Positions 1 through 64,000 of a stretch of DNA of 64,000 nucleotides are shown here, piece after piece; within the stretch, counting starts at the first letter, position 1, and every line of letters begins with the position of its first letter. The position numbers and the translations under genes were made by a program. The stretch comes from an uncultured virus (IMG/VR IMGVR_UViG_3300012259_000001) (lineage: Duplodnaviria; Heunggongvirae; Uroviricota; Caudoviricetes). The DNA lies in the IMG/VR virus record IMGVR_UViG_3300012259_000001, positions 1 to 64,000 of that record, one strand, 5' to 3'. Under the pieces are notes generated by a model. That model was not told the DNA's origin. It did no database searches and saw nothing but the letters and a program-made list of their open reading frames with translations.

Positions 1-1576
1 TGAAACTGACGTTGATACCCAAAGGTTTCATGTCACGAGTCCAACCTAGGTTACCTTCACCCCGACTGACTTGAAGATTCTGAATCATACCCAAACGGGT
101 TTGTGTACGCCCTTTGTCATAGACCTCGCAGAGAAACGGACTGGTGTAGGATTGCTTACCTGTGGAGATAGGAAGGCTACCTGCCAACAACATACTCAAC
201 GGGATGAACAGGTCCGTAAAACGACTGTAATCATTTCCGTAGGGTGTGCGCAATTTGATCTGGTAGTCCGACTTCGGAAGGTCCGCAGAAGAACTGTCCC
301 ACATCTTGGGGATGTCAGCAATTGCAGAACCTGAGAAGGCGAGCAACCCTTGTAGGTTCACCGCGGTGGCAATGCCTTCAATGAACGCTCCACCCATCTT
401 CAACATGTCGTCGATGAAGCCAATCCCTGTTTGACCGTCCGCCGAGCTGAAGCGTGCCTGACGAGCACCCGAAGACAACCCATTCAACTTACTGGAGATC
501 TCAGGTTCGGTGGCACTGTTGCTGAACGATTCCGATACCGTCCCTGTGTGTTCCACATGGAAGGTAACGAACTGGGTACCGTCTTCATACTCAGCCTCGA
601 AGAACTTCAAGGTCTTTTCTTTGAACGTCATTTTCTTACCAATGACGTCCACGCTACCGTCGTCTTCTTGTTCAGTCCGGTCGTTAAGCGAATGCCACGA
701 CTTGAGGTAATCCTCGTAGGACTGGAAGGCACGTTTAGTGTCGGTGTATCGACCAGCATCCACCATCGATTGAATCTTGGCTTGAACGGCTTCAGCACTC
801 TCCCCAGTCTCCAACGCCTTATTCAACTCACGACGTTGTTCGTTTGCAATGCGTTGTGCGCGAGAGGCCAGTGAGTAGATATCAATCTCGCCACTTTCAT
901 GCCAGACTTCAGGATTCAAACGTTGATAACGACGACCAATCTCAGCGGTGTATTCAGGTTCACCTTTAACAGTGGACTTCTCCGCTTTAGACATGATGCG
1001 TGGCACCAGACCCATGTTCACGGCGATACCGTTGGCAATGGTGTTCACTGCGTTCCAGTAAAGCGGCATGGTGGGTTTGAGGTAGTAATACTTCGAGGTA
1101 TCACGCCCCATCAGAAAATTCAATGCAGCGCCTGCTGCGGTGAACAGTTGAATCGGGAGTGGGAACAGTGTCCCTGTGATCTTACCTAAAGAGAAGGCCA
1201 GATCGTAGCTTCGACCCGTACGCGCCATACGCGCAGCTTGTGGGTTGAAGAAATTGAAGAAGTAGTTCAACAACGAGTTGAACTGAGGAACACCAAAGCG
1301 CATGTGGATGAGCTGGGCGTTGTCCTCAATGGCTTCGCTGTAGTAGCGACCAAGTCCTGCCGAACCGGCAAAGAGACTGGGTACGGGAATATCAGCAAAG
1401 CGTGTGAATTGATAGGGCGGGTTAATCGCAAAACTACCCCCCAAGGTGGTGTCGGTAAATTTGAACCGTGCATCACTCAATGTGCGGCGCAGGGCATCCG
1501 AATTGGAGATCGTGCGCTTGGGGAGCATGAACGACTGTCGAACCCAGTCCACGTCACGCAAAGGAGAAGTCGACAT
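1..1576 (-). CDS. Virion/tail structural protein (phiKZ gp182-like position), truncated by window edge
   Basis: Read manually: ATG at 1576 after GAGGT RBS, begins MSTSPLRDVDWVRQSFMLPKRTIS...FKFTDTTLGGSFAINPP. Absent from the ORF track, consistent with running off the window. Lies directly downstream of the gp181-like gene. Confidence 0.7.
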   Translation of the reverse strand, partial: MSTSPLRDVDWVRQSFMLPKRTISNSDALRRTLSDARFKFTDTTLGGSFAINPPYQFTRFADIPVPSLFAGSAGLGRYYSEAIEDNAQLIHMRFGVPQFNSLLNYFFNFFNPQAARMARTGRSYDLAFSLGKITGTLFPLPIQLFTAAGAALNFLMGRDTSKYYYLKPTMPLYWNAVNTIANGIAVNMGLVPRIMSKAEKSTVKGEPEYTAEIGRRYQRLNPEVWHESGEIDIYSLASRAQRIANEQRRELNKALETGESAEAVQAKIQSMVDAGRYTDTKRAFQSYEDYLKSWHSLNDRTEQEDDGSVDVIGKKMTFKEKTLKFFEAEYEDGTQFVTFHVEHTGTVSESFSNSATEPEISSKLNGLSSGARQARFSSADGQTGIGFIDDMLKMGGAFIEGIATAVNLQGLLAFSGSAIADIPKMWDSSSADLPKSDYQIKLRTPYGNDYSRFTDLFIPLSMLLAGSLPISTGKQSYTSPFLCEVYDKGRTQTRLGMIQNLQVSRGEGNLGWTRDMKPLGINVSF

Positions 1577-1592
1577 ACACTTACCTCAACCT

Positions 1593-1632
1593 AAAAAAGA
1601 AAAAAGAATGGAGGGGAGTCGCCTCCCCTCCA
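1593..1632 (-). terminator. Intrinsic terminator
   Basis: 10-bp stem TGGAGGGGAG/CTCCCCTCCA; T-rich tract follows on the minus strand, right after the stop at 1641. Confidence 0.8.
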
Positions 1633-1640
1633 GACTTCCG

Positions 1641-4600
1641 TTAACCACTGTTGCGACGATGGAACCGAACAGGAGCGAGCGTGGCCTTGGTGGCTTCAGC
1701 ACGCTTGGGTGTTGGCGACGACGTCGAAGGTTTAGCTTCAGGCTGTTGGCCTTGGCCGAACCCGCTCATCGTTTGTGCCAGCTGTTGGATTCCGACGTCA
1801 ATGTTCTTAAGGCTTGCATCCATAGACATTTGCACCTGAAGCTGCTGATTCATCAAAGTTTCAACGGCTGCAGTATTGGCTTGGGTCTTCTTGGACACCT
1901 CAGTCGATTGACGCTGGGTGTTCGCTGCCTGCTGAGCATTTTGACGCTGTTTCTCAACTACCGACTCTGGTGTAACATTAGCCGGAGACGGTGGTGCTAG
2001 CAGGTTAGGAACTTCCATCGTAGCATTCAGTGAGACACCAGGAACGCTGCCCGCAGGCTTCAGTCCGGGTGCTACCACAGGTGCTACCACAGGTGTTGTA
2101 GTTTCGGTTGGAACGGGTGCTTGGCTGGTGTCTTGAGCAGCCCCTACGATATTCAGCGTGAATGGACGACCGCCCATCTTCTGCATGAATGATGCCAACG
2201 CAGGTTTACTTTCAAGTACCGCACTTTGGTTGCTGATACGACCCCGACTCAGACCCAGTAGAATACAACCCTGGACATCTGACTTCAGACCACGGTCTGC
2301 GTTACCTGCGGTGTTGCCTGCATGGATCAGGATCGCTGACCGGTTAGGTACACCTTTGACTTCATAGACCGGACCGAACTTCGGCGAATCGCGCATTTCC
2401 ATTTTGTACGTACCCGGTGGGATACAGGACTTACCCGTTTCATTGTTAAGCCACGGGAGTTCCAGTGTGTGGAAAGTCGAACCATCCGGGAGAGTCAGGA
2501 TGCCATACGTGCCGTCATCTTGCGATGCCTCACGCATCAACATGGCCTGGCCTGCATCCCTAGCCTGTGCCGCATTGACGGTGGGGTTCACCGGTTTCGG
2601 ACCCGCAGTATAACCACCTACAGGACCCGGTACCGCTGTTCCTTGGTCAGGTTTCAAGATACCGATCGGACCCTGTTGATTAGCCGCAGGGGTAGAGGCA
2701 CTTGGAACCGTGGTCACGGATTGAAGGACAGTCGGCGCTTGTTCACCACCCACTGAGGTCGGTGACGTAATCCCCGGCAACATTGGTGTTGAAGCCAACG
2801 TTTCCAGTGGACCCATTCCGGCTGCATCCCTCGCATCTTGACCGGCCGTTTTCCGCCAGTTAGACATCCGAGAATCGACTTCAGCATGCACCTGTGCAAT
2901 CGTACGCGCTTTACCATCCTTGCTAAAGAAAATCCCTTCATTGTACTTAGCTGGCGCCGGCAAGACTTTAGCCGCAATTTCATTCGGGTTGGCGTTGAGG
3001 AATTTCTTCACATCGCCAGGTCCTAAGAAGTGCGACAGATACAGGTCGATGTCGGTAGCCTCGCGACCGAAGGATTGTTTAATACCCCTGGCGTTTTCCT
3101 TCAGATACTCAGCACCCATCAACGCGTTTGCACGCGGATCAAGAATGTCGGCATCTTCAGGGAGACCGTACTTCTTCCCGTACTTCTTAAGCATCTCTTT
3201 CCAGGTATCGGGCATGAACTGGTACAGGCCTTTGGCACTGCCTACGGCCGCCGATACACGACCACGGAAAGTAGACTCTACCCCCGCCATGGTGGCCATC
3301 AACCCTGGGTCAACACCCGCCATTTTAGAGGCTGCCAGAATCAAGTCTTTATACGACGACCATTGTCCTTCTGGACCTGCTACACCCGGCAACGTAGACC
3401 ACACACCACCCTGCGCTTCCATCGCAGCCACACGCATCCCACCACCTGTCCGCCCCACTTCCGTTGACACGGGTGCAGAGCTATACATCGCTCGTTGAAG
3501 TGGCGATGCGTAAGTGGTATTCGGGTTGTTTACCGCACGCGCAGCAGCAAGACTAACGTTACCGCCGGTGGTTTGTGCACTGGTAGGTGCACCTGTGGTA
3601 CCTTTGTTTGCATTACGCTTCTCAGCGAGAATGGCTACACGGGCATCGTCTTCAAGCATTGCCAAGAATGGCGTGATCGAAGCCGGGTCCATGTTAGGTT
3701 CGTGTTTATCGTACGGAATGTCAGCAATCGTCCAAACCGAGATCCGGTCCTCTGGCTTATCGTCAGGGTTACTGACGGCGCGGGCCATGAAGCGAGCAAT
3801 CTCCAGCGATTGTGGCGCCGAGAATCGCTCGTAAGCTTCGAACGGGTTACCATTCTTAGCAAACCCACGTACTGCTGTCAGGAACGACAGGAATACCGGT
3901 AAGAACCGTTTGGTGAACCATTCACACCACATCTTCATGACTTCTTCAGATTCGGTGTTGGTTACAAACAATCCTCCGACTTGTTTAAACAGCGACTTGG
4001 CGTCACCGTCCCACTTAGCCTGACCTTTACCACTATAACCGATGTCCTTGATCAACGCCTCTTCCAACCGCGAGAGCGGAACGGCTTTGGCGTACTCCAT
4101 CACCGACAAACCGTAGAGGCGATAACGAATACTGGTCAGCGGATCGATTTCGCGATTGAGAATTGGCGGGACTTTGTACTCGTCCGTAAAGAACTTTCCT
4201 TTGACCCAATCAAACAACGATTTACCCAACCCTACAATCTTCTCAGCCGCTTTAGCAGCAACGTTTGCCAACATCGCCGTGGGATGATACTTGAGGATGG
4301 ACATCGCCGTGTCTTTAGCCGAATTGAAAGCTTTGGCCAAGAAACCCGGTTCCTCCTTCGCTGCCCCTGTAGCCGCTGCTGCTGCCGCTGCACCGCCGGC
4401 GACTGCTGCTGCAGGTTTAGCTTTTTGACCCACCTCTTTCTCGTACTCGTTTTTGAGTTCGGTGAAGATCGCTTGGATCTGATCGGTACTCATGGCCAGA
4501 CGACCATCTTCCATTGGGTGATCCAAGAACTCGTAAGCGTCGTCGCTGGGTAGCTTAACCACTTCGAGATACTTCAGCTTGTCCTCAACAGACAGCTTCT

Positions 4601-7600
4601 CATCGTTCTCTTCCATCTTACCGGTGGGGGAGAATTTCTTCGTTGCTGCATCATGGGACAGGTACACCGGCGTGAACCGGGTATCACACCAACGAGCGAA
4701 TCGTTGGAAGCCATCTTGGTCATCTTCCTTGATATTGAACATCTCACGGATTTTCTCAACCTCCAACATTTGGAAGTCGATCAACGGCTCTCCTCCTCGC
4801 GACTTGACTGCAGGTTTCACCAAGTCTTCGAACGCAAGAAGTTTATCGATGTTGTCATGGTCATCGATGGCAAAGCCGTATTGCGCCATACGCAATTTCA
4901 GCAAACCACCTCGTTGATTACGCTTGTGGCGTTTATACAACCACCATGCTCCAAAGCCCACAGCAGCCACGGCTGCAGCACCCAAGAGAACTGGTGCACT
5001 CAAAGCACCCATCACCGCCGAACCTACCGCCGCTGCACCACTGGCCAAACCGCCCAACATGGCACCGCCACCCATCAGGGCAAAGCGACCCGCATGCAAA
5101 CCAACTCGACCAACCGTCTTAGCAGCCGTCCAAGCACCGCGTGCAAAACGACCGAGCTTACCACCACGACCTGGTCGACGACGACCGTCAGGCAGATCAG
5201 CACCGCTACTCAATACATCAGCCGCCCCTTTGAGCATTGCTTTCTGAGCGAGGATCTCGCCCAACTTACTGATACCGTTGGAGAGCGTTGCAGGGATGCC
5301 TGCTAACAATCCAACCGCAGTAGTCAACAACCCCATCAGACCGCTTTTCTTTTCCTTCTTCTCTTTCGGTTCTGGCTTGTCCTTTTTCTTCGCATCTCGC
5401 GCTGCTTGACGCTTTGCTTGAATTGCTTCCCAAGAACCGTCACGCGTACCGTCGCCGTTGAGATCGCCTTTGACTCGCTTGGGCTTAAGGTCACGTACCC
5501 CATCCCGAATTTCTTCGAGCAACAGGATTTGGTATTCGCCGATCACTTCCATCATCTCGGACGAACCGCCACCCTTACCGAACTTACTACTGATACCTTT
5601 AAAGCCTCCTTTGAGGAAGCCGCCGATACCCTTAGCCATGTTCAGTGCACCACGACCCAAACGCTTAGCGCCGTCGATAGCACGACCACCCCACTTCTTA
5701 GCAGCATCTACTGCTGTACCCAAGAAGCCACGTGCCAACTCGAGTTTCTCACCCGCCGAATCCATCATGCCTTTGGCCAATAGCTCCAACGACACCACCA
5801 CGTTGCCCTCAAGGTCGTATACCGTTCCTTTAATGTCAGTCCACTTGTTGATCGGACTGCCATCGGCATTGCGGTAACCACCGGCTTGCATCACCGAAGC
5901 AAGGATTACTGGGTCTTCACGACCAGGGATGTAGATGTCGCGCGGTTTGTTAAACGCATCACGAACAGACTTACCAAAGCTCTTAAGTCCTTGATACACA
6001 CCCTTGATCAGATCACCCGGCTTCTTAGCCAAGGATTTAGCACCGAGCCAAGCATTGCCAACACGTTTAAAGAAGCTTTCCTTCCACGGTTTACCATGGT
6101 TGGTCCACAGCCCTTTGGCAAGGTCTTCAGCAGACAGAACGATTTCTCCAGCCTTGTCTTTAACAGGACCTTTGATATCCTCCCACTTCTCGATCAGCTC
6201 GCCGGTCTTGGCATCATAGTACTCCTTAGCATCTAACTTTGCCTTAGTCAGTTTAGCTGCAAACTCACCTCGGACATAAAGCTCCTTGATGTCGTTGAAC
6301 TTACCGGTGGCTTTATTCCAAACAGCCTTCAATCCTTCTTTGGCTTTGTTAGCGGCCCACATCGGTGACTTGATGGTGTTCATCACACCCGTCTTAGCCA
6401 TGCCGAACAGGTTACCCGCCCCTTTAACCAACCGATTGTCTTTAAGTCCTTTAAAGCGGTTTTTCAACCCTTTGAACCCACGACCCATGCGATCCTTCAT
6501 GGACTGGAACATACCTGTCCCGTCTACCGAGAAGACCATCATCTGGCCTGACTGCATGTATTCGTAGATTCCGGCCAACAGCGCAATCTGTTCGGCCTGT
6601 TGTGCATTCTCGGTGTGAGACTTGGTGATTTCAGCCACCAGGCGATCGTTTCCTTCTTTAACAGCTTGGATCAGACGATCAAACTCATCACCACAAACAC
6701 ACTCTTCCACCTTCGCCTTTATTTCGGCCGCAGACTTTGGAGTAGTGCTCCGATTACTGCCAGAGGAATTGAAACCACTGCCAGAGTTCCCTCCACCAGG
6801 GCCAACAGGACCAAACAGATTAGAAGCGATACGAGGATCGCCATCTGCTTGATCAAATTTATCACCAAAGCCTCCTTGGACGAGCATCTCGGTGATACGG
6901 TCGAAGTTAACCTTGCGGTCTTCATTCTCCCCTGTCACTAAGCCCGCCCGACGCATATGTTCCAACGCACCCGCTTGCATCGACAACGCTTTAACGGCAT
7001 CGGCCGGGTTGTTGAGGTAATCGCGGATCTGGTGGAACTTTTTAGATTGCGCATTCTGCTTTAGGATGTCATCCTTAGAATCAAGGAAGAGGTCGGACAA
7101 GGCGATGCGGTCTTCATCAGACAGCCCTTCTTCATCCCACCCGTCAACGTCATAAAACTTCTTGGCATCATAGTGACCTGTTAACCGTGAAGCTTCGGAG
7201 ATCATCCGTCGTTTCAATGCTTTGCGGGCCTCGGGAGACAGTTTGCTATCGTCTCCTCCGGTCAGGTCGTTGATCAAAGCATCGGTACTTTCGTGTGTTT
7301 TCTCGAAGTTGTCTTTAGAGAACAAAGACCCTACGAGGTTCTTGGTGATTGATCCGGTGTCACGGAATGAACCGTCACGCAGATCGTAATCAATCCGAGC
7401 GATGGTTGGATCACCCGTACGGATGATAGCCAACTCATGGTGAATACGAGACAGGAAGCCTGGAATGATGTCTGTCAAAGACTTACGTGCTGCGTGACTG
7501 AATGCCACCGCATCGTTCGCCTTGGTCAGGTCAGTTTCCTTTTTACTGTCAAGTAGCGGATCGTCCAACTCATTAGGAGCTTGTTCTTTCAGCCACCGAA

Positions 7601-8840
7601 CGGCGTTGTTGACCCACTCAAACTTTGTGTTCTCGCCTTTATCGCTACGGACCAACTGTTCGACCAATCCGGGGAAGTTATCCACCCCGTATTCTAAGTA
7701 AGCCCCACCCCGTTTGACTTTATCCATGTCGCCCAAAATAGGCTTGAGGAGTTTGGCAAGCTTACCACCCACCCAATTCCCTGCCACGGAGCCGGCCATT
7801 CGACCGCCTGTCTTGTAGGGGTCAGAACGCTCACCCATTTCTTCCATCTGTTCTTGCATGTCGATCGCCATTTCAGCGCCCGACAATGCACCTAATGCCC
7901 CTTCCTTGAAGTTGCTCAGATGGCCCTTGACATTCTTAACCAGGTTGTCTTTGTACTTACCAAAATACTTCCCAGCAACATCTTTCACCCGAGCCTGTGT
8001 GGCACTCAACAAACGGTCACGGAACTGCTGACCGGCTGCCTCACCCAACGTCGTCTTCTGGTATTCCGGCAACGCCGTGTTTTTAGCGATGACGTCGAGT
8101 TGTGTTTTGGTTTCACGGGTGGCTGCCCGATGCAACTCGAAGGTGTCTTTTAAGGTGTAGTATTGCAGGTACGCCAACTCCAACGACTTGCGCTGGTACT
8201 TGGCAGTGACTTGGTCTTGGTACGTGACTAAGCGAGAGATCCCACTGTGGATCGATGACAATGCATCAATTTCCAGTTTGAACTTCTTACGCTCTTCAAC
8301 CTTCTCCCGAGCCTTTTCGGCTTTATCAATAATGCGGTCTTCTTGGTCCTGTTCGGCCACCGCACCGAAGACACTGGCCACCTCAGACTGAACAGCCGCT
8401 TCACGAGACTGTTGGGCATTAAGCCCACCTGCTTGGTCGTCCTCGGTTAACTTTTCAAGCTTTTTGGCCAGCTTTTCAGGCAGAAGATTCTTCACCCCAG
8501 GCAATGCACGCCGTGCTACACGCTTGGCGTCATTGATTACCGGTTTCAGTTCGGTAATGGTGGTATTGTATAGATCACGTCCAGCTCCCGCTACTTCTCC
8601 CAGCAGATTGTCGGCTTTTGAATAGCCGTCCGGCAGGGACTCCAGAGTGAGGCGCTTAACGGTGGTTGGGTTGGTGAATTCATCAGCCACACCCCCTAGG
8701 AAGGAGGTCGCGACCTTGGTGATAGGTTTTCTATCATCGGCAGGCGGAGGCGTACCAAAATCGCCATCTGCCCCGAAGTCGAAATCGTCGAAATCATCGT
8801 CGAAATCGAGGTCCTTGTCCTTAGCCATGCTGGACTCCAC
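1641..8840 (-). CDS. Giant tail protein with lytic transglycosylase (SLT) and DUF5675-like domains (phiKZ gp181-like)
   Basis: 2399 aa. Lys/Gly-rich amphipathic tape-measure-like middle and a hydrophobic segment. SLT motifs (MAGVES..., AKGLYQFMPDTW, LYLSHFLG). C-terminal TLELPW...SCIPPGTY...ILIHAGN...VQGCILLG. Divergent from RNAP beta-prime. True start may be 8828 (MAKDKD). Confidence 0.9.
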   Translation of the reverse strand: MESSMAKDKDLDFDDDFDDFDFGADGDFGTPPPADDRKPITKVATSFLGGVADEFTNPTTVKRLTLESLPDGYSKADNLLGEVAGAGRDLYNTTITELKPVINDAKRVARRALPGVKNLLPEKLAKKLEKLTEDDQAGGLNAQQSREAAVQSEVASVFGAVAEQDQEDRIIDKAEKAREKVEERKKFKLEIDALSSIHSGISRLVTYQDQVTAKYQRKSLELAYLQYYTLKDTFELHRAATRETKTQLDVIAKNTALPEYQKTTLGEAAGQQFRDRLLSATQARVKDVAGKYFGKYKDNLVKNVKGHLSNFKEGALGALSGAEMAIDMQEQMEEMGERSDPYKTGGRMAGSVAGNWVGGKLAKLLKPILGDMDKVKRGGAYLEYGVDNFPGLVEQLVRSDKGENTKFEWVNNAVRWLKEQAPNELDDPLLDSKKETDLTKANDAVAFSHAARKSLTDIIPGFLSRIHHELAIIRTGDPTIARIDYDLRDGSFRDTGSITKNLVGSLFSKDNFEKTHESTDALINDLTGGDDSKLSPEARKALKRRMISEASRLTGHYDAKKFYDVDGWDEEGLSDEDRIALSDLFLDSKDDILKQNAQSKKFHQIRDYLNNPADAVKALSMQAGALEHMRRAGLVTGENEDRKVNFDRITEMLVQGGFGDKFDQADGDPRIASNLFGPVGPGGGNSGSGFNSSGSNRSTTPKSAAEIKAKVEECVCGDEFDRLIQAVKEGNDRLVAEITKSHTENAQQAEQIALLAGIYEYMQSGQMMVFSVDGTGMFQSMKDRMGRGFKGLKNRFKGLKDNRLVKGAGNLFGMAKTGVMNTIKSPMWAANKAKEGLKAVWNKATGKFNDIKELYVRGEFAAKLTKAKLDAKEYYDAKTGELIEKWEDIKGPVKDKAGEIVLSAEDLAKGLWTNHGKPWKESFFKRVGNAWLGAKSLAKKPGDLIKGVYQGLKSFGKSVRDAFNKPRDIYIPGREDPVILASVMQAGGYRNADGSPINKWTDIKGTVYDLEGNVVVSLELLAKGMMDSAGEKLELARGFLGTAVDAAKKWGGRAIDGAKRLGRGALNMAKGIGGFLKGGFKGISSKFGKGGGSSEMMEVIGEYQILLLEEIRDGVRDLKPKRVKGDLNGDGTRDGSWEAIQAKRQAARDAKKKDKPEPKEKKEKKSGLMGLLTTAVGLLAGIPATLSNGISKLGEILAQKAMLKGAADVLSSGADLPDGRRRPGRGGKLGRFARGAWTAAKTVGRVGLHAGRFALMGGGAMLGGLASGAAAVGSAVMGALSAPVLLGAAAVAAVGFGAWWLYKRHKRNQRGGLLKLRMAQYGFAIDDHDNIDKLLAFEDLVKPAVKSRGGEPLIDFQMLEVEKIREMFNIKEDDQDGFQRFARWCDTRFTPVYLSHDAATKKFSPTGKMEENDEKLSVEDKLKYLEVVKLPSDDAYEFLDHPMEDGRLAMSTDQIQAIFTELKNEYEKEVGQKAKPAAAVAGGAAAAAAATGAAKEEPGFLAKAFNSAKDTAMSILKYHPTAMLANVAAKAAEKIVGLGKSLFDWVKGKFFTDEYKVPPILNREIDPLTSIRYRLYGLSVMEYAKAVPLSRLEEALIKDIGYSGKGQAKWDGDAKSLFKQVGGLFVTNTESEEVMKMWCEWFTKRFLPVFLSFLTAVRGFAKNGNPFEAYERFSAPQSLEIARFMARAVSNPDDKPEDRISVWTIADIPYDKHEPNMDPASITPFLAMLEDDARVAILAEKRNANKGTTGAPTSAQTTGGNVSLAAARAVNNPNTTYASPLQRAMYSSAPVSTEVGRTGGGMRVAAMEAQGGVWSTLPGVAGPEGQWSSYKDLILAASKMAGVDPGLMATMAGVESTFRGRVSAAVGSAKGLYQFMPDTWKEMLKKYGKKYGLPEDADILDPRANALMGAEYLKENARGIKQSFGREATDIDLYLSHFLGPGDVKKFLNANPNEIAAKVLPAPAKYNEGIFFSKDGKARTIAQVHAEVDSRMSNWRKTAGQDARDAAGMGPLETLASTPMLPGITSPTSVGGEQAPTVLQSVTTVPSASTPAANQQGPIGILKPDQGTAVPGPVGGYTAGPKPVNPTVNAAQARDAGQAMLMREASQDDGTYGILTLPDGSTFHTLELPWLNNETGKSCIPPGTYKMEMRDSPKFGPVYEVKGVPNRSAILIHAGNTAGNADRGLKSDVQGCILLGLSRGRISNQSAVLESKPALASFMQKMGGRPFTLNIVGAAQDTSQAPVPTETTTPVVAPVVAPGLKPAGSVPGVSLNATMEVPNLLAPPSPANVTPESVVEKQRQNAQQAANTQRQSTEVSKKTQANTAAVETLMNQQLQVQMSMDASLKNIDVGIQQLAQTMSGFGQGQQPEAKPSTSSPTPKRAEATKATLAPVRFHRRNSG

Positions 8841-8883
8841 TCTCAGGGTTTAAATTGATCATATCATTTTCGGAGCGGTCACC

Positions 8884-8991
8884 GTGAAAAATAGTTCCAT
8901 TCCTTTTAACGTCTCCATCATGGAGCTGACGCCGGAAAAGTTGGCCAAGATTCGCCCAGTGAAATCCCCTGACATCTACGATGGTGATTAG
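8884..8991 (+). pseudogene. Orphaned 5' fragment (35 aa) of virion RNAP beta-prime gene
   Basis: GTG after GGAG RBS; translates (M)KNSSIPFNVSIMELTPEKLAKIRPVKSPDIYDGD*, matching the N-terminus of the ORF at 9669 at 28 of 34 positions. Confidence 0.85.
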
Positions 8992-8993
8992 TT

Positions 8994-9653
8994 ATGGGTC
9001 TCGAAAAATTGCCAGCTTGTTATATGTTGATTAATCATGAGACAGGCGAATACTACGTAGGTTCAACTAAAACTCTGCGTATGCGTATCAGACAACACTA
9101 CAACGAACTAATTCGTGGCGATCACCATTGTTGGAAGCTACAAAGGGCTTACAAGAAAGATCCCCGCTTCGAACTCCATTACATACTGACCCCCACACGG
9201 GAAGATGCTGTAGCGATGGAGCAGAATGTGTTAGACGAAAGCGTCGGCGATCCTAAACTTCTCAACACCTCAATGAGCACAACCTCTTTTCGACTTGGGT
9301 GTGTTGATAGTCCCGAGACCCGCTTAAAGAAAAGTCTGTCTAAAAAAGGTATCCCCCAAACACCCGAGCTTATCGAGAAGAGAGCGAAAGCAAATCGCGG
9401 ACAAAAACGTTCGGAAGAAACCTGTCTTCGTATAGGTGCTGCTAAAAAAGGAAATCTATTTTGGTTGGGTAAAACTCATACCGAAGAAACCAAACGACGA
9501 TTATCCGAAGCAAAACGTCGTCCTATAATGGCAAATGGTAAAGAATTTCCTAGTATCAGTGCCGCAGCTAAACATTTTGGCATCAGCGTAGCTTCAGCTC
9601 AGAAACGGGTTGTTAACCAGAACCCTAACTGGGAGGGTTGGAGTTATGTTTAA
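8994..9653 (+). mobile_element. Free-standing GIY-YIG homing endonuclease with NUMOD3/NUMOD1-type DNA-binding repeats
   Basis: CYMLIN...YYVGST...RIRQH GIY-YIG variant; SEET/HTEETKRRLSEAK repeats; C-terminal EFPSISAAAKHFG HTH-like motif; visibly more AT-rich than flanks. Confidence 0.9.
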
Positions 9654-9668
9654 AAAGGATCAATCTCC

Positions 9669-11300
9669 ATGAAAAACAGTAGCATACCTTTCAATGTCAG
9701 TCTAATGGAGATAACTCCTGAAAAGCTCGCAAAGATGCGGCCTGTCAAAGTTGCAGACGTTTATGACGGCATGACGGGGAACTTCGCCGAGGACGGGTTG
9801 TTCAGTGTCCAAACTTTCGGGCGGGTCGGTGACGAGCTGCGCGACCAGCGTTTTGGTTACATCGACGCTGTAGTGACGGTCTTCCACCCCACGATCTTTC
9901 GTGCTCTGTGTCAACTCAAAGCCTTGTACCGTGACATCATGTCCGGTACGCGTTATGCCACCTGGAATGCCCAAGAAGCTGACTTTGAAGCCGCCACTGA
10001 ACTGGATGGCGAAACAGGCTACGCATTCTTTTTAACCCACTGGCACAAAATCAAATTCAAAGATTCGAAGTCACCGATTCGAACCGAACGAATCAAGATG
10101 ATCGAGAAATACCGCAAGGTGGCCACGATCAATAAGATCTTGGTGTTGCCTGCTGGGTTGCGCGATTTTGTCATCGATGCATCGGGTCGGGGTACCCAAG
10201 ACGAGATCAATGACATCTATCGCAAGATCTTGGGTGCTTCTAAGGTACTGGTCAGTGCCGAAGGGGCTGAGTTGTCCCCCATTTTTGACAACAGTCGTAA
10301 ATCCATACAACAAAGTTTCAATGAGATCTACGACACGATCTCACAAATGATTACGGGCAAGAAAGGCTTCTTTCAGGAGAAGTTTGGTAGTCGGCGCGTC
10401 TTCAACGGGACACGTAACGTAATCTCGGCAATGGACACCTCGGTCGCAGATCTGGATGCTGAGAATGCTCCCGGATTTAACGACAGTATCATCGGCTTGT
10501 TCCAAGTGATGAAAGGGGCACTGCCGGTCACCATCTACCAATTGCGTAATGGTTGGTTGGGTGAGGTCTTCGGTGTAGGTGGGTCTGGTACCAGCGCTCG
10601 TTTGATTGACCCCAAGACCCTGCAACAAGACATCGTTGACCTCCCCTTGGATGTTCGTGACAAGTGGGTCACCGTCGAAGGACTGGAAAAGTTGGTGGAA
10701 GGCTTTCGTAACCCCAACATCCGCTTTAAACCCATCAAGATTGAAGGACGTTACTTGGGTCTGATTTACATCGGTCCTGACAAAACGTTTAAGATCTTCG
10801 GTGACATCCGTGAACTCCCTGAACACTTGGATCGTCAGTACGTAGAACCACTGACGTACGTCCATCTGTTCTACCTTTGCGGGTATCGTCGTTGGAACAC
10901 GCTAAAGGCGATCGTCACGCGTTATCCGGTAGCCGGTATTGGCTCGACCTATCCTTCGCATGTGTACTGTAAAACGACCATCGTCGGTGAGGTACGTTAC
11001 GAGTTGGGTGATGACTGGCAACTCAAAGGTGAAGAATTTAAAGCCTTGGAGTTCCCTACCCGTAAACCAGAAGCCTTTGTGGATTCTCAAGTGATCCACC
11101 CCAGTCGACTGGCCGGTCTTGCAGCCGACTACGACGGTGACACCGCTTCTGCCACCATCGTGTACAGCGACGAGGCCATTGCTGAGCTGGACCGTTATCT
11201 CGATAGCACGGCGGCTTACCTCGATCCTCGTGGGGGGTTCAAAGCCGGGTGTGATGTTGACACTATCACGCTGGTGTTGAAGAACATGACGGGCGACTAA
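9669..11300 (+). CDS. Virion RNA polymerase beta-prime subunit (catalytic part; phiKZ gp180-like)
   Basis: DGLFS..TFG, VLPAGLRD, GKKGFF, TRYP and catalytic ADYDGD motifs; 543 aa. Confidence 0.93.
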   Translation: MKNSSIPFNVSLMEITPEKLAKMRPVKVADVYDGMTGNFAEDGLFSVQTFGRVGDELRDQRFGYIDAVVTVFHPTIFRALCQLKALYRDIMSGTRYATWNAQEADFEAATELDGETGYAFFLTHWHKIKFKDSKSPIRTERIKMIEKYRKVATINKILVLPAGLRDFVIDASGRGTQDEINDIYRKILGASKVLVSAEGAELSPIFDNSRKSIQQSFNEIYDTISQMITGKKGFFQEKFGSRRVFNGTRNVISAMDTSVADLDAENAPGFNDSIIGLFQVMKGALPVTIYQLRNGWLGEVFGVGGSGTSARLIDPKTLQQDIVDLPLDVRDKWVTVEGLEKLVEGFRNPNIRFKPIKIEGRYLGLIYIGPDKTFKIFGDIRELPEHLDRQYVEPLTYVHLFYLCGYRRWNTLKAIVTRYPVAGIGSTYPSHVYCKTTIVGEVRYELGDDWQLKGEEFKALEFPTRKPEAFVDSQVIHPSRLAGLAADYDGDTASATIVYSDEAIAELDRYLDSTAAYLDPRGGFKAGCDVDTITLVLKNMTGD

Positions 11301-11348
11301 GGTCGTCCGTTTTCCCCTTTCCTGTTTTTGACATTAAGGACTTAACCC

Positions 11349-14300
11349 ATGCTTCTTTATCCTGCTTGGTACCGTCGACGCGGTATTCGTCGATTGGTTG
11401 CCTTGACTGCCCCCGAAACCCACAGCGTGGTGAATCTGGCCTTGCCCCGTGGGGCAGTGTTGGGTTACCTCCCCGAAGACAGTACCAGCATTGGTATCGG
11501 TAAAGATGATCCGTTGGTCAAGGCGGCTGAACGCATCGTCTACGTGGATCACATCACTCAACTGCGCAGCGAGATCGGTAATCCGAAACCTGTGGTGTGG
11601 TCGGCTGATAAACATCTGCGTGACTACCAGCGTGCCAACCGCGGCAAGATACGTCCCCTGCTGAATCCTGAAACGGTGATGTCGAACCCACGGATTTTGG
11701 TCGTGGAGAACTTTGCTCCGTTGCAGTTTGTGAAGCGCTACACCGCCAACTTCTTTGCTTCCTATTACAAGTGGGCGAACATTCGCCACACCATGTGGGA
11801 CAAGCTCAATGAGGTAGCGGCTCAATTCCCAGAGCGTCATCTCTTTCTGAAGGTGGTGTTGCCGGAAGTACTGCCTTCGATCTCAGCGCTGCGTCGTGCT
11901 GAAAAAAGCATTGTGCGCAATACGCTAGAAAAGTTTCCAACCAACGAATCGCTGGACGTCTTGGACATCTGGACGTGGTTGGGTGAATACCGCAGTGAAT
12001 CGCCAATGTCGAGGCTCCAGCTTAAAAACCTGGACCGCCTGAATCTTCTTTTCCTTTATAAGGACCGTTGGTTCTGCATCAACATCGGCATGTTGAATGC
12101 TTGGCGCAAAACCGCTAATGTCGAGGAAGGGACGGCTGAGGGGTTGGATTCGTTTGCTTTGCAAAAGCGTTTCCTGCGTGGCCTGATGCACCTCATCGAA
12201 TCGCGGTCGATTGTTGACCTTGAAGAGGAGGTTGAGGAAAGCGAGGAAGAGGAAGAGGTTATCTTGCCCGATGACGAGGACGATGATGGTCCGACTCGTA
12301 TCAGTGATGGGCGTCGTAAGCAACAAGACGACCTTGATGTTAAGGGCAAAACAACCAAGCCTGAGCTGGTGGTAGTCAAGGGCGATCCTGTCAGCGAAAA
12401 CACCTCCGACCTCAACTTCGAAGACGAGTTGGCTGAACTCCTTAAAGAAGACTACGATCTGATCCGTCAGGCCGAGTTGGATGATGCCCAAATTGAGAAA
12501 GAACTCGAAGGTTTGGAAGTCATTGAGCAGGTCAAAGAGGAAGTAGCTTTCGCCGAAGAAGCGCCTGTGGAACTGGTCAAAGTCACCGGAGCCCCACGGG
12601 ATGTTGAAAAAGGGATTATGGATAAGGCCAACGAGATGGCCGATGCTGGGTTGTTGTCCGGTGCTGAATACAAGCGTGCTGAACGTTTGGCCAGTACGTA
12701 CAAAACGCTCCCTAACCCCTACGGTGGAAAAGGTACACTCGAAGACGTAATGCGGTTGGAGCCTGAGGTCCTTAAGATCTCCAATCCACCCAAGATGCCG
12801 AAGAACGCTGAGGTGTTTGATGAACGCATGTTGAAGTCGACACTGTTCGAATTCGATTCGCGTTATGTGCAGGAGGTGTTGCCCAAAGACATCGTGAACT
12901 CGGTGATGTCCGTACAGAACGCAGGGGTGGTGGTGGCCGACTATAATGTCGAGACTGTGGAAGACGTAATGAACCATTACGAAATTCACGCCATCAAACT
13001 GGCACCTGTGACGGGCGTGGCCAGCACCATTCGTTTCCGCGTTCCGAAGATCCACGAAGATGGTACATACTTCGCTAACGGGGTGCGTTACCACCTGCGT
13101 AAACAACGTGGCGACATGCCCATCCGTAAAGTGTTGCCGAATCGGGTGGCCTTGACCAGCTACTACGGCAAGAGCTTTATCTCGCGATCCGAGAAGGCTG
13201 TGCACAACTACCCAGGTTGGTTGTGTAACCAGATCATGGCGATCGGGTTGGATAGTAAGGACAATCGCGTCACAAACCTCAAACCCACCAACGTCTTTAA
13301 CCCGCTCAACAAGACACCTAAGCTTTACAGTCTGTTGGCCCACAAGTTCCGCAGCTTTACGGTTAAGGGGATTGACTTCTTCTTCGACTACAGCAAACTG
13401 ATGGAGAACTTTGGTGAGAAGGCGATCAACCGCCCTGAAGCCAAGGGATTGACTCCTATCGGTAAGCAAGGGTCGGATGTTGTCTATGTTGACCCGAGCA
13501 ACATGTTGTTTGTGTTGAAGAACCGCGGACCTCAACCGATCGAGAGTATCGAGGAGTTGATTGGGTTGGACACTGCCAAAGCTCCTATCGAAGTGGCTGA
13601 GCTTAAGGTGTACAACAAAGAGATTCCAATCGGTCTGGTACTCGGTTACTACTTGGGCTTGGAGAAGCTGATCAAGGCCTTAAAGCCTTCGGCCTATCGC
13701 CGTGTTCAGGTGGGGGATCGGTTGAAATTGACCGATGGGGAATATGTGGTGCGCTTTGCTGATGAGAACCTGGTCTTCCACCGTGATGATCGCTTGGTCG
13801 CATTGGTTATGGCAGGTTTTAACAGCTACCACAAGACCATCCGCAATTACAACGTTTACGACTTCGACCGCAAGGACGTGTACCTGAACGTCTTGGAAGC
13901 TAATGGCATTGGCATTCGTTACCTGCGTGAACTGGACCTGTTGAAAGACATGTTCATTGATCCGATCACCCATGACCTGTTGGTGGAAATGCAAGAACCC
14001 ACCGATTGGATAGGGTTGGTGGTTCGTGCCACTGAACTGTTGACGACTGACTGGTCGCCTGCAGAGACGGACATGGAGTTCATGCGCATCAAGGGTTACG
14101 AGCGTATTGCTGGGGCGGTCTACACCGAAATGGTGCGTTCGATTCGGACTCACCAAGCACGGCGCGGCGCCTCGAACAACAAGATCGAGATGCCACCTAA
14201 TGCAATCTGGCAAGCCATTCAAGAAGACCCCTCAAAAGGGATGGTGGAGGAATCCAATCCGATTGAGTGTTTGCGTGAACAAGAAGCCGTTACCATGGGA

Positions 14301-15668
14301 GGTACGGGTGGTCGTAGCCGTCGCTCGATGGTTAAGAAAAGCCGTATTTATCACCGCAACGACATGGGGGTAATTTCTGAAGCGACAGTAGACTCCGGGG
14401 ACGTAGCAATCAACACGTTCCTGTCGGCTGATCCAAACTTCAAATCGCTACGGGGTACCAGTAACCGTTACGATCCGAAAAACGACAGCCCCGCTACACT
14501 GTTCAGTACAGCCGCCTTGATCTCTCCCGGTTCCGACCGAGACGATCCGAAGCGGGTTAACTTCGTTGGGATTCAGTATCACTCGACGATGTTCTCGGAG
14601 GGTTACGAGCCTGCGATGGTGCGGACAGGTTATGAGCAGATGGTTGCTCACCGAGTGGATGATCTCTACGCCACAACGGCTAAAGATGATGGGACCGTGG
14701 TACAGGTGACTGATGAGGCTATCACCATCGCGTACAAGAACGGTACTTCCAAAAGCATCCAGTTAGGACGTCGGTTTGGTACGGTGGCCGGAACCATGTT
14801 CCCGCACAATGTGGTCACTCCACTGAAAGCGGGCGATAAGTTCAAGGTAGGTGAACCCATTGCCTACAACACCAACTATTTCCAAATCGATCCGTTGAAT
14901 CCGAAATTCCTGTTGATGAAGACGGGGATCTTGGCAAAGACGGCATTGCTGGAATCGACTGACACGCTGGAAGACTCCTCTGTGATCTCTGAGCGCTTGG
15001 CTAACAAGCTGGGAACCAAGATCACCAAGGTACGAGATATCGTGGTCACCTTCGATCAGAAGCTTCATTCTCTGGTCAAAGTTGGGCAAAAGCTTGAAGC
15101 GGACGATATTTTATGTACGATTGAAGATGCCGTGACGGCGGACAACGAACTGTTTGATGAAAACTCTATCGACACCTTGCGTTTGTTGGGGTCACAAACC
15201 CCTAGAGCCAAGTACGAAGGGCTAGTCGAAAAGGTCGAGGTCTTCTATAACGGCGATCTGGAGGACATGTCCGAATCCATTCGGGCGGTTGCCGTGGCTG
15301 CAGACAAAGCTCGTGCTAAGTTTGCCAAGGGGATGAACAAAACCGTTCTGACCGGCCAAGTGGACAGTTCACTGCGTATTGGGGGTAATCCCCTGAACTT
15401 GGATTCGATGGCAGTGCGGGTGTACATCACTTCGCACATCGGGACCGGGGTCGGTGACAAGGGCGTGTTCGCCAACCAAATGAAAACCATCTTTGGGCGC
15501 GTGATGTCGGGTGAGAACCGCACGGAGTCCGGTGAAGATCTGGATGCCATCTTCGGATACACCAGTATCAGTAACCGTATCGTGTTGTCACCGGATTTGA
15601 TCGGTACCACCACCACCCTGTTGAAGGTGATTGCCAAACAAGCCGTCAAGGTTTATCGAGGGGCGTAA
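11349..15668 (+). CDS. Virion RNA polymerase beta subunit (phiKZ gp178-like)
   Basis: 1439 aa; beta motifs NG..YHLRKQRGD, ISEATVDSGDV, DDPKRVNF, VRTGYE, LEDS, VGDKGVFANQMK; long acidic linker. Confidence 0.92.
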   Translation: MLLYPAWYRRRGIRRLVALTAPETHSVVNLALPRGAVLGYLPEDSTSIGIGKDDPLVKAAERIVYVDHITQLRSEIGNPKPVVWSADKHLRDYQRANRGKIRPLLNPETVMSNPRILVVENFAPLQFVKRYTANFFASYYKWANIRHTMWDKLNEVAAQFPERHLFLKVVLPEVLPSISALRRAEKSIVRNTLEKFPTNESLDVLDIWTWLGEYRSESPMSRLQLKNLDRLNLLFLYKDRWFCINIGMLNAWRKTANVEEGTAEGLDSFALQKRFLRGLMHLIESRSIVDLEEEVEESEEEEEVILPDDEDDDGPTRISDGRRKQQDDLDVKGKTTKPELVVVKGDPVSENTSDLNFEDELAELLKEDYDLIRQAELDDAQIEKELEGLEVIEQVKEEVAFAEEAPVELVKVTGAPRDVEKGIMDKANEMADAGLLSGAEYKRAERLASTYKTLPNPYGGKGTLEDVMRLEPEVLKISNPPKMPKNAEVFDERMLKSTLFEFDSRYVQEVLPKDIVNSVMSVQNAGVVVADYNVETVEDVMNHYEIHAIKLAPVTGVASTIRFRVPKIHEDGTYFANGVRYHLRKQRGDMPIRKVLPNRVALTSYYGKSFISRSEKAVHNYPGWLCNQIMAIGLDSKDNRVTNLKPTNVFNPLNKTPKLYSLLAHKFRSFTVKGIDFFFDYSKLMENFGEKAINRPEAKGLTPIGKQGSDVVYVDPSNMLFVLKNRGPQPIESIEELIGLDTAKAPIEVAELKVYNKEIPIGLVLGYYLGLEKLIKALKPSAYRRVQVGDRLKLTDGEYVVRFADENLVFHRDDRLVALVMAGFNSYHKTIRNYNVYDFDRKDVYLNVLEANGIGIRYLRELDLLKDMFIDPITHDLLVEMQEPTDWIGLVVRATELLTTDWSPAETDMEFMRIKGYERIAGAVYTEMVRSIRTHQARRGASNNKIEMPPNAIWQAIQEDPSKGMVEESNPIECLREQEAVTMGGTGGRSRRSMVKKSRIYHRNDMGVISEATVDSGDVAINTFLSADPNFKSLRGTSNRYDPKNDSPATLFSTAALISPGSDRDDPKRVNFVGIQYHSTMFSEGYEPAMVRTGYEQMVAHRVDDLYATTAKDDGTVVQVTDEAITIAYKNGTSKSIQLGRRFGTVAGTMFPHNVVTPLKAGDKFKVGEPIAYNTNYFQIDPLNPKFLLMKTGILAKTALLESTDTLEDSSVISERLANKLGTKITKVRDIVVTFDQKLHSLVKVGQKLEADDILCTIEDAVTADNELFDENSIDTLRLLGSQTPRAKYEGLVEKVEVFYNGDLEDMSESIRAVAVAADKARAKFAKGMNKTVLTGQVDSSLRIGGNPLNLDSMAVRVYITSHIGTGVGDKGVFANQMKTIFGRVMSGENRTESGEDLDAIFGYTSISNRIVLSPDLIGTTTTLLKVIAKQAVKVYRGA

Positions 15669-15702
15669 AGCCCCTCCCTTTTAGTAAACGGAAGGTCTTC
15701 CC

Positions 15703-15897
15703 ATGAGTAAGAAATTCGAGCAAAACGCCACGGTGCTCGCCAATGCCGCCGAGCTGGGTGCAGCCATCATGCGTCGCATTGCCGGCAATGCAGTCTCCAA
15801 CCACATCGATGGTCAGCTGCAAAACGACGGTGCTACCAAGGGTGCCTTGGTCGCTGTCATTCAACGCAAACTGACCAAGAAACACGGGGTGGTCTAA
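15703..15897 (+). CDS. Small conserved virion-associated protein
   Basis: 64 aa; stop overlaps next start (TAATG); within the vRNAP-protease operon. Confidence 0.7.
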   Translation: MSKKFEQNATVLANAAELGAAIMRRIAGNAVSNHIDGQLQNDGATKGALVAVIQRKLTKKHGVV

Positions 15898-17339
15898 TGA
15901 TTCGTCAAAACACACTCAACAGCGTAGTTGCGCTGGCTGATAAGTTGGCTAATGCCAATGTCGCTTTGGCGCCTGTTGAAAGCTCGCCGCTGGCGTCGCT
16001 GATCAGTGCCGGTAGCATCCCGATGCCTGACCAAGGGGGTTTGATTGGTCTGGACTTCGAGAATCGCCTGCTCTCGGGTTCGCTGTACAAGAACCAGCAG
16101 GGTATCTGTGAACACGACCTCGTGATGGACGAGATTGTTGATGTGGTCGAGAAGACTGTCAACTTCAACCTCGACCTGACCCAGAACAAGGTCAACCCGA
16201 TGGTCAAGCGTGTTCTGGAAGCAACTCAAGAGTACGTTTCCAACAAGCAGGCGGTTGATGCTGGTGCGATCAGCATTTCCCCACTTCACTACCACAAGGT
16301 GTGGTCGAGCCACTACCTGACCGGAATGGTGGAGCGTTTCACCGAAACGGCCGTCAACGACATTCGCCTGTCCATCAAAGTGCCGATGCCGACCGTGGAG
16401 AACGAGTTCGAGCTGATCAGTACCGGTCTCACGCGCTTCGATGAAGAGCTGATGGATCTGGTTCGTACGCTGGAACCCGGCACCCTGAGCGACCTGTATC
16501 GCCGTCTGTTCGTAACGGAGAGTGAGGACTACGTTCCGACCATTCTACCTTATCTGAACTACCTGCGGGTCAGCCCGAACCAGCCGCTTCTGGTGTTCCT
16601 GATTGCCCAGAAACTGGTGGACAACATTCCGGAAGGTGTGAAGACCACCCCTGAGCAGTACAAGGAATACATCACCGCAATCATGGCACAAGCTGGTCGT
16701 GCTCTGTGTCGTCAGATCGAGCGCCGCGAAGCAGCCGCCAAGAACAAGACACTGGTCTCCAGTTGGTCTCAGCATCAAGTCAGCGACCTCGGCATTACCC
16801 CTGTGGTGATCGAAGTCAACGGCGACGTGTACAACAAGTGGCTGCAAGAAGGCGGTTCGCCGGATGTGCTCTTCGGTGCGTTCTGTACCGATCGCCTGAG
16901 CAACTACAACCTGCTGCTTGAGCGCAAAGAAGCGTACGCAAGTGCATGGGCTCGCCAACAGCGTCTGCTGCAAAGCGAGCGCCGTCTGCAACTGGACAAC
17001 CACACCCTGGTGGGGTTGAACAAGGCTGTGGAGCAAGAGATCCTTCAGCTCCCGGAAGACGAACTGCTGGTCGATCGCAAGAAGTACCTGTCGGTGCTGA
17101 ACGATTACATGCGCAACCTTCCGAATGGGTGGCAGAAAGAAAACCTGTACTACTCGGTCCGTAAGACCGTGTGCAGCGTGATCTATCCGCACACCATGGC
17201 TTTCGACATCTTGGTTGCCATCGACAGTGCCTGTGAAGCCCATCCGGATCTGCCGGTACGTGAAGCAGCCTTCTTCGGCGCAATGGAAGTGGTGGCCGAC
17301 TGGCTGACACAACTGATCAAAGTCGACGCTTCGGCGTAA
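15897..17339 (+). CDS. Virion structural protein (phiKZ gp177-like position)
   Basis: 480 aa, strong codon bias, syntenic between vRNAP beta and protease. Confidence 0.65.
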   Translation: MIRQNTLNSVVALADKLANANVALAPVESSPLASLISAGSIPMPDQGGLIGLDFENRLLSGSLYKNQQGICEHDLVMDEIVDVVEKTVNFNLDLTQNKVNPMVKRVLEATQEYVSNKQAVDAGAISISPLHYHKVWSSHYLTGMVERFTETAVNDIRLSIKVPMPTVENEFELISTGLTRFDEELMDLVRTLEPGTLSDLYRRLFVTESEDYVPTILPYLNYLRVSPNQPLLVFLIAQKLVDNIPEGVKTTPEQYKEYITAIMAQAGRALCRQIERREAAAKNKTLVSSWSQHQVSDLGITPVVIEVNGDVYNKWLQEGGSPDVLFGAFCTDRLSNYNLLLERKEAYASAWARQQRLLQSERRLQLDNHTLVGLNKAVEQEILQLPEDELLVDRKKYLSVLNDYMRNLPNGWQKENLYYSVRKTVCSVIYPHTMAFDILVAIDSACEAHPDLPVREAAFFGAMEVVADWLTQLIKVDASA

Positions 17340-17351
17340 CACGAGAACGTT

Positions 17352-18077
17352 ATGGACCCTAAAAAGCTGACACGCGACGCTTCGAAGGTTCATGCTGCAT
17401 TGAAGGAACTCGAGGACGGGTCGGTCGTTGCGATCAAAGGGGTGAAAATCTACATCCCGGCCCGTTTCGCCGAGCAACAATTGGCTGTGTTGGGCAATGA
17501 GACTAACATCTGTGGTCTCTTTGCCATTGTGGTGGATGACCAGTACTATGGGGTCTCCTCCGCCATGGCCATGATGCGCATCGAACCCACGGTGACAAAC
17601 ACCGTTAAGGTTGGAGAAGACGAGTACCTGGAGTTCGTATTCGATCCGGGTAGCACCGTTATCTCCAGTACGGAACTGGTGAAGGCCGATACCTTCATCT
17701 ATTTGATCTACTCGGAGATCATGGCCAAGGGGAACGTTCCTTGGTTTATGGGTTACGAAGACATGGGTCGTCTGTTTGAGAGTGCGCCTCACCATGCGGG
17801 TGTTTCGGTGGGTGCTAACTTTGCGGTGATCGAAATGATCATGGCAGCAATCAGTCGTTCGGAGAAAGACCGTACCAAGTACTTCCGCCACCAGCTGAAT
17901 GATCGGCAGGATCTGGGGACTCAGGTTCCGGCGTTTATCCCGTTGCGTAGTGTCACCTACGGGGCGAGTAACACCACAGCAAAACTGATCGGTGCGTACT
18001 GGGAAGAAGGCCTCACCTCTGCTTTGGTGAATCCGACAGAAACGGTCGAGCCGATCGAAGGACTCTTAAGAAGGTAA
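17352..18077 (+). CDS. Probable small virion RNAP subunit (phiKZ gp176-like)
   Basis: 241 aa; C-terminal PLRSV...NTTAKLIGAYWEEGLTSAL resembles the beta-prime C-terminus; immediately upstream of the protease. Confidence 0.7.
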   Translation: MDPKKLTRDASKVHAALKELEDGSVVAIKGVKIYIPARFAEQQLAVLGNETNICGLFAIVVDDQYYGVSSAMAMMRIEPTVTNTVKVGEDEYLEFVFDPGSTVISSTELVKADTFIYLIYSEIMAKGNVPWFMGYEDMGRLFESAPHHAGVSVGANFAVIEMIMAAISRSEKDRTKYFRHQLNDRQDLGTQVPAFIPLRSVTYGASNTTAKLIGAYWEEGLTSALVNPTETVEPIEGLLRR

Positions 18078-18081
18078 GGGT

Positions 18082-18843
18082 ATGTCTACAGAACGGGTAG
18101 TCTATGGCTGTACCGCCCTAGTCGGCACCAATAAGACGGGTAAGCTTTCGGCTGACAGCGATGGCTACTACGAACTGGTGTTGGGTGGGCTGGACTGCTA
18201 CAACAGCGGTGGAGCTTTCTACCCGCTGTCTACGGCGCGTTCATTGTTCGAAGCGTCTTCGACTCTGATGCGTCGGATTGAAACTGGGGCTTGTCGAGGT
18301 GAATACGGTCACCCGAAGAAAGACCCCAACCAGAACATGTCGAGCTTCCTCCAACGAGTGTCGACCATCTACGAAGACAACGTCTGTTGTCACTTCAAAG
18401 ATGTGCGTCTGGAACAGAACGCGGTCAAAGACAAAGACGGCAATCGCGTGGTTGCTGTTGTGGGTCGCGTTAAACCCAGTGGTCCTAAAGGCGAATTCCT
18501 TCGTGCCTCTTTGGAGAGCAAGGATGAAAACGTCTGCTTCTCGGTTCGCAGTCTGACTGACGATCGGGTTGAAGGGGGTCGTCTGGTTAAGCACATCCGT
18601 TCCATCATCACGTGGGACTACGTGAATGAGCCGGGCATCGCTGTCGCCAAGAAGTGGCACTCGCCTTCTCTGGAATCGTTTGACGATGCGGTTTTCAGTC
18701 GTCAGATGGTGGAGAGTCTGGGTGAAGCCAAGGGTGTAGGTATGGAGTCGGTTAACGAGATCTGCAAAACCATCTTCGTCGACTTCGGTTGGAAGAAGAA
18801 GGTCGGTTCCGATCTGGTACTGCCCCCAAGCGCTCGCTGGTAA
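18082..18843 (+). CDS. Prohead maturation protease (phiKZ gp175 / T4 gp21-like)
   Basis: GEYGHP (His), FSVRS (Ser), WDYVNEPG motifs; candidate self-cleavage sites SLE and GME near the C-terminus. Confidence 0.9.
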   Translation: MSTERVVYGCTALVGTNKTGKLSADSDGYYELVLGGLDCYNSGGAFYPLSTARSLFEASSTLMRRIETGACRGEYGHPKKDPNQNMSSFLQRVSTIYEDNVCCHFKDVRLEQNAVKDKDGNRVVAVVGRVKPSGPKGEFLRASLESKDENVCFSVRSLTDDRVEGGRLVKHIRSIITWDYVNEPGIAVAKKWHSPSLESFDDAVFSRQMVESLGEAKGVGMESVNEICKTIFVDFGWKKKVGSDLVLPPSARW

Positions 18844-18943
18844 ATATGCAAAGCTGCTGGTTCGCCAGCAGCTTTGTTTATGTCCGTATTCAAAGTTTTT
18901 AAAGGTCTGTACTATTCACGGGCAAATACTTAAGGAATGACTC

Positions 18944-19351
18944 ATGTACGTCGTCATCATTAAAGGCAACCCCAAGTTTATCAATACCCCTGTGGCGCGT
19001 CAGTATTATAAAGCCATTGAGAAGTTCCTCTATGGGCTTGGGGTTAAGCGCGTCGACTTTGATCCGGGAGCCGACTATACCTGTCCACCCAAAGCCGATT
19101 TCTACGTTGCTCATTCTCGCGGGGTGGGGCGTGTAGACTTGTGTAAACACTTAGGTGAACATAACGCGTTGAAGTTTGGTTCACTCGACGGCATCATCCA
19201 TCCCACTGATGCTGAGTGGCAGAAGGTCACACCCGCAGGAACCGGAACGCCACCTAAGGAACACTTCCTCTTTACGCCGGAGCAACAGCAGGCCGTTCGG
19301 GATATGTATGAAAGGGTGCGTGCGTCACAACCCAAAAGTTCTGAATGGTGA
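18944..19351 (+). CDS. Small alpha/beta-hydrolase-like protein with C-terminal PKSSEW tag
   Basis: VAHSRG nucleophile-elbow-like motif, downstream His; AAGGA RBS. Confidence 0.5.
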   Translation: MYVVIIKGNPKFINTPVARQYYKAIEKFLYGLGVKRVDFDPGADYTCPPKADFYVAHSRGVGRVDLCKHLGEHNALKFGSLDGIIHPTDAEWQKVTPAGTGTPPKEHFLFTPEQQQAVRDMYERVRASQPKSSEW

Positions 19352-19357
19352 TTTGTA

Positions 19358-19963
19358 ATGAAACTTTATCATGGGTCAGAAAAACTATTTACCGTATTAA
19401 AGCCCACGGGTGTTAATATGGGTAATCGACTTCAGAAAGCACACTGGGCTATTTATTTCTGGGACGACTACGAGAAAGCCAGGAAATGGGCTATCTTCCA
19501 ATACCTAAGACGGACACTCAAACAACGGTTGGTCTACAACGTCATTAATAATGGCGTGTTGGTTACAAAAGAACAATACAAAGAACTCCTCAGTGCGGCA
19601 GACAATGGGAAGTGTTATGTTTACGAGGCAGACATACCCAGGAATAAAGTAGGTTTCGGTAGCTCACCGGAAATCGATGAGTACACCGTTCGACAAGACG
19701 TTACACCACAAAAGGTGTATGAACAGATAGTTGATGAAAAAGCGATATATCACATCTGTACTATCGCAACACAAAAAGAAATCAACGACTACATCAAAGA
19801 CCTAGAATCCGGTAAGTTTAGTAAAAACAGGGGTTTCCTACTCTATTTGTTACTAGATCCTAAAAAAGACCAAGAGAGACACGGCTACAACAAACGGATG
19901 AAGGAAGGTACTCTTAAGCCTGGGGATGAGTTAGGTAAGGAACCTCCCAGTTCAAATTGGTGA
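19358..19963 (+). CDS. ADP-ribosyltransferase-fold protein with C-terminal PPSSNW tag
   Basis: N-terminal KLYHGS, IYF..D...A..WA, YVYE, DEY pattern typical of ART-like folds; AT-rich. Confidence 0.5.
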   Translation: MKLYHGSEKLFTVLKPTGVNMGNRLQKAHWAIYFWDDYEKARKWAIFQYLRRTLKQRLVYNVINNGVLVTKEQYKELLSAADNGKCYVYEADIPRNKVGFGSSPEIDEYTVRQDVTPQKVYEQIVDEKAIYHICTIATQKEINDYIKDLESGKFSKNRGFLLYLLLDPKKDQERHGYNKRMKEGTLKPGDELGKEPPSSNW

Positions 19964-19969
19964 TTTTTA

Positions 19970-20686
19970 ATGAATGATAAAGAATTGATGGAGAAGTACC
20001 TCTCCAACTTTAACAACGGAGTCGCTGAGAACGTCACGATCGTCTCCCCCAGTGAACTGGGTCAGCGGTGGCTTTACCACATCTCACTCGACCCTAAGAT
20101 CAAGCAGTTCGTTCCTTCGCTGACGCGTCGCACTGCAAATAAAGAAGACCGTACGGTTCCACGTATTTCGACCGCCCCAACGATCATTGGTTGCATCTTG
20201 GGGTACCAGAACGACATCAACGAGTTCCTCGACAACGATGTAGATGGTGGTTGGAAAGGTGGGTGGTACATCTACGGGTTTGAGAACGAGATCAGTCTTC
20301 TACCCAAGAAGAAGCTTCTTGTCGATGTACGCATCAGCGACGAGCACTGGTTGGTACCCTATACAGCTAAGAAGTGGAGCTACCCCGCCAAGGTAATCGG
20401 TAAGTTCTTCTACCGCACTGTCAGCACTCAGAACGTTCTTAAAGGCAACAGCATCTGGGAAGTGGAGGTGGTGTTCGAAGTCAATCGAGGCTGTGAAGTT
20501 CGTGCTTTCAAAGGACTGACCCTGACGGAAGGTTATTGGATCATGACCTTTACTCGGTCGATGAAAGAGTGGGATACCGAAGACGCCCAGAATGTCCGAC
20601 AGCTCAGCAGTTCGGAGTACAAAGGCATCAAGGTTCTGCACGCCGACATGCTTTCCTACCAAGAGCCGCCGAGTGCCCATTGGTAA
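19970..20686 (+). CDS. ART-like phage protein with C-terminal PPSAHW tag
   Basis: LYHIS...FVP...EDRTVPRISTA...DEHW pattern. Confidence 0.45.
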   Translation: MNDKELMEKYLSNFNNGVAENVTIVSPSELGQRWLYHISLDPKIKQFVPSLTRRTANKEDRTVPRISTAPTIIGCILGYQNDINEFLDNDVDGGWKGGWYIYGFENEISLLPKKKLLVDVRISDEHWLVPYTAKKWSYPAKVIGKFFYRTVSTQNVLKGNSIWEVEVVFEVNRGCEVRAFKGLTLTEGYWIMTFTRSMKEWDTEDAQNVRQLSSSEYKGIKVLHADMLSYQEPPSAHW

Positions 20687-20739
20687 CCTGTACCCGCCTA
20701 AGGGCGGGTATATGCCGTCATCGAAAATATATTTAAACC

Positions 20740-20747
20740 TATATTAC
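20740..20747 (+). promoter_or_regulatory. phiKZ-type early promoter
   Basis: TATATTAC preceded by AT-rich tract, about 60 nt upstream of 20805. Confidence 0.75.
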
Positions 20748-20804
20748 CTATTCGAATAGATGAAGCTCATCTCCTACACCATCAAACTCTAAGCGAGTCA
20801 GGTC

Positions 20805-21572
20805 ATGACCACAGTAGTTTATCTGGGTGATCGCATCATTGCTGACACCCGTGCATCGATTCGACAAAAGGGCTTCGTGGGGGTCAAAGGCGACACCGAT
20901 CTCGTAAACGATCGAATGACCAAGTTAGAAACTTTTGGTCCAGGTTTCTTCTGGGACAGTTGTCGACAAATACAACTCATGGGGGCAGCAGGCACTACGT
21001 CAGGCATGAAAGCCTTTGGTGAGTTCATGCGGCGACTACAGTGTCCTTTAGAACAATTTCTGGACTCCTTCTCGGGTAGCGAGGAGATGATCTACAAAAT
21101 CATTGGTTTGCCCACACCCTCCACATTTCTACTGTGTCTGGAAACCGGCGACTGTGTGAGACTGTTCATTAACGAACGAATCTTTCACAAGAGTCCTGTC
21201 AACCGGAAAGTGAAAGCCTGCGGGAGTGGGAGCTTCTATTTCGATGCCAGTAAGAACATCTTTCAAACCGACCCTGTCCTGCTCTTTCGGATGGCCTCAA
21301 CAGTTGACCCTAGCTCTAGCGATGGGTCCTACATTGAAGCTGTCTATGACGAGGATAAACGAGAGTGGGTGTTGGATCGGGAGATCAAGCACTTCGATAC
21401 TCCCGTTGACCCAGAGGTGTTGATCAATAGCCTACACCCCAACATTCGTGCTATGTTCAAAGGTACCGTCAGTGAGGTTTCAGAAATCCCTGATGACAAA
21501 CTGCCTATTGATCCGCCCGAACAGGTACCGATTAAAATCCCTACCAAGAAGGGAGCTAAATGCAAAACCTAA
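20805..21572 (+). CDS. Ntn-hydrolase (HslV/proteasome-beta-like) protein
   Basis: Starts MTTV (Thr nucleophile after Met removal), IIADTR, GAAG and GSGS motifs. Confidence 0.6.
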   Translation: MTTVVYLGDRIIADTRASIRQKGFVGVKGDTDLVNDRMTKLETFGPGFFWDSCRQIQLMGAAGTTSGMKAFGEFMRRLQCPLEQFLDSFSGSEEMIYKIIGLPTPSTFLLCLETGDCVRLFINERIFHKSPVNRKVKACGSGSFYFDASKNIFQTDPVLLFRMASTVDPSSSDGSYIEAVYDEDKREWVLDREIKHFDTPVDPEVLINSLHPNIRAMFKGTVSEVSEIPDDKLPIDPPEQVPIKIPTKKGAKCKT

Positions 21573-21847
21573 ACGTTGACCTCTTCAAGCTACAGGTGAA
21601 CGACTATCTCCCCATTTTGGGGGCGATTGTGACAGGAGTGGAGCCTCAACGTTATGGGGTGTCCAAACGTTCGATTCGTAACGTACGGTATACCCTCTCT
21701 GATGGTCGCATCCTACTGGCACACGATGCCAGCTTGTTGTACAGTGATCCCCAAGGTCGCTTAAAGGTTATCCTTCAAAGACCTCGCATCCTTCGAACCG
21801 TGGAGGTAATACGACCCCAAGCACAATCAGATTCAAAAGAAACATAG
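21560..21847 (+). CDS. Hypothetical protein
   Basis: 95 aa; GGAG RBS; overlaps upstream stop. Confidence 0.65.
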   Translation: MQNLNVDLFKLQVNDYLPILGAIVTGVEPQRYGVSKRSIRNVRYTLSDGRILLAHDASLLYSDPQGRLKVILQRPRILRTVEVIRPQAQSDSKET

Positions 21848-21850
21848 ACC

Positions 21851-21858
21851 TATATTAC
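21851..21858 (+). promoter_or_regulatory. phiKZ-type early promoter
   Basis: TATATTAC followed by a structured leader of about 115 nt. Confidence 0.7.
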
Positions 21859-21977
21859 CTACATGAAGATTCAGCGCTGAACCTTCGTATTGGGTTGTCT
21901 GTCGATAAAAGATTATCGTCACACCCAAGGGTATGAAAGACCCGTAACCCCTTAAACGCAAACAAGGAAACATTGCA

Positions 21978-22457
21978 ATGTCCGACGTCAAGCAAGCTGT
22001 ACAAGATCTGGCCGCCAAGATCAAGCCGATGTTCACCCTCGCCGACAACGGCGTGGTGCTGGCCGAAGAAGGTCTCTACGAGAAGTCCCTGCCCGAAGGG
22101 ATCACTGCTGACCAGATCAAGGCAATCCAACAGCACAACACCGCACTGGTCGCCGCTTCGGCAATGGCGGTTGGCGAGCTGGCCATCGATGCTTTCAAGG
22201 CCGACAAAGACCTGCAGCGCGTGACTGCTGAAATCCCGGCAGTGGGCGACAAGATCTCCACCGCGGTCATTCGCAGCCGCGAATACCCGGCCGGTGGTAT
22301 TCCGAAGGAAGGTGAAGTTCGTGACCCGAACGCGAAGATCACCAAGTACGGCGTTATCGAAGCGAGCTACGAAGTGGCCAGCAACGGTAACAAGGGTGAG
22401 CTGAAGAAAGTGCGCACCCACATCGGTGCCCTGGCTGCCGCTGCTCTGGCCGACTAA
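21978..22457 (+). CDS. Hypothetical protein, probably highly expressed
   Basis: 159 aa; AAGGA RBS; strongly biased codons; followed by a TTCG hairpin. Confidence 0.8.
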   Translation: MSDVKQAVQDLAAKIKPMFTLADNGVVLAEEGLYEKSLPEGITADQIKAIQQHNTALVAASAMAVGELAIDAFKADKDLQRVTAEIPAVGDKISTAVIRSREYPAGGIPKEGEVRDPNAKITKYGVIEASYEVASNGNKGELKKVRTHIGALAAAALAD

Positions 22458-22538
22458 GCCTGCGTGATCCAACGGGGGTTCGCCCCCGTTGGGTTTTATG
22501 CTAGCTGGTCGCCCCCTTTCTTTTTGAAGGTTTGTGTG

Positions 22539-23435
22539 ATGATTGAACTTTATACTGTCCAACTGGCACGCTGGCGACTGGCCCAATCCAAGAACATCGT
22601 GGTGGTGGACACCACCGTTAAATCAGCCCCTAAATCAGGCTATGGTTTTCTTGCTCCTTCGTGGGATATCGTCATGGGTGTTAAGTCCGGCGAGATCACC
22701 GAGGAGGAATACACCAATACCTACATTCGGATGTTGGATTACAGTGTTGTTGCCAACGCTGATAAATGGCGTGAGTTATTAGCTTTGCCTCGTTTTGCTT
22801 TTGCCTGCTTCTGTTCCTCTGGTAAGTTCTGTCACCGTCACTTGCTCGCCAACTACTTCCAATCCTATGCGAAGGAACAAGGCGTTGAGTTGAGACTGAT
22901 GGGCGAATTGACCATGGGTCCCGGCGAACGGCAGAATCATGCACGGGGAAGGATTAATGAAGTGTACTCACCAAAACAACCGGACAACATCTTTAGCAGC
23001 ATCGTACAAACCATGCTCACGACGGCTCGACGGAATCGCTCTGGAAGCATTCCTGAAGGCGTTAGTCGGGGGCAATACTTAAGCGACTACTGTACCGTAG
23101 GCTTTACTGCACCAAGGCAATCGGGGAAAACCCGTTGGGTGCTAGAAGAGTTGATAGACAACCCTGAGGCTATCGCCATTGTGCGTGAGCCTTTGAGCGC
23201 AGCGTTCAATCAACACTATGATAGAACGGTTCGTGATCGGGTCTATACCGAAGAAGAACTCCAAGAAGCCATTGACCAAATGCGCAAGCCTTACGGTCGT
23301 GACGAACTGCGTGAACGGTTTGATCGAGTATACGTCGATGACGCGACGATGGTCTTCACCAAAGTTCGACGTTCGGCGTTCTATGCCTTTCTGGGTCAGC
23401 GCCAACTGGACCTGGATGTGGTGTTGATCAATTAA
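22539..23435 (+). CDS. DUF488-like domain fused to a P-loop-like domain
   Basis: FLAPSW, FACFC...FCHRHLLA in the N-half; TAPRQSGKT and VYVDD in the C-half. Start moved to ATG 22539 because the upstream part overlaps a terminator-like hairpin. Confidence 0.6.
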   Translation: MIELYTVQLARWRLAQSKNIVVVDTTVKSAPKSGYGFLAPSWDIVMGVKSGEITEEEYTNTYIRMLDYSVVANADKWRELLALPRFAFACFCSSGKFCHRHLLANYFQSYAKEQGVELRLMGELTMGPGERQNHARGRINEVYSPKQPDNIFSSIVQTMLTTARRNRSGSIPEGVSRGQYLSDYCTVGFTAPRQSGKTRWVLEELIDNPEAIAIVREPLSAAFNQHYDRTVRDRVYTEEELQEAIDQMRKPYGRDELRERFDRVYVDDATMVFTKVRRSAFYAFLGQRQLDLDVVLIN

Positions 23436-23471
23436 CTATCGCCCATTGGGCATCGTTGGGGGAGTTGTGCT

Positions 23472-23879
23472 ATGCGTAATGAGCAAGGTCTCAATATCGT
23501 CTTGGCGGACAATGACGATGAAGTTAAGCGGGTGCTCGATATCCTACAGGTTACCGAAGCATTTCCTCTGAGCCAATTGCCAGAGTTGTGTCTGCGGCAT
23601 CCGGAAGCTGTCTATTACGAAGTGATGGCTGAAGAAGCTCGTATTCACCAACTGCTTCAATACCTCCATGTTCGGCGTGGGGTGATCAGCATCAAAGGCA
23701 AGCGCTCCTTCGCGGGCTTTAATGTCGACTGGATGGGTAAGATATTGGCGACAAGCGACTTGGATCGCGCCATCAAGGCTGTCCAGCCGGAACCGCCTAA
23801 GATCCCTAAACCGGTGCTGGTGGTTTCTAATGACGAGGATCGTGAAGATCCATATCAGGCTTTGGGCTATCGTCGATAA
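23472..23879 (+). CDS. Hypothetical protein
   Basis: 135 aa; GGAG RBS. Confidence 0.7.
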   Translation: MRNEQGLNIVLADNDDEVKRVLDILQVTEAFPLSQLPELCLRHPEAVYYEVMAEEARIHQLLQYLHVRRGVISIKGKRSFAGFNVDWMGKILATSDLDRAIKAVQPEPPKIPKPVLVVSNDEDREDPYQALGYRR

Positions 23880-23954
23880 CAAAAACATCGAGGGCTAGGT
23901 TAACCTAGCCCTTTATGCCGTGTAACACCTAACCTTAAACTGGAGCATTGTGAC

Positions 23955-24479
23955 ATGACTCATATGGGCAATATTGAAAAGCTGGTTGAGACTTCCGAAC
24001 TGAATCGCGACGCAGGGGCTGAGGCTCGAGAGCGTTTGGAAACCAAGCGTAAGTCCCGCAAAGTACTTTGGACAGTACTGACTGTCCTTACTCTCTTCCT
24101 CATTGCTGCGGTCTCGTTGGCAGGGTACCGAGTGTACCTCGAGTACAAAAAGCCAGGCGTACGAGTTACTGACTACCGCACCTGTAAGTACGTCAGTGAA
24201 GAACAGAACTTTGAACTGACGGGTAAACGCGAATACTCCTACATGCAAAAAGAGTTCTTCGGTATCCAATACCGAGAGAGCAAGAAGGTCACTGAAAGTA
24301 CTGAGGTGGATGTGCGAGGCACCGCCATGAGTATTGTGGGGTTGAGTGAAGGTGCGTGGAAATCGGTGTATGTCGGTGAAGGGGAACGTGGGATACAAAT
24401 CCTGATGCCAGCCGAACTCTACATAATCACCATGGGCAAAAAGACGGCGGTCTTCAACTACGCAGACTTCTGTAAGTAA
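23955..24479 (+). CDS. Single-pass membrane protein
   Basis: Basic patch then TM helix VLWTVLTVLTLFLIAAVSLAGY; GGAG RBS. Confidence 0.75.
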   Translation: MTHMGNIEKLVETSELNRDAGAEARERLETKRKSRKVLWTVLTVLTLFLIAAVSLAGYRVYLEYKKPGVRVTDYRTCKYVSEEQNFELTGKREYSYMQKEFFGIQYRESKKVTESTEVDVRGTAMSIVGLSEGAWKSVYVGEGERGIQILMPAELYIITMGKKTAVFNYADFCK

Positions 24480-24553
24480 AACCTGCACTCCTAGGGGCTT
24501 TTGCCCCTAGGAGTGCGTTATGCCCAAAATGCCAATTAAAATTTTTTCAGATC

Positions 24554-24561
24554 TATATTAC
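24554..24561 (+). promoter_or_regulatory. phiKZ-type early promoter
   Basis: TTTCAGATC-TATATTAC-TCAAGTGAATAGG; extended match to the copies at 37548 and 50403. Confidence 0.85.
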
Positions 24562-24621
24562 TCAAGTGAATAGGATACAAAATCTTGTATCTAATACCCT
24601 TGGATTCTCAGGAGAATCAAC

Positions 24622-24879
24622 ATGAACACTACTCAAGCTCAAGCTGTACTGGAAACTGTTAAGCGTACCGGTCTGAACGACACCATGGCTGCAGAACTCT
24701 ACATGGTTAAAGACGTTCGTGACTTCAAGGTAGCTGGCGTATTCGCCTACCCAGAAGGTCCTGAGTTCGTTGTCATCTCCCAAGGTGAGAACGGTCGTTG
24801 GACCACCAAAGCTGAACTGATGTACGAAGGCGACACCGCCAAGAGCATGGCTGATGACCTCGGTCTCTACCTGCTGTAA
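24622..24879 (+). CDS. Early hypothetical protein
   Basis: 85 aa; AGGAG RBS in hairpin. Confidence 0.8.
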   Translation: MNTTQAQAVLETVKRTGLNDTMAAELYMVKDVRDFKVAGVFAYPEGPEFVVISQGENGRWTTKAELMYEGDTAKSMADDLGLYLL

Positions 24880-24944
24880 GCTACACCCTCTACAATACCA
24901 AGGGTCTTCGGGCCCTACCCCATAAGTTCTAAGGAGAACTAACC

Positions 24945-25100
24945 ATGCGTAACTTCATCCTGTATACCCTGATCGCTCTTGCTTGTGTAGGTACTGTCGT
25001 TCTGGCTGTTAAGACCAATGATAGACTGACTCCAACCCAAGCTTGGGAGCAGAGCAGTAACTTGAAAGCTGAACTGCGTCAGCTTGAAAACAATAAGTAA
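24945..25100 (+). CDS. Early small membrane/secreted protein (51 aa)
   Basis: Not in ORF track; MRNFILYTLIALACVGTVVLAVKTNDR...; AAGGAG RBS in hairpin. Confidence 0.75.
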   Translation: MRNFILYTLIALACVGTVVLAVKTNDRLTPTQAWEQSSNLKAELRQLENNK

Positions 25101-25133
25101 AACAAACCTCACTCAAGTTTAAGGAATACGACC

Positions 25134-25382
25134 ATGACTTTCAACATCATCCGCGCTATCTCTATCGCCGCTGTGATCGGCACCCTGATCTCTCTGGTTG
25201 CTGCTTATAACGTCACCAAAGACCTGACCTACAAGTCGCCTCTGAGCAATTGCTTCGAAGGCTTTTGTGACATGACCCAAACCAGCATCGATGAGAATGG
25301 TTACTTCATTCAGACCACTGCTAAAGTTTGGGTAGGTGGCAAAGTGACAGAACGCAACGCTAAACAAACCCTCGGCTTCTAA
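25134..25382 (+). CDS. Early small membrane protein
   Basis: 82 aa; N-terminal hydrophobic helix; AAGGA RBS. Confidence 0.75.
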   Translation: MTFNIIRAISIAAVIGTLISLVAAYNVTKDLTYKSPLSNCFEGFCDMTQTSIDENGYFIQTTAKVWVGGKVTERNAKQTLGF

Positions 25383-25410
25383 CCAACCCCAGTTCTAAGG
25401 AGAACAACAC

Positions 25411-25767
25411 ATGAACAAGCAGATCGCATTGAACATCGTAGCCAAAATCGTCGCTGACTACAAAGGCAGTGGTAATGGCAGTATCAAACTGAAAGACTTT
25501 GCCTTCGCCGTCAAAGGTGAGGGTGAATTCAAGGTTGAAGAAATTCAGTTGGTTTGGGATTTCAAAGACGTTGCCTACTCCAAGGCCCAAGGTGAATTCA
25601 AAACCTCGGGCACCGCCGTCTTCAAGCTGACCGCCAAGGGCATCGCCCTGACCCACCACAAAGGCAACTGGTCGCTCGGTGAGATCGAGATTAACTCGGT
25701 CGACGAGCTGCAGAACCTGGTCCTTGTGTTGCCAATGGATGAACTGAAAGAGTTCTTCCTGAAGTAA
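25411..25767 (+). CDS. Early hypothetical protein
   Basis: 118 aa; AAGGAG RBS in hairpin. Confidence 0.8.
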   Translation: MNKQIALNIVAKIVADYKGSGNGSIKLKDFAFAVKGEGEFKVEEIQLVWDFKDVAYSKAQGEFKTSGTAVFKLTAKGIALTHHKGNWSLGEIEINSVDELQNLVLVLPMDELKEFFLK

Positions 25768-25829
25768 GACCCCTTAGGTAGGTGCAGAAGCACCTACCCG
25801 CTAACCTCAAGTTCTTAGGAGAACAAACA

Positions 25830-26207
25830 ATGTCCTACACCAGCGAAAACATCAAGCGTCATCACGAAGCCGCCATCGCTAAGATCAAAGCCTGCAATGG
25901 TTTGATTGGGGATGATCACCGTCAGAACGGCATGATCCAAATCACCCATGTCGGCGTGTTCATGCAAAGCGACAAAGCGAAAAACCCAGTCCTCGTCGCG
26001 TTGATCGATGGGGTATTGTTCTGCATCAACCACATCGACATCACCGGAGAGGCACCCACCCTGAGCCGTAACTCGGTGGGCGGAACGGTCGATGCCGTCA
26101 GCCTGAGCATGGAAGAGCGCTGCCAGCGCTACAATGACGACGAAGGTCGGATGGGGAAATTCCTCGAAATCATCACCGTTAAAGACTCTGCTGCTAAAGC
26201 GGCATAA
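25830..26207 (+). CDS. Early hypothetical protein
   Basis: Start placed at ATG 25830 (MSYTSE) after TAGGAG hairpin RBS. Confidence 0.8.
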   Translation: MSYTSENIKRHHEAAIAKIKACNGLIGDDHRQNGMIQITHVGVFMQSDKAKNPVLVALIDGVLFCINHIDITGEAPTLSRNSVGGTVDAVSLSMEERCQRYNDDEGRMGKFLEIITVKDSAAKAA

Positions 26208-26272
26208 CGAAAACAGTGGCGTAGGCGCCTTAGGCGTCTACGTCCAATTTAACCTTAAATAGGAAAAAGAAA

Positions 26273-26497
26273 ATGAAAATGGAAAAAATGTTAACTTTGA
26301 AAGAAATGCGTGTAATCGAAAACTACAAAGAGCTTATCAAAGCCGGCTTGGATAAAGTGGTGGCTCGCACCATCGCCTTGAAAGTCTCGGTTGCTGTGAT
26401 CCTTACAGTCGCTGTGTCGGATTTGGGTGTTCACGTAGAGCTGTACGAAGTAGATCGCCGTGAGGAAAAGACTGTTGTCTTTCGCTTCGTGGCATAA
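26273..26497 (+). CDS. Hypothetical protein
   Basis: 74 aa; AGGA RBS. Confidence 0.65.
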   Translation: MKMEKMLTLKEMRVIENYKELIKAGLDKVVARTIALKVSVAVILTVAVSDLGVHVELYEVDRREEKTVVFRFVA

Positions 26498-26546
26498 AAA
26501 GAAAGGGACTCTCGCCCCTTTCTTTTTTTTTTTGCTTTTATGCCGG
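26491..26546. terminator. Bidirectional terminator between convergent genes
   Basis: AAAAAGAAAGGG...CCCTTTCTTTTT stem with a long T tract; flanked by GGCATAA and TTATGCC. Confidence 0.8.
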
Positions 26547-27782
26547 CGTGTCGCTTTTGATTGCTCGTGATACCACAACACGAGTGGCCAGCGCCATCTT
26601 GATGCAGCGATCGGTCTCATCCGCCAGTGGACTGCGGTAGTACTGGGGGATGTGTTTGGAGATCTTGATCAGCTGTTTGAGGGCGTGGATGTTATCCGAA
26701 GATTTCAACTCACCGGCACTGTAGTCCAGCTTTTGAATCGAGCGCATGACTCGTTGCAAAGCACTGGACATTTTCCGATAAGTTCCCCAACCAGAGATCA
26801 CCAGTTCACAGTAGGCCGCCGAGCACTCCAGCAAGGCCTCTAAATCGCTCTTGGTGAGCTTTGCTGAGTCGGACCGTTGTAGGGGCTTACCACCGCGCTC
26901 GCGCACCACCTGCTTCGTTGCAAGGTCTGCTAGATGGACGTAGTCGTTGCTGATACCCCGAGCCTTCGGAGCATTCTTCTTAACCACGTACAACGACGTG
27001 TTGAAAAGCAACTCCTCGGTTGGAGAGATCTTCTTGGAGAAAGCTTCGATGGGGTGGGTTAGGTTTTGGATTTTGTCCAGGACCGTACGTTTGAAGCCTT
27101 CGTCCGAATCCAAGTCAATTCCCTCAACCAGCTTGTGAAACTCATTGGCAAACGCCAACACTTGAGCCGGTATCACTTCCATCAGGATTTTGGCTTGTGC
27201 CAAATCTTTCTTCAGTGCAGGGAGCAACTCACGAACAGCCTTGCCATCACGGGTAAACGCATTTCCCACGTTCTTCCCCGAGAGAGCAACTTCAAGACTG
27301 CCTTTGATGTCTGCAGCTTTAAGCTTTTGCTTAAGTACATCGGTGCGCTTAAGGCCCGACTTGGCAGTATGAATACTACCGAGTGAGACGTTGGACAACG
27401 CCGTGAGGACACTGGCGAAGTTGTCGTGGTAGGCCTTGCTGGTCATTTGCGCAACACTCTGTAGTGCAGGCAGGACACTGTCTTTGAAGTCTTCGCTGCT
27501 ATAGGTATCACTTTCAAGCGAGGGGAGCGTACCCAGAATACGACCGGTAATGCTCTCCAGCGATTGAATGCGCTCCATGGCCAAGATACCAACGCCGTGG
27601 TTCAACGCACCGGCTTGATCGAGGTTCTCCAGCGTGACTTCCAAATGATCCAATTCATCAACCGTATCGGCCAACTCTTCCATACTTACCAGCCAGTTTT
27701 GGTTGGTGTGTACGATCATGTGCAACTGATCAATGGAGAGGTTGGTGGGGCGTGGGTTGGGGCGCGCCAATTTCTGTAACAT
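26538..27782 (-). CDS. Internal head protein (paralog of 27834..29090)
   Basis: Acidic N-terminal propeptide with SME/AME/SLE sites; alignable to its neighbour (LDSDEGFKRTVLDKIQNLTHP vs YDSSAKFESTVLEKMIKLDHP; LADLATK vs LADLCVK). Confidence 0.7.
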   Translation of the reverse strand: MLQKLARPNPRPTNLSIDQLHMIVHTNQNWLVSMEELADTVDELDHLEVTLENLDQAGALNHGVGILAMERIQSLESITGRILGTLPSLESDTYSSEDFKDSVLPALQSVAQMTSKAYHDNFASVLTALSNVSLGSIHTAKSGLKRTDVLKQKLKAADIKGSLEVALSGKNVGNAFTRDGKAVRELLPALKKDLAQAKILMEVIPAQVLAFANEFHKLVEGIDLDSDEGFKRTVLDKIQNLTHPIEAFSKKISPTEELLFNTSLYVVKKNAPKARGISNDYVHLADLATKQVVRERGGKPLQRSDSAKLTKSDLEALLECSAAYCELVISGWGTYRKMSSALQRVMRSIQKLDYSAGELKSSDNIHALKQLIKISKHIPQYYRSPLADETDRCIKMALATRVVVSRAIKSDTPA

Positions 27783-27833
27783 GGGGATCACCTAAATTAA
27801 AAGCCGGGTAGGGGACTCTACCCGGACGAGGAG

Positions 27834-29090
27834 TTACTTGGACGTGGCGATGGTCCGACTGGCCAAAATGCGAATACCAGGTACCAGGTTCATGATACGG
27901 TTCAGCTCGATGCGATAAGGCGTCTTGGAATAACGGGTCAGACCTCGGGTGAACGACAGGACTTGCTTGAACACCTTCTTGTTGACAGGGTCCAGGCCGT
28001 CGATGTTGTTCATCTTCTTGGTCGAGTTGGCCAGGTTCTTGAACGCGCGGGTCAGTGGAGCAAATTGGGTTTTGGCATCGATGATCAGTTGACAATACGC
28101 GTCGGCGTGATCGAGCATCTTGTCCACTTCATCGGTGGTGAAGTAGAAGTCTTCCAACACACCGCTGTTGATATTCGCCCACGTAAAGACATACTCTTTA
28201 ACATACGTCTTGACGCACAGGTCAGCCAACGCTTGGTGGCGCTTGTCCGAAGAGACCGGCTTAACGCCCCGCCCTTTCTTGATTTCCAGACCGCGGTTAC
28301 CCAACAGGACGTTACCTTCTCCGACCCCCTTACCTTTGAAGACAGTGGAGGGATGATCCAGTTTGATCATCTTTTCCAGTACGGTGGATTCGAATTTCGC
28401 GGACGAGTCGTATACACCGGCCCCGAGGATACTGCGTACGCGCTCCAGGTACACCGCCAAGTCTTTGGGGTACTGGTTGCTGATGTATTTGGCGTACTGA
28501 TAGTCGTTAGCCAAATCACTGACCGGGGCGGTACTGAAGCGACCGTTCAAGGCGAAGAGTTGAGGGAGGGAACTACCAGCCAACGAGGACTTGTGACGCT
28601 TCTCGTTAAGTTCCGGTTTCTTGGCTCGCCATTCTTGACGCAGTTTGTGGATACGGCCTTGTTGGCGCCGCCCCCACCCGTCAGCCGTACTGAACAGCTG
28701 AGCCCATGCATCGATTCCTTGTTGGAAGTCAGCCACGTACAGCTGCTTGATCCGGTTCCACATACCCGAAACCGCTTCCATGGAAACAGCCAGGTAGGCG
28801 TGGGGGTCGTGGGTAGCGTCTTCCAGCGATACGTTGACGGAGTCTACACCCAGTGTGTCACCGAGGTCCTGTAGACGAGAGTGAACCATGAACGTTTCAG
28901 TTTCAGAAACCTTGTCGGCCCCTTGGAGGGTCTCGATGGTATCTTCCAGTTCTTCAAGCTCTTCCATGGTCGCAACCAAGTGCTCGAAGTTATCTTGGAC
29001 GTGGTTGAAATGTTCCAAGGCCACCATCAAAGACTCAGTGCTGTACTGAGGCTTTTTCTGGTCAGCGTTTTTCAAAAGATCGGCAAGCAT
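27834..29090 (-). CDS. Internal head protein
   Basis: 418 aa; propeptide with STE, ALE, SLE, SME motifs typical of gp175-type protease substrates. Confidence 0.7.
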   Translation of the reverse strand: MLADLLKNADQKKPQYSTESLMVALEHFNHVQDNFEHLVATMEELEELEDTIETLQGADKVSETETFMVHSRLQDLGDTLGVDSVNVSLEDATHDPHAYLAVSMEAVSGMWNRIKQLYVADFQQGIDAWAQLFSTADGWGRRQQGRIHKLRQEWRAKKPELNEKRHKSSLAGSSLPQLFALNGRFSTAPVSDLANDYQYAKYISNQYPKDLAVYLERVRSILGAGVYDSSAKFESTVLEKMIKLDHPSTVFKGKGVGEGNVLLGNRGLEIKKGRGVKPVSSDKRHQALADLCVKTYVKEYVFTWANINSGVLEDFYFTTDEVDKMLDHADAYCQLIIDAKTQFAPLTRAFKNLANSTKKMNNIDGLDPVNKKVFKQVLSFTRGLTRYSKTPYRIELNRIMNLVPGIRILASRTIATSK

Positions 29091-29196
29091 GGTACACCTA
29101 TCTAAAAGTGGTTGTAGTTAAGAGACAAGCTCATTAAATAGCGTTGGTACATAACAGCATAAGTGGCAGGCCGAAGCCCGCCACTCAGCCCAGGGG

Positions 29197-30066
29197 TTAG
29201 AGGACAGCCGCAGCTGCGATCTCTTCCATCTGCTCGCTGTAACCGTTGCCGTCTGCACCAGCGGCCTCGACGTCGGCGTCGATTTCGGTGATGAAGGCTT
29301 GACGCAGGTTCTGGTTGGCGCCGGTGAGGGTCATGCGATCCAGGAATTCCTGAGCCAGCAGGTCCACACCTTCACCGACCTGAGTCAGCGCAGTGAACTC
29401 AACGGTGTAATCCGTCTTGTCGCCGCCGGCGGTCAGTTCACGACGACCTTGGATTTCAGCCACGGTGCCGTTCGGACGCATGTTCGTCGACAGCCACGAG
29501 GTCACCACTTTGGAGTGGGTCGGATCGGGTTCGATGAACAGCACAGTCATGCCGGTGTAGTCGGGCAGTAGGTCAACCGGACGGTTGGCGAGCTTGACCA
29601 CACGCGGGTACTTGGTTTCCGGGTCCATGATCAGGTTGAGAGTCCAACCGTTCAGGAAGTTGGCGACCGAGCGACCGTACTTCTCGTTCCAGGTGAACGA
29701 CGGGGTCGAACGCTGGCGGGTGACGTTGGTGATGTCTTGTTGCATCTCACCAGCACCACCGAACGGGTTCTCACTGTGTTCCACCGACAGGGTCTGGTTC
29801 AGCCCTTCGATGGTCAGCGGAGCCAGCTCGACCAGGTTCTTCAGCGTAGCTACCCAGTACTCCGGGTCTTCGAGGTCCTGGAACCCGCGCGGCGCCTCGA
29901 TGAGGATCGCGATCAGGTTACGGCGGATGTACGAAGCGTTCGATACGTAAGCATCGAATACCGGAGCATGGCCCATTTGACCACCCTTACGGATGTCCAC
30001 GGCAGGCGCCTGACCGTACTGGTTGAACCCCTTGTTGTCAAGGAGCGTATCTGCTAGGCGGCTCAT
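29197..30066 (-). CDS. Tail tube protein (phiKZ gp30-like)
   Basis: 289 aa downstream of the sheath; YIRRNLI..LIEAPRGF, WNEKYG, LFIEPDP; highly biased codons. Confidence 0.85.
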   Translation of the reverse strand: MSRLADTLLDNKGFNQYGQAPAVDIRKGGQMGHAPVFDAYVSNASYIRRNLIAILIEAPRGFQDLEDPEYWVATLKNLVELAPLTIEGLNQTLSVEHSENPFGGAGEMQQDITNVTRQRSTPSFTWNEKYGRSVANFLNGWTLNLIMDPETKYPRVVKLANRPVDLLPDYTGMTVLFIEPDPTHSKVVTSWLSTNMRPNGTVAEIQGRRELTAGGDKTDYTVEFTALTQVGEGVDLLAQEFLDRMTLTGANQNLRQAFITEIDADVEAAGADGNGYSEQMEEIAAAAVL

Positions 30067-32120
30067 TGTTCGAGGTCCTCACGACGGCGGGCTACGATGG
30101 TGAACGAGCCCACGGTTTTCATGTTGTTGCCGTACATCACGATGTTGCAACCCCAGCTGAAGCCACGCTGACTGTCGGCTTCGGATACGAAGGTATCCGG
30201 GACGATCACAACGCGGTTATCGAAGCGACCTTTGACGGCTTCTTCGATCAGACGGTTCGAACGGGTGATGAACTGGTTTTCAGTCAGACCGGAAATACCA
30301 GTCAGCTGACGCCAGGTGATTTCAGCAACCTTCTCGAGTTCAACGGCGATCAGCATGTTGAACATGGAGTTCAGAATGCTGGTGTCGTCGTCGTACACGG
30401 TTTGCAGACCAGGGAAGAACTGGCTGCGGCGGTCGAAGTTCTGTACCCAGACCAGACCGGCATCCCAATCGTTGGAGCGAACGTTGGCCTTTTTATAGGT
30501 CGAGTTCACACCGCGGAACATGGTGACTTGGTTGGCCGGAGAGATGTCGAACTTGGCGCGGGACTTCCAGACGCCGTCGCCGGCACCCATGTAAGCCGCA
30601 CACTTATCCGCCAGCTCGATGGTCAGCGGCGTCAGCTGCTTCCACTTGGAGTTGACCAGATAACCGGAATGACCGACAACCATGGCGCGGCAAACGGAGG
30701 TACCGTAGATTTCCGATTCCGGGAACATACGGGCAGCCGTACGCAGCGAAACGGCGATCGAGGATTCTTCCGAGTTGCTGTTCTGCGGCTGCGACACGTC
30801 CTGGGTGGACAGGATCACAGCAATGTCTTTACGACGGCCGAGAACGGTGAGCAACTTCTTCTTGGTTTCCAGGCTGAAACCCGAATCCCAGATGATCGAC
30901 TGCGGGTAGACCGCGCTGTCGAGGAAGTGGTATTCACCTTCACCGTAGTTGGCGCAGATGTCGCCGACCAGACGATCGAAGGTTTCGAAATCCATCGTGC
31001 CGTCAGCACCGCCACGGGCATAATGGGTCGAGTTCTCGTTCAGCAGGATACCACCCGCCGAAGGCCCTTCGATGACCAGACTGTAGTACGGCGTACCGTT
31101 GTAGTCGTGACCGCCGATGAAGTTGACCATGTGCAGGTCGTCTTCGGACTCGGAGACCAGGCCGTGCAGGCTTTCGTTTTCCTGGATCTTGGTCAGCAGG
31201 GCTTCGATGTTGTCGAAGTAGACGTGCTGATCGTTGATCAGACCGATGGTCGGTGGCAGACCGTTGGAGGCCTCTTGGTTCCAGCTCTGGAGCAGGATGT
31301 CATCAACCGACACTTCGGTATCGGTTTTGGCGTTGATCACGCCCGGCTTGTAGGTGAAGTCGATGAACTGGTCACCATACAGGGTTTCCTTCACAACCGG
31401 CAGGCTGTTGATCGAGGGGCGCTCAACCATCGCGAGGCGGTACATGTAGGCACGAGCCGTTTCGATCAGTTCGTCGTTAACCGGCGACGAAGAGTCGATG
31501 GTCGGGGACGACAGACGGATACCGACGAGGTCACCGAACGAACCGTGGGACGAGACACGCCAAGCGTGCAGCGGAACCATGGTCGATTGAGTACCGTCGG
31601 ATTCAGCCACCAGGGTACCTACGCGAGGCTCCAGGGTGTGCAGATCCTGATCTGCTTCCAGACCGCTGATCTCGTAGCGAACGCGGATACCCGGAACGGT
31701 TTGACCGGTCGGAATGCGCTTGCCCTCGGCGTCCAGGAGGAAGCGGCCGTTTTCAGCACGCTGGAAGTCCGGAACGTCATCGGCCACGTAGTCAGCCCAC
31801 AGAACCAGTGCAGCGATGGCTGCGTCTTCGGCCACTACACGCTGAGCAACCATCATGTTGCCGCGACCGTTAACGGTGTTGATCAGCACCGTCTGGTGAG
31901 TAGCGTACTTGGAGCGGTAGTCGAAAGACTCCGCGCCGTAGGTGGAGACAAGACTGTCACCCACGACAACCTGAGGAACCAGAGGACCGCGCTGTGCAAA
32001 CAGAAACACATGCGGCATGTGAGTGGGACGTGCTTCCGGTTGGTAGACCGGAGCGCGACCAGACTCATCCTTGATACCGTTCAGGATGGCGCGAGGGGCA
32101 GCGTTTTTGATTGTGATCAT
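30063..32120 (-). CDS. Tail sheath protein (phiKZ gp29-like)
   Basis: Start at ATG 32120 after GGAG (MITIKNAAPRAILNGIKDES); FAQRGP, WDSGF, TVYDDDTS motifs; about 685 aa. Confidence 0.88.
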   Translation of the reverse strand: MITIKNAAPRAILNGIKDESGRAPVYQPEARPTHMPHVFLFAQRGPLVPQVVVGDSLVSTYGAESFDYRSKYATHQTVLINTVNGRGNMMVAQRVVAEDAAIAALVLWADYVADDVPDFQRAENGRFLLDAEGKRIPTGQTVPGIRVRYEISGLEADQDLHTLEPRVGTLVAESDGTQSTMVPLHAWRVSSHGSFGDLVGIRLSSPTIDSSSPVNDELIETARAYMYRLAMVERPSINSLPVVKETLYGDQFIDFTYKPGVINAKTDTEVSVDDILLQSWNQEASNGLPPTIGLINDQHVYFDNIEALLTKIQENESLHGLVSESEDDLHMVNFIGGHDYNGTPYYSLVIEGPSAGGILLNENSTHYARGGADGTMDFETFDRLVGDICANYGEGEYHFLDSAVYPQSIIWDSGFSLETKKKLLTVLGRRKDIAVILSTQDVSQPQNSNSEESSIAVSLRTAARMFPESEIYGTSVCRAMVVGHSGYLVNSKWKQLTPLTIELADKCAAYMGAGDGVWKSRAKFDISPANQVTMFRGVNSTYKKANVRSNDWDAGLVWVQNFDRRSQFFPGLQTVYDDDTSILNSMFNMLIAVELEKVAEITWRQLTGISGLTENQFITRSNRLIEEAVKGRFDNRVVIVPDTFVSEADSQRGFSWGCNIVMYGNNMKTVGSFTIVARRREDLEQ

Positions 32121-32332
32121 AACAGCTCCCGTGATCAAACGTTGATCATTAATCGCGATTAAAGGACCAAACAAATCTACTCTTCGTCCAAGCCATGGTC
32201 TTATCGGAGGAGAAATAACTTGAATGGTATAGTTGCCGTACACTGATGTAGTACATCATACTATTCCAGCGACGAACTACATACCTAAGTTTAGTAAACT
32301 TTTACGTCCCAGTAAACCAGGAGATTGAATAG

Positions 32333-33226
32333 ATGAAAGTCTCTCCATACGATACCAAGCCCTGCGCGTCGTATAACATGGCCGACACGCTCAAACACCT
32401 TCGTTTGGCGTTTGTGGAGGGTACTCTCTACAGCCTTGAAGGCACGTCGCTCAACGGTATCTACTTGGTCTCGCCCCGCAATCGCGAAATCAAACCGTTC
32501 ACCCATCCGGTACTGATCGAACATGCCGGTCAAACGGTTGTCGTTATCGATGCCCGCGCACTCATCCGTGAGGACGGTTCCACTTACAAGGTGGCCAACC
32601 ACACCGAGTTTCAATTCAACGTGACGCGTGCAGCCTTGACATTGTACGCCCATCGTCACAGCATGGAAGACATCGGTAATTTGGGTGATCTGGCACTGAC
32701 CACGTTTGCCCGTTACGTTTCCGAGAACATCACTCGTCGCCTGAATCTCAACCCCGAAGAGCAAATGAAGCTGGCGATGGTTGCCTCCTTCTGGCACCTC
32801 TGTGGTATGCGGGAGCTGACAGAACTGACGGAAAGCGATCTTCAGCGCATGGTCCCCCGTGTGGCGCGCTGCACCAAGCTCAACGCCCAGTGGATCTTCG
32901 ACAACATCGGTCCGATTCGTTATATGGATGGGGTGGCTGATTTCGTTGCGGTGGTCAAAGAAGTGATTCCCAACCGTCGTCTGGAACAACTGGATGTGGC
33001 ACTGCTATACGCCATGTTGGGTGGCGGATGGTTTGGTTTCAACGCACGGGAAGTGGTGGCTGTGGCACTGGAACACATTCCGACGTGGTACGCCATCATC
33101 TATACGGCCTTGATTGATCGGAGCTTCCGTAAGGCACCGATCGCCAACGTTGTTCAGATCAATGATCGCAACGGTGCCGGTAAGCAATTCACCATCAACT
33201 TGGCACGCATGCTCGAGGTGCTCTAA
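32333..33226 (+). CDS. Virion structural protein (phiKZ gp28-like position)
   Basis: 297 aa divergent from the sheath; VALEHIPTW motif; AGGAG RBS. Confidence 0.7.
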   Translation: MKVSPYDTKPCASYNMADTLKHLRLAFVEGTLYSLEGTSLNGIYLVSPRNREIKPFTHPVLIEHAGQTVVVIDARALIREDGSTYKVANHTEFQFNVTRAALTLYAHRHSMEDIGNLGDLALTTFARYVSENITRRLNLNPEEQMKLAMVASFWHLCGMRELTELTESDLQRMVPRVARCTKLNAQWIFDNIGPIRYMDGVADFVAVVKEVIPNRRLEQLDVALLYAMLGGGWFGFNAREVVAVALEHIPTWYAIIYTALIDRSFRKAPIANVVQINDRNGAGKQFTINLARMLEVL

Positions 33227-35790
33227 TGTCTAATTTTCTGGCGCTGCACGGAACCAAAAACGTTTGGTGCACTCCAGATCAGGACTATCAACACGTCTTC
33301 CAAGTCGCACGCATCACTCGAGACCTCGGGGTTTCTAAGGTGTGTGCGGTGGAATGGCAAACTATTCCACTCCCCACCAGTGGTGACATCTATCACGTGT
33401 TCTCTGTTGGTCAGGTTCATCCCCGTCATTTGGGGATTGGTGCTAAACAAAAGGTTTGGCAATCGGTGGACCAGCTGGCAAAGAACGAAGGGGTGACCAT
33501 CAACCTGTATCACAAAGACGGTTTTCAGTTCCCTCGGAAGCTGGCCTACGTGATGGTGATGGGTGATCGCAATGTGGTGATCGCACTGCGGCAAGTGGAT
33601 GTGTTGAGCGGTCGTTACGTGAAACCTTTGTTTGTGCGCTTCTACTCGAATGCGTACTACAGTTCGCGGCGTTCGGATGGACAGTCTGAAACCCTGACCT
33701 GTACGGGTTATACCCACTGGGGTAGCACGCAAGATCTGGTGTCGTTCCAAAACCTGCGCAATAGCTTCAAAGCCAAAGTCGGACAAACCCTAACCTTTCA
33801 CAACGGTCGTTACGTCGATGATGTACAGCCTGGGCGAATGGGATTGGGTGATGAGGCGGAATTCTTTTATGATGCCTCAATGCGGCGTCGAGTGGTGTTG
33901 AAGGTCAAGGATCTTCCCACCTTTGACAGCGTATTGGATCAGAAACGTAAGTTTTTGATTTACCGCGACAAAGCTAACGCTGATGCGTGGATTGATTACC
34001 GCGATGACATTGACATCTATCTGGTAAAACCGGAGGTCAATGGGCGTTTCTCAGGTGTGTTCTATCACCGTAACAAAGAAGACGCGGTGCGGATGGTAAC
34101 GCACAACACGTACTCGATTCCTGTGACCTATGTTCAGGGTTATGTCAATGACCACCCCGATTGGTCCGACATCAACGACTTGGAACTGCACCTGTTTATT
34201 CGGGAGTCTGGTTACAAGCGTCCATTGGTGTTTGAACACAACCGTCTTCATGAGCTGTATAAGCTCACCGACCAACAGATCCAAGAGGCGATGTTGGGGT
34301 TGGAATCGACAGTACCTAACTGGCGGGCTGACCATCTGGAACAGTCGTGGTACACGGCAATGATGCGAGTGCAGGACGGTCAAATCACCAACGCCATGGT
34401 GGAGAAGGCCTACGGTTATAACGCCATCACGCAGTTAGTGGTACCGACACCGCAAAAGGTGGACTTGATGGCCGGGACTCGTTTCGTCAAGCTACCTGTC
34501 GGCTTCTATGACCCCTCCACAATGCTGGAGTTTGATGCACAGGGTAAGCTGCTGGGTTTTCATGTTCACAACGGGGGTGAGTACTACAACCCCATCGAAC
34601 GTGGGACTCGGATGATTGAAGCCCACCGTGGGATTGGTAGTCAACAAGTAAGCGCTATCCATGGGTTGACGGCGAGAACCCTAGACACGCGACACAATTA
34701 CCGGTTCTATAAGTCGTCTAAAGTGGCGGGTGTGGTAACTGGCGATTGGGTGCCTGCGCAAGAAGGGGTGGATTTCAGTTTCCAAAACGGTCAATTGACT
34801 TGGACCCTCAATGCGGTTAACTGGCAAGGGTTGGTGAAGTCTGACGAAGCTTTCCTCCTATACCGTCAACAACTGGCGATGGATGCCGGCATCTACCACC
34901 TGACTCTGCGCAGCAAAGAAGAACGCTCGGGGAATGGTTATACCGACGGTGACCTGACGCTGCCACCACGGCGGATCAGTGTGTGGTTGAACGGTTACGG
35001 TTTGATTGAGAACCTCGACTACTTTGTAAGTTGGCCCAAAGTGGTGTTGACTAACAAAGAGTATTTGGTCGATGGGACTCAAGATGTGGTGGTGATGGCC
35101 GAAGGGTTCTGTCAAGACGACATGACGCCGGAAGCGCAACCGGACGTTGGGTTTGTGGAGTACGGTTTGCTCAGCATGAACCAAACCATCAACCTACGTG
35201 ACGACAAGAACGTGCGGATCGTGGTGGGTGGGTGTGCCAAACACCGTTCGGAGGTCGCTTTCGTTGAGGACTATCCAAACGTTGATGTCACCAAGCTGCT
35301 GCAAAATGGGCGTCCTTATCAGGTGGATGAAATCGTTAACCCGTTGGGCGTGTACACACCCACAGACACCTACGTGTTGCGAGAACAGTCGCAAGTGGTG
35401 GATGTGATTGTGGAGACGTATGTCAATGGGAAACGTCGTCAACCTGAACTACCCGGCATCACACCTATTCCAGACCGTTACCGAGTTTACAGTCCGTTTG
35501 TGGCTCGCGTACTGTCCGATTTGGACCGGGGTGTGTTGTGGGACGATCGAATGATTGGTCGGTATGACATCCCATTCATGCGCAGTCTGCTCAAAAGCTA
35601 CGAATGGTTGTTGGACTTCGAACCCACTCGTAAGGCTGTGGACGACCGTTACGTGGTGGTTCACCCCCACACGTACAACTCGGTCTTTGAGTTGAGTATC
35701 TACAAGCTGACGTTCTTGAAACGGGCTATCGAGTATTACCTCGAAGATAAGGTCAATGTCAACCACTTTGTTTCCATTTCTGACGATTAG
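33226..35790 (+). CDS. Baseplate/tail structural protein (phiKZ gp27-like)
   Basis: 854 aa; NVWCTPDQD start; beta-rich; syntenic. Confidence 0.7.
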   Translation: MSNFLALHGTKNVWCTPDQDYQHVFQVARITRDLGVSKVCAVEWQTIPLPTSGDIYHVFSVGQVHPRHLGIGAKQKVWQSVDQLAKNEGVTINLYHKDGFQFPRKLAYVMVMGDRNVVIALRQVDVLSGRYVKPLFVRFYSNAYYSSRRSDGQSETLTCTGYTHWGSTQDLVSFQNLRNSFKAKVGQTLTFHNGRYVDDVQPGRMGLGDEAEFFYDASMRRRVVLKVKDLPTFDSVLDQKRKFLIYRDKANADAWIDYRDDIDIYLVKPEVNGRFSGVFYHRNKEDAVRMVTHNTYSIPVTYVQGYVNDHPDWSDINDLELHLFIRESGYKRPLVFEHNRLHELYKLTDQQIQEAMLGLESTVPNWRADHLEQSWYTAMMRVQDGQITNAMVEKAYGYNAITQLVVPTPQKVDLMAGTRFVKLPVGFYDPSTMLEFDAQGKLLGFHVHNGGEYYNPIERGTRMIEAHRGIGSQQVSAIHGLTARTLDTRHNYRFYKSSKVAGVVTGDWVPAQEGVDFSFQNGQLTWTLNAVNWQGLVKSDEAFLLYRQQLAMDAGIYHLTLRSKEERSGNGYTDGDLTLPPRRISVWLNGYGLIENLDYFVSWPKVVLTNKEYLVDGTQDVVVMAEGFCQDDMTPEAQPDVGFVEYGLLSMNQTINLRDDKNVRIVVGGCAKHRSEVAFVEDYPNVDVTKLLQNGRPYQVDEIVNPLGVYTPTDTYVLREQSQVVDVIVETYVNGKRRQPELPGITPIPDRYRVYSPFVARVLSDLDRGVLWDDRMIGRYDIPFMRSLLKSYEWLLDFEPTRKAVDDRYVVVHPHTYNSVFELSIYKLTFLKRAIEYYLEDKVNVNHFVSISDD

Positions 35791-35797
35791 GTGAGTT

Positions 35798-37477
35798 ATG
35801 TCAACTACCCCAATGGTGCCGGTGATTAACCCCGATCGGGGACATCGTCGCTGGCGCAAATCTGAGCTGTACACCGGACCCGATGGGACCGGTCGGTATT
35901 GCCCGAACTTGGACGATGAAGTTTGGGATTGGGCCACAGGTCTGTGGCGTGTGGTGGGTGTGGACTACACCACTGGGCTGTCGCGTCTTCAGCGTTATGA
36001 AGAACCACTGGAAAGCGATTCGTTGAACGATGAGGACATCCTGTTGGGTGTGGGTCCTGGCTATCAAAGCGAGTCGTTCCGGGCGTTCATTGACACCTCG
36101 GTGGTGCCTTTCACGTTGGCGTTGGATTCTCGTCTGTCCTTCAAAGGTACGACGGTTGAATACGTCAAGGTGTTCTTGGGATCGGACATCGGCGACAGTG
36201 CGAATGTCATCTCGGCCATGTATGACCAAAACGGTCAGATGTTGGGTGAAAACATTCCGCTTGAGCTGGCGCAGGTACCGAACAACCCGGATGGACAACC
36301 GGCTGCCTACAACAAGGCGGTAAAGGTACCGATGGCTGCCTACACCATGCGTCAACTCCCAGACAACGAAGTGTTGACGGTCGTGGCGTATGACCAAGTC
36401 GGTAACGTACGTTCGATGGCGCGGGTCTTGGTGTGCAATAGCGCCTTTGCTCGCACCACTGACGCGTACCGCAAGTACATCACCGCGATTCATCTGGAAT
36501 CTCCCTTCCTTTCGGAAGTGGACCAGTCGTTGCTTCAGTTCCCGATTAACCTACCGGTGTCGGCACTCAATGCAATTGGCGTGGTGACGTACAGTGACAA
36601 CAGTCAAACTCGCATGGCTGTGGACGGTAGTAAGTTTAACCTGTATGGGTTGAATAACTACATGGCCACCCAACAAGGTCAGCGATTGGACCTGGTGTTG
36701 ACGTACCGTCTGGGTGATGATGAGTATTGCTACGGGGCGACTGCCAACCAGGGCAAGCACATCTCGGCGGCCTACAAGGCCACTACGTTGCGGATGGACG
36801 GGGCGTACAGCGTGAAGCTGTTCTGTGCACCGGTGTGGGTGGATAACATCTACGGCTACCGACTGCGCTGGTTCCTGATGAACTTGGACCGAGAAGAATG
36901 GTTCGAAGTGAGTCACTTGGTGTCCTTCGCGGTAGGGTCTGCCGAGTTCCGTCCAACGGACTATGGGGTGCTGCAAAACCTCACAGTCGGGATCAACATG
37001 CAGGAAGTGGATGGTCAGTTCAAAAACTACCGTCACAGCCAAACCATCGGCATCGTACTGCGTCAACCGGACAGCTTGGTCAGCGAAGACCGTTGGGCTA
37101 TCCGCTACACGCCGGGTCAAAACCCGATGTACGGTTCGGGTGTTAAAGCCACCTCCCGTATGGAGAACGTCAACAACTGGAAGCTGGACCTCAGTAACGG
37201 TTTGAGCAACTACGCGGTGTGGTTGGACCAAGTGTTCTACCGTGCCGAACCACTGTTCAATCCTGCTGTGGAACAACGTGCGCCGGAACCGACCCACTTC
37301 GCACTCTACATCAACGGTGAGAACTTCGAGTACCCACTTGAGATGTGGAACCACGAATTGGTGTCCCCACACGCGATCAAGTCAGGAGAGCCGGTGATCA
37401 TCCGCTTCTTCCGACGTACAGCGGTGACCGACGTACAGTTGGGTATGGGTGTGATGTACACCAAACAGATCAGTTAA
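35798..37477 (+). CDS. Baseplate/tail structural protein (phiKZ gp26-like)
   Basis: 559 aa; syntenic before the terminase. Confidence 0.7.
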   Translation: MSTTPMVPVINPDRGHRRWRKSELYTGPDGTGRYCPNLDDEVWDWATGLWRVVGVDYTTGLSRLQRYEEPLESDSLNDEDILLGVGPGYQSESFRAFIDTSVVPFTLALDSRLSFKGTTVEYVKVFLGSDIGDSANVISAMYDQNGQMLGENIPLELAQVPNNPDGQPAAYNKAVKVPMAAYTMRQLPDNEVLTVVAYDQVGNVRSMARVLVCNSAFARTTDAYRKYITAIHLESPFLSEVDQSLLQFPINLPVSALNAIGVVTYSDNSQTRMAVDGSKFNLYGLNNYMATQQGQRLDLVLTYRLGDDEYCYGATANQGKHISAAYKATTLRMDGAYSVKLFCAPVWVDNIYGYRLRWFLMNLDREEWFEVSHLVSFAVGSAEFRPTDYGVLQNLTVGINMQEVDGQFKNYRHSQTIGIVLRQPDSLVSEDRWAIRYTPGQNPMYGSGVKATSRMENVNNWKLDLSNGLSNYAVWLDQVFYRAEPLFNPAVEQRAPEPTHFALYINGENFEYPLEMWNHELVSPHAIKSGEPVIIRFFRRTAVTDVQLGMGVMYTKQIS

Positions 37478-37547
37478 CCCTGATTGGACTAAACGGGAGG
37501 GCGACCTCCCGTTTATGCCGTTTGGTCAAATAAAAAAATTTCAGATC

Positions 37548-37555
37548 TATATTAC
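37548..37555 (+). promoter_or_regulatory. phiKZ-type early promoter
   Basis: AAAAAAATTTCAGATC-TATATTAC-CCATGTGATTAGG. Confidence 0.85.
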
Positions 37556-37614
37556 CCATGTGATTAGGATACATAAACTCTTTGCTCAGTCGAACCAGTT
37601 CTTAGGAGAACACC

Positions 37615-38025
37615 ATGAATAATGTCAATGTCGTTCGTTATGCTCAGTTGTTAAAGTTAGATTCTTCCAGTACGAGGAACCTCCTGAGCACGATGGTTGG
37701 GCGGGCGGGTCAAGTCCTACAACGCCGTGCATGCATTCTTAGCAAAACCCGAGAAGGTTACTTCATCTTCGGAATTCCTTTCGATCAATACAGCATCATC
37801 TGGGAAGCCGATCGAGAAGAACTGATTGACGAGCCTCACCGCAAGACGTTGGTTAAACGTCTTCATCAGGAACTCAACGACATCGATCGAACCGTTGAAG
37901 ACTTTCATGAAGATCAATTGTGTAAACTCAAATCCATGTCAGCCCAAGACATGGTGCGGGCAGGTCTTTGGACTCGCCAACCCCTAACGCAAGAAATCCA
38001 AGAAGAGGTCGAAGAGGACCTCTGA
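37615..38025 (+). CDS. Early hypothetical protein
   Basis: 136 aa; TAGGAG hairpin RBS. Confidence 0.75.
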   Translation: MNNVNVVRYAQLLKLDSSSTRNLLSTMVGRAGQVLQRRACILSKTREGYFIFGIPFDQYSIIWEADREELIDEPHRKTLVKRLHQELNDIDRTVEDFHEDQLCKLKSMSAQDMVRAGLWTRQPLTQEIQEEVEEDL

Positions 38026-38058
38026 TTCAATCCCCTGTATCCCTAAGGAGGGAACACC

Positions 38059-38220
38059 ATGGCTACTCAAGAAAAGAACCAGAACTTTGCACTGCTGTCG
38101 ATGGAAGAAGCCCTGATGGAGTTTGATGAAGAACTCAATCGTCTGGAGCGTGAACGTGAAGAGTTGGAAACTTTCTGCAACTCCGGTAAATCCGCTATGG
38201 GTTATCAGTTCTACAAATAA
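38059..38220 (+). CDS. Early small acidic coiled-coil protein (53 aa)
   Basis: Not in ORF track; MATQEKNQNFALLSMEEALMEFDEELNRLERE...; AAGGAGG hairpin RBS. Confidence 0.75.
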   Translation: MATQEKNQNFALLSMEEALMEFDEELNRLEREREELETFCNSGKSAMGYQFYK

Positions 38221-38229
38221 GGAACAGCA

Positions 38230-38517
38230 ATGGACATCGTGAACGTTACCTTCCGACCCAATGTTGGAAAGATGCAAGGGCAAGTGGTTGAACTCAAGCA
38301 ACACGATCAAGTACTAGAACACTTGACACGACTCGAAAAGGCCACTGACGACGCGACGCGCATTGAGGTGGCTGAGGCGTTGGTTGAGTTGGTTCAAGAT
38401 GCAACCCATTACAAAGTAGAACAAGTTCTACTGGAATCTGGGACCGAATATTCAGAGATTCTGTTCTCTGAATTTCGTGCTTGTGGCATTGCCACCTACG
38501 TGGTGGAGCAACTATGA
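38230..38517 (+). CDS. Early hypothetical protein
   Basis: 95 aa; AAGGA RBS. Confidence 0.7.
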   Translation: MDIVNVTFRPNVGKMQGQVVELKQHDQVLEHLTRLEKATDDATRIEVAEALVELVQDATHYKVEQVLLESGTEYSEILFSEFRACGIATYVVEQL

Positions 38518-38858
38518 ACTTGAAATCCAGTTTCAGACAATTGATCACCAGTCGTAAGACAGATAACCAAGAACTGGTATTGTCGTGGGGTGAGATTGTT
38601 TTGCTCTTCACACCCCACTTTACGGCTAGGTTGTTATCTAAACAATTTTCCGTGGTCGATATACAGCTCATGCTGAGTGAGGCGCGCTTGAAGTATAATC
38701 CCTTGTTGGATGAACTACTACAAGAGATGATTGCCGATATTCCCAATCCGGGAAAAGTAATCCCCTTGAAATATCAAGGTCGAAATTGGCTGGCAGCCCT
38801 ATATCGCATGGAGACAAATGAGGGCGTTTGTCTTCGAATGCGGCTGAAGGCACAATGA
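38514..38858 (+). CDS. Hypothetical protein
   Basis: Start at ATG 38514 (ATGA overlap, GGAG RBS). Confidence 0.65.
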   Translation: MNLKSSFRQLITSRKTDNQELVLSWGEIVLLFTPHFTARLLSKQFSVVDIQLMLSEARLKYNPLLDELLQEMIADIPNPGKVIPLKYQGRNWLAALYRMETNEGVCLRMRLKAQ

Positions 38859-38863
38859 ATTAG

Positions 38864-38895
38864 AAAAGAGGCCTTCGGGCCTCTTTTTTTTTTTT
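38864..38895 (+). terminator. Intrinsic terminator
   Basis: AAAAGAGGCC-TTCG-GGCCTCTTTT plus long T tract. Confidence 0.85.
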
Positions 38896-38958
38896 GCCTT
38901 TTGTAAGGGTTCCCCAATCCTATAGACTATACAGCTTCCCTGTCAATAGGTAACGACT

Positions 38959-41175
38959 ATGATTTTGTTTGGAAACGATTGGCATCGTTACCCGATGGCC
39001 AGAGTGGATTACTCCACAAAGAACGAATCTTTCCTACGCTACAGCTCCCTGCTAAAAGAGATGGGGATTAAAAACTGTTTGTGGCCCTTGGCGGTTATGC
39101 AGCCGGAATTGATTGGGGTTGACCCACATTCTGAAGTGTTGTCTGACGCCTACAAGATGAAGATTGGTTTGGAATGCCGATACAACATTTGGTACTACTT
39201 ACGTGAAGTAGTGCGCATTCCACCTGTGGCAGGCCCTAACCCGGTTCCCTACAAAGCCAACCGGGGGAACATGGCGACCACATGGACCTTTATCAACAAC
39301 ATGGACATCGCCTTGATCCAACCTCGTCAGACTGGTAAGTCAGTGTCTACTGACTGTTTGATGATCTGGTTGTTGTTCTTGGGTACGAGTAACTCTCGTA
39401 TCAACATGATCACAAAGGACGATGCCCTGCGTAAGGCTAACGTTGAGCGTCTGAAGAAGATCCGGGATCTGTTGCCCCCGTATTTGGTTGCTAAGGGTCG
39501 TGCAGACTCTGATAACCAATTCGAAGTCACCTGTAAGAAGTGGGAGAACACCTACTCCACAGGCGTTGCTCAAAACTCCGAATCCAGTGCTAACAACCTG
39601 GGTCGTGGACAGACTTCTCCCATCAGCCACATCGACGAAGGTCCGTTCATTAACTTCATTGGCATCACCTTGCCTGCTGCACTGGCTGCCGGTAACGCAG
39701 CCCGTGAAGAAGCCCGTAAACACAACCGACCACACGGAAACATCTTCACCACAACCGCCGGTAAGAAGGATGACCGTGACGGTAAGTACATGTACGACAT
39801 GATCCACGGTGGTGCTAAGTGGACTGAGCTGTACTTTGACTGTGTAGACAAGGCGGCCTTCCATGAGATGGTGGCGAAGAACAACCCCGGTCGTAAGATC
39901 CTGATCAATGCAACCTTCTCGCACCGTCAGTTGGGTTACACCGATGAGTGGTTGTACAAGACCATGGCAGAAGCCAACTCCTATGGCGATGGTGCAAACC
40001 GCGACTTCTTCAACGTCTGGACGTCGGGTACACAAAGCTCGCCGTTGACCCCGCAGCTCAACGAGATGATCAAAAACTCGGTACGGGATGTGATGTACAA
40101 CTTCGTGTCCAAAGAGTTGTACGTGGTGCGTTGGTATGTCGATGAAGTCAGCCTTCAGCGCTTGATACAGACCGATCAGTTCATCTTGGGGTTGGATACC
40201 TCTGAAGCGGTGGGTCGAGATGGGATTGCAGGGACGATCATTAACACCAAGGACTTGTCGGTGGTGGGTGCGTTCAATGTCAATGAGACTAACCTGATTC
40301 GGTTCTCTAACTTCTTGGCAGAGTTCTTGGTGCGGTTTAAGAACATCACCTTGATTCCTGAGAAGAAGTCGACTGGTCAGATGATCGTTGATGCCTTGAT
40401 CCTGAAGTTGCCAGCCATGGGCGAAGATCCGTTCCGTCGTATCTTCAACCGTATTGTGGAGAACTCCAATGAGAAAGCAGACCTTTACAAGACCATCTGT
40501 AAACCCATGGGTACTCGGACGGAACAATTCTACGACGAGACTAAAGGCTACTTTGGCTTTAACACGAATGCCGAAACCCGTGCGCTACTCTACGGACCGG
40601 TTCTTCAGAATGCGGCGAAAGACAGCGGGCACTTGGTACACGACAAGCAGTTGTCTGAAGAGATTCGTGGGTTGGTGGTGAAGAAAGGTCGGATCGATCA
40701 CGCGGCCTCCGGTCATGATGACACGGTCATTGCGTGGTTGTTGGCGCAGTGGTTGGTGACCATGGGTCGTAACCTGGATCACTATGGAATCGATACCAGT
40801 AAGCTGTTGTCCGCAGTGACCAGCAACAACAAACAACTGACGCCTGAAGAGCTGTATCAGAGGACACAGTTTAACAAGATGAAGAAGGAGATGGAAGAAG
40901 TCTACGAACTGTTGGTTAATGCCAAAGAGACCTTTGTGGTGGCGCGGTTGGAAGCCAAGCTTGAACACCTCACGCGTAAACTGGCCGCCATGGACAGTGT
41001 GGATGAGGACACCGTTACCAGCTTGTCCAGCCTGATCCAGAAGGCCTCGGAAGAACGTAGTCTGCGCAACATCAAAGCTGCGCGTGCACACAACGCTGCG
41101 CATGTTCAGAAGAGCCTCAACCCATGGGGTAAGATCATGGGGCGTGGTGGCCTTACCGGGCGCCGGGCGGCATAA
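38959..41175 (+). CDS. terL: Terminase large subunit (phiKZ gp25-like)
   Basis: Walker A QPRQTGKS, Walker B HIDE, motif III FTTT, nuclease LGLDTS and GHDDTV. Confidence 0.93.
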   Translation: MILFGNDWHRYPMARVDYSTKNESFLRYSSLLKEMGIKNCLWPLAVMQPELIGVDPHSEVLSDAYKMKIGLECRYNIWYYLREVVRIPPVAGPNPVPYKANRGNMATTWTFINNMDIALIQPRQTGKSVSTDCLMIWLLFLGTSNSRINMITKDDALRKANVERLKKIRDLLPPYLVAKGRADSDNQFEVTCKKWENTYSTGVAQNSESSANNLGRGQTSPISHIDEGPFINFIGITLPAALAAGNAAREEARKHNRPHGNIFTTTAGKKDDRDGKYMYDMIHGGAKWTELYFDCVDKAAFHEMVAKNNPGRKILINATFSHRQLGYTDEWLYKTMAEANSYGDGANRDFFNVWTSGTQSSPLTPQLNEMIKNSVRDVMYNFVSKELYVVRWYVDEVSLQRLIQTDQFILGLDTSEAVGRDGIAGTIINTKDLSVVGAFNVNETNLIRFSNFLAEFLVRFKNITLIPEKKSTGQMIVDALILKLPAMGEDPFRRIFNRIVENSNEKADLYKTICKPMGTRTEQFYDETKGYFGFNTNAETRALLYGPVLQNAAKDSGHLVHDKQLSEEIRGLVVKKGRIDHAASGHDDTVIAWLLAQWLVTMGRNLDHYGIDTSKLLSAVTSNNKQLTPEELYQRTQFNKMKKEMEEVYELLVNAKETFVVARLEAKLEHLTRKLAAMDSVDEDTVTSLSSLIQKASEERSLRNIKAARAHNAAHVQKSLNPWGKIMGRGGLTGRRAA

Positions 41176-41274
41176 AGAGCTAGCCGGGAGGGCAACCTCC
41201 CGGTTATGCCGCCAAAGCTTAGAAATTTTATGAAGGTACCTATATCTAATCCCACTAACACGACAGAGGTTGCT

Positions 41275-41790
41275 ATGAAGATTCGAGTTAACAAGGGCTG
41301 GTTAGACGTTAACGACCTCAAACTCAAACGCTTGGGTGGTTGGGTGAGAGGAGATATTGTCTACCACAAGATTAATGGAGTCTGGTCGATAGCGCGCCAA
41401 CACGAACTTATTGAAACATTCCAAATACGCGTAGGGACCTTTAACGCCCCACAGGTGTGGTACGGCTTCTTCAAACAAGGCAGTCCTGACCCAGGTACCG
41501 TTTCTCCTGAGTTTTATCGTGGTCTCGAGATCCGTGACTTTAACTCACCCGATGACGATCAAACAGGCTTCCAGTTTGGTCTGTATGCTAAAGGTGATTC
41601 ATCGAAGGTCATTGCCGTTGAAATCGAGGGCTTGGGTCGATTACCATTCAGAAATACTAACCAAGGAAATTGGGGTGCCGATACGATCACACGACGATAC
41701 TTTTCAGATGGCGTTAAAAACGTTCATCAGTATTTGAAGAGTCGGTACGGTAATACACTCACCATCAAACTCATCCACGACCCTGTTTAA
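41275..41790 (+). CDS. Trp-repeat N-terminal family protein 1 (putative tail-fibre adhesin)
   Basis: Start at ATG 41275 after GAGGT; MKIRVNKGW...KRLGGW...KINGVW. Confidence 0.65.
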   Translation: MKIRVNKGWLDVNDLKLKRLGGWVRGDIVYHKINGVWSIARQHELIETFQIRVGTFNAPQVWYGFFKQGSPDPGTVSPEFYRGLEIRDFNSPDDDQTGFQFGLYAKGDSSKVIAVEIEGLGRLPFRNTNQGNWGADTITRRYFSDGVKNVHQYLKSRYGNTLTIKLIHDPV

Positions 41791-41809
41791 CAACTTCTAG
41801 GATACCAAC

Positions 41810-42322
41810 ATGAGACTACGTACGGGTGGGGCGTGGAGAAAGACTCTGCCTCTCTTTAAACAAGCCAGCGTGTGGCGCAAAGGCGAACACGTGTTCAGTA
41901 AGGTGTCAGGTCAGTGGAAGGACATCAGCGAACCGCACAAACCTGCGAGCATCATTGACCTCTACATCGTCCCGACACACGTCTATCCATCCTACGGGGA
42001 ACGCTTCGGTTACGCCCAGTCCTACGTACCTACGGGGGACATCAGTACCGATCGCTTTAACCTGTTTGACAACAACATCATCTGGGCGAGTTGTGAGTGG
42101 GGCATGGACCCCCAGATTGGCGTAGGTGCCCTGCGCTGGTTCACGTTCCACATGGCGGGGGATCAGACACACATCCCATGGCCACAGATTGGCATGTTTA
42201 ATGACATTCCGCTTCACTTCGTTAGTAATGTCTGGCAGCCACAGTACGGGACTACTCGGGTTTGGTATCGAACCTATCGCGATCTTCCAACCACACAAGT
42301 CCAACATCGCATTTTGATTTAA
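41810..42322 (+). CDS. Trp-repeat N-terminal family protein 2
   Basis: MRLRTGGAW...KQASVW...KVSGQW. Confidence 0.65.
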   Translation: MRLRTGGAWRKTLPLFKQASVWRKGEHVFSKVSGQWKDISEPHKPASIIDLYIVPTHVYPSYGERFGYAQSYVPTGDISTDRFNLFDNNIIWASCEWGMDPQIGVGALRWFTFHMAGDQTHIPWPQIGMFNDIPLHFVSNVWQPQYGTTRVWYRTYRDLPTTQVQHRILI

Positions 42323-42332
42323 GGGGTTCGTC

Positions 42333-42956
42333 ATGTTAATCAAACAGGGTACTTGGTATAAGGGCTTGCTCAAATGTAAACTACCCGAACAAGGTTGGAT
42401 AGAACCCAAAACTTCGTTTCTTAAACAAAACGGTTTATGGGTTCCTGTACAAGGTAGCCAAGTTATCCAACAGGACTTAGGGGATTTGATCACTACCACG
42501 ACAGATTGGATTCTTAATGAAACCCGTGGTTGGTATCGAGACGTATACCCAACCGTTCAAGATAGCTACATACCCATCCCCACCAAACTGTCAGCAGACA
42601 CTTTATCTAAAATAAGAAAAGTGTCGGCCACCTTTACTGGTTACTACAACACACCCGCCGAAGGCCTTAACCTCAACTATTTGAGAATTCATTTAAGTAA
42701 TGGGGTTGTTAAGTTGTTAGGCACCAACGACGCATGGACCGATGCAGGCACTGGACAGAATCTTTACAAAGGTGATGCAGGGACCGAATCGAAGGTTACT
42801 CGAAACGTTATTAATGAACGGTATAGCTTTACGGTACCTGTCGACATTAATGTGGTGGGTCTTGACTTTCTGTCTTACCCAGCATATACCCAAGGTCGGT
42901 ACTACCCGTCCTCATTACGCGGGATGAAGGACTTTGAGTTCACACTCAGACACTGA
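42333..42956 (+). CDS. Trp-repeat N-terminal family protein 3
   Basis: MLIKQGTW...PEQGW...KQNGLW. Confidence 0.65.
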   Translation: MLIKQGTWYKGLLKCKLPEQGWIEPKTSFLKQNGLWVPVQGSQVIQQDLGDLITTTTDWILNETRGWYRDVYPTVQDSYIPIPTKLSADTLSKIRKVSATFTGYYNTPAEGLNLNYLRIHLSNGVVKLLGTNDAWTDAGTGQNLYKGDAGTESKVTRNVINERYSFTVPVDINVVGLDFLSYPAYTQGRYYPSSLRGMKDFEFTLRH

Positions 42957-43063
42957 CTTAAGCAGGAGGGTGACCTCCTGCTTATGCCGACTCATTAAAA
43001 AATATTAAAAACCTAAACTATATAAAGGAATCTTCACCTGACCTTAACCTTAAGGACACTACC

Positions 43064-43798
43064 ATGAGCATTAAAGCCGACAGATGGATTGCTACCCGTT
43101 CAACCCCACCGAGCCACCTCCTCCACACCGTACACGGTCGAGAAACTAAGTTTGCTTGGGAGGGCATCACCCATACCAAGGAACAACTGCGCACCATGCA
43201 GGAGCGCTACATGGCTACTCGCATTAGTCCTGAAGACCTTCAGAAAGAAGGCTGGGTACCGATGATCGAACCTTTCGAGCGCCAACAGGTTCGTGAACAA
43301 AGTGGAGAGCGCGTGATCTCCTACGGTAACTCCAGCTATGGATACGACGTTCGTTTGTCTGAGGAGTTCAAGCTCTTCACTAACATCAACTCGGCCGTTA
43401 TCGACCCCAAGCGGTTTGACGAAAAGTGTCTGATCGATGCCGAATTGAAGGTCGATCCCAATGGCGACAAGTACGTCATTCTTCCCCCGAACTCCTACCT
43501 ACTCGGTCGTACAGTTGAATACTTCCGTATCCCTCGGAATGTAACGGTGGTGGCCGTAGGTAAGAGTACCTATGCGCGAGCAGGTGCGATTGTCAACGTC
43601 ACTCCGATTGAAGCTGAGTTCGAAGGTAACGTCGTGATCGAGATCTCCAACAGCACGAACCTCCCATTGAAGATCTATGCCAACGAAGGGATCTCGCAGT
43701 TCCTGTTCTTTGAATCGAATGAAGAGTGTGAAACCTCTTACGCAGACCGTGGGGGCAAATACCAGGGCCAAACGGGTGTCGTCGTACCACGTATGTGA
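43064..43798 (+). CDS. dcd: dCTP deaminase
   Basis: [52 protein letters not shown]. Confidence 0.95.
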
Positions 43799-43801
43799 GG
43801 T

Positions 43802-44068
43802 GTGGGGATGGTTGAGTTGTTCCTCTTCAGTTCGGTAACGGCGTTAGCCATTGTTCTGTCAATTACGTGGGACAAGTACCGAAGAGGTTGTCACCGCCTA
43901 CTTGTGGAGTACACCTTCTTCCATTATCTCTGGGACAAGCGTCGTAAGGCGCTTGTTCAATTCACCTCGATCAAAGGGGTGTTGGTGATGGTGATGGTTG
44001 GGTTGCATTACCTCATGTCGGGTACAACTATTTTCTCAGCGCCCATTGCTTTGGGCGAAGTTCTATAG
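43802..44068 (+). CDS. Small membrane protein
   Basis: Two hydrophobic segments. Confidence 0.55.
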   Translation: MGMVELFLFSSVTALAIVLSITWDKYRRGCHRLLVEYTFFHYLWDKRRKALVQFTSIKGVLVMVMVGLHYLMSGTTIFSAPIALGEVL

Positions 44069-44173
44069 GGGCCACCGCCTGCGAGACGGATGACACAGAC
44101 TGTTAACGATAAGTACAATCAGGGCGCAAGTCCTGATTGTTTATGACCTCTGTAAACTAGGAGCGTATAAAAC

Positions 44174-44485
44174 ATGCGTATTCGAAAAGCACCAATATTG
44201 GTAATGGGTTTTGTGATTGTGTTCTCCGGCGCTGTAGGGGTCGCTATTCCCTTCATCGGCAAAGCAGTAAACAATGAAGAACCTCTGAACAAAGCCTTTC
44301 GCCTGTACGGGGGTTGTGTACATGAGAAGCTGGAGTTTTTAAATAAGGAGGGCTTGTTGGAGGAAACTCACCAAGAAATCTCTGAGCGGTGTCGGGAGTA
44401 TGCAGGTCTGGGGTGGGAAGTAAGGGAAGTGCGTAACGAAGCAGGCAGGATAGTGTTTCGTGAGAAAGACGCATATGCCTACTGA
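44174..44485 (+). CDS. Membrane-anchored protein
   Basis: N-terminal TM helix; AGGAG RBS. Confidence 0.7.
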   Translation: MRIRKAPILVMGFVIVFSGAVGVAIPFIGKAVNNEEPLNKAFRLYGGCVHEKLEFLNKEGLLEETHQEISERCREYAGLGWEVREVRNEAGRIVFREKDAYAY

Positions 44486-44502
44486 ACTTGGGAGTATGGG
44501 TC

Positions 44503-44751
44503 ATGCGCACTCAATTAATGTTTGGTGTATACGTTGTCTTGTTAGGATGCACCACGCCTCAAGAAGAGACTGTTACGGTCTACCAAGCACTTTCCTTAGG
44601 TGGGTGTGAAGACGAACAGTCGCAGGTGTTAACCAAGCAAGTACCGGTCACCTACACCGAACAAGAACGTACTACCGAATGCAGCGTCTTCGTTGACTTG
44701 CGCTATATAAACAAAGAGGAGCCTGTGGCTTCTGAACCTACCAAGGAGTGA
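44503..44751 (+). CDS. Putative lipoprotein
   Basis: MRTQLMFGVYVVLLGC, lipobox-like; GGAG RBS. Confidence 0.55.
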   Translation: MRTQLMFGVYVVLLGCTTPQEETVTVYQALSLGGCEDEQSQVLTKQVPVTYTEQERTTECSVFVDLRYINKEEPVASEPTKE

Positions 44752-44755
44752 AACG

Positions 44756-45211
44756 ATGTCAGTGGTCTTTATAGTGTTTGCTCGTGAAGAAGCTTTGTCG
44801 AACGATAAGTCTCTTGACTATGTCGGTTGCATCGAAAAATTCAGTGGGAAACAATTTGACACCAATGTTCGTTTCCGTGAAATCGAACTTGAAGAAGGGT
44901 CGGGTTATCTTTTCGTGTTGTACGACGTAACGCACGATTCTGATCGGCTACACACGATCTTCTACGATGCCCCCCAAAGCATCGATACCCCAGAAGCCGC
45001 CGAGTACGCCCTGTGGATTCAGAGTTGTCTAACAGAGGTCTTTAGTCAATTCCAGGTCTATGACGCCAAAGACATTAAGTTCAGCTTCATGACTCGCCCT
45101 AACAGCGAAAAAAGCTGCGCTTTAGTCTACGATGTTCCTTTTGAGAAAAGTAAGTTCATTGCCGATGTGGCAACCGATGTACGCAAGCGCTTCGCTCTTG
45201 TAAAAGGATAA
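44756..45211 (+). CDS. Hypothetical protein
   Basis: 151 aa; AAGGAG RBS. Confidence 0.75.
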   Translation: MSVVFIVFAREEALSNDKSLDYVGCIEKFSGKQFDTNVRFREIELEEGSGYLFVLYDVTHDSDRLHTIFYDAPQSIDTPEAAEYALWIQSCLTEVFSQFQVYDAKDIKFSFMTRPNSEKSCALVYDVPFEKSKFIADVATDVRKRFALVKG

Positions 45212-45215
45212 TGCG

Positions 45216-45830
45216 ATGCAGACTCCCGAGTTCAAAGGATGGTTTGCAGGCGTAGGGAGCCGAGATACTCCTGAAGACGTCTGTAAGCTCATGCAGAAGC
45301 TTGCTGTGGTCTTTTATGCCCTAGGGTACGGATTATCTTCAGGCGATGCCAGAGGGGCTGATAGAGCCTTCTGGGAGGGTGCTCTGTTGAGTCCCTTTTA
45401 CCGTAAGATCGGTGCACGTATTTACTTGTGTGATGAGTGGGTGCGGGGCAGGAAGGCTGATCCGAAGAACTTTTTCTACAATGCCCAACGGTTTCCAACC
45501 TTTGAGAAGGCCAAACAAATGGCGCTCGAAGCACGCGGAAGCTTTCATGGGTTGGATGAGTGGGGTATTAATCTACACAGTCGCAACGTCATGCAGATCC
45601 ATGGGGCTAGTCTTCAAGACAAGGTTGAGTACCTGGTGTACTGGGCTATTCCTGTGGGCAAAGCAGAGAGAGTGAAGGGGGGTACCAACACCGCCCTACA
45701 GATTGCCAAAAAGGCCGAGGTTAAACACCGGATCAATCTGTACACCCCTGAAGGTCAAGTCTGGGCTAGTCAGTTCCTTAACACCCCAATTGCACAAGAA
45801 GCTTTGCGTGTCGCAGAGCTTTCAGCCTAA
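45216..45830 (+). CDS. DprA/Smf-like (SLOG family) protein
   Basis: FAGVGSR, SGDARGADRAF, KGGTNTA motifs. Confidence 0.8.
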   Translation: MQTPEFKGWFAGVGSRDTPEDVCKLMQKLAVVFYALGYGLSSGDARGADRAFWEGALLSPFYRKIGARIYLCDEWVRGRKADPKNFFYNAQRFPTFEKAKQMALEARGSFHGLDEWGINLHSRNVMQIHGASLQDKVEYLVYWAIPVGKAERVKGGTNTALQIAKKAEVKHRINLYTPEGQVWASQFLNTPIAQEALRVAELSA

Positions 45831-45856
45831 CCTTAAACGCAACGAGGATATCCTCC

Positions 45857-46879
45857 ATGAACAATGATTACAGTCGGGCTTGTAAAGACATCGCTCAATC
45901 GATCCTCTCAACTTCGGGGATGGCCAGCATGATCCCTGGTATCGAACAAGCCCTGCGACTTACGGCCACCCAGATTGAGATACTGGGTCAGGAAGAACAA
46001 CGGCGTTTGTTTTGGGAAATGGTGGCAGGACGCGGCCCGAAAAGCCAAGTCCACGCCATGATCTACAAGAACCCAGCAGAAAATTACGGACAGGCTCACT
46101 TCAAGAAGAACGAGCGTAGCAACACCTCGCTACCAGAGCCGGTTCGGTTGATGGGGTGGTACTACTACCTCTTACTCAACAAGCAATACATTGCAGGGGA
46201 GTTGGCTGACTATGCGCGTCCTTACCATTTCTTCTCTTACGGCTACGGAAGTACTCGGTTCTGCAGCCCGTTGAAGGTGATTAACCCTAGCGGTCACTCC
46301 CTTAGCGAGTTCGAGACCATCTACCCCGATTTCACCATAGAGCGAGTTTACTACACCAACGAACTTGAGCAGGTTGAACGCACCGACTTGAATGTGTTGT
46401 TGAACGTTACGCCGGTCGCTTATGTTGACTATGCTCAAATAGGGGAGGAGTATCTTTACTTCTGTGACCGAATGGAGGGTGGTGCTTTCGAAGCGCTGAA
46501 GAACGATAACCCAGGTACGCCCGACTGGGCAGAGCTGACTGTGGTGGGTCAGTACCGGGCTTGCGATGAAGTGGTGGTGACGATTGAGAACTTCACCGTA
46601 CACCCCACCAGTAAACAACCTTTACCGTTCAAACTGTCGTTCTACCGCGACGAAGAAGAACGGTTGTGCTACACCACCAACAACGTAGCCTACGCCTTTC
46701 TAAGGGTAAAACAAGGTTACTGGCAAAACCTCCCCTTCCTGATCCGTCGCCTGATTGGTCAACTTGATATCGTCGGTCAGGGTACCTACTGTACGGACTA
46801 CGAAGTTCGTGATAATGATGTCTTTGTACTCAACCCACAATACACCCCAAACTCTATGGAACAACACCATGAAAGTTAA
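45857..46879 (+). CDS. Hypothetical protein
   Basis: 340 aa; GAGG RBS. Confidence 0.75.
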   Translation: MNNDYSRACKDIAQSILSTSGMASMIPGIEQALRLTATQIEILGQEEQRRLFWEMVAGRGPKSQVHAMIYKNPAENYGQAHFKKNERSNTSLPEPVRLMGWYYYLLLNKQYIAGELADYARPYHFFSYGYGSTRFCSPLKVINPSGHSLSEFETIYPDFTIERVYYTNELEQVERTDLNVLLNVTPVAYVDYAQIGEEYLYFCDRMEGGAFEALKNDNPGTPDWAELTVVGQYRACDEVVVTIENFTVHPTSKQPLPFKLSFYRDEEERLCYTTNNVAYAFLRVKQGYWQNLPFLIRRLIGQLDIVGQGTYCTDYEVRDNDVFVLNPQYTPNSMEQHHES

Positions 46880-47198
46880 AGAAGCAAAAGTCCCCCAATT
46901 GGTTCCTGTGATGGAACTGCGTTACGGTCATCAAATGGTGTCCAACGGTTACATCGTAGAGAAGGTCGATACTGCGCTCAAACCTATGCAAAGTATGGAG
47001 ACCGACGCGATGTCGAGAACCATCGGTGCGTGGGATGACCGTATGTATCACCGCATCACTCTCGCCGACAGTCGTTCCTCGCGACGCTTTTACCTCTTCC
47101 CGCAACTCTGCATTGGGTTGTTGGTCGACCCCCAAGGTCGTATTATCCAAGAAACCCAAGTCAATGACCGTTATGAGGTCGTCGAGTTCTTCAAATGA
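46869..47198 (+). CDS. Hypothetical protein
   Basis: Start at ATG 46869 (MKVKEA), overlapping the upstream stop. Confidence 0.65.
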   Translation: MKVKEAKVPQLVPVMELRYGHQMVSNGYIVEKVDTALKPMQSMETDAMSRTIGAWDDRMYHRITLADSRSSRRFYLFPQLCIGLLVDPQGRIIQETQVNDRYEVVEFFK

Positions 47199-47212
47199 AC
47201 GATGGTCGTTTT

Positions 47213-47245
47213 AACAAGGGGGCTTAGGCTCCCTTGTTTTTTTTT
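47213..47245 (+). terminator. Intrinsic terminator
   Basis: AACAAGGGGGC-TTAG-GCTCCCTTGTT plus T tract. Confidence 0.8.
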
Positions 47246-47310
47246 GCCGTGTTGGTCCAGAAATCGTATGAATGGGTAGACTTAACCCGCTTTAAAACGG
47301 TGGAGCCGAC

Positions 47311-48024
47311 ATGAAAGTTAAAGCTAACGGTAAGTGGGGGATTGGGCTTACCCGCTTTAAACGACAAGGAGCCTGGCTTAAGCCGCGGTCGACATGGCAA
47401 AAGTACAATGAGAAGTGGTTGAAGGTGGGTGTTAACTACTATCGTGAGAACTACAAACTTCGTCACTATGCCACAGGGATGAGCGTAGCCCAGTTGTATG
47501 ACCACAGCACCACGTTAGGGCTTAATGCGTTTGAACGTAAGTTGAATGGTCGCGATTGTGTTGACTTTATCAACGCTGGCTGGATCAAGATGACTGATCT
47601 TCAGCTACCGGCACAATGGACAATCAACCTGTGGTATCACGCACGAAGTCTTGACGGTTATCAACACTTCTTTACCTACTCAGGTAATCAGGCAAACTTT
47701 ACCTTTAAGTTGAGTCCGACCTACCCTGGGCGCCCGTACATTCACTTTAACGGCACTAGCTATCGAGCACCAGACGCCATCGGAGCAACAGGTTGGCACA
47801 TGTTGACATTGTCCTATGACGGTAGCAACTATCGCATTTACATCAATGGTGTCTTGTCGTTGCTTCAGGCTTCCAATTACAGACCGCCTCTGGGTAATTA
47901 CCTCTGTGGGTCGCTTAATGAGGAAGTGGGGGGTGAGAAAAACGTTGGGTTGGTGTCCGATTTCGTGATCTACTCAAAGCTCCTGAGTCAAGCCGAAGTG
48001 ACAGAACTGTACACTAACTGGTAA
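47311..48024 (+). CDS. Trp-repeat family protein 4 with LamG/concanavalin A-like domain
   Basis: MKVKANGKW...KRQGAW...KYNEKW; WTINLWY, WHMLTLSYDG...IYING, SDFVIYSKLLSQAEV. Confidence 0.8.
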   Translation: MKVKANGKWGIGLTRFKRQGAWLKPRSTWQKYNEKWLKVGVNYYRENYKLRHYATGMSVAQLYDHSTTLGLNAFERKLNGRDCVDFINAGWIKMTDLQLPAQWTINLWYHARSLDGYQHFFTYSGNQANFTFKLSPTYPGRPYIHFNGTSYRAPDAIGATGWHMLTLSYDGSNYRIYINGVLSLLQASNYRPPLGNYLCGSLNEEVGGEKNVGLVSDFVIYSKLLSQAEVTELYTNW

Positions 48025-48046
48025 TTTCTTTTTTAGGGGGCTTGTA

Positions 48047-48757
48047 ATGCGTATTAAACAAGGGGGGTCTTGGCGGTGGTCACACCTTCGAGTGAAGTGG
48101 GGCGGGCTATGGAAAACGCCTCAGCGGATACTGACAAAGGTCAACGGGGTCTGGCAAGGTATCCAGCACTTACTCTCGGTAATGAATGGGCTTACCCGTT
48201 GGTGGTTGTCGGAAAGCAAAACCGTTGATCCGATCACCGGAACTTCACTGACCGTTTCATCAGGGGCAAGCTTTGCGGCTGTGTTGGGTCGGATGTCTCT
48301 GCGCGTTTATGGGGGTCGGTATGCATTGGTTCCTAGCGTAAGCCTAAGTGGGAACTGGACCATTAATCTGTGGTATTACCCATTGGGGTATGCGACCTAT
48401 AGTCATTTGCTAACACATGTAAGTGATCAGGTCAACTTCGCACTCAAGTTGACCGTTGGGGATGGTCGACCTTATCTCCATTACAAAGGTGTTAGTTACG
48501 GACTGTCAAGTGCTGGACTGTCTCTGAACCAATGGTCAATGGTTACGGTTACTCATGAAGCAGGTGTCTTGAAGATCTATTTGAATAAGGTTTTGCAAAC
48601 CACCGCTAATGTCACTGTGTCTCAAGCGGCTGTGAACATGTACGTGGGGCGTGGTCATAACGAGGAATACTCCAATGGCTATCAACGTGACCTTTTGTTC
48701 TACAACCGGGCGTTAAGTCAGGCTGAGATCGACACCATTTATCAAGAGCAAGCGTAA
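48047..48757 (+). CDS. Trp-repeat family protein 5 with LamG/concanavalin A-like domain
   Basis: MRIKQGGSW...KWGGLW...KVNGVW; WTINLWY, WSMVTVT...IYLN, FYNRALSQAEI. Confidence 0.8.
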   Translation: MRIKQGGSWRWSHLRVKWGGLWKTPQRILTKVNGVWQGIQHLLSVMNGLTRWWLSESKTVDPITGTSLTVSSGASFAAVLGRMSLRVYGGRYALVPSVSLSGNWTINLWYYPLGYATYSHLLTHVSDQVNFALKLTVGDGRPYLHYKGVSYGLSSAGLSLNQWSMVTVTHEAGVLKIYLNKVLQTTANVTVSQAAVNMYVGRGHNEEYSNGYQRDLLFYNRALSQAEIDTIYQEQA

Positions 48758-48796
48758 AGGCGGCATACAGGGAGGCTCATGCCTCCCTGTATGCTT

Positions 48797-49126
48797 TTAT
48801 GTCATCAGTGTCCAACCACGTGTGGGACGGCGAGCGTAGCACTTCTCCACCATCCGATCCAACCGAGCGTGGGGGATATTGTGGGCGGTTACGCCACCGA
48901 CGCTACCGTCAGTGAATTCATGAAACAGGAAGATAGAGAAGCTTTCTCCTTCTTGTCTAACCTTCCAAGAAAACCAACCAAGGTGAGCATAGATCTGCGT
49001 GTATTGCTTTTTGATCAAGAACCGGCTGCGCTTAACCCCACGAAACTCCTCTTCTCGACCAAAAGGTAGGCGCACGTACTCTTGGTAGTGTTCCCAACGA
49101 TCCGCCCGACTGAAGAGTTTCTTCAT
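48797..49126 (-). CDS. Hypothetical protein
   Basis: 109 aa; ATGA overlap with the upstream gene. Confidence 0.65.
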   Translation of the reverse strand: MKKLFSRADRWEHYQEYVRLPFGREEEFRGVKRSRFLIKKQYTQIYAHLGWFSWKVRQEGESFSIFLFHEFTDGSVGGVTAHNIPHARLDRMVEKCYARRPTRGWTLMT

Positions 49127-50346
49127 GAGTAGTACTCCATGGTAAACGTACGCAGGACGATATACAGTTGCAGACCTGTACGCAGACTCGCTTGAACCGA
49201 ACTGGACTTGGTGGTGGCTGACTTAGAGACGATCTCTTCAGCCAATCCCTTCATCTTGAGGAGGACTGGGTCATTCATCTTCGATGCCATGTACAGGTTT
49301 CGAAGGCGACTGACCAGACTCGAGAGGTTCGATTGGTTGCGGATCAAAGCGCGGTTTTGTGACAAGAACTCAAACGCATGGAGCAGGGTCTCGTCACAGA
49401 GTTCACCGATGTTCTCATGCCGAGCCTTACCATAGTTCGCCGAACAGTACTCCAACACCTCGACCAGAAGTTTCGGAGGCATGGTGTGCATGGCATCATT
49501 GATCACCGACAAAACCTCATTGCGAATGAAGGTATCACGGTCGGTAATGATCGTGTGGATATACCGCTTGTAGTTGCTGATGCTGCGCTGGCGGTCTTTG
49601 AGGATATTCTCCCCATCGATGGCCACCGTACTGCTGGTCGACGAAATGCGTTGCTGATTGTCCTTCAGCTCGATCATTACCGCATACATCTTTTTGACGA
49701 CTTCACGGATACGACCCTGCACGTCTGTAATTAGGTACAAAATTGCATCATCGTCTGTAAAGTCTTTGATCGTCTTGTGATGAATGCCGTTGCGAGCTAT
49801 GATGTCTTGCGAACGAGCAGTAAACAACGCATGCCAGCTACCGTGTTGCTTCAAGGCATACTTCTTGCTCAACGACTCGTAGACCGCTTGGGCCAACTCT
49901 TTGTCGGCTGGGTACTTGAAGTAATGGGCGAAGATGCTGGTGATGAACTTGACCTGAAGCATGTACGCCACATCGATCATGGCTTGTTCTTTCTCACGCA
50001 CCGTCAGCTTACTGGAGGTGTATAGCGCATGGAGCAACCACGCACTGGTGAGGTTCACCACGTCCGAGGTACGTTTGTATTCTTCGTTGATCACTTCCAA
50101 GGAGTAGAGTGATTCTGTCAGGGCGTCATCATCGATGTCCAACACTTCCCCGAACCACGTGTCCCGGTCGGCTTGCAGATAACGGACGACTTCAACCCCG
50201 AGGAGGTTTCCCCCAAAGAACTTGATGTGGTCGTCGTTGCGGTTAATGAAGCTGTGTTTGAAATTGGCCAACCGTTTGACCAACTTACTGTCAATCTCAA
50301 GGTAGGACAATTCCTTCTTGAAGGTGTCCTTGATAGTGGAGGCCAT
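49123..50346 (-). CDS. Conserved jumbo-phage core protein (probably virion-associated)
   Basis: 407 aa; FFGGNLLG motif recalled from phiKZ-like core genes; AGGA RBS. Confidence 0.7.
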   Translation of the reverse strand: MASTIKDTFKKELSYLEIDSKLVKRLANFKHSFINRNDDHIKFFGGNLLGVEVVRYLQADRDTWFGEVLDIDDDALTESLYSLEVINEEYKRTSDVVNLTSAWLLHALYTSSKLTVREKEQAMIDVAYMLQVKFITSIFAHYFKYPADKELAQAVYESLSKKYALKQHGSWHALFTARSQDIIARNGIHHKTIKDFTDDDAILYLITDVQGRIREVVKKMYAVMIELKDNQQRISSTSSTVAIDGENILKDRQRSISNYKRYIHTIITDRDTFIRNEVLSVINDAMHTMPPKLLVEVLEYCSANYGKARHENIGELCDETLLHAFEFLSQNRALIRNQSNLSSLVSRLRNLYMASKMNDPVLLKMKGLAEEIVSKSATTKSSSVQASLRTGLQLYIVLRTFTMEYYS

Positions 50347-50402
50347 GGTTTATGTCCTAAGGCTTGGGAGTCACAGGATACCAAATAAAATATTTTCAAA
50401 TA

Positions 50403-50410
50403 CATATTAC
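50403..50410 (+). promoter_or_regulatory. phiKZ-type early promoter (variant)
   Basis: TTTTCAAATA-CATATTAC-TCAAGGGAATAAG, aligning with 24554. Confidence 0.75.
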
Positions 50411-50469
50411 TCAAGGGAATAAGTTACAAACTCTTATTCATTAACCCTCGTAATCTCAGGAGATTCACA

Positions 50470-50901
50470 ATGACTCATCCCACTATCCGTCAGATCGACA
50501 GCGTCCTGGCCAAGATCGAACGCTTCGTACCATTCGATCCCAAGTGGAATAACGGAACCGGGTATTTCGACCACTTGGTCCATGATGACCTTGAGTTGGA
50601 AGACGGTGAAGTGGTGCGCTTCGTGGATAACATGATGCGTAACGGGATCATCATCGGTAGCCCTCTGGGCAACCTGGTCATATTCGAGCGCCGTGCCCGT
50701 AAGCTCGATAAAGTTCAGCCACACGATGCCGTGATTGTGGTGACCAACCTGCCACGGGAACTACGTTGGATGTACCCTAACGAATTGACCTCCGATGAGT
50801 TCAATACGATCATGGGCATTCCAGGTAACCCTAATCTCGGTAAGCGCATCGAGACCATAGTCAAAGCCGTTACCCAACGCGCTAAGACTGAACAGGCGTA
50901 A
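50470..50901 (+). CDS. Early hypothetical protein
   Basis: 143 aa; CAGGAG hairpin RBS. Confidence 0.8.
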   Translation: MTHPTIRQIDSVLAKIERFVPFDPKWNNGTGYFDHLVHDDLELEDGEVVRFVDNMMRNGIIIGSPLGNLVIFERRARKLDKVQPHDAVIVVTNLPRELRWMYPNELTSDEFNTIMGIPGNPNLGKRIETIVKAVTQRAKTEQA

Positions 50902-50955
50902 TCCCCTCAGGGGTCTTCGGACCCCACCCCACAGCCCTTAGGAGGGCAGGTTCTG

Positions 50956-51213
50956 ATGAAAGAGTTAGAGCAGTTATATGCGATTGAATCCGGAATGGCC
51001 AAGATGTGGTTTGATCTGTTCCGCAGGTTCCCTATGGTTGAAGATGCCGAGCACTATTTCCTTGAGGCCATGAACTGGGGTTGTGCAGCAGCCAGTACTT
51101 TCCAGTCTCTTGGGGAGATGGCAGATCTGTTTACTGCTATGAAGAAGGATCTGGGCGAAGAAGGTTTTGCTGAGCTTCTAAAGACGCTTGACCAAGAAGG
51201 CCCGATGTGGTAA
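50956..51213 (+). CDS. Early hypothetical protein
   Basis: 85 aa; TAGGAGG hairpin RBS. Confidence 0.75.
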   Translation: MKELEQLYAIESGMAKMWFDLFRRFPMVEDAEHYFLEAMNWGCAAASTFQSLGEMADLFTAMKKDLGEEGFAELLKTLDQEGPMW

Positions 51214-51231
51214 CTAAACTTAAACTTGTGA

Positions 51232-51777
51232 GTGATGCCCATGTCTGAAGCTAGCATGAACCAAACTGTTGACGCAGGTCTGATGAACCAAATCGACCAA
51301 GCCCTTGAGAACTTCTCTTTCGCCGAAGAACCTGCAACCAAAGCCAGTTTCGTTGAATTGGGTAACCGTTACCCTGCACCTAGCGCTAAGGAGCGTATCG
51401 AAATGCAACAAGCCACTAGCCGTCCCCTGAGTCACTACATGTTGACCGATGCACTGCGCCCCACCTTCAAGACCGATGCCGTAGGAAGCCTGATCCTGCG
51501 TTTCGATGTCCTGAAGTCTGCACTGCAAGGTAAAGACACCCCAGAGCTGCGCCTGGACCTCTCCAGTCACATCAATGCGATGATGACTTCGGCTCGAGCA
51601 CTGTTGGTGTCTGATGCAGGTCTGATCCGTAAGAACCTGGTTCGCTTGGAAGCTGCGGGTATCAATGTGGCCTTGTGTCCAGAAGAAAGTGGTGACGGAC
51701 ACCTCCTGATCCTCTTTGCTCAGAACGTGGGTTTCAGCCGTAAAGTCTATCTGCGCAAATTCATCACCACAACGTAA
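51232..51777 (+). CDS. Hypothetical protein
   Basis: About 180 aa; exact start uncertain. Confidence 0.7.
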   Translation: MMPMSEASMNQTVDAGLMNQIDQALENFSFAEEPATKASFVELGNRYPAPSAKERIEMQQATSRPLSHYMLTDALRPTFKTDAVGSLILRFDVLKSALQGKDTPELRLDLSSHINAMMTSARALLVSDAGLIRKNLVRLEAAGINVALCPEESGDGHLLILFAQNVGFSRKVYLRKFITTT

Positions 51778-51784
51778 TACCTAT

Positions 51785-51830
51785 GAAGTCGGGTGCATCC
51801 TAAGGGGTGCGCTCGACTCTTCTTTTTTTT
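51785..51830 (+). terminator. Intrinsic terminator
   Basis: AGTCGGGTGCATCC-TAAG-GGGTGCGCTCGACT plus T tract. Confidence 0.7.
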
Positions 51831-51865
51831 ATCCACATTCTTAGCCACTAGCTGAGGTACCGACA

Positions 51866-52354
51866 ATGAGCGTCCGTGACATCTTCCAACTCAGTATGGA
51901 AAATCACGAAGAAAGCGTGGTGGACGACGACAGCGTCGAACATCCTCTCTTCGAGGGCTTCGAGCCTGAACGCAGTGTGATCTTCCATGGCAACATCCAA
52001 TCGGGTGAATGGGAGCAGATCCTCCAGGACTCTTACAAAGAGTTCCGGGTATGGAATCTACCTGGGCGGGGTGTAGAAATCCCTTCGCTGGAAACCATCC
52101 AGCTTCAAGAGCATGCAGCCGAACTCACCGAAGAGTTGTTGAGTGAAGCCACTCAGGTGTATGTACTGCCTGAAGAGGATCTGGGTCAGGCTGTTCAGGA
52201 AGAGTTTCTGAACGCTGCGATGAACAACCCTGAGAACTCGGTGGTGGTCACCAAGCGCCCTGAGGCGCTGGCGGTGGACGCATTGCGACAGAAAGGCATC
52301 GCGGTAGTGACTTCTCTGGAAGATGCTGCCTTGTACGTAGCCACAGCGTGCTAA
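51866..52354 (+). CDS. Acidic protein with head-protease-type sites
   Basis: 162 aa; SME, SLE, SLE motifs; GAGGT RBS. Confidence 0.7.
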   Translation: MSVRDIFQLSMENHEESVVDDDSVEHPLFEGFEPERSVIFHGNIQSGEWEQILQDSYKEFRVWNLPGRGVEIPSLETIQLQEHAAELTEELLSEATQVYVLPEEDLGQAVQEEFLNAAMNNPENSVVVTKRPEALAVDALRQKGIAVVTSLEDAALYVATAC

Positions 52355-52830
52355 GTAGACTGGGCGGGCGGCTTCGGCCGTTGCGCCCGGTTATGCCGGC
52401 GGGCGGCGCGGGGCGGCGGGGCATAGATAAATGTTTGCTTTTTTAGATCCCCTCTGGGGTATCTCTTAGGATTATCTAGTCTTGTTTTCCTGTGTCAGTA
52501 TTTTTTTACATTACTTCGGTATGGATTTGACATAAAAGCGGAAGGAAGGAGTAGTAGCGAAGCGTAAGCGGAGATACTAGGACTGACTGACAGCTAAACC
52601 AATCCCACTCATCCCTACGGGTCGTGGTCTTGGAGCGTAGCGTAAAGGCCATGAGCCTGGGGGAGAGGGGGGCTAAAGAGCAGGGAATCGAAGATTCCCT
52701 TCCTATGCTTTTGAAAAACCTTTTACGTCTCTACTGTTAACTAACCCTATTAAACACAAGCACCCAACCAACGTAACCTCCAGTGGAGTTGGGGTGTAAG
52801 TGAACCAACAACAACGAGCCAACATCCAAC
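52355..52830. other. Long non-coding region, candidate origin/priming or packaging locus
   Basis: No ORF. G-rich tract, AT-rich tract and two stem-loops carrying AGCG(A/T)AGCGTAA. Confidence 0.4.
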
Positions 52831-53160
52831 ATGAAAAACAACGTCTGGAAAGATAACGAAGTCGTCTGTGCACGCTACGCTCAAGCCTTACGGGTCATCC
52901 GTGAGAAAATCGGCGAAAACCCTAGTCGTAACCTGGAGCTTACGGGGCGACTGGAACCTAAGGTACTGGGCGCTCTAGTAGACGTGGTAGGACGTCATCA
53001 TGAAGTCTTGGTACAGTTGGAAGACCCTGAGTTCTTTACGCGTCGGTCTAACCCGACTCCGAGTGCACATCGGTATCAAGCGGTAACGCCTGTGGGAACG
53101 TTCTTGTTTGACTTGGACTTCTCTCAAGCGGCTACCGCTGCTCGTAACTACGTGTGGTAA
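52831..53160 (+). CDS. Hypothetical protein
   Basis: 109 aa followed by a hairpin. Confidence 0.65.
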   Translation: MKNNVWKDNEVVCARYAQALRVIREKIGENPSRNLELTGRLEPKVLGALVDVVGRHHEVLVQLEDPEFFTRRSNPTPSAHRYQAVTPVGTFLFDLDFSQAATAARNYVW

Positions 53161-53251
53161 GTAGAGTCCTGCCTCCCTACGGGGAGGCGGGGCTTTATGC
53201 TCGGGTATCCTATGAAAGAGGATTGGTCTTTTTTTTTTCATGGGGTGGGTA

Positions 53252-53806
53252 ATGAAGCGACGTATTGCGGGTTTGTGGCGACAAGTCCTACCCAAAATCA
53301 AGATAGGGGGCGTTTGGAAGGACGTCAATACCGGTTGGATTAAAGTCAACGGAGTCTTTCGTAAATTTAAGTTTCCGTTGGTTACGCCACCTATGGGTGT
53401 GATCTTTAGAAGTGCGCTCAACACGGGTGTGAATGGCAATGTTTACGAACGACGTTCCTTTATCCGCAGTGGTTGGGGTCCTGCTGTAGGGGGTACTCCC
53501 GGACCTGTATCGGATGGTGCGATTAGCTATCTTGAATTTACCGTCGAAGGCGAGACGTGGTTGATTCGTGGTATTGAGACAGGCAGTGATGTGGTGGGGG
53601 GCGTTGCTTCCTGGAAGTGGGTATCGTTGCAGTTTTTCGGTCGGGTTGATGTAAATAAGTTGGCTCAGGTCATCTACCTCAACGGACACGTTGCCATATA
53701 CAGCGGGCACTACTACGAACCCCAATACGACATTACGTTCATTACGCATGAGTTAATAACCGCTCGCCAGTTTCCTGCAGACGTCCACATCGATTTAAAA
53801 TTCTAA
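53252..53806 (+). CDS. Trp-repeat N-terminal family protein 6
   Basis: Start at ATG 53252; MKRRIAGLW...KIGGVW...KVNGVF. Confidence 0.7.
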   Translation: MKRRIAGLWRQVLPKIKIGGVWKDVNTGWIKVNGVFRKFKFPLVTPPMGVIFRSALNTGVNGNVYERRSFIRSGWGPAVGGTPGPVSDGAISYLEFTVEGETWLIRGIETGSDVVGGVASWKWVSLQFFGRVDVNKLAQVIYLNGHVAIYSGHYYEPQYDITFITHELITARQFPADVHIDLKF

Positions 53807-53846
53807 GACAGCATACGGCGAGGGTTACCCCTCGCCGGTTATGCCG

Positions 53847-54602
53847 TTATTGGATCGAGAGGAACTCAGAGGCAGAGAAGACCTTACGGTAAAGGTTAAA
53901 CTTGACCAATGATTCAGCCAAGCGATACCCTGCATACTTGAGTAGGCTGTTTAACGCCTCATCCTCTGTCCTGACCAGTACCTGATTGATCCTGACTGAA
54001 TTCAGCAAAGTACTGCCTACGTGAATGTAGTCTGCCTCCGGGTTCACATTCAAAGACACGAAGTCATTGTGTAAAGTGGTGGTGATCAACAGGCCTACGG
54101 GTTGTTCGTTTTGATACGCAAAGGTGTATTGGTGAGGAACGTCCGAGTAGTTGATAGCACCCATCTGTGGGAGGTTGTAAACGATCCCTAGAGGCTCTAG
54201 GAAGGCTTTAGCTTGATCTAAGGTAGCTCGACCTACCGTGATGGGCGAATCGCTCTCCAGAGACACCCTGTAGCGTTTGAGCCACTCTCTAGGAATGATC
54301 CGTACCGAACAGGTAGTGCGTTTTTGTTCGATCAGCTTACAGAAGCGGTGAAAGCCATCGAGAATCACCCACCCGAACCGAGGTTCTTCGGTGATGATGA
54401 TTGGGTATCGGGTATCAGCCTCTTTCAAACGGATGGGGTCTGGTTCCCCGAAACGTAAGTTCCATTCCAATTTTTTGGTATGGACTTGTTTGACAGGTAA
54501 CTTCGCAGCATCGGCTAGTAGAGGATCGAGTTGGTAATCTTTGTCCATATGACGGAAGGTGCTATCGGGACCTTCTTGATACGGGGGTTTTTCAAGAGTC
54601 AT
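53847..54602 (-). CDS. ParB/Srx-like domain fused to a GNAT-like domain
   Basis: YPIII...ILDGFHR; linker VSLES; C-half FAY....PVGLL...SLNVNP...HVGSTLL...LLKYAGY. Confidence 0.55.
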   Translation of the reverse strand: MTLEKPPYQEGPDSTFRHMDKDYQLDPLLADAAKLPVKQVHTKKLEWNLRFGEPDPIRLKEADTRYPIIITEEPRFGWVILDGFHRFCKLIEQKRTTCSVRIIPREWLKRYRVSLESDSPITVGRATLDQAKAFLEPLGIVYNLPQMGAINYSDVPHQYTFAYQNEQPVGLLITTTLHNDFVSLNVNPEADYIHVGSTLLNSVRINQVLVRTEDEALNSLLKYAGYRLAESLVKFNLYRKVFSASEFLSIQ

Positions 54603-54647
54603 AAAGAAATCCTTACGAGGAGGGGACCGGCCCCTCCTCTGGTTGAG

Positions 54648-55463
54648 TTACCAACGCCCGCCGGTCAAGAGACCCAAATGGCGTTTGTGTTGTTCCGGGT
54701 CAGCCATGAGCGAAATTTTTCGCCAGCGCTCATCGAACATGGTTTGGTATTGTTCCATGGCATCGGAATACCCGTCCACCACTTCACGGAACCGACCTAA
54801 GGCCATACCACCCGAGAGTTGGGCTTGATCCATGCTGATATTGATGTTGTTGTAGATGTAGCCCTTACAGGCCAACACACACATTTTACCAAACACCAAA
54901 ATGGCTGCAGGTAAGAAACCATTGAGTTCAGCATCGTTCTCAACCACACACCGCAGGTACGGATTGCCTGGCATGGCAATGTTCTCTCGCACCAGTACGG
55001 TGTTTTCACCGATCAACTCAATGTTGGCGGTAGAGACAATTGGAATCGGGAGGCGTGACTGCAACACCCCTTGGGCTTTGTCCAATAACGCAGAGCGGCC
55101 TTGAAGACCTAGGTTCATCGACCCTGCGATACCGCCATCACCGAAGGTTATATGGAGAACACGGACGATACTGCGTTGTTGCGTGAGGTGCTTCGGCACC
55201 CGATAAACGAGGTTGTACGAGTTGACGTACTCGGGACGTACTGAGCCAAGCGGGACAGTGACTTCAGTACCACCCACAAGATGACAATCCGGCAAAACAA
55301 TTCCATCGATCACAGCCTCACGAATGCGTTGATCCAACGACAAAGGTTGGAAGTTATGACGTCCACCGAAGGCAGACATGTTTTGGGTTAAGAACGTACG
55401 TTCCAGGATCTCTTTGGGGATACTGGTTCGAATGTCCTTTAGAGCTTTTTGAATGGCGTTCAT
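54648..55463 (-). CDS. Conserved jumbo-phage core protein
   Basis: 271 aa (MNAIQKALKDIRTSIPKEIL); position before PhuZ as recalled for phiKZ-like phages. Confidence 0.7.
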   Translation of the reverse strand: MNAIQKALKDIRTSIPKEILERTFLTQNMSAFGGRHNFQPLSLDQRIREAVIDGIVLPDCHLVGGTEVTVPLGSVRPEYVNSYNLVYRVPKHLTQQRSIVRVLHITFGDGGIAGSMNLGLQGRSALLDKAQGVLQSRLPIPIVSTANIELIGENTVLVRENIAMPGNPYLRCVVENDAELNGFLPAAILVFGKMCVLACKGYIYNNINISMDQAQLSGGMALGRFREVVDGYSDAMEQYQTMFDERWRKISLMADPEQHKRHLGLLTGGRW

Positions 55464-55550
55464 AGTTAAGGTCCTACGTTAGTTTCCCCTTCTATAAAAT
55501 TGCGGGTAAGTCATAGCCTTATTGGAAAATAATTCAGGTGTATACTATCT

Positions 55551-55805
55551 GTGGGAAGTAATACCCAGCCTTCAATCGATTGGAGCACTATCATGTTCAA
55601 ATGGATTAACCCTGCACATTGGGGAAAGCGCGCAGCACATGCAGTCAAACGTTGGGAGAACCGTCGTAAGGCGGAGCAGTTCTTTCAACAGGCCGACCTG
55701 ATGGTTATTGAAGCTGACAGTCATCGCGAAGGTCCGCTTAAAGATGCCTGTATGAAAAAAGCCCTCGAGTTGGCTAACAAGGCCTTTGCCCTCTGCGATA
55801 AATAA
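55551..55805 (+). CDS. Hypothetical protein
   Basis: Likely start at ATG 55593 (MFKWIN) after GGAG. Confidence 0.65.
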   Translation: MGSNTQPSIDWSTIMFKWINPAHWGKRAAHAVKRWENRRKAEQFFQQADLMVIEADSHREGPLKDACMKKALELANKAFALCDK

Positions 55806-55836
55806 GCCACCCCCAGCAATTCTAAGGAGAATGAAG

Positions 55837-56436
55837 ATGTCGAACAAAGATGAACTCGATGACATGCGGCGCACCATCATCAGTGACTTCTCTCAAGCGT
55901 GGTCATTGAACGACGCCGCGCATCGGGTGGAGCATTTTCGAATGGTGGAGCTGACAGGCTACCACATCAATGAAACCCTGCGCTTGGGTTTTAACCCCAA
56001 ACACATTCTGTTGGTTGCTTATTTCCACGACTTGTTTTCGTGGAGTCGTCACAACCACCACCTGATGTCCGGTGAGTGGATCATGACTACCGATTACCCA
56101 CTGATCGCTCAACTGGACCCTGAAGAGCGTTCTTTGGTGGCCTCAGGTTGTCGTGAACACCGAGCGTCTAACCAGCAGCCGTTTACCAACCAGTTTGCTG
56201 AATTGATGTCCTCAGCAGATCGGGGGTTCCCGGAGAAGAATCTTAAAGGCATGCTCCAACGCGCCATTGAGTATCGACTCCATCGTGGGGATAATCACGA
56301 AGCCGCCCGTAAGGGGGCATTGACCCACGTGAAAGAGAAGTTTGGTAGTCAAGGCTATGCTCGCTATCCAAACCTGTACACACAGGCGTTTAAACAGGAG
56401 CTTCAAGAACAACGCGATCTCGTGGATTTGTTGTAA
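55837..56436 (+). CDS. HD-domain phosphohydrolase
   Basis: AHRVEH...YFHDL...HH...EHR...SAD; start chosen by AAGGAG spacing. Confidence 0.85.
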   Translation: MSNKDELDDMRRTIISDFSQAWSLNDAAHRVEHFRMVELTGYHINETLRLGFNPKHILLVAYFHDLFSWSRHNHHLMSGEWIMTTDYPLIAQLDPEERSLVASGCREHRASNQQPFTNQFAELMSSADRGFPEKNLKGMLQRAIEYRLHRGDNHEAARKGALTHVKEKFGSQGYARYPNLYTQAFKQELQEQRDLVDLL

Positions 56437-56564
56437 GTAAAAAAAGATATGTGTTTGGTATTTCTTTGAAGAGATGCCAGCATAAAACCCACGTAGGGAT
56501 CTACCCAACCTATAAACGGTAATCCCTATGTACTAAACTTAACCTGAATACAAGGTGAATTCAT

Positions 56565-57545
56565 ATGAGCGATAAAAACGTTTCTGGTGTCGGTACCGTT
56601 CGAATTTTTGGGTGCGGGGGCCTCGGGGTCAATTTCGCTGCAAACTACCTGAAGAGTCAGGGCGGTGATGGGTTCGCTGCGATCGATCCGGCGTTCATCG
56701 ACACCAGTCGCTCCAACCTGACCCCGGAAATCCCCGAGGAAAAGATCTACATCCTCGACAACACCGACGGTTCCGGTAAGGTGCGTCGTGAGAACCACGC
56801 TCAGATCTCCAGCTCCATCAAGCACATCCTGCAATCGCAGCAGCCTGGTGAGTTCAACATCGTCGTGTTCTCGGCCTCCGGTGGCTCGGGTTCTGTTCTG
56901 GGTCCGCTGATCGTCTCCGAACTGCTGGCGCGTGGTCTGCCGGTCGTGGTACTGACTGCCGGTTCTTCGGAATCGAACATCACTGCCAACAACACCGTCA
57001 ACACCCTGAAGTCGCTGGCGGCTATCAGCAAGAAGGAATCGGCCCCGGTCGTGACCTACTACCTGCACAACGGTGGCGACAACACCCGCAGCGCGGTGGA
57101 CAAAAAGCTGGCGTTCGCTACCTCCTGCCTGTCGTACCTGGCTTCGCGTCAGAATGCCGAGCTGGATACCAAAGACGTCAGTCACTGGCTGCGTTACAAC
57201 CACTCGACCGAAGTCGCTCCTCAGCTCTCGCTGCTGGACATCTTCATCGACCAGAAGTCGGCCAAGAGCATCACCGATCCGATCTCGGTGGCCAGCCTCT
57301 ACGCTGATCGTGACCAACCGCATCTCACCGATCCGGTGCCGGACTACTCGGCAACTGGTTACTTCCAGCACAAGGTGCAGGACATCGAAGAGATCCATTT
57401 CGTGATCTCGACCCAACACCTCGGCGCGACTTACGAGAAGCTCGAGGAAACCCGTAACGACTACAACGCTCGTCGCGACAGCCGCGTACAGACCCGCAAG
57501 ATCGTGGATCTGGACGAAGCACAAGACGACGGTTTGGTTCTGTAA
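56565..57545 (+). CDS. phuZ: Phage tubulin PhuZ
   Basis: GCGGLG, IDTS, GSGK.R, SASGGSGS tubulin signature, acidic C-terminal DDGLVL tail; 326 aa. Confidence 0.95.
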   Translation: MSDKNVSGVGTVRIFGCGGLGVNFAANYLKSQGGDGFAAIDPAFIDTSRSNLTPEIPEEKIYILDNTDGSGKVRRENHAQISSSIKHILQSQQPGEFNIVVFSASGGSGSVLGPLIVSELLARGLPVVVLTAGSSESNITANNTVNTLKSLAAISKKESAPVVTYYLHNGGDNTRSAVDKKLAFATSCLSYLASRQNAELDTKDVSHWLRYNHSTEVAPQLSLLDIFIDQKSAKSITDPISVASLYADRDQPHLTDPVPDYSATGYFQHKVQDIEEIHFVISTQHLGATYEKLEETRNDYNARRDSRVQTRKIVDLDEAQDDGLVL

Positions 57546-57555
57546 GAGGTACTAT

Positions 57556-57756
57556 ATGAGCCACTTGTTTGCATGCGACACCTGCGACACGGTAGACCTC
57601 GATGAGTTGTCTCCGTTGCCGCAACCTTGCCCATCCGGCAAGTGGCTCTGTACCTGCTGCATGAGCCGGCCCTGGCACAACCAGTTCCCGCAAGAGAAGT
57701 ACGACCCCGAGAAGCATCTTGTGGTCAATCGTCCTTCGGGAATTGGGCTGGGTTGA
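57556..57756 (+). CDS. Small zinc-finger protein
   Basis: CDTC...CTCC...WH; GAGGT RBS. Confidence 0.7.
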   Translation: MSHLFACDTCDTVDLDELSPLPQPCPSGKWLCTCCMSRPWHNQFPQEKYDPEKHLVVNRPSGIGLG

Positions 57757-57785
57757 AAGATCGTCGTTAAAAGGGAATTCGTACC

Positions 57786-58004
57786 GTGACGCAAGAGCAA
57801 AAAGAGTATGTGGTTTTACGCACCCTGTTTGTAGTGTTCTGTACACTCATCGGTGCCGCTATCGGGATTTGGTTCTCGTGGCAAGTAGCAGTGGGGCTGG
57901 GTTTGTTCCAGTTTGTACTGTGTATGGGTTTGACTCGCAAGCGAATCGCGATGCTCGAACGTTATCCATATGAGGACACCACATGCTCCGTCCAATCAAG
58001 TTAA
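57786..58004 (+). CDS. Small two-TM membrane protein
   Basis: Two hydrophobic helices. Confidence 0.6.
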   Translation: MTQEQKEYVVLRTLFVVFCTLIGAAIGIWFSWQVAVGLGLFQFVLCMGLTRKRIAMLERYPYEDTTCSVQSS

Positions 58005-58144
58005 GCGACTTGAAGCTACCCGTACCGAATCCGAAGGCTCGAGAAGAGACTTTGAAGCGGGTTGAGCAGTTTCAACAAGCCCAAACTGAGTTGAAGAAAC
58101 GGTGCGAAGAGTTGGGCATCCCGGTTCCCGAGATGGTCTGTTAA
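57983..58144 (+). CDS. Small hypothetical protein (53 aa)
   Basis: Not in ORF track; GAGG RBS; MLRPIKLSDLKLPVPNPKAREETLKRVEQF... Confidence 0.6.
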   Translation: MLRPIKLSDLKLPVPNPKAREETLKRVEQFQQAQTELKKRCEELGIPVPEMVC

Positions 58145-58708
58145 GGTTTTGGTGGGGTTGGAGCCTAGAGCGATACCTTTTCCTGGTCGCTCTACCAACC
58201 CACCATTTTTAATAAGGGGCTTTGTATAAGAGTCTTGATCATCGGTGGTATGGGTGCATTGGCGTTGGCGCACTTACTGAATCACGGAGCCCTTGGGGTT
58301 GAAGTTCAGGGTGTGGATGCCGACTACTATACTACCGCCGACAGCTGGTCGCAGAAGGTTTACGCTTTGCGGTCATTCGAGCACGAGGCAGCAACACGAG
58401 AAGGAATCGATATCCTCCGTGTTAAAGCAGCTTACGGGTTCGGACTGATTGGGAGTTGGCCTAGGCGACACTACATGCCGGGTACGTCCCACCACACCCA
58501 TAGGGCGGGTGTAAGGTGCAGACGTCTCCTATTTCCCATCAACCGCCCATGCGAGCATACAAGGAATCTTTTTCTTTCTGCTTCTCATCATGCTGGCCTT
58601 ATGCTACCAATGGCGCCAAGTCATTTGGGTGGTTCGGTCAGTGCTGGCGGTCAACGGAGCGTCTATCTTTGGACATAGACTGAGGGCAAGTCCGCACCCT
58701 GAAAGTTT

Positions 58709-59048
58709 GCGGCATAAAACCCCCCACGTGTTCGCAGGGTTCAGGTCCCTGTTTTAAGATAGAAGCGCCTATCTTGACGCGCTATATATATGAACCGATT
58801 AAGTTCGGCATTAAAGGGTTTGCCAACCCAGCAGTCGTTAATAGTAACACACCTGGGACGAACGGCCTCTATCAGCTGTCCACCCCCCTAGGGTTTGCTT
58901 GATAGCTTCAAAAGCAATAAAGAACACCCCCCTCGGCCGCAGCCCAGGCAGTAGTGTAAGCTAGCAGTAGCCCTTTGAGGCAGCAGCTAAGCAAAAGACA
59001 CTCCGACCTGACTCGAGTCGAGACGGGGGCGTTTCCTATTTATGCCGC
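58709..59048. ncRNA. Candidate structured ncRNA (about 340 nt)
   Basis: No ORF; ends complementary (GCGGCATAAA/TTTATGCCGC); many internal hairpins. Confidence 0.45.
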
Positions 59049-59660
59049 CTAGTTGATTTTGCCTCGGCGTACAAATTTCAGTAGCTTGGAGCGCACCAGG
59101 TCGTAAGGCCGGACGGTGCTACCCAATCTACCCTTCAAGAGTTCTATGCCGCCAAAGCGTAGGACCTCAACCACGAATTCAGAACAGATGGAGATCTGTC
59201 CATCCTCAGAGGAAAAGATGTTCTTGCGGAAGATGGCGTTGAACAAACCCAGATGGTTATACCGAGTCTGGTTGGGGTTTGCAGCAAGGTATTCCACCCG
59301 TTCCTTGATCTGACGGTACGCTGCGTCTGTTACTTTTAACTCATAAAGCGAATAAAATGAACCGTACAAGTTAGCACGATCTTCCACCATGAAACCGCCC
59401 TTAAGTGAACTGATGCCGTTGTTCAGGGCGTAGGTGTAGATAGGATCGTCGAAACTGTCGGTTAACATCAAGGACACATGGTTGTAAGGATCACCCGTAA
59501 TCAGTTTACTGACTTTGCTAAACTGGGTCTTGGTGTCCGTCAACAGAATGTAAATCGAGGGTGCGTCACGGCGTTTAGCCGCATCAACCAACTCGATCCC
59601 TTCGGCACTATAAACCAAACTGAGATTTGGGTCGAAGAGGGAAGTAAGTTTAGCCGTCAT
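59049..59660 (-). CDS. Permuted papain-like (YiiX/YebB, NlpC/P60 superfamily) enzyme
   Basis: YNHVSL (His) precedes ICSEFV (Cys); V.PYDL; AGGAG RBS. Confidence 0.8.
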   Translation of the reverse strand: MTAKLTSLFDPNLSLVYSAEGIELVDAAKRRDAPSIYILLTDTKTQFSKVSKLITGDPYNHVSLMLTDSFDDPIYTYALNNGISSLKGGFMVEDRANLYGSFYSLYELKVTDAAYRQIKERVEYLAANPNQTRYNHLGLFNAIFRKNIFSSEDGQISICSEFVVEVLRFGGIELLKGRLGSTVRPYDLVRSKLLKFVRRGKIN

Positions 59661-59716
59661 GGGACGTTCTCCTAACGGTGAGACTAAAACTAAAACGGAA
59701 ATAAGAAGTAGCCAAC

Positions 59717-60088
59717 ATGAAAACTAGCAAGGGTGTAATACCTTTTGTGATCTACCTCATCATAGCAGTAGGGATGCTGGGGATATATAAATGGGCAGGC
59801 CTTGCGTTAACCCATCGTATCGCAATGGTGTGGACTTTCTATGCGGGTGCTAGAGCACTCTGCCTAGCAGTGTTGGGGGGGAAGGCCGTTGAGATTTGGT
59901 TGAAGTCAGCAACTGACCAAGCCAGCTTGACGTTTATGACTGTTGTGGTCGGTATCATCCCTTTCATTTTCCTAGGGTGGTGGGGACCTTTGGCGTTCGG
60001 GTGTGTATCATTCGCATTCGAATACCTGTCCTATCAACTCGTACGGAAATACACGTGGAGTAAAACTCATGGTAGACATTACCATTAA
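59717..60088 (+). CDS. Multi-pass membrane protein
   Basis: About four hydrophobic segments. Confidence 0.7.
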   Translation: MKTSKGVIPFVIYLIIAVGMLGIYKWAGLALTHRIAMVWTFYAGARALCLAVLGGKAVEIWLKSATDQASLTFMTVVVGIIPFIFLGWWGPLAFGCVSFAFEYLSYQLVRKYTWSKTHGRHYH

Positions 60089-60491
60089 TGCCGATAAGTC
60101 TTACGTGCGGCTTAATAACGGCAACACGATTGAACATGATGAAGAAGGAACTGTCTTCATCCGTAACATCACCCCGCAACTGGATGACCCTGCGCGGACT
60201 CACACCCACTACACCAACATTCAGAGCCTGTCTAATGAAGGCACCTCCATGATCGAACTGATCAAGCGGGGCATTGAAACTGGTAATTGGGAGGGACGTT
60301 CCAAACACACGCTGGTACGTTCAGGTCAACCTGGTTGCTATCGCTATTTTCCGGTACCCCTGCTTTTTGAGGACGATGACAGCATCCGTCGTGCTAGCCA
60401 AGAAGCCGGATTACACACCCACCCAGATGGATGGTATAAGTACCGCCGCAACCTTGTTTCTCAGCTCGTTGGACTGCCTCAGATTCCCTGA
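60069..60491 (+). CDS. Hypothetical protein
   Basis: Start at ATG 60069 after GGAG. Confidence 0.7.
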   Translation: MVDITINADKSYVRLNNGNTIEHDEEGTVFIRNITPQLDDPARTHTHYTNIQSLSNEGTSMIELIKRGIETGNWEGRSKHTLVRSGQPGCYRYFPVPLLFEDDDSIRRASQEAGLHTHPDGWYKYRRNLVSQLVGLPQIP

Positions 60492-60507
60492 GGTGGCACA
60501 AAACCTC

Positions 60508-60533
60508 AGGAGGCTTCGGCCTCCTTTTTTTTT
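60508..60533 (+). terminator. Intrinsic terminator
   Basis: AGGAGGC-TTCG-GCCTCCT plus T tract. Confidence 0.85.
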
Positions 60534-60554
60534 CTCGGGGCTTTGCCCTATAGT

Positions 60555-61003
60555 ATGCGATCTAATCGTTGTATGAAAAAAAAATCCGTTGGTTTTCACG
60601 GTCAATGGATTAACACCAAGTGTCTCTCGCTGGCAACGTCTATGGCGCTGCTCCGTGTGTACGGATAACCGAGTTATGGGTCTCGGTGAAAGCTGTGTGA
60701 GAAGATACAAAGGTGACCCGGACTTTGCCACCGTTCATTTGTTTGTTTGCGCACGGTGGAGCGAGCAAAGTTATTACAATCCGTAGGACGGGGTAGCGGT
60801 TTTTTCAGTGGGTGAACGAGGCTGGATTATGTTCTGATGCAACAACGACTCGGGAACGGTGTTGTGTCGTACAGAGAACATCGCTGGTAGGTACAGGACT
60901 GCTTAAGGGGAAGTCTTCGTACGTTACCAGGCCGGTCAGTTTACTCCTTTCCACCCAGAAGGTGGGGTGTAGAGGGAGGGGTTCGCCCCTCCCTTTATGC
61001 CGC
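60555..61003 (+). ncRNA. Candidate structured ncRNA (about 450 nt)
   Basis: Lies between a terminator and a hairpin-TTTATGCCG element; starts near TAGTATG; densely base-paired; no credible ORF. Confidence 0.55.
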
Positions 61004-61176
61004 CATTTCTTTGAATCTTTTATAAGCCCTCTAGGGAGCGCATGATAGCGTTTTCGTCTGTTAAACAATACCTAGCCACGTATTTTATAGAGAACCCCTT
61101 GTAACGCATCCTAAGAAGTTTCAAACCTATAACATCTTAGTGAAGTGGCCGACCCCTTTAAAGAAAGGATTAACCT

Positions 61177-61698
61177 GTGAAATACGTTATCCCCACCCGT
61201 GATTGGGTTGAGTTCCTAAAGGCAAGACTTCACGATATCATCGAAGAAGGGATGATCCCGAAAGAAGAATTGCGTTTTAGCAACTCGGTGTGTACCCACG
61301 TGGTGCGGCACCTGCTGATCATGCGTTTGCGTGATCTAATGCTGTGGTATGAAGATGAGCTGGAGCTGAATCTGGTGGACCGTAAGGATATGCTAGTATC
61401 CTTTGAAGTCGAGGTTATGGAGAGTCTGATCGCACGGATCTTTCCTGGTTTTGCCAATGTGGTCGGCGTAACCAAAAACCCTGACCCGGTCTTACTTAAG
61501 TGGGGCGAGATCATCGAGCTTGAGGTGATCGAACCTCTGGACAGTTTCCTTCAAGACCACCTTGCCAGCTCCTTCTCACTTGAACCCAGTTGGCAACACG
61601 CCACACTCAAGCAGATGGGTAACAGTTACATTTTGAATCGCGGGGAAGATTACCGTGCACTATTCTGGGACAAATACCGAAGCGCCATCAAACCCTAG
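61177..61698 (+). CDS. Conserved-block hypothetical protein
   Basis: 173 aa; AAGGA RBS with GTG start. Confidence 0.75.
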   Translation: MKYVIPTRDWVEFLKARLHDIIEEGMIPKEELRFSNSVCTHVVRHLLIMRLRDLMLWYEDELELNLVDRKDMLVSFEVEVMESLIARIFPGFANVVGVTKNPDPVLLKWGEIIELEVIEPLDSFLQDHLASSFSLEPSWQHATLKQMGNSYILNRGEDYRALFWDKYRSAIKP

Positions 61699-62155
61699 AC
61701 GGGTGGTGGTTGAGACCTCTCGGGTCTTGGGGTTCATGGAGACTGCGCTATGCGATCACTTCGGTGCCGCTGCTCAGTACCTGAACCTGGAGTCGATCCT
61801 CTACCAACTGGTAGAGAACCGTATAAGCGGTAATGTGATGGCGTGCTGTGAAGTCATCAAGAAACAAATCGCTGATTACGGACTGGAGACGACCCAACTC
61901 GAAGAGATCTTCGATGCGGTGCGTGACCAGATGAACCAAATCTTCAACCTCAGCTTCGAGTACGACATCAGCGAGTACGTCTGTAACTTTCGTCTGATTC
62001 GACGGGGAGATACCTTAGTGGAAATCCTTCGTGAGCGAGATGCGCCTGTCACCTTCAATATTGAGGAACAAGCACAGGAGTGGTTGGAAGAAGCAGAAGA
62101 CAACGGTGACTACGTCCCCGAACGTGTCCGACGTGCCTTGGAAGCAATGCGATGA
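61655..62155 (+). CDS. Conserved-block hypothetical protein
   Basis: Acidic; exact start uncertain. Confidence 0.7.
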   Translation: MHYSGTNTEAPSNPRRVVVETSRVLGFMETALCDHFGAAAQYLNLESILYQLVENRISGNVMACCEVIKKQIADYGLETTQLEEIFDAVRDQMNQIFNLSFEYDISEYVCNFRLIRRGDTLVEILRERDAPVTFNIEEQAQEWLEEAEDNGDYVPERVRRALEAMR

Positions 62156-62562
62156 GCCAGGTGGTGGTGTTGGCAATCCCGAACTCCGAACTACCACCTG
62201 CCCCCCTTAAACTCTTGACGTACTTAAATGAGTCGTCGCAAAGCTTGTGTTGTTTGGCTGTGAAACTCTTAGGTAATAGGAGCGACAGTCAAGTGTTGGC
62301 CGATTTATTCTTTGATCGGGTCTTAGGTGATGAAGGGGTGGCGTACTCGGAAACGGTGACCCACCTACACCAACAGTACCAAGATTACATGAATGCGCTG
62401 GACCACTTACTCTTCCAATACATGGGAGAGCATATGAGTCAGTGTAACCTTCGCGTCAGCAAACAAACCCAAGCTGTGCTAGTCGTGGAATGTCACTATG
62501 ATCCTATCGATCCCCTTGAGTCACCTGATAGCGATGTACGAACACGTGGAGCCACACCTTGA
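62152..62562 (+). CDS. Conserved-block hypothetical protein
   Basis: 136 aa; ATGA overlap. Confidence 0.7.
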   Translation: MSQVVVLAIPNSELPPAPLKLLTYLNESSQSLCCLAVKLLGNRSDSQVLADLFFDRVLGDEGVAYSETVTHLHQQYQDYMNALDHLLFQYMGEHMSQCNLRVSKQTQAVLVVECHYDPIDPLESPDSDVRTRGATP

Positions 62563-62953
62563 GCAAAATAAGATGTCTCTCAAGGACTTCATGGAAACAT
62601 CGGTTACGGTCATGGATAAAGTTGAGATAGCCGACCAACGTAGCTACTGCAGTCACCCTGCGTACTACTTGGACTTCTCAAGTCCCTTCCCCCTCCCCAG
62701 TACTCCCCCGAGATCCACCACCATTCTGGCTGAGTTCGAGCAAAAAATACAACACGTGAATCCAACGAATTGTTATGAAGACGTGAACGACGCCGTCGTC
62801 CACCATCAACTTACTGCGTTGGCTTTAGAAGTGTATTATGAACTCGTGAACTTCATGGAGGTTTACAAAATCGCAAACCACCCGATGCTGTATCGCAGTG
62901 TGGTCGGTTGGCGAGGTCAGAATATGCTAGTCAAAGTCTGCCGCAGATCCTAG
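62498..62953 (+). CDS. Conserved-block hypothetical protein
   Basis: 151 aa. Confidence 0.7.
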   Translation: MILSIPLSHLIAMYEHVEPHLEQNKMSLKDFMETSVTVMDKVEIADQRSYCSHPAYYLDFSSPFPLPSTPPRSTTILAEFEQKIQHVNPTNCYEDVNDAVVHHQLTALALEVYYELVNFMEVYKIANHPMLYRSVVGWRGQNMLVKVCRRS

Positions 62954-62991
62954 AGGGCTTAGGCCCTCTAGTATGCCGGAGATTTTATAGA

Positions 62992-63408
62992 ATGAATTTA
63001 GTCATTGACTTGCGCGATGCAGTATCGGATTTCACAGGCGCCACACGAGCCATGACTAACATGGACTACGACATTGCTGAGATCGTAGTCAGTTTGACCG
63101 ACATCATGTTACGCCGCTATGATCCTATGGCGGTAAATGGTTACGTGTTCTCCTATCAGGTGTATGGACATTCTACCCAACACCCCAATAACGACGGGAT
63201 GATCCTTTCAACGGCTATCTCCGTTCTTTCCAATACCTTACAACATCGTCTGTCGGCCATGCAGGTCTACACACCCCAGGGCGAGAGCCTTTTCCAACTC
63301 GATCGTTTCGTCGGGGAACTGTTGGTGTTAAAACCTAAATTGCTGATTACTTCTAACCTCGAGGTTAATCTGCATTATGAAACTCATAAACGTCTCGACC
63401 ACCTCTGA
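62992..63408 (+). CDS. Conserved-block hypothetical protein
   Basis: Start at ATG 62992 (MNLVIDL) after GGAG. Confidence 0.7.
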   Translation: MNLVIDLRDAVSDFTGATRAMTNMDYDIAEIVVSLTDIMLRRYDPMAVNGYVFSYQVYGHSTQHPNNDGMILSTAISVLSNTLQHRLSAMQVYTPQGESLFQLDRFVGELLVLKPKLLITSNLEVNLHYETHKRLDHL

Positions 63409-63781
63409 GGATATTGAAGAAGCCCTTCAGCTAGTGGGTCGACACCTGAACCAAGATGCGCTTAATGACATCCCAGGGTTGAGTCAGGCGGTTAAGCATC
63501 TGTTGGCCTACATCGTCCAATCGATCTACGAAGCCATTGATCCGTTCGACGAACCGAGCCTGTCGGGGGAGATCGAACAATTCGACAGTCAACTCTTGGA
63601 TAAAGTAATTCACCATGTCCAACAGTTGGCCGAAGATCCGCTACTCAAACCCTTGCTTAAGCAAGGTAAGATTCGCGACATCACTTTTCTTAACGATGAG
63701 GGTTTGATCCTTCTCGAACTGGAGTCCAAACACAATGGCCACGCAAGACCAATTCCCACTTTCAAAGCAAGTCTCTTTTGA
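63377..63781 (+). CDS. Conserved-block hypothetical protein
   Basis: 134 aa; GAGGT RBS. Confidence 0.75.
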   Translation: MKLINVSTTSEDIEEALQLVGRHLNQDALNDIPGLSQAVKHLLAYIVQSIYEAIDPFDEPSLSGEIEQFDSQLLDKVIHHVQQLAEDPLLKPLLKQGKIRDITFLNDEGLILLELESKHNGHARPIPTFKASLF

Positions 63782-64000
63782 AGTCTACCCCAGCCTGATC
63801 CTGGGTAACAACTTCAAAAACGTTAAGGTGATGGGTATCGTTGATGCGGACACCGCACGTATGTTGGGTCTGGATGCACCGGCCATGCATGCCAACGTTT
63901 ACCCCACACTGCCTCAGGGGTCGGTAGATGCGTACGATGAGTACCTCTACGTCCGAGTCAAACACAGCAATGGTCAACAATCCATTCTGGGTTTGCCTTG
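63735..64000 (+). CDS. Conserved jumbo-phage core protein, truncated by window edge
   Basis: ATG 63735 after GGAG; MATQDQFPLSKQVSFEVYPSLILGNNFKNVKV... open to the window end. Confidence 0.7.
   Translation, partial: MATQDQFPLSKQVSFEVYPSLILGNNFKNVKVMGIVDADTARMLGLDAPAMHANVYPTLPQGSVDAYDEYLYVRVKHSNGQQSILGLP

Follow-up and report, generated by a model that had tools for sequence, protein, structure and literature searches.

The peptidase S80 prohead protease of phage SPN3US (gp245), as described in PMC7411985, consists of a catalytic domain followed by an S/A-x-E autocleavage site and then by a propeptide, which in proteases of this layout is 55-64 residues long. In the SPN3US mutant 245(am66), gp245 lacks the last 26 of its 64 propeptide residues; the shortened protein is active in vitro, where it still self-cleaves and cuts gp53, and is absent from proheads (PMC7411985, section 3.5). 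A packaging signal has been proposed to lie within these last 26 residues (PMC7411985), and the same was inferred in PMC5694885. In phage T4, a short capsid-targeting sequence (CTS) is carried by unrelated internal proteins (IPI, IPII, IPIII and Alt) and lies by a glutamate-specific prohead-protease site (PMC7411985, PMC5694885). A further case of relevance is the virion SF2 helicase represented by phiKZ gp203 and RAY gp131, a processed head protein whose C-terminus, in most of nine orthologues, combines cleavage-type sites with a linker and an end that resembles the tail.

Here we describe a short, tryptophan-ended C-terminal peptide (henceforth referred to as the tail) in a 64,000-nucleotide stretch of DNA from an uncultured virus (henceforth referred to as the window), where it is carried by a protease of the same family and layout as SPN3US gp245 and phiKZ gp175 and by the products of the three genes that follow. 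That a packaging signal resides in the protease C-terminus has been proposed already; what is new here is that an end of 6-7 residues is shared with natural passengers. In the accessible text of the S80 propeptide papers no motif is named and no sharing is described, whereas here 6-7 residues ending in W are common to unrelated proteins. The initial annotation held that such a tag was undescribed, and this can be maintained for the shared motif, of which we found no description in the mostly open-access literature, no paper naming either the motif or its sharing; it cannot be maintained for a C-terminal packaging signal of the protease, which has been proposed in print (PMC7411985, PMC5694885). 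The available part of a 2026 review (PMC13282480) mentions neither ‘propeptide’ nor ‘C-terminal’. By analogy, the tail may be regarded as a variant of the T4 capsid-targeting idea, C-terminal instead of N-terminal. It differs from the T4 CTS in this position, in having no sequence likeness to it, in occurring also on the protease, in being restricted to 0-3 passengers per genome and in being a putative packaging signal.

Four consecutive genes with a common end

The motif P-x-S-x-x-W, directly followed by a stop codon, ends four consecutive genes of a chimallin-encoding jumbo phage. As initially annotated, the ORFs concerned are those at 18082-18843 (253 aa, ending LPPSARW), 18944-19351 (135 aa, QPKSSEW), 19358-19963 (201 aa, EPPSSNW) and 19970-20686 (238 aa, EPPSAHW). 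No other ORF had been noticed with such an end, and this was borne out on the 128,176-nt contig, where, of the 673 ORFs of at least 50 aa, 25 have a terminal W and no more than these four match P-x-S-x-x-W. Likewise, in the relative G001 (221 kb, ~80% complete), the protease of which is identical, the motif ends 4 of 229 genes of at least 80 aa, the same four only, against 0.007 expected from composition; the corresponding Poisson probability of ~1e-10 for four such ends overstates the case because the motif was defined after the ends had been seen. Homology among the four proteins, which had been described as otherwise unrelated, was rejected: once the last 10 residues were removed no mutual similarity was detected (best E 0.06), and hhalign of the 201-aa family against the 238-aa family returned a probability of 3%. 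The chimallin assignment was made in two steps, in that positions 68674-70821 of G000 match a 631-aa protein of Goslar (E 1e-45), which in turn matches the phiKZ gp54 nuclear shell protein (E 4e-18). The genome has both a chimallin-like gene and an S80 prohead protease and is therefore that of a Chimalliviridae-type jumbo phage.

The tail of the prohead protease

The first of the four genes (18082..18843, + strand) encodes a prohead (head-maturation) protease of the phiKZ gp175 / SPN3US gp245 type (peptidase S80), which matches PF20034 (E 4e-77, 258.9 bits against a curated cut-off of 23.4) and phrog_3014 (E 3e-80). Residues H77, S154, D179, E198 and E222 are the same in all 22 aligned proteases, and we take H77, S154 and D179 to be the catalytic His/Ser/Asp triad of the S80 protease. 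The two glutamates belong to sites that had already been noted upstream of the tag and are indeed present: S-L-E (residues 196-198; 18667..18675, + strand), which corresponds in position to the AQE-203 site of SPN3US and is likely the autocleavage site that opens the C-terminal propeptide, and G-M-E (residues 220-222; 18739..18747, + strand), likely a second cleavage site within the propeptide. The protein closes with LPPSARW-stop (18820..18843, + strand); it is with this tail that the propeptide of the S80 prohead protease ends.

A tryptophan at or near the end recurs throughout these proteases. Of 80 protease loci, a sample that is biased to the query because it holds the best 80 of 303, 79 have it within the last four positions, and among the distinct protease ends 84 of 88 bear a W-tail. 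Of 53 distinct protease tails, 44 have P at position -5, and the residue at position -3 is S in 23 and Y/F/W in 25; the family-wide form is P-x-[S/aromatic]-x-x-W, with the terminal W as the only nearly invariant residue. The narrower pattern P[PK]S[AS].W, which had been put forward for searches across Chimalliviridae, proved to be lineage-specific, and the final W is missing from the proteases of phiKZ and 201phi2-1. In SPN3US, the protease retains little of the tail besides W and ranks 63 of 322 ORF ends by the protease-tail matrix introduced below, and because of this the SPN3US genetics bear on the motif only loosely.

Organisation of the locus

The protease gene is the end of a conserved virion block, after which come a hairpin, a TATG, the 135-, 201- and 238-aa genes and a second hairpin. 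The first hairpin (18848..18877, + strand; -23.5 kcal/mol, z -7.4) is terminator-like, and the TATG that follows it (18879-18882, + strand) is a putative promoter, TATG being the late-promoter motif of phiKZ (PMC4666361). Both elements are conserved in L001, L002 and L010. The second hairpin (20689..20712, + strand; -18.3 kcal/mol, z -3.7) closes the array. A scan for sigma-70 promoters and terminators performed at chance level and missed both hairpins.

The 135-aa alpha/beta protein (18944..19351, + strand; phrog_30942, E 2e-37) ends with the tail QPKSSEW (19328-19351, + strand), and the 201-aa protein (19358..19963, + strand) with EPPSSNW (19940-19963, + strand), which stands immediately after G-K-E. 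In L010, L001 and L002 the protease gene leads directly to the 238-aa gene; the 135-aa gene is missing from all three and the 201-aa gene from L010, a phage with an identical protease. The GC content of the 201-aa gene is 41%, as against 49-59% in its neighbours. Since the two genes are absent from relatives that include L010, and since the GC content of the 201-aa gene is low, we regard both as cassettes that were recently gained or lost. The last of the four genes (19970..20686, + strand) encodes the 238-aa protein (phrog_5043, E 2e-45; SPN3US gp246 / RAY gp169 family), the tail of which is EPPSAHW (20663-20686, + strand). The W-stop-spacer-ATG junction at 19346..19360 (+ strand) is repeated at 19958-19972 with 14 of 15 bases identical, and these near-identical junctions are a possible microhomology trace of cassette insertion. 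At the same insertion spot, L007 has a GNAT gene without a tail.

A detachable module at the protein level

The tail, with which the protease propeptide ends, is a protein module both conserved and detachable. Across relatives the peptide remains unchanged while its codons drift synonymously, serine switching between AGY and TCN, and within one genome the same peptide is written in different codons (TCN in the protease gene, AGC in the 238-aa gene); this codon drift led us to reject a pure DNA repeat as the explanation of the tail. Among distinct ends, the W-tail is present on 71 of 82 in the 238-aa family, 14 of 49 in the 135-aa family and 9 of 61 in the 201-aa family. Tail-less relatives are known for all three accessory families, and the close ones stop directly after the domain.

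In every carrier the tail is C-terminal, and it commonly lies 3-12 residues after an S/A/G-x-E site, this motif and LSxE being the cleavage motifs of phiKZ (PMC10449902). An S/A/G-x-E within 15 residues upstream of the tail was found on 9 of 9 tailed 201-aa ends (background 8%) and on 28 of 71 tailed 238-aa ends (background 14%); ahead of the 135-aa tails there was no excess of cleavage sites (3 of 14, background 15%). Within the window, a cleavage-type site that adjoins the tail occurs in the 201-aa protein only (G-K-E).

Carriers of the tail in other genomes

A matrix built solely from the 53 protease tails was used to score the ORF ends of 15 whole or nearly whole genomes (4087 ends, the automatic choice of which dropped some true genes, for example those of G003). 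In G001 the four window genes took ranks 1-4 of 324, and the protease, the helicase and the 238-aa homologue took ranks 1-3 in both FLC9 (607 ends) and G004 (448 ends). The first rank was held by gp203 among the 359 ORF ends of phiKZ and by the helicase among the 313 of Goslar. A score of at least 9.5 was reached by 17 of the 4087 ends, 16 of which belong to the protease, the helicase or the three window families (six proteases, five 238-aa homologues, three helicases, one 135-aa and one 201-aa protein), the other being an unrelated 971-aa protein. Elsewhere the helicase tail ranks low (89 of 406 in RAY, 187 of 529 in 201phi2-1 and 377 of 461 in LucasX, where the tail is absent), and the window's own lineage (G001, G002 and G003) has no orthologue of the gp203-type helicase.

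Tailed passengers number 0-3 per genome in the 15 genomes. For comparison, SPN3US has 53 head proteins, of which only the protease ends in W, and it lacks a tailed passenger altogether; on these grounds a general cargo-sorting system was rejected. In the complete relative G002, only the protease and the 238-aa protein are tailed. The earlier proposal of a C-terminal prohead-targeting tag therefore survives in part: the tail is a detachable feature of the protein, coincides with the propeptide end implicated in import and recurs on gp203, but it does not amount to a general sorting system.

Tailed genes found elsewhere near the protease or 238-aa genes encode GNATs, a nucleotidyltransferase, SNF2-type helicases and ART-like proteins; in L427 the last six residues are common to the protease and the product of the next gene, the nucleotidyltransferase. 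The 238-aa gene, tailed or tail-less, adjoins the protease gene in most lineages, and unlinked homologues of window genes keep a tail like that of their own protease (78 kb from the protease in FLC9, 57 kb in Noxifer). The 135-aa tails of phiKZ-like phages, which are of the RRPGVR type, bear a loose likeness to the protease end.

Carriers and virion data

Among the tail carriers, phiKZ gp203 undergoes processing and is a packaged head protein (10.1101/2025.11.23.690004; RefSeq note), and RAY gp131, studied as a GFP fusion, localises like capsids (10.1101/2023.02.24.529968). SPN3US gp246, a head protein by MS (PMC10052503), is the tail-less orthologue of the 238-aa protein (E 1e-14). As gp246 enters the head tail-less, not every member of the 238-aa family can need the tail for packaging, and the initial suggestion that it drives the packaging of passengers has to be narrowed to that extent. 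A tail-less 238-aa homologue stands next to a W-tailed protease in 7 of 33 genomes. In the virion data sets consulted, the three window families were not represented by any tailed protein; the 135-aa homologue of 201phi2-1 (gp429) is annotated as hypothetical only, and an MS table of a RAY crude lysate, in the accessible part of which gp169, gp170 and gp131 do not appear (PMC6690015), is uninformative on packaging.

Predicted folds of the accessory proteins

The three accessory proteins had been called enzymes, which was not confirmed; from the weak fold and profile hints that follow we infer that they may be. The predicted model of the 238-aa protein (pLDDT 87, tail 50-61) gave a weak best Foldseek match (E 0.07) and a best VIA match within the noise range (Z 5.2, rmsd 3.8, 121 aligned). 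Many ART-family rows appeared in VIA at Z 4-5, and the Arr-ms cluster was returned by Atlas with 0.93 at rank 30, which are weak hints of a possible ART-like fold; H37, S39 and E125 are invariant in the family. For the 201-aa protein, a possible ART-like start is indicated by ART-PolyVal (E 0.004, 18.4 bits), below the cut-off of 31.2, and neither a PDB sequence match nor a tblastn match in cultured phages was obtained. The 135-aa protein is predicted to form a small alpha/beta domain (pLDDT 90, tail 57), and A-H-S-R-G is conserved in its family. As to an alpha/beta hydrolase fold with a nucleophile elbow and triad, VIA gave Z 7-8.3 for matches common to hydrolases, binding proteins and receiver domains, the best Foldseek match was PurE (E 0.002) and Atlas was uninformative. 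Neither Foldseek nor VIA gave a clear fold match for the 238-aa or 135-aa model, and in both models the tails are predicted to be poorly ordered.

Tails of protease and passenger compared

Both the protease and the 238-aa gene are present in 33 genomes, in which all proteases and 26 of their partners have a W-tail. The S/aromatic class of the protease tail, classes that were set after seeing the data, agrees with that of the partner in 24 of 26 cases and in 29 of 31 in a second set. The similarity of tails from the same genome, compared with shuffles, gave p 0.002 at 70% and 60% clustering (19 and 13 clusters) and p ~0.1 at 50% clustering (5 clusters). A tree test, with six near-duplicate rows left out of one tree, yielded one supported independent pair, and in a nearest-relative test on 21 hand-picked representatives the own partner beat the partner of the nearest relative by 12 to 8 (p 0.50). 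Once kinship is controlled, the co-variation of the passenger tail with the protease tail is not significant, and on the single independent pair and the 12 to 8 outcome the co-evolution of tail and receptor is not established; the results are compatible with it.

Discussion

The reading that we favour, to which we assign a probability of roughly 0.6, is that the tail serves the protease as its prohead-import signal, has been taken over by a few accessory late proteins and is at times removed by cleavage. The import signal of the Chimalliviridae S80 protease would then be a C-terminal peptide of 6-7 residues, with P-x, then S or an aromatic residue, then x-x-W, that binds some part of the prohead core. 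Others have shown that the last 26 residues of the SPN3US protease are needed for its entry into the prohead and not for its activity (PMC7411985), and the tail would be the active part of those 26 residues. The 135-, 201- and 238-aa proteins would have gained the tail and would ride the protease route into the head; in other genomes the same route may have been taken by helicases of the gp203 type, by GNATs, by a nucleotidyltransferase and by ART-like proteins. Where S/A/G-x-E precedes the tail, the protease would clip the tail off, as T4 gp21 removes the N-terminal CTS, a step that would fit the 201-aa protein (G-K-E) in the window and does not clearly fit the 135- and 238-aa proteins. The tail route would be one minor path alongside N-terminal propeptides and partner binding. 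A bolder version, in which the W-ended heptapeptide as defined by the protease would suffice to load any protein and has been bolted onto host-modifying enzymes (ART-like, GNAT, nucleotidyltransferase, helicase) for delivery with the DNA, strikes us as rather doubtful.

The common spacing of 3-12 residues between an S/A/G-x-E site and the tail, and the fact that in most lineages the 238-aa gene, with or without a tail, neighbours that of the protease, would also suit a tail that binds the protease itself, in oligomerisation or substrate docking, with the passengers recruited for clipping or carried in and the true import signal located elsewhere in the propeptide. We consider this unlikely, given that the am66 protease, tail-less though it is, remains capable in vitro of self-cleavage and of cutting gp53 but does not reach proheads (PMC7411985), and that most protease substrates have no tail. 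The tail could instead do another job in late proteins, such as inner-membrane contact through the terminal Trp, or mark proteins for stability or degradation, to be recognised by a protease of the host or of the phage. Such a job would accommodate the assembly of proheads on the inner membrane (PMC7411985), the near-invariance of the terminal W, which no other residue shares, and the poor order predicted for the tail; however, 44 of 53 protease tails have P at -5, which, together with the two-state -3 position, suggests a shaped binding site, and the top-scoring carriers are head proteins where this is known, which makes it improbable in our view.

The peptide might also be a by-product at the DNA level, inherited by cassettes that recombine at the 3' end of the protease gene and functionless in the passengers. 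The near-identical 15-nt W-stop-ATG junctions after the 135- and 201-aa genes, the recent gain or loss of these two genes and the clustering of tailed genes near the protease or 238-aa gene are in keeping with this, whereas the use of different codons for the same peptide in one genome (TCN in the protease, AGC in the 238-aa gene), its presence on 71 of 82 diverged 238-aa ends and its presence on genes 57-78 kb away are not. For the 238-aa family this explanation is largely refuted, and overall we hold it to be quite improbable; such a route may explain the origin of the tail, not its persistence. We regard as highly improbable a partial coincidence, in which the C-termini of the protease and the 238-aa protein are each kept for folding and the likeness of the helicase and the 135-aa protein was picked after the fact. 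Co-variation that is not significant under control for kinship and the RRPGVR-type 135-aa tails of phiKZ-like phages, which resemble the protease end loosely, would be in line with a coincidence, but tail-less orthologues exist in all three families and five families account for 16 of the 17 high scores among 4087 ends.

Taking the tail as a candidate import signal, the comparison would narrow the 26-residue signal of SPN3US to the last 6-7 residues, which bears on how a jumbo phage chooses its ~50 head proteins. Candidate natural passengers, such as phiKZ gp203 and the tailed PCH45 gene beside its protease (gp81), make the question of the signal testable by single substitutions, and packaged accessory enzymes might be predicted from sequence by means of the tail. 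The tail might also serve phage engineering as a short loading tag and, were the free heptapeptide sufficient, a portable tag of 7-10 residues for loading jumbo-phage heads would be at hand. Conversely, C-terminal tags may block the packaging of tailed proteins. A gp203 with a C-terminal 3xFLAG was made and blotted and, in the accessible part of PMC10449902, is not among the named validated injected proteins, which bears on the tail as a hint at most.

Genes beside the protease and their tails

In locus L427, a nucleotidyltransferase gene (4768-5166) lies immediately downstream of the prohead protease gene, and the six terminal residues of the two adjoining products are identical. A counter-example to the tailing of genes inserted at the protease is found in locus L007, where a GNAT-like gene (6764-7156) placed between the protease and 238-aa genes lacks the W-ended tail. 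The gene that directly follows the four-gene array in the window (20805-21572) encodes an HslV-family peptidase-like protein (phrog_1040, E 4e-6) and is also tail-less. Diverged second protease-like genes without a tail occur in genome G003 (114781-115590), Xoo-sp14 (55487-55942) and FLC9 (217044-217625), the same situation as that described for SPN3US gp117.

Homologues of the array proteins

In phiKZ-like phages, homologues of the 135-aa protein (201phi2-1 gp429, L044 3989-4441; proteins P0047-P0073) end in another conserved tail, of the RQSASRRPGVR type, which loosely resembles the W-less ends of phiKZ-type proteases. At loci L241, L248 and L250, a GNAT domain is fused to, or adjoins, the 135-aa domain, and the W-ended tail terminates the fusion. 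Many distant proteins (P0085-P0226) also contain the 201-aa domain; they are often long and multi-domain and lack the W-ended tail, and several carry x-x-E-S leaders at the N-terminus. HNH-like segments are fused to homologues of the 238-aa and 201-aa proteins (L200, L292, P0022 and P0084), with a PF13392 match in P0022.

Tail-like ends of gp203-type helicases

The C-termini of gp203-type helicases from phiKZ (210656-212767), Goslar (142905-145034), FLC9 (104158-106206), genome G004 (73343-75478) and RP12 (169200-171488) contain x-x-E sites followed by a linker of ~20-25 residues and a tail-like end, a layout resembling the propeptide of the protease. No orthologue of this helicase was found in the window's lineage.

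Other genes of the phage

Two tandem paralogous genes of 237 and 236 aa lie at 47311-48024 and 48047-48757 of the window (E 1e-24); the first product has a terminal W, with the motif absent. Beyond the window, the contig of the same phage (G000) carries on the plus strand a 715-aa gene (68674-70821) whose chimallin-like sequence marks the phage as the nucleus-forming type.

Follow-up and report, generated by a model that had tools for sequence, protein, structure and literature searches.

Why should a set of jumbo phage genes, most of them probably early, begin behind the same small hairpin, folded on the Shine-Dalgarno (SD) sequence itself? The window analysed here, a stretch of 64,000 nucleotides, is half of a contig (G000) from a phiKZ-like jumbo phage. 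It encodes a PhuZ tubulin and RNA polymerase beta subunits, which place it among the phiKZ-like nucleus-forming jumbo phages (Chimalliviridae), and the product of positions 68707-70821 of the contig matches PHIKZ054 (E = 8e-33), the shell protein gp54. The nine hairpins of the original prediction are all present, each 3 to 8 nt 5' of an ATG. A tenth had been overlooked, and the other half of the contig holds six more, one of them with an AGGG loop. The features of the window are as follows.

24554..24561, + strand: early-type promoter motif TATATTAC, with an A-rich run upstream; heads the operon 24622-26497
24603..24618, + strand: SD hairpin 1, GATTCT-CAGG-AGAATC, 5' of ORF 24622-24879 (85 aa, no PHROG family)
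24925..24940, + strand: SD hairpin 2, AGTTCT-AAGG-AGAACT, 5' of ORF 24945-25100 (51 aa)
25392..25405, + strand: SD hairpin 3, GTTCT-AAGG-AGAAC, 5' of ORF 25411-25767 (118 aa); retained at the orthologue in genome G003
25811..25824, + strand: SD hairpin 4, GTTCT-TAGG-AGAAC, 5' of ORF 25830-26207 (125 aa); absent from the minimum-energy fold of the leader
37548..37555, + strand: early-type promoter motif TATATTAC
37598..37611, + strand: SD hairpin 5, GTTCT-TAGG-AGAAC, 5' of ORF 37615-38025 (136 aa)
38040..38053, + strand: SD hairpin 6, TCCCT-AAGG-AGGGA, 5' of ORF 38059-38220 (53 aa)
50403..50410, + strand: early-type promoter motif CATATTAC
50452..50465, + strand: SD hairpin 7, AATCT-CAGG-AGATT, 5' of ORF 50470-50901 (143 aa); the weakest (-0.6 kcal/mol alone), absent from the minimum-energy fold
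50934..50947, + strand: SD hairpin 8, GCCCT-TAGG-AGGGC, 5' of ORF 50956-51213 (85 aa)
51383..51396, + strand: SD hairpin 10 (the overlooked one), GCGCT-AAGG-AGCGT, with an outer G.U pair (G-C in G003), 5' of ORF 51403-51777 (124 aa)
55541..55548, + strand: likely promoter variant TATACTAT after an A-rich run, called from sequence; would head 55593-55805, 55837-56436 and the PhuZ gene
55819..55832, + strand: SD hairpin 9, ATTCT-AAGG-AGAAT, 5' of ORF 55837-56436 (199 aa, phrog_3921), just upstream of the PhuZ tubulin gene (56565-57545)

Of the 28 AGGAG sites followed by an ATG in the contig, 14 have a NAGG loop closed by 5 bp or more. When the upstream halves were swapped 500 times, same-register stems were obtained at 2.1 sites on average and 6 at most, so that, in agreement with the original prediction, the hairpin is much rarer in shuffled SD contexts; no other stem register is used at these sites. 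The core was said to be invariant, and C-U facing A-G is indeed present in all 90 hairpin sites compared, with stems of 5 bp in 59, 6 bp in 26 and more in 5, and with 30 different outer triplets. The compensation claimed for the outer stem was also recovered: among 19 aligned sites, pairs 3 to 5 are double-changed in 6, 6 and 7 rows, and covariation reaches 0.53, against 0.15 in shuffled alignments (none of 500 as high) and at most 0.13 when the register is slid. The covariance-model check proposed at the outset agreed with our script scans but applied stricter filters to named records, so scripts were preferred there; counts for named records and whole genomes rest on script scans or the register test.

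Most stems are perfect inverted repeats, as a DNA palindrome or cruciform would be. This explanation is barely credible, since lone imperfect pairs are G.T or T.G in 9 of 25 cases and A.C or C.A in none, and the position of the hairpin tracks the start codon rather than the promoter. Moreover, at one stem pair examined virome-wide, U-A, C-G and U.G exceed C-A by 7- to 10-fold (about 330 U.G against 42 C-A), which argues that the hairpin acts as RNA. Selection on an RNA structure tied to the SD of a likely early gene class is supported by these data.

The assignment to an early class comes from the promoters. The promoters of the virion RNA polymerase in jumbo phages are AT-rich -10 motifs that precede the early operons (excerpts of PMC7598289). 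Eight of the nine hairpins had been placed behind (T/C)ATATTAC, and eight do lie within 2.5 kb downstream of such a site; the ninth (55819) is downstream of the A-rich variant at 55541. Of the 33 genes that follow an early-type promoter, 13 have a hairpin and 20 have none; among the other genes it is 2 of 110. Their reported absence from structural genes holds for the eight genes in the window with a clear virion or packaging role, but none of these has an AGGAG either, so that the fair test is confined to genes with AGGAG or a hairpin: 13 of 16 near the promoters carry it, versus 2 of 11 elsewhere (p = 0.002). The C-rich tract, said to precede each hairpin, is enriched without being general, with CCC within 15 nt at 44 of 90 hairpin sites compared with 80 of 376 other AGGA genes, and CC 1 to 4 nt 5' of the stem at 63 of 90. 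A pseudoknot between this tract and the loop was rejected (full complement in just 4 of 90), and an upstream hairpin is not enriched as a part of the motif (58 of 90 versus 95 of 150).

What, then, could such a hairpin do? We favour, with moderate confidence, a cis-acting start-site design that would face the host ribosome, with no phage repressor docking on it. On this view, pairing with the short arm would occupy the AG half of AGGAG but leave AGG open in the loop, while the G-poor, C/A-rich single-stranded stretch beside the hairpin may act as a standby site for the host 30S subunit; the 16S anti-SD is then predicted to start pairing in the loop and to push the weak stem open. Translation of small early genes in phages near 50% G+C would thereby begin fast and regardless of context, probably with no need for a dedicated phage regulator. 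As far as the sequence goes, the invariant core is explicable without a protein, U-N-A-G-G-A-G being the SD and C-U its partner.

Several features point to this start-site design. Stems are weak: their median is -4.4 kcal/mol, 78 of 90 fall short of -6, and at 89 of 90 sites the SD:anti-SD duplex is the stronger one. The first loop base is free (A in 46, U in 19, G in 17, C in 8), loop size is flexible (8 sites in genome G014 have a five-base NNAGG loop, a pattern not enriched, by eye, in 20 named phages), and orthologous genes exchange stem and loop size while retaining the fold. AGG is predicted to be unpaired with a probability of 0.74, but only 0.36 once the five bases of the arm have been shuffled (a test covering 60 of the 90 sites), a control not equal to 'no arm' because shuffled arms remain pyrimidine-rich; the 12 nt upstream are predicted to be open at 0.61, versus 0.44 at other AGGAG sites. 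Of the 10 leaders in the window, only 7 include the hairpin in their minimum-energy fold. Excerpts of PMC5934652 bear on both sides: C/A tails increase translation in E. coli when they precede a structured start site, whereas pairing over the SD normally reduces initiation, for MS2 by a factor of ten per 1.4 kcal/mol. In the MS2 coat-type start, too, a hairpin spans the SD and the 30S subunit loads on an unstructured tail upstream of it, but the stem there, of about -10 kcal/mol, covers the SD and the start codon of a single gene (same excerpts), while the present one, of about -4 kcal/mol, does not include the AUG and recurs over a gene class. On the other side, outer stems are found at none of the 49 sites where pair 2 is U.G, and 58 of 90 sites have G-C at pair 5; together with the frequent CC, such regularity would suit a shape-reading protein as well.

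The distribution of the hairpin also cuts both ways. Eight related genomes carry it with differing stems, including DT01, a cultured Pseudomonas aeruginosa phage, and FLC9 (5 of 87 sites, null 0.7); so does an unrelated Erwinia-type phage, with different stems again. Its recurrence in genome G008 (7 of 65 sites, null 0.9, register test), which has only 1 to 4 proteins in common with each phiKZ-like genome, and in small unrelated contigs favours a start-site design, as does its presence in identical form 5' of some host genes, those for L33, L19, a light-harvesting subunit and flagellin, all abundant proteins. The same holds for base composition, whole genomes being positive at 49 to 56% G+C and negative at 37 to 48%, although the G027 locus, at 34% G+C, is a counter-case (4 of 5 sites). 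In contrast, the hairpin is absent from phiKZ (0 of 42), 201phi2-1 (0 of 55, first 300 kb), PCH45 (0 of 33) and T7 (0 of 29), and rare elsewhere, with 7 of 71 sites in 21 further named phages and 1 of 39 in E. coli, which counts against this design because a general enhancer should be commoner. A scan of 596 billion bases of a bacterial collection gave about 1200 matching stretches, a figure near chance by arithmetic and with no matched control. On a quick tree of the large RNA polymerase subunit, presence of the hairpin needs 2 changes, but 103 of 500 shuffles were equally low, and we therefore make no claim on its origin. The early operon of the window had no blastn match among named phages, Rfam gave no match in the window at the gathering threshold (five sub-threshold ones in 24450-26300, E 1.8-7.1), and no description of the hairpin was found in the literature searched, including the available parts of the DT01 paper and PMC13443453.

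Alternatively, the hairpin may be an operator read by a trans-acting factor. CsrA/RsmA and RegB, the readers brought up in the original prediction, are not supported: none of five hairpin-bearing phage genomes searched has a homologue of RegB (PF10715, E ≤ 1, a search that a distant RelE-fold nuclease could escape) or of CsrA (PF02599), and the loop register is wrong. Direct control of early genes by host CsrA/RsmA is highly improbable. The hairpin does place AGGAG near a short loop over the SD, with GG in the loop, as in CsrA targets; DT01 and the named relatives of G008 infect Gammaproteobacteria, and all three Pseudomonas genomes searched encode CsrA. However, the SELEX consensus RUACARGGAUGU holds GGA free in a six-base loop (excerpts of PMC7652899), whereas the loops here, NAGG or NNAGG, end in GG, the A of GGA pairs with U at 90 of 90 sites, and both the ARGGAU loop and the ACA..GU (AC/GU) flanks are missing. 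FLC9 further disfavours CsrA, which was above cut-off in none of 61 genomes sampled from other members of the Burkholderiaceae, the family of its host B. glumae and of Cupriavidus. We give somewhat more room, though still doubtfully, to an operator or cut site for a phage-encoded factor (a protein, a RegB-like nuclease or a small RNA) that would switch early translation as a class. The strong bias to early genes, the patchy occurrence across the family and the fixed geometry with its CC tract agree with it, and most proteins of the hairpin phages have no known family. GGAG does lie in early-gene SDs, the GG/AG cut position of RegB coincides with the loop-stem junction, downstream letters often fit GGAGRAYA, and at least 9 of the 11 letters of the RegB consensus are found at 44 of 90 hairpin sites versus 46 of 480 other AGGAG sites. 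Natural RegB sites are nevertheless single-stranded, with structure protecting them (excerpts of PMC1702504 and PMC3014915), although one artificial substrate has its last G paired (PMC1702504); here the site is predicted to be paired, stems of unrelated letters are kept equally, and the phage nuclease that such sites need was not found in the five genomes. The operator of T4 RegA is described as an unstructured, A+U-rich site that takes in the AUG; the hairpin sites, in contrast, are structured, have C-rich sequence upstream and stop short of the AUG. Nor did searches for a reader succeed: Pfam revealed no known RNA regulator in 150 of 184 listed small G003 proteins, and no small protein is common to G008 and all positive lineages. 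The best co-occurring candidate, a 66-aa Cys-rich ORF behind PhuZ (57556-57756), is found in Goslar, LucasX and Xoo-sp14, which are unenriched, and is missing from G008; an SNase homologue occurs in only some positive lineages; and, with one motif and a simple loop filter, RNAs with an anti-SD loop came down to scattered, unshared CUCCU loops in 10 genomes. A tentative possibility, a little better placed, is that hairpin and CC tract together label mRNAs by their structure for a phage or host factor, a label that would have arisen repeatedly in large phages; just as tentatively, early mRNAs so labelled might be translated selectively or shut off as a class, which would make the label a structure-based counterpart of T4 RegA/RegB in jumbo phages, nucleus-forming ones and others.

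The arm may instead be a shield that keeps the A of GGA and the bond between GG and AG out of reach of SD-attacking factors from the host or a competitor (CsrA/RsmA, RegB-like enzymes or toxin RNases) while letting ribosomes through, which fits the need of CsrA for single-stranded GGA and the block of RegB by structure (same excerpts as above), as well as a predicted unpaired AG of 0.12 against 0.33 at other sites and the confinement of hairpins to strong AGGAG sites. We regard it as unlikely, given that FLC9 is positive although CsrA was not detected in the 61 genomes from its host family, that the Pseudomonas phages phiKZ and 201phi2-1 lack the hairpin, and that stems of -1 to -3 kcal/mol would protect poorly. 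Less probable still is a damper, lowering or delaying translation from a very strong SD before possibly harmful early proteins. Inhibition is the general effect of SD pairing (PMC5934652, excerpts) and stem strength grows with SD strength (r = 0.47), but damping does not require a fixed register, and yet a single one is used; a weaker SD would be a simpler route, and the arm is predicted to raise AGG exposure.

A further close precedent is the start-associated sequence (SAS) of cluster K mycobacteriophages, also repeated on the SD of a gene subset, rare in the host and of unknown function (PMC3203893, excerpts). Like SAS, the hairpin stands directly before starts in one orientation, and from the published consensus the SAS ends could pair around the SD. 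SAS is, however, one fixed 13-bp sequence, with no structure described in those excerpts, whereas the letters of the hairpin vary with compensation and it recurs in unrelated phages. An extended version of SAS carries 17-bp inverted repeats.

The 14-nt element offers a direct handle on the control of early-mRNA translation in jumbo phages, and it flags likely early genes without a promoter model. In nucleus-forming phages, no nucleic acid of the phage other than early mRNA is known to be exposed to the cytoplasm. Four base changes would tell the hypotheses apart. As an operator, the hairpin would lead to a new regulon and its factor; as a design that presents the SD, it would contradict the rule that SD pairing only represses, and would give expression work a small start site that is insensitive to context.

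All nine SD hairpins of the original prediction, each a predicted stem around an NAGG loop built on an AGGAG Shine-Dalgarno (SD), were found in the window exactly as written. A tenth lies at 51383, and the whole contig, G000, contains 16. In the register test we took each AGGAG preceding an ATG with at least 40 open codons and required at least 5 bp around the NAGG loop; for the null, the upstream halves of sites were swapped in 500 rounds. For G000, 14 of 28 sites were positive, compared with a null mean of 2.1 and a maximum of 6, so that the hairpins stand out from shuffled SD contexts. Only the NAGG register was used, other loop positions being empty. A version based on gene calls gave 14/69, where 1.06 were expected.

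G000 is a virus contig of 128,176 bases (51% G+C), of which the window is the first half. The window encodes multisubunit RNA polymerase beta subunits, PhuZ, tail sheath, terminase and a phiKZ-type tail fibre; its polymerase region matches phages RP12, FLC9, LucasX and relatives at 64-70%, and the second half of the contig holds homologues of PHIKZ054, 068 and 071-074. The source is a phiKZ-like jumbo phage. G001 is nearly a duplicate of G000 (identity mostly 92-98%), and G003 is a complete relative with about 80% protein identity. Other features of the window are:

8994-9653, homing endonuclease-like ORF immediately ahead of the RNA polymerase genes
25115-25133, decayed SD hairpin in the first early operon, with two pairs around AAGG and then a mismatch, preceding ORF 25134
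38481-38858, 125-aa ORF adjoining the terminase gene on its upstream side, which partially matches the RNA polymerase beta-subunit family phrog_2987 (E 2e-9)
57556-57756, 66-aa protein with a WH motif and two CxxC pairs, immediately 3' of PhuZ
58667-58759, 93-nt tRNA-Phe by ARAGORN, overlong for tRNA-Phe and possibly spurious or a variant

The 66-aa protein is also present in G003, G005, G010, G012, G014, DT01, Goslar, LucasX, RTH11 and Xoo-sp14; it has no match in phiKZ, 201phi2-1 or PCH45, and a Pfam search returned no family. A cluster of about 15 reverse-strand genes in G003 (103,000-115,000, stretch L168), including 2OG-Fe(II) oxygenases and a cupin, is common to G001, G005, G012, G014 and DT01, with no counterpart found in phiKZ, 201phi2-1 or PCH45.

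Hairpin genes are concentrated behind one type of promoter. In G000, 13 of 33 genes at most 2.5 kb behind an A-rich (T/C)ATATTA(C/T) site carry the hairpin, against 2 of all 110 others; restricted to AGGAG or hairpin genes, the counts are 13/16 near the motif and 2/11 elsewhere. For G003, they are 9/37 behind the motif and 3/212 among other genes. The putative 'early' label of these genes comes from this motif, read against the phiKZ promoter consensus. In the window, 9 of 10 hairpin genes have no PHROG family. Passages of PMC7598289 describe such AT-rich motifs as jumbo-phage early promoters. The hairpin also occurs on two core genes outside the window, homologues of gp68 and gp71-73, whose orthologues in more distant phages lack it. 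Early leaders at 24562-24594 and behind 37548 and 50403, like the G005 leader at 163832, open with a common GTGAATAGGA-like stretch some 8-10 nt past the promoter motif, often with a 5' hairpin next; the type recurs at several further operons of relatives.

The compensated changes claimed for the outer stem were borne out: in an alignment of 19 sites, both partners of the outer three pairs had changed in 6, 6 and 7 rows, while position six was unpaired in 16. Of 25 lone imperfect outer pairs, 9 were G.U or U.G and not one was A.C or C.A. When pair 3 alone was varied in one hairpin pattern searched in IMG/VR, about 440 stretches were found for U-A, 290 for C-G and 330 for U.G (estimates from partial scans of a redundant collection), versus 42 for C-A and 109 for a second non-pairing control (odds ratio about 9). 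Moreover, the stem can be wholly replaced between orthologous genes with the fold kept, as in DT01 (256376) versus G014 and G005. This pattern of substitution marks the SD hairpin as an RNA element.

The description of its anatomy draws on 90 sites across ten genomes. Stems are of 5 bp (59 sites), 6 bp (26) or 7-8 bp (5), loop base 1 is free, and pair 5 is G-C in 58 sites. The core had been called invariant: C-U/A-G is indeed present in 90/90 sites, but rare variants exist (pair 1 U.G, pair 2 U-A, an NGGG loop). Sites with U.G at pair 2 have the outer stem in 0 of 49 cases. Upstream, G falls to 10% across 15 nt and C rises to 53% at -11 to -8. The C-rich tract of the original prediction is likewise confirmed as part of the motif, since CCC precedes 44/90 hairpins and 80/376 other AGGA genes. 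The predicted stem energy has a median of -4.4 kcal/mol, weaker than the modelled SD:anti-SD duplex in 89/90 sites, and the hairpin appears in the predicted minimum-energy fold of 7/10 window leaders. G014, a DT01 relative, mostly closes the same stem with a five-base loop, NNAGG (8 sites, L276-L288), a form that also occurs in G013. In phage SPN3US, CT-NN-AGGAG stands at 15 starts, often with TAT next and with no pairing stem, a sequence-only start motif.

The register test was positive for G003 (13/38), G005 (9/70), DT01 (8/63), G010 (10/63), G012 (10/47), G014 (5/59, the 8 five-base-loop sites being additional), FLC9 (5/87) and the part of G018 covered (7/27), with counts exceeding every shuffle. 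It was negative for phiKZ (0/42), 201phi2-1 (0/55, first 300 kb), PCH45 (0/33), T7 (0/29), G016 (2/44) and G015 (1/43). A pattern search of 22 named phages, counted by eye over three quarters of sites with one duplicate row omitted, gave among the matches listed 5/9 for FLC9 and 7/71 for the remaining 21 together. G008 has 7/65 sites (null 0.9) and 1-4 proteins in common with each phiKZ-like genome; among named records it comes closest to Erwinia and Dickeya phages, and its hairpin cluster has sigma70-like sites ahead of it (7 versus 2.5 in shuffles). Five further contigs, chosen for already having a match, gave 4/5, 3/4, 2/5, 1/3 and 0/2; their ORFs had no match in the jumbo-phage proteomes compared, and one contig carries a WhiB gene. 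Contig G027 (L875, 685-1850) has five small genes in tandem whose 40-nt leaders are almost identical; each leader has a GAAA-loop hairpin and, after it, the SD hairpin.

In cellular genomes the hairpin is sporadic (1/39 sites in E. coli K-12). A sample of 201 Pseudomonas-genus genomes gave 23 matches, at most one per genome, 21 of them paired and mostly at the same few genes. Among these is rpmG (L33), whose start carries the hairpin in 9/201 genomes (L877:1501-1520); there the preceding ORF's stop codon falls within it, and it is possibly a translational coupling element. In bacteria, a scan of 95 ORFs showed that the genes following a match are diverse, with L33, L19, a light-harvesting subunit and flagellin among them. 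One match lies ahead of an apparent prophage tail gene, which weakens an 'early only' reading.

How might such a start site work? Our preferred reading is a start site that acts in cis and is recognised by the host 30S, which would load on the open upstream tract, nucleate on the AGG loop and then displace the arm of the hairpin. Conservation alone is no proof of a protein reader, since the invariant letters are the SD and two bases pairing with it. At 60 sites, predicted openness of AGG was 0.74 with the native arm versus 0.36 with a shuffled arm (0.50 versus 0.37 for the whole AGGAG), and the upstream tract is predicted open. Passages of PMC5934652 describe C/A tails ahead of structured start sites as ribosome standby sites, to whose effect stem weakening adds; our preference comes from these tails together with the predicted openness. 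However, pairing over the SD represses as a rule in the published passages that bear on it, T7 and phiKZ express early genes strongly with no such hairpin, and the strict C-G pair and CC tract resemble recognition features.

Alternatively, the hairpin could be an operator for a trans-acting factor, which we consider less likely. The bias to the 'early' class and the patchy spread across phages would fit, as would a GG/AG junction that falls where loop and stem meet, reminiscent of a structured RegB substrate in parts of PMC1702504, and RegB-like downstream letters at 44/90 hairpin sites versus 46/480 other AGGAG sites. However, neither RegB nor CsrA, the readers first proposed for comparison, had a match in five phage genomes, 150 small proteins included no known RNA regulator, no protein links G008 to other hairpin phages, the best co-occurring ORF failed as reader, and no shared anti-SD RNA was found. 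Host CsrA is an unlikely reader, because the loop does not fit the CsrA consensus as given in part of PMC7652899, and because FLC9 has the hairpin while CsrA was above cut-off in 0/61 genomes sampled from the family of its recorded host, Burkholderia glumae.

Rfam has no family for the SD hairpin and searches of the open-licence literature turned up no description, so that it is undescribed in the sources searched; the closest published kind, judging from portions of PMC3203893, is the start-associated sequence of cluster K mycobacteriophages. From its sequence pattern the SD hairpin is real and selected, with a putative role as a start site read in cis by the host 30S.
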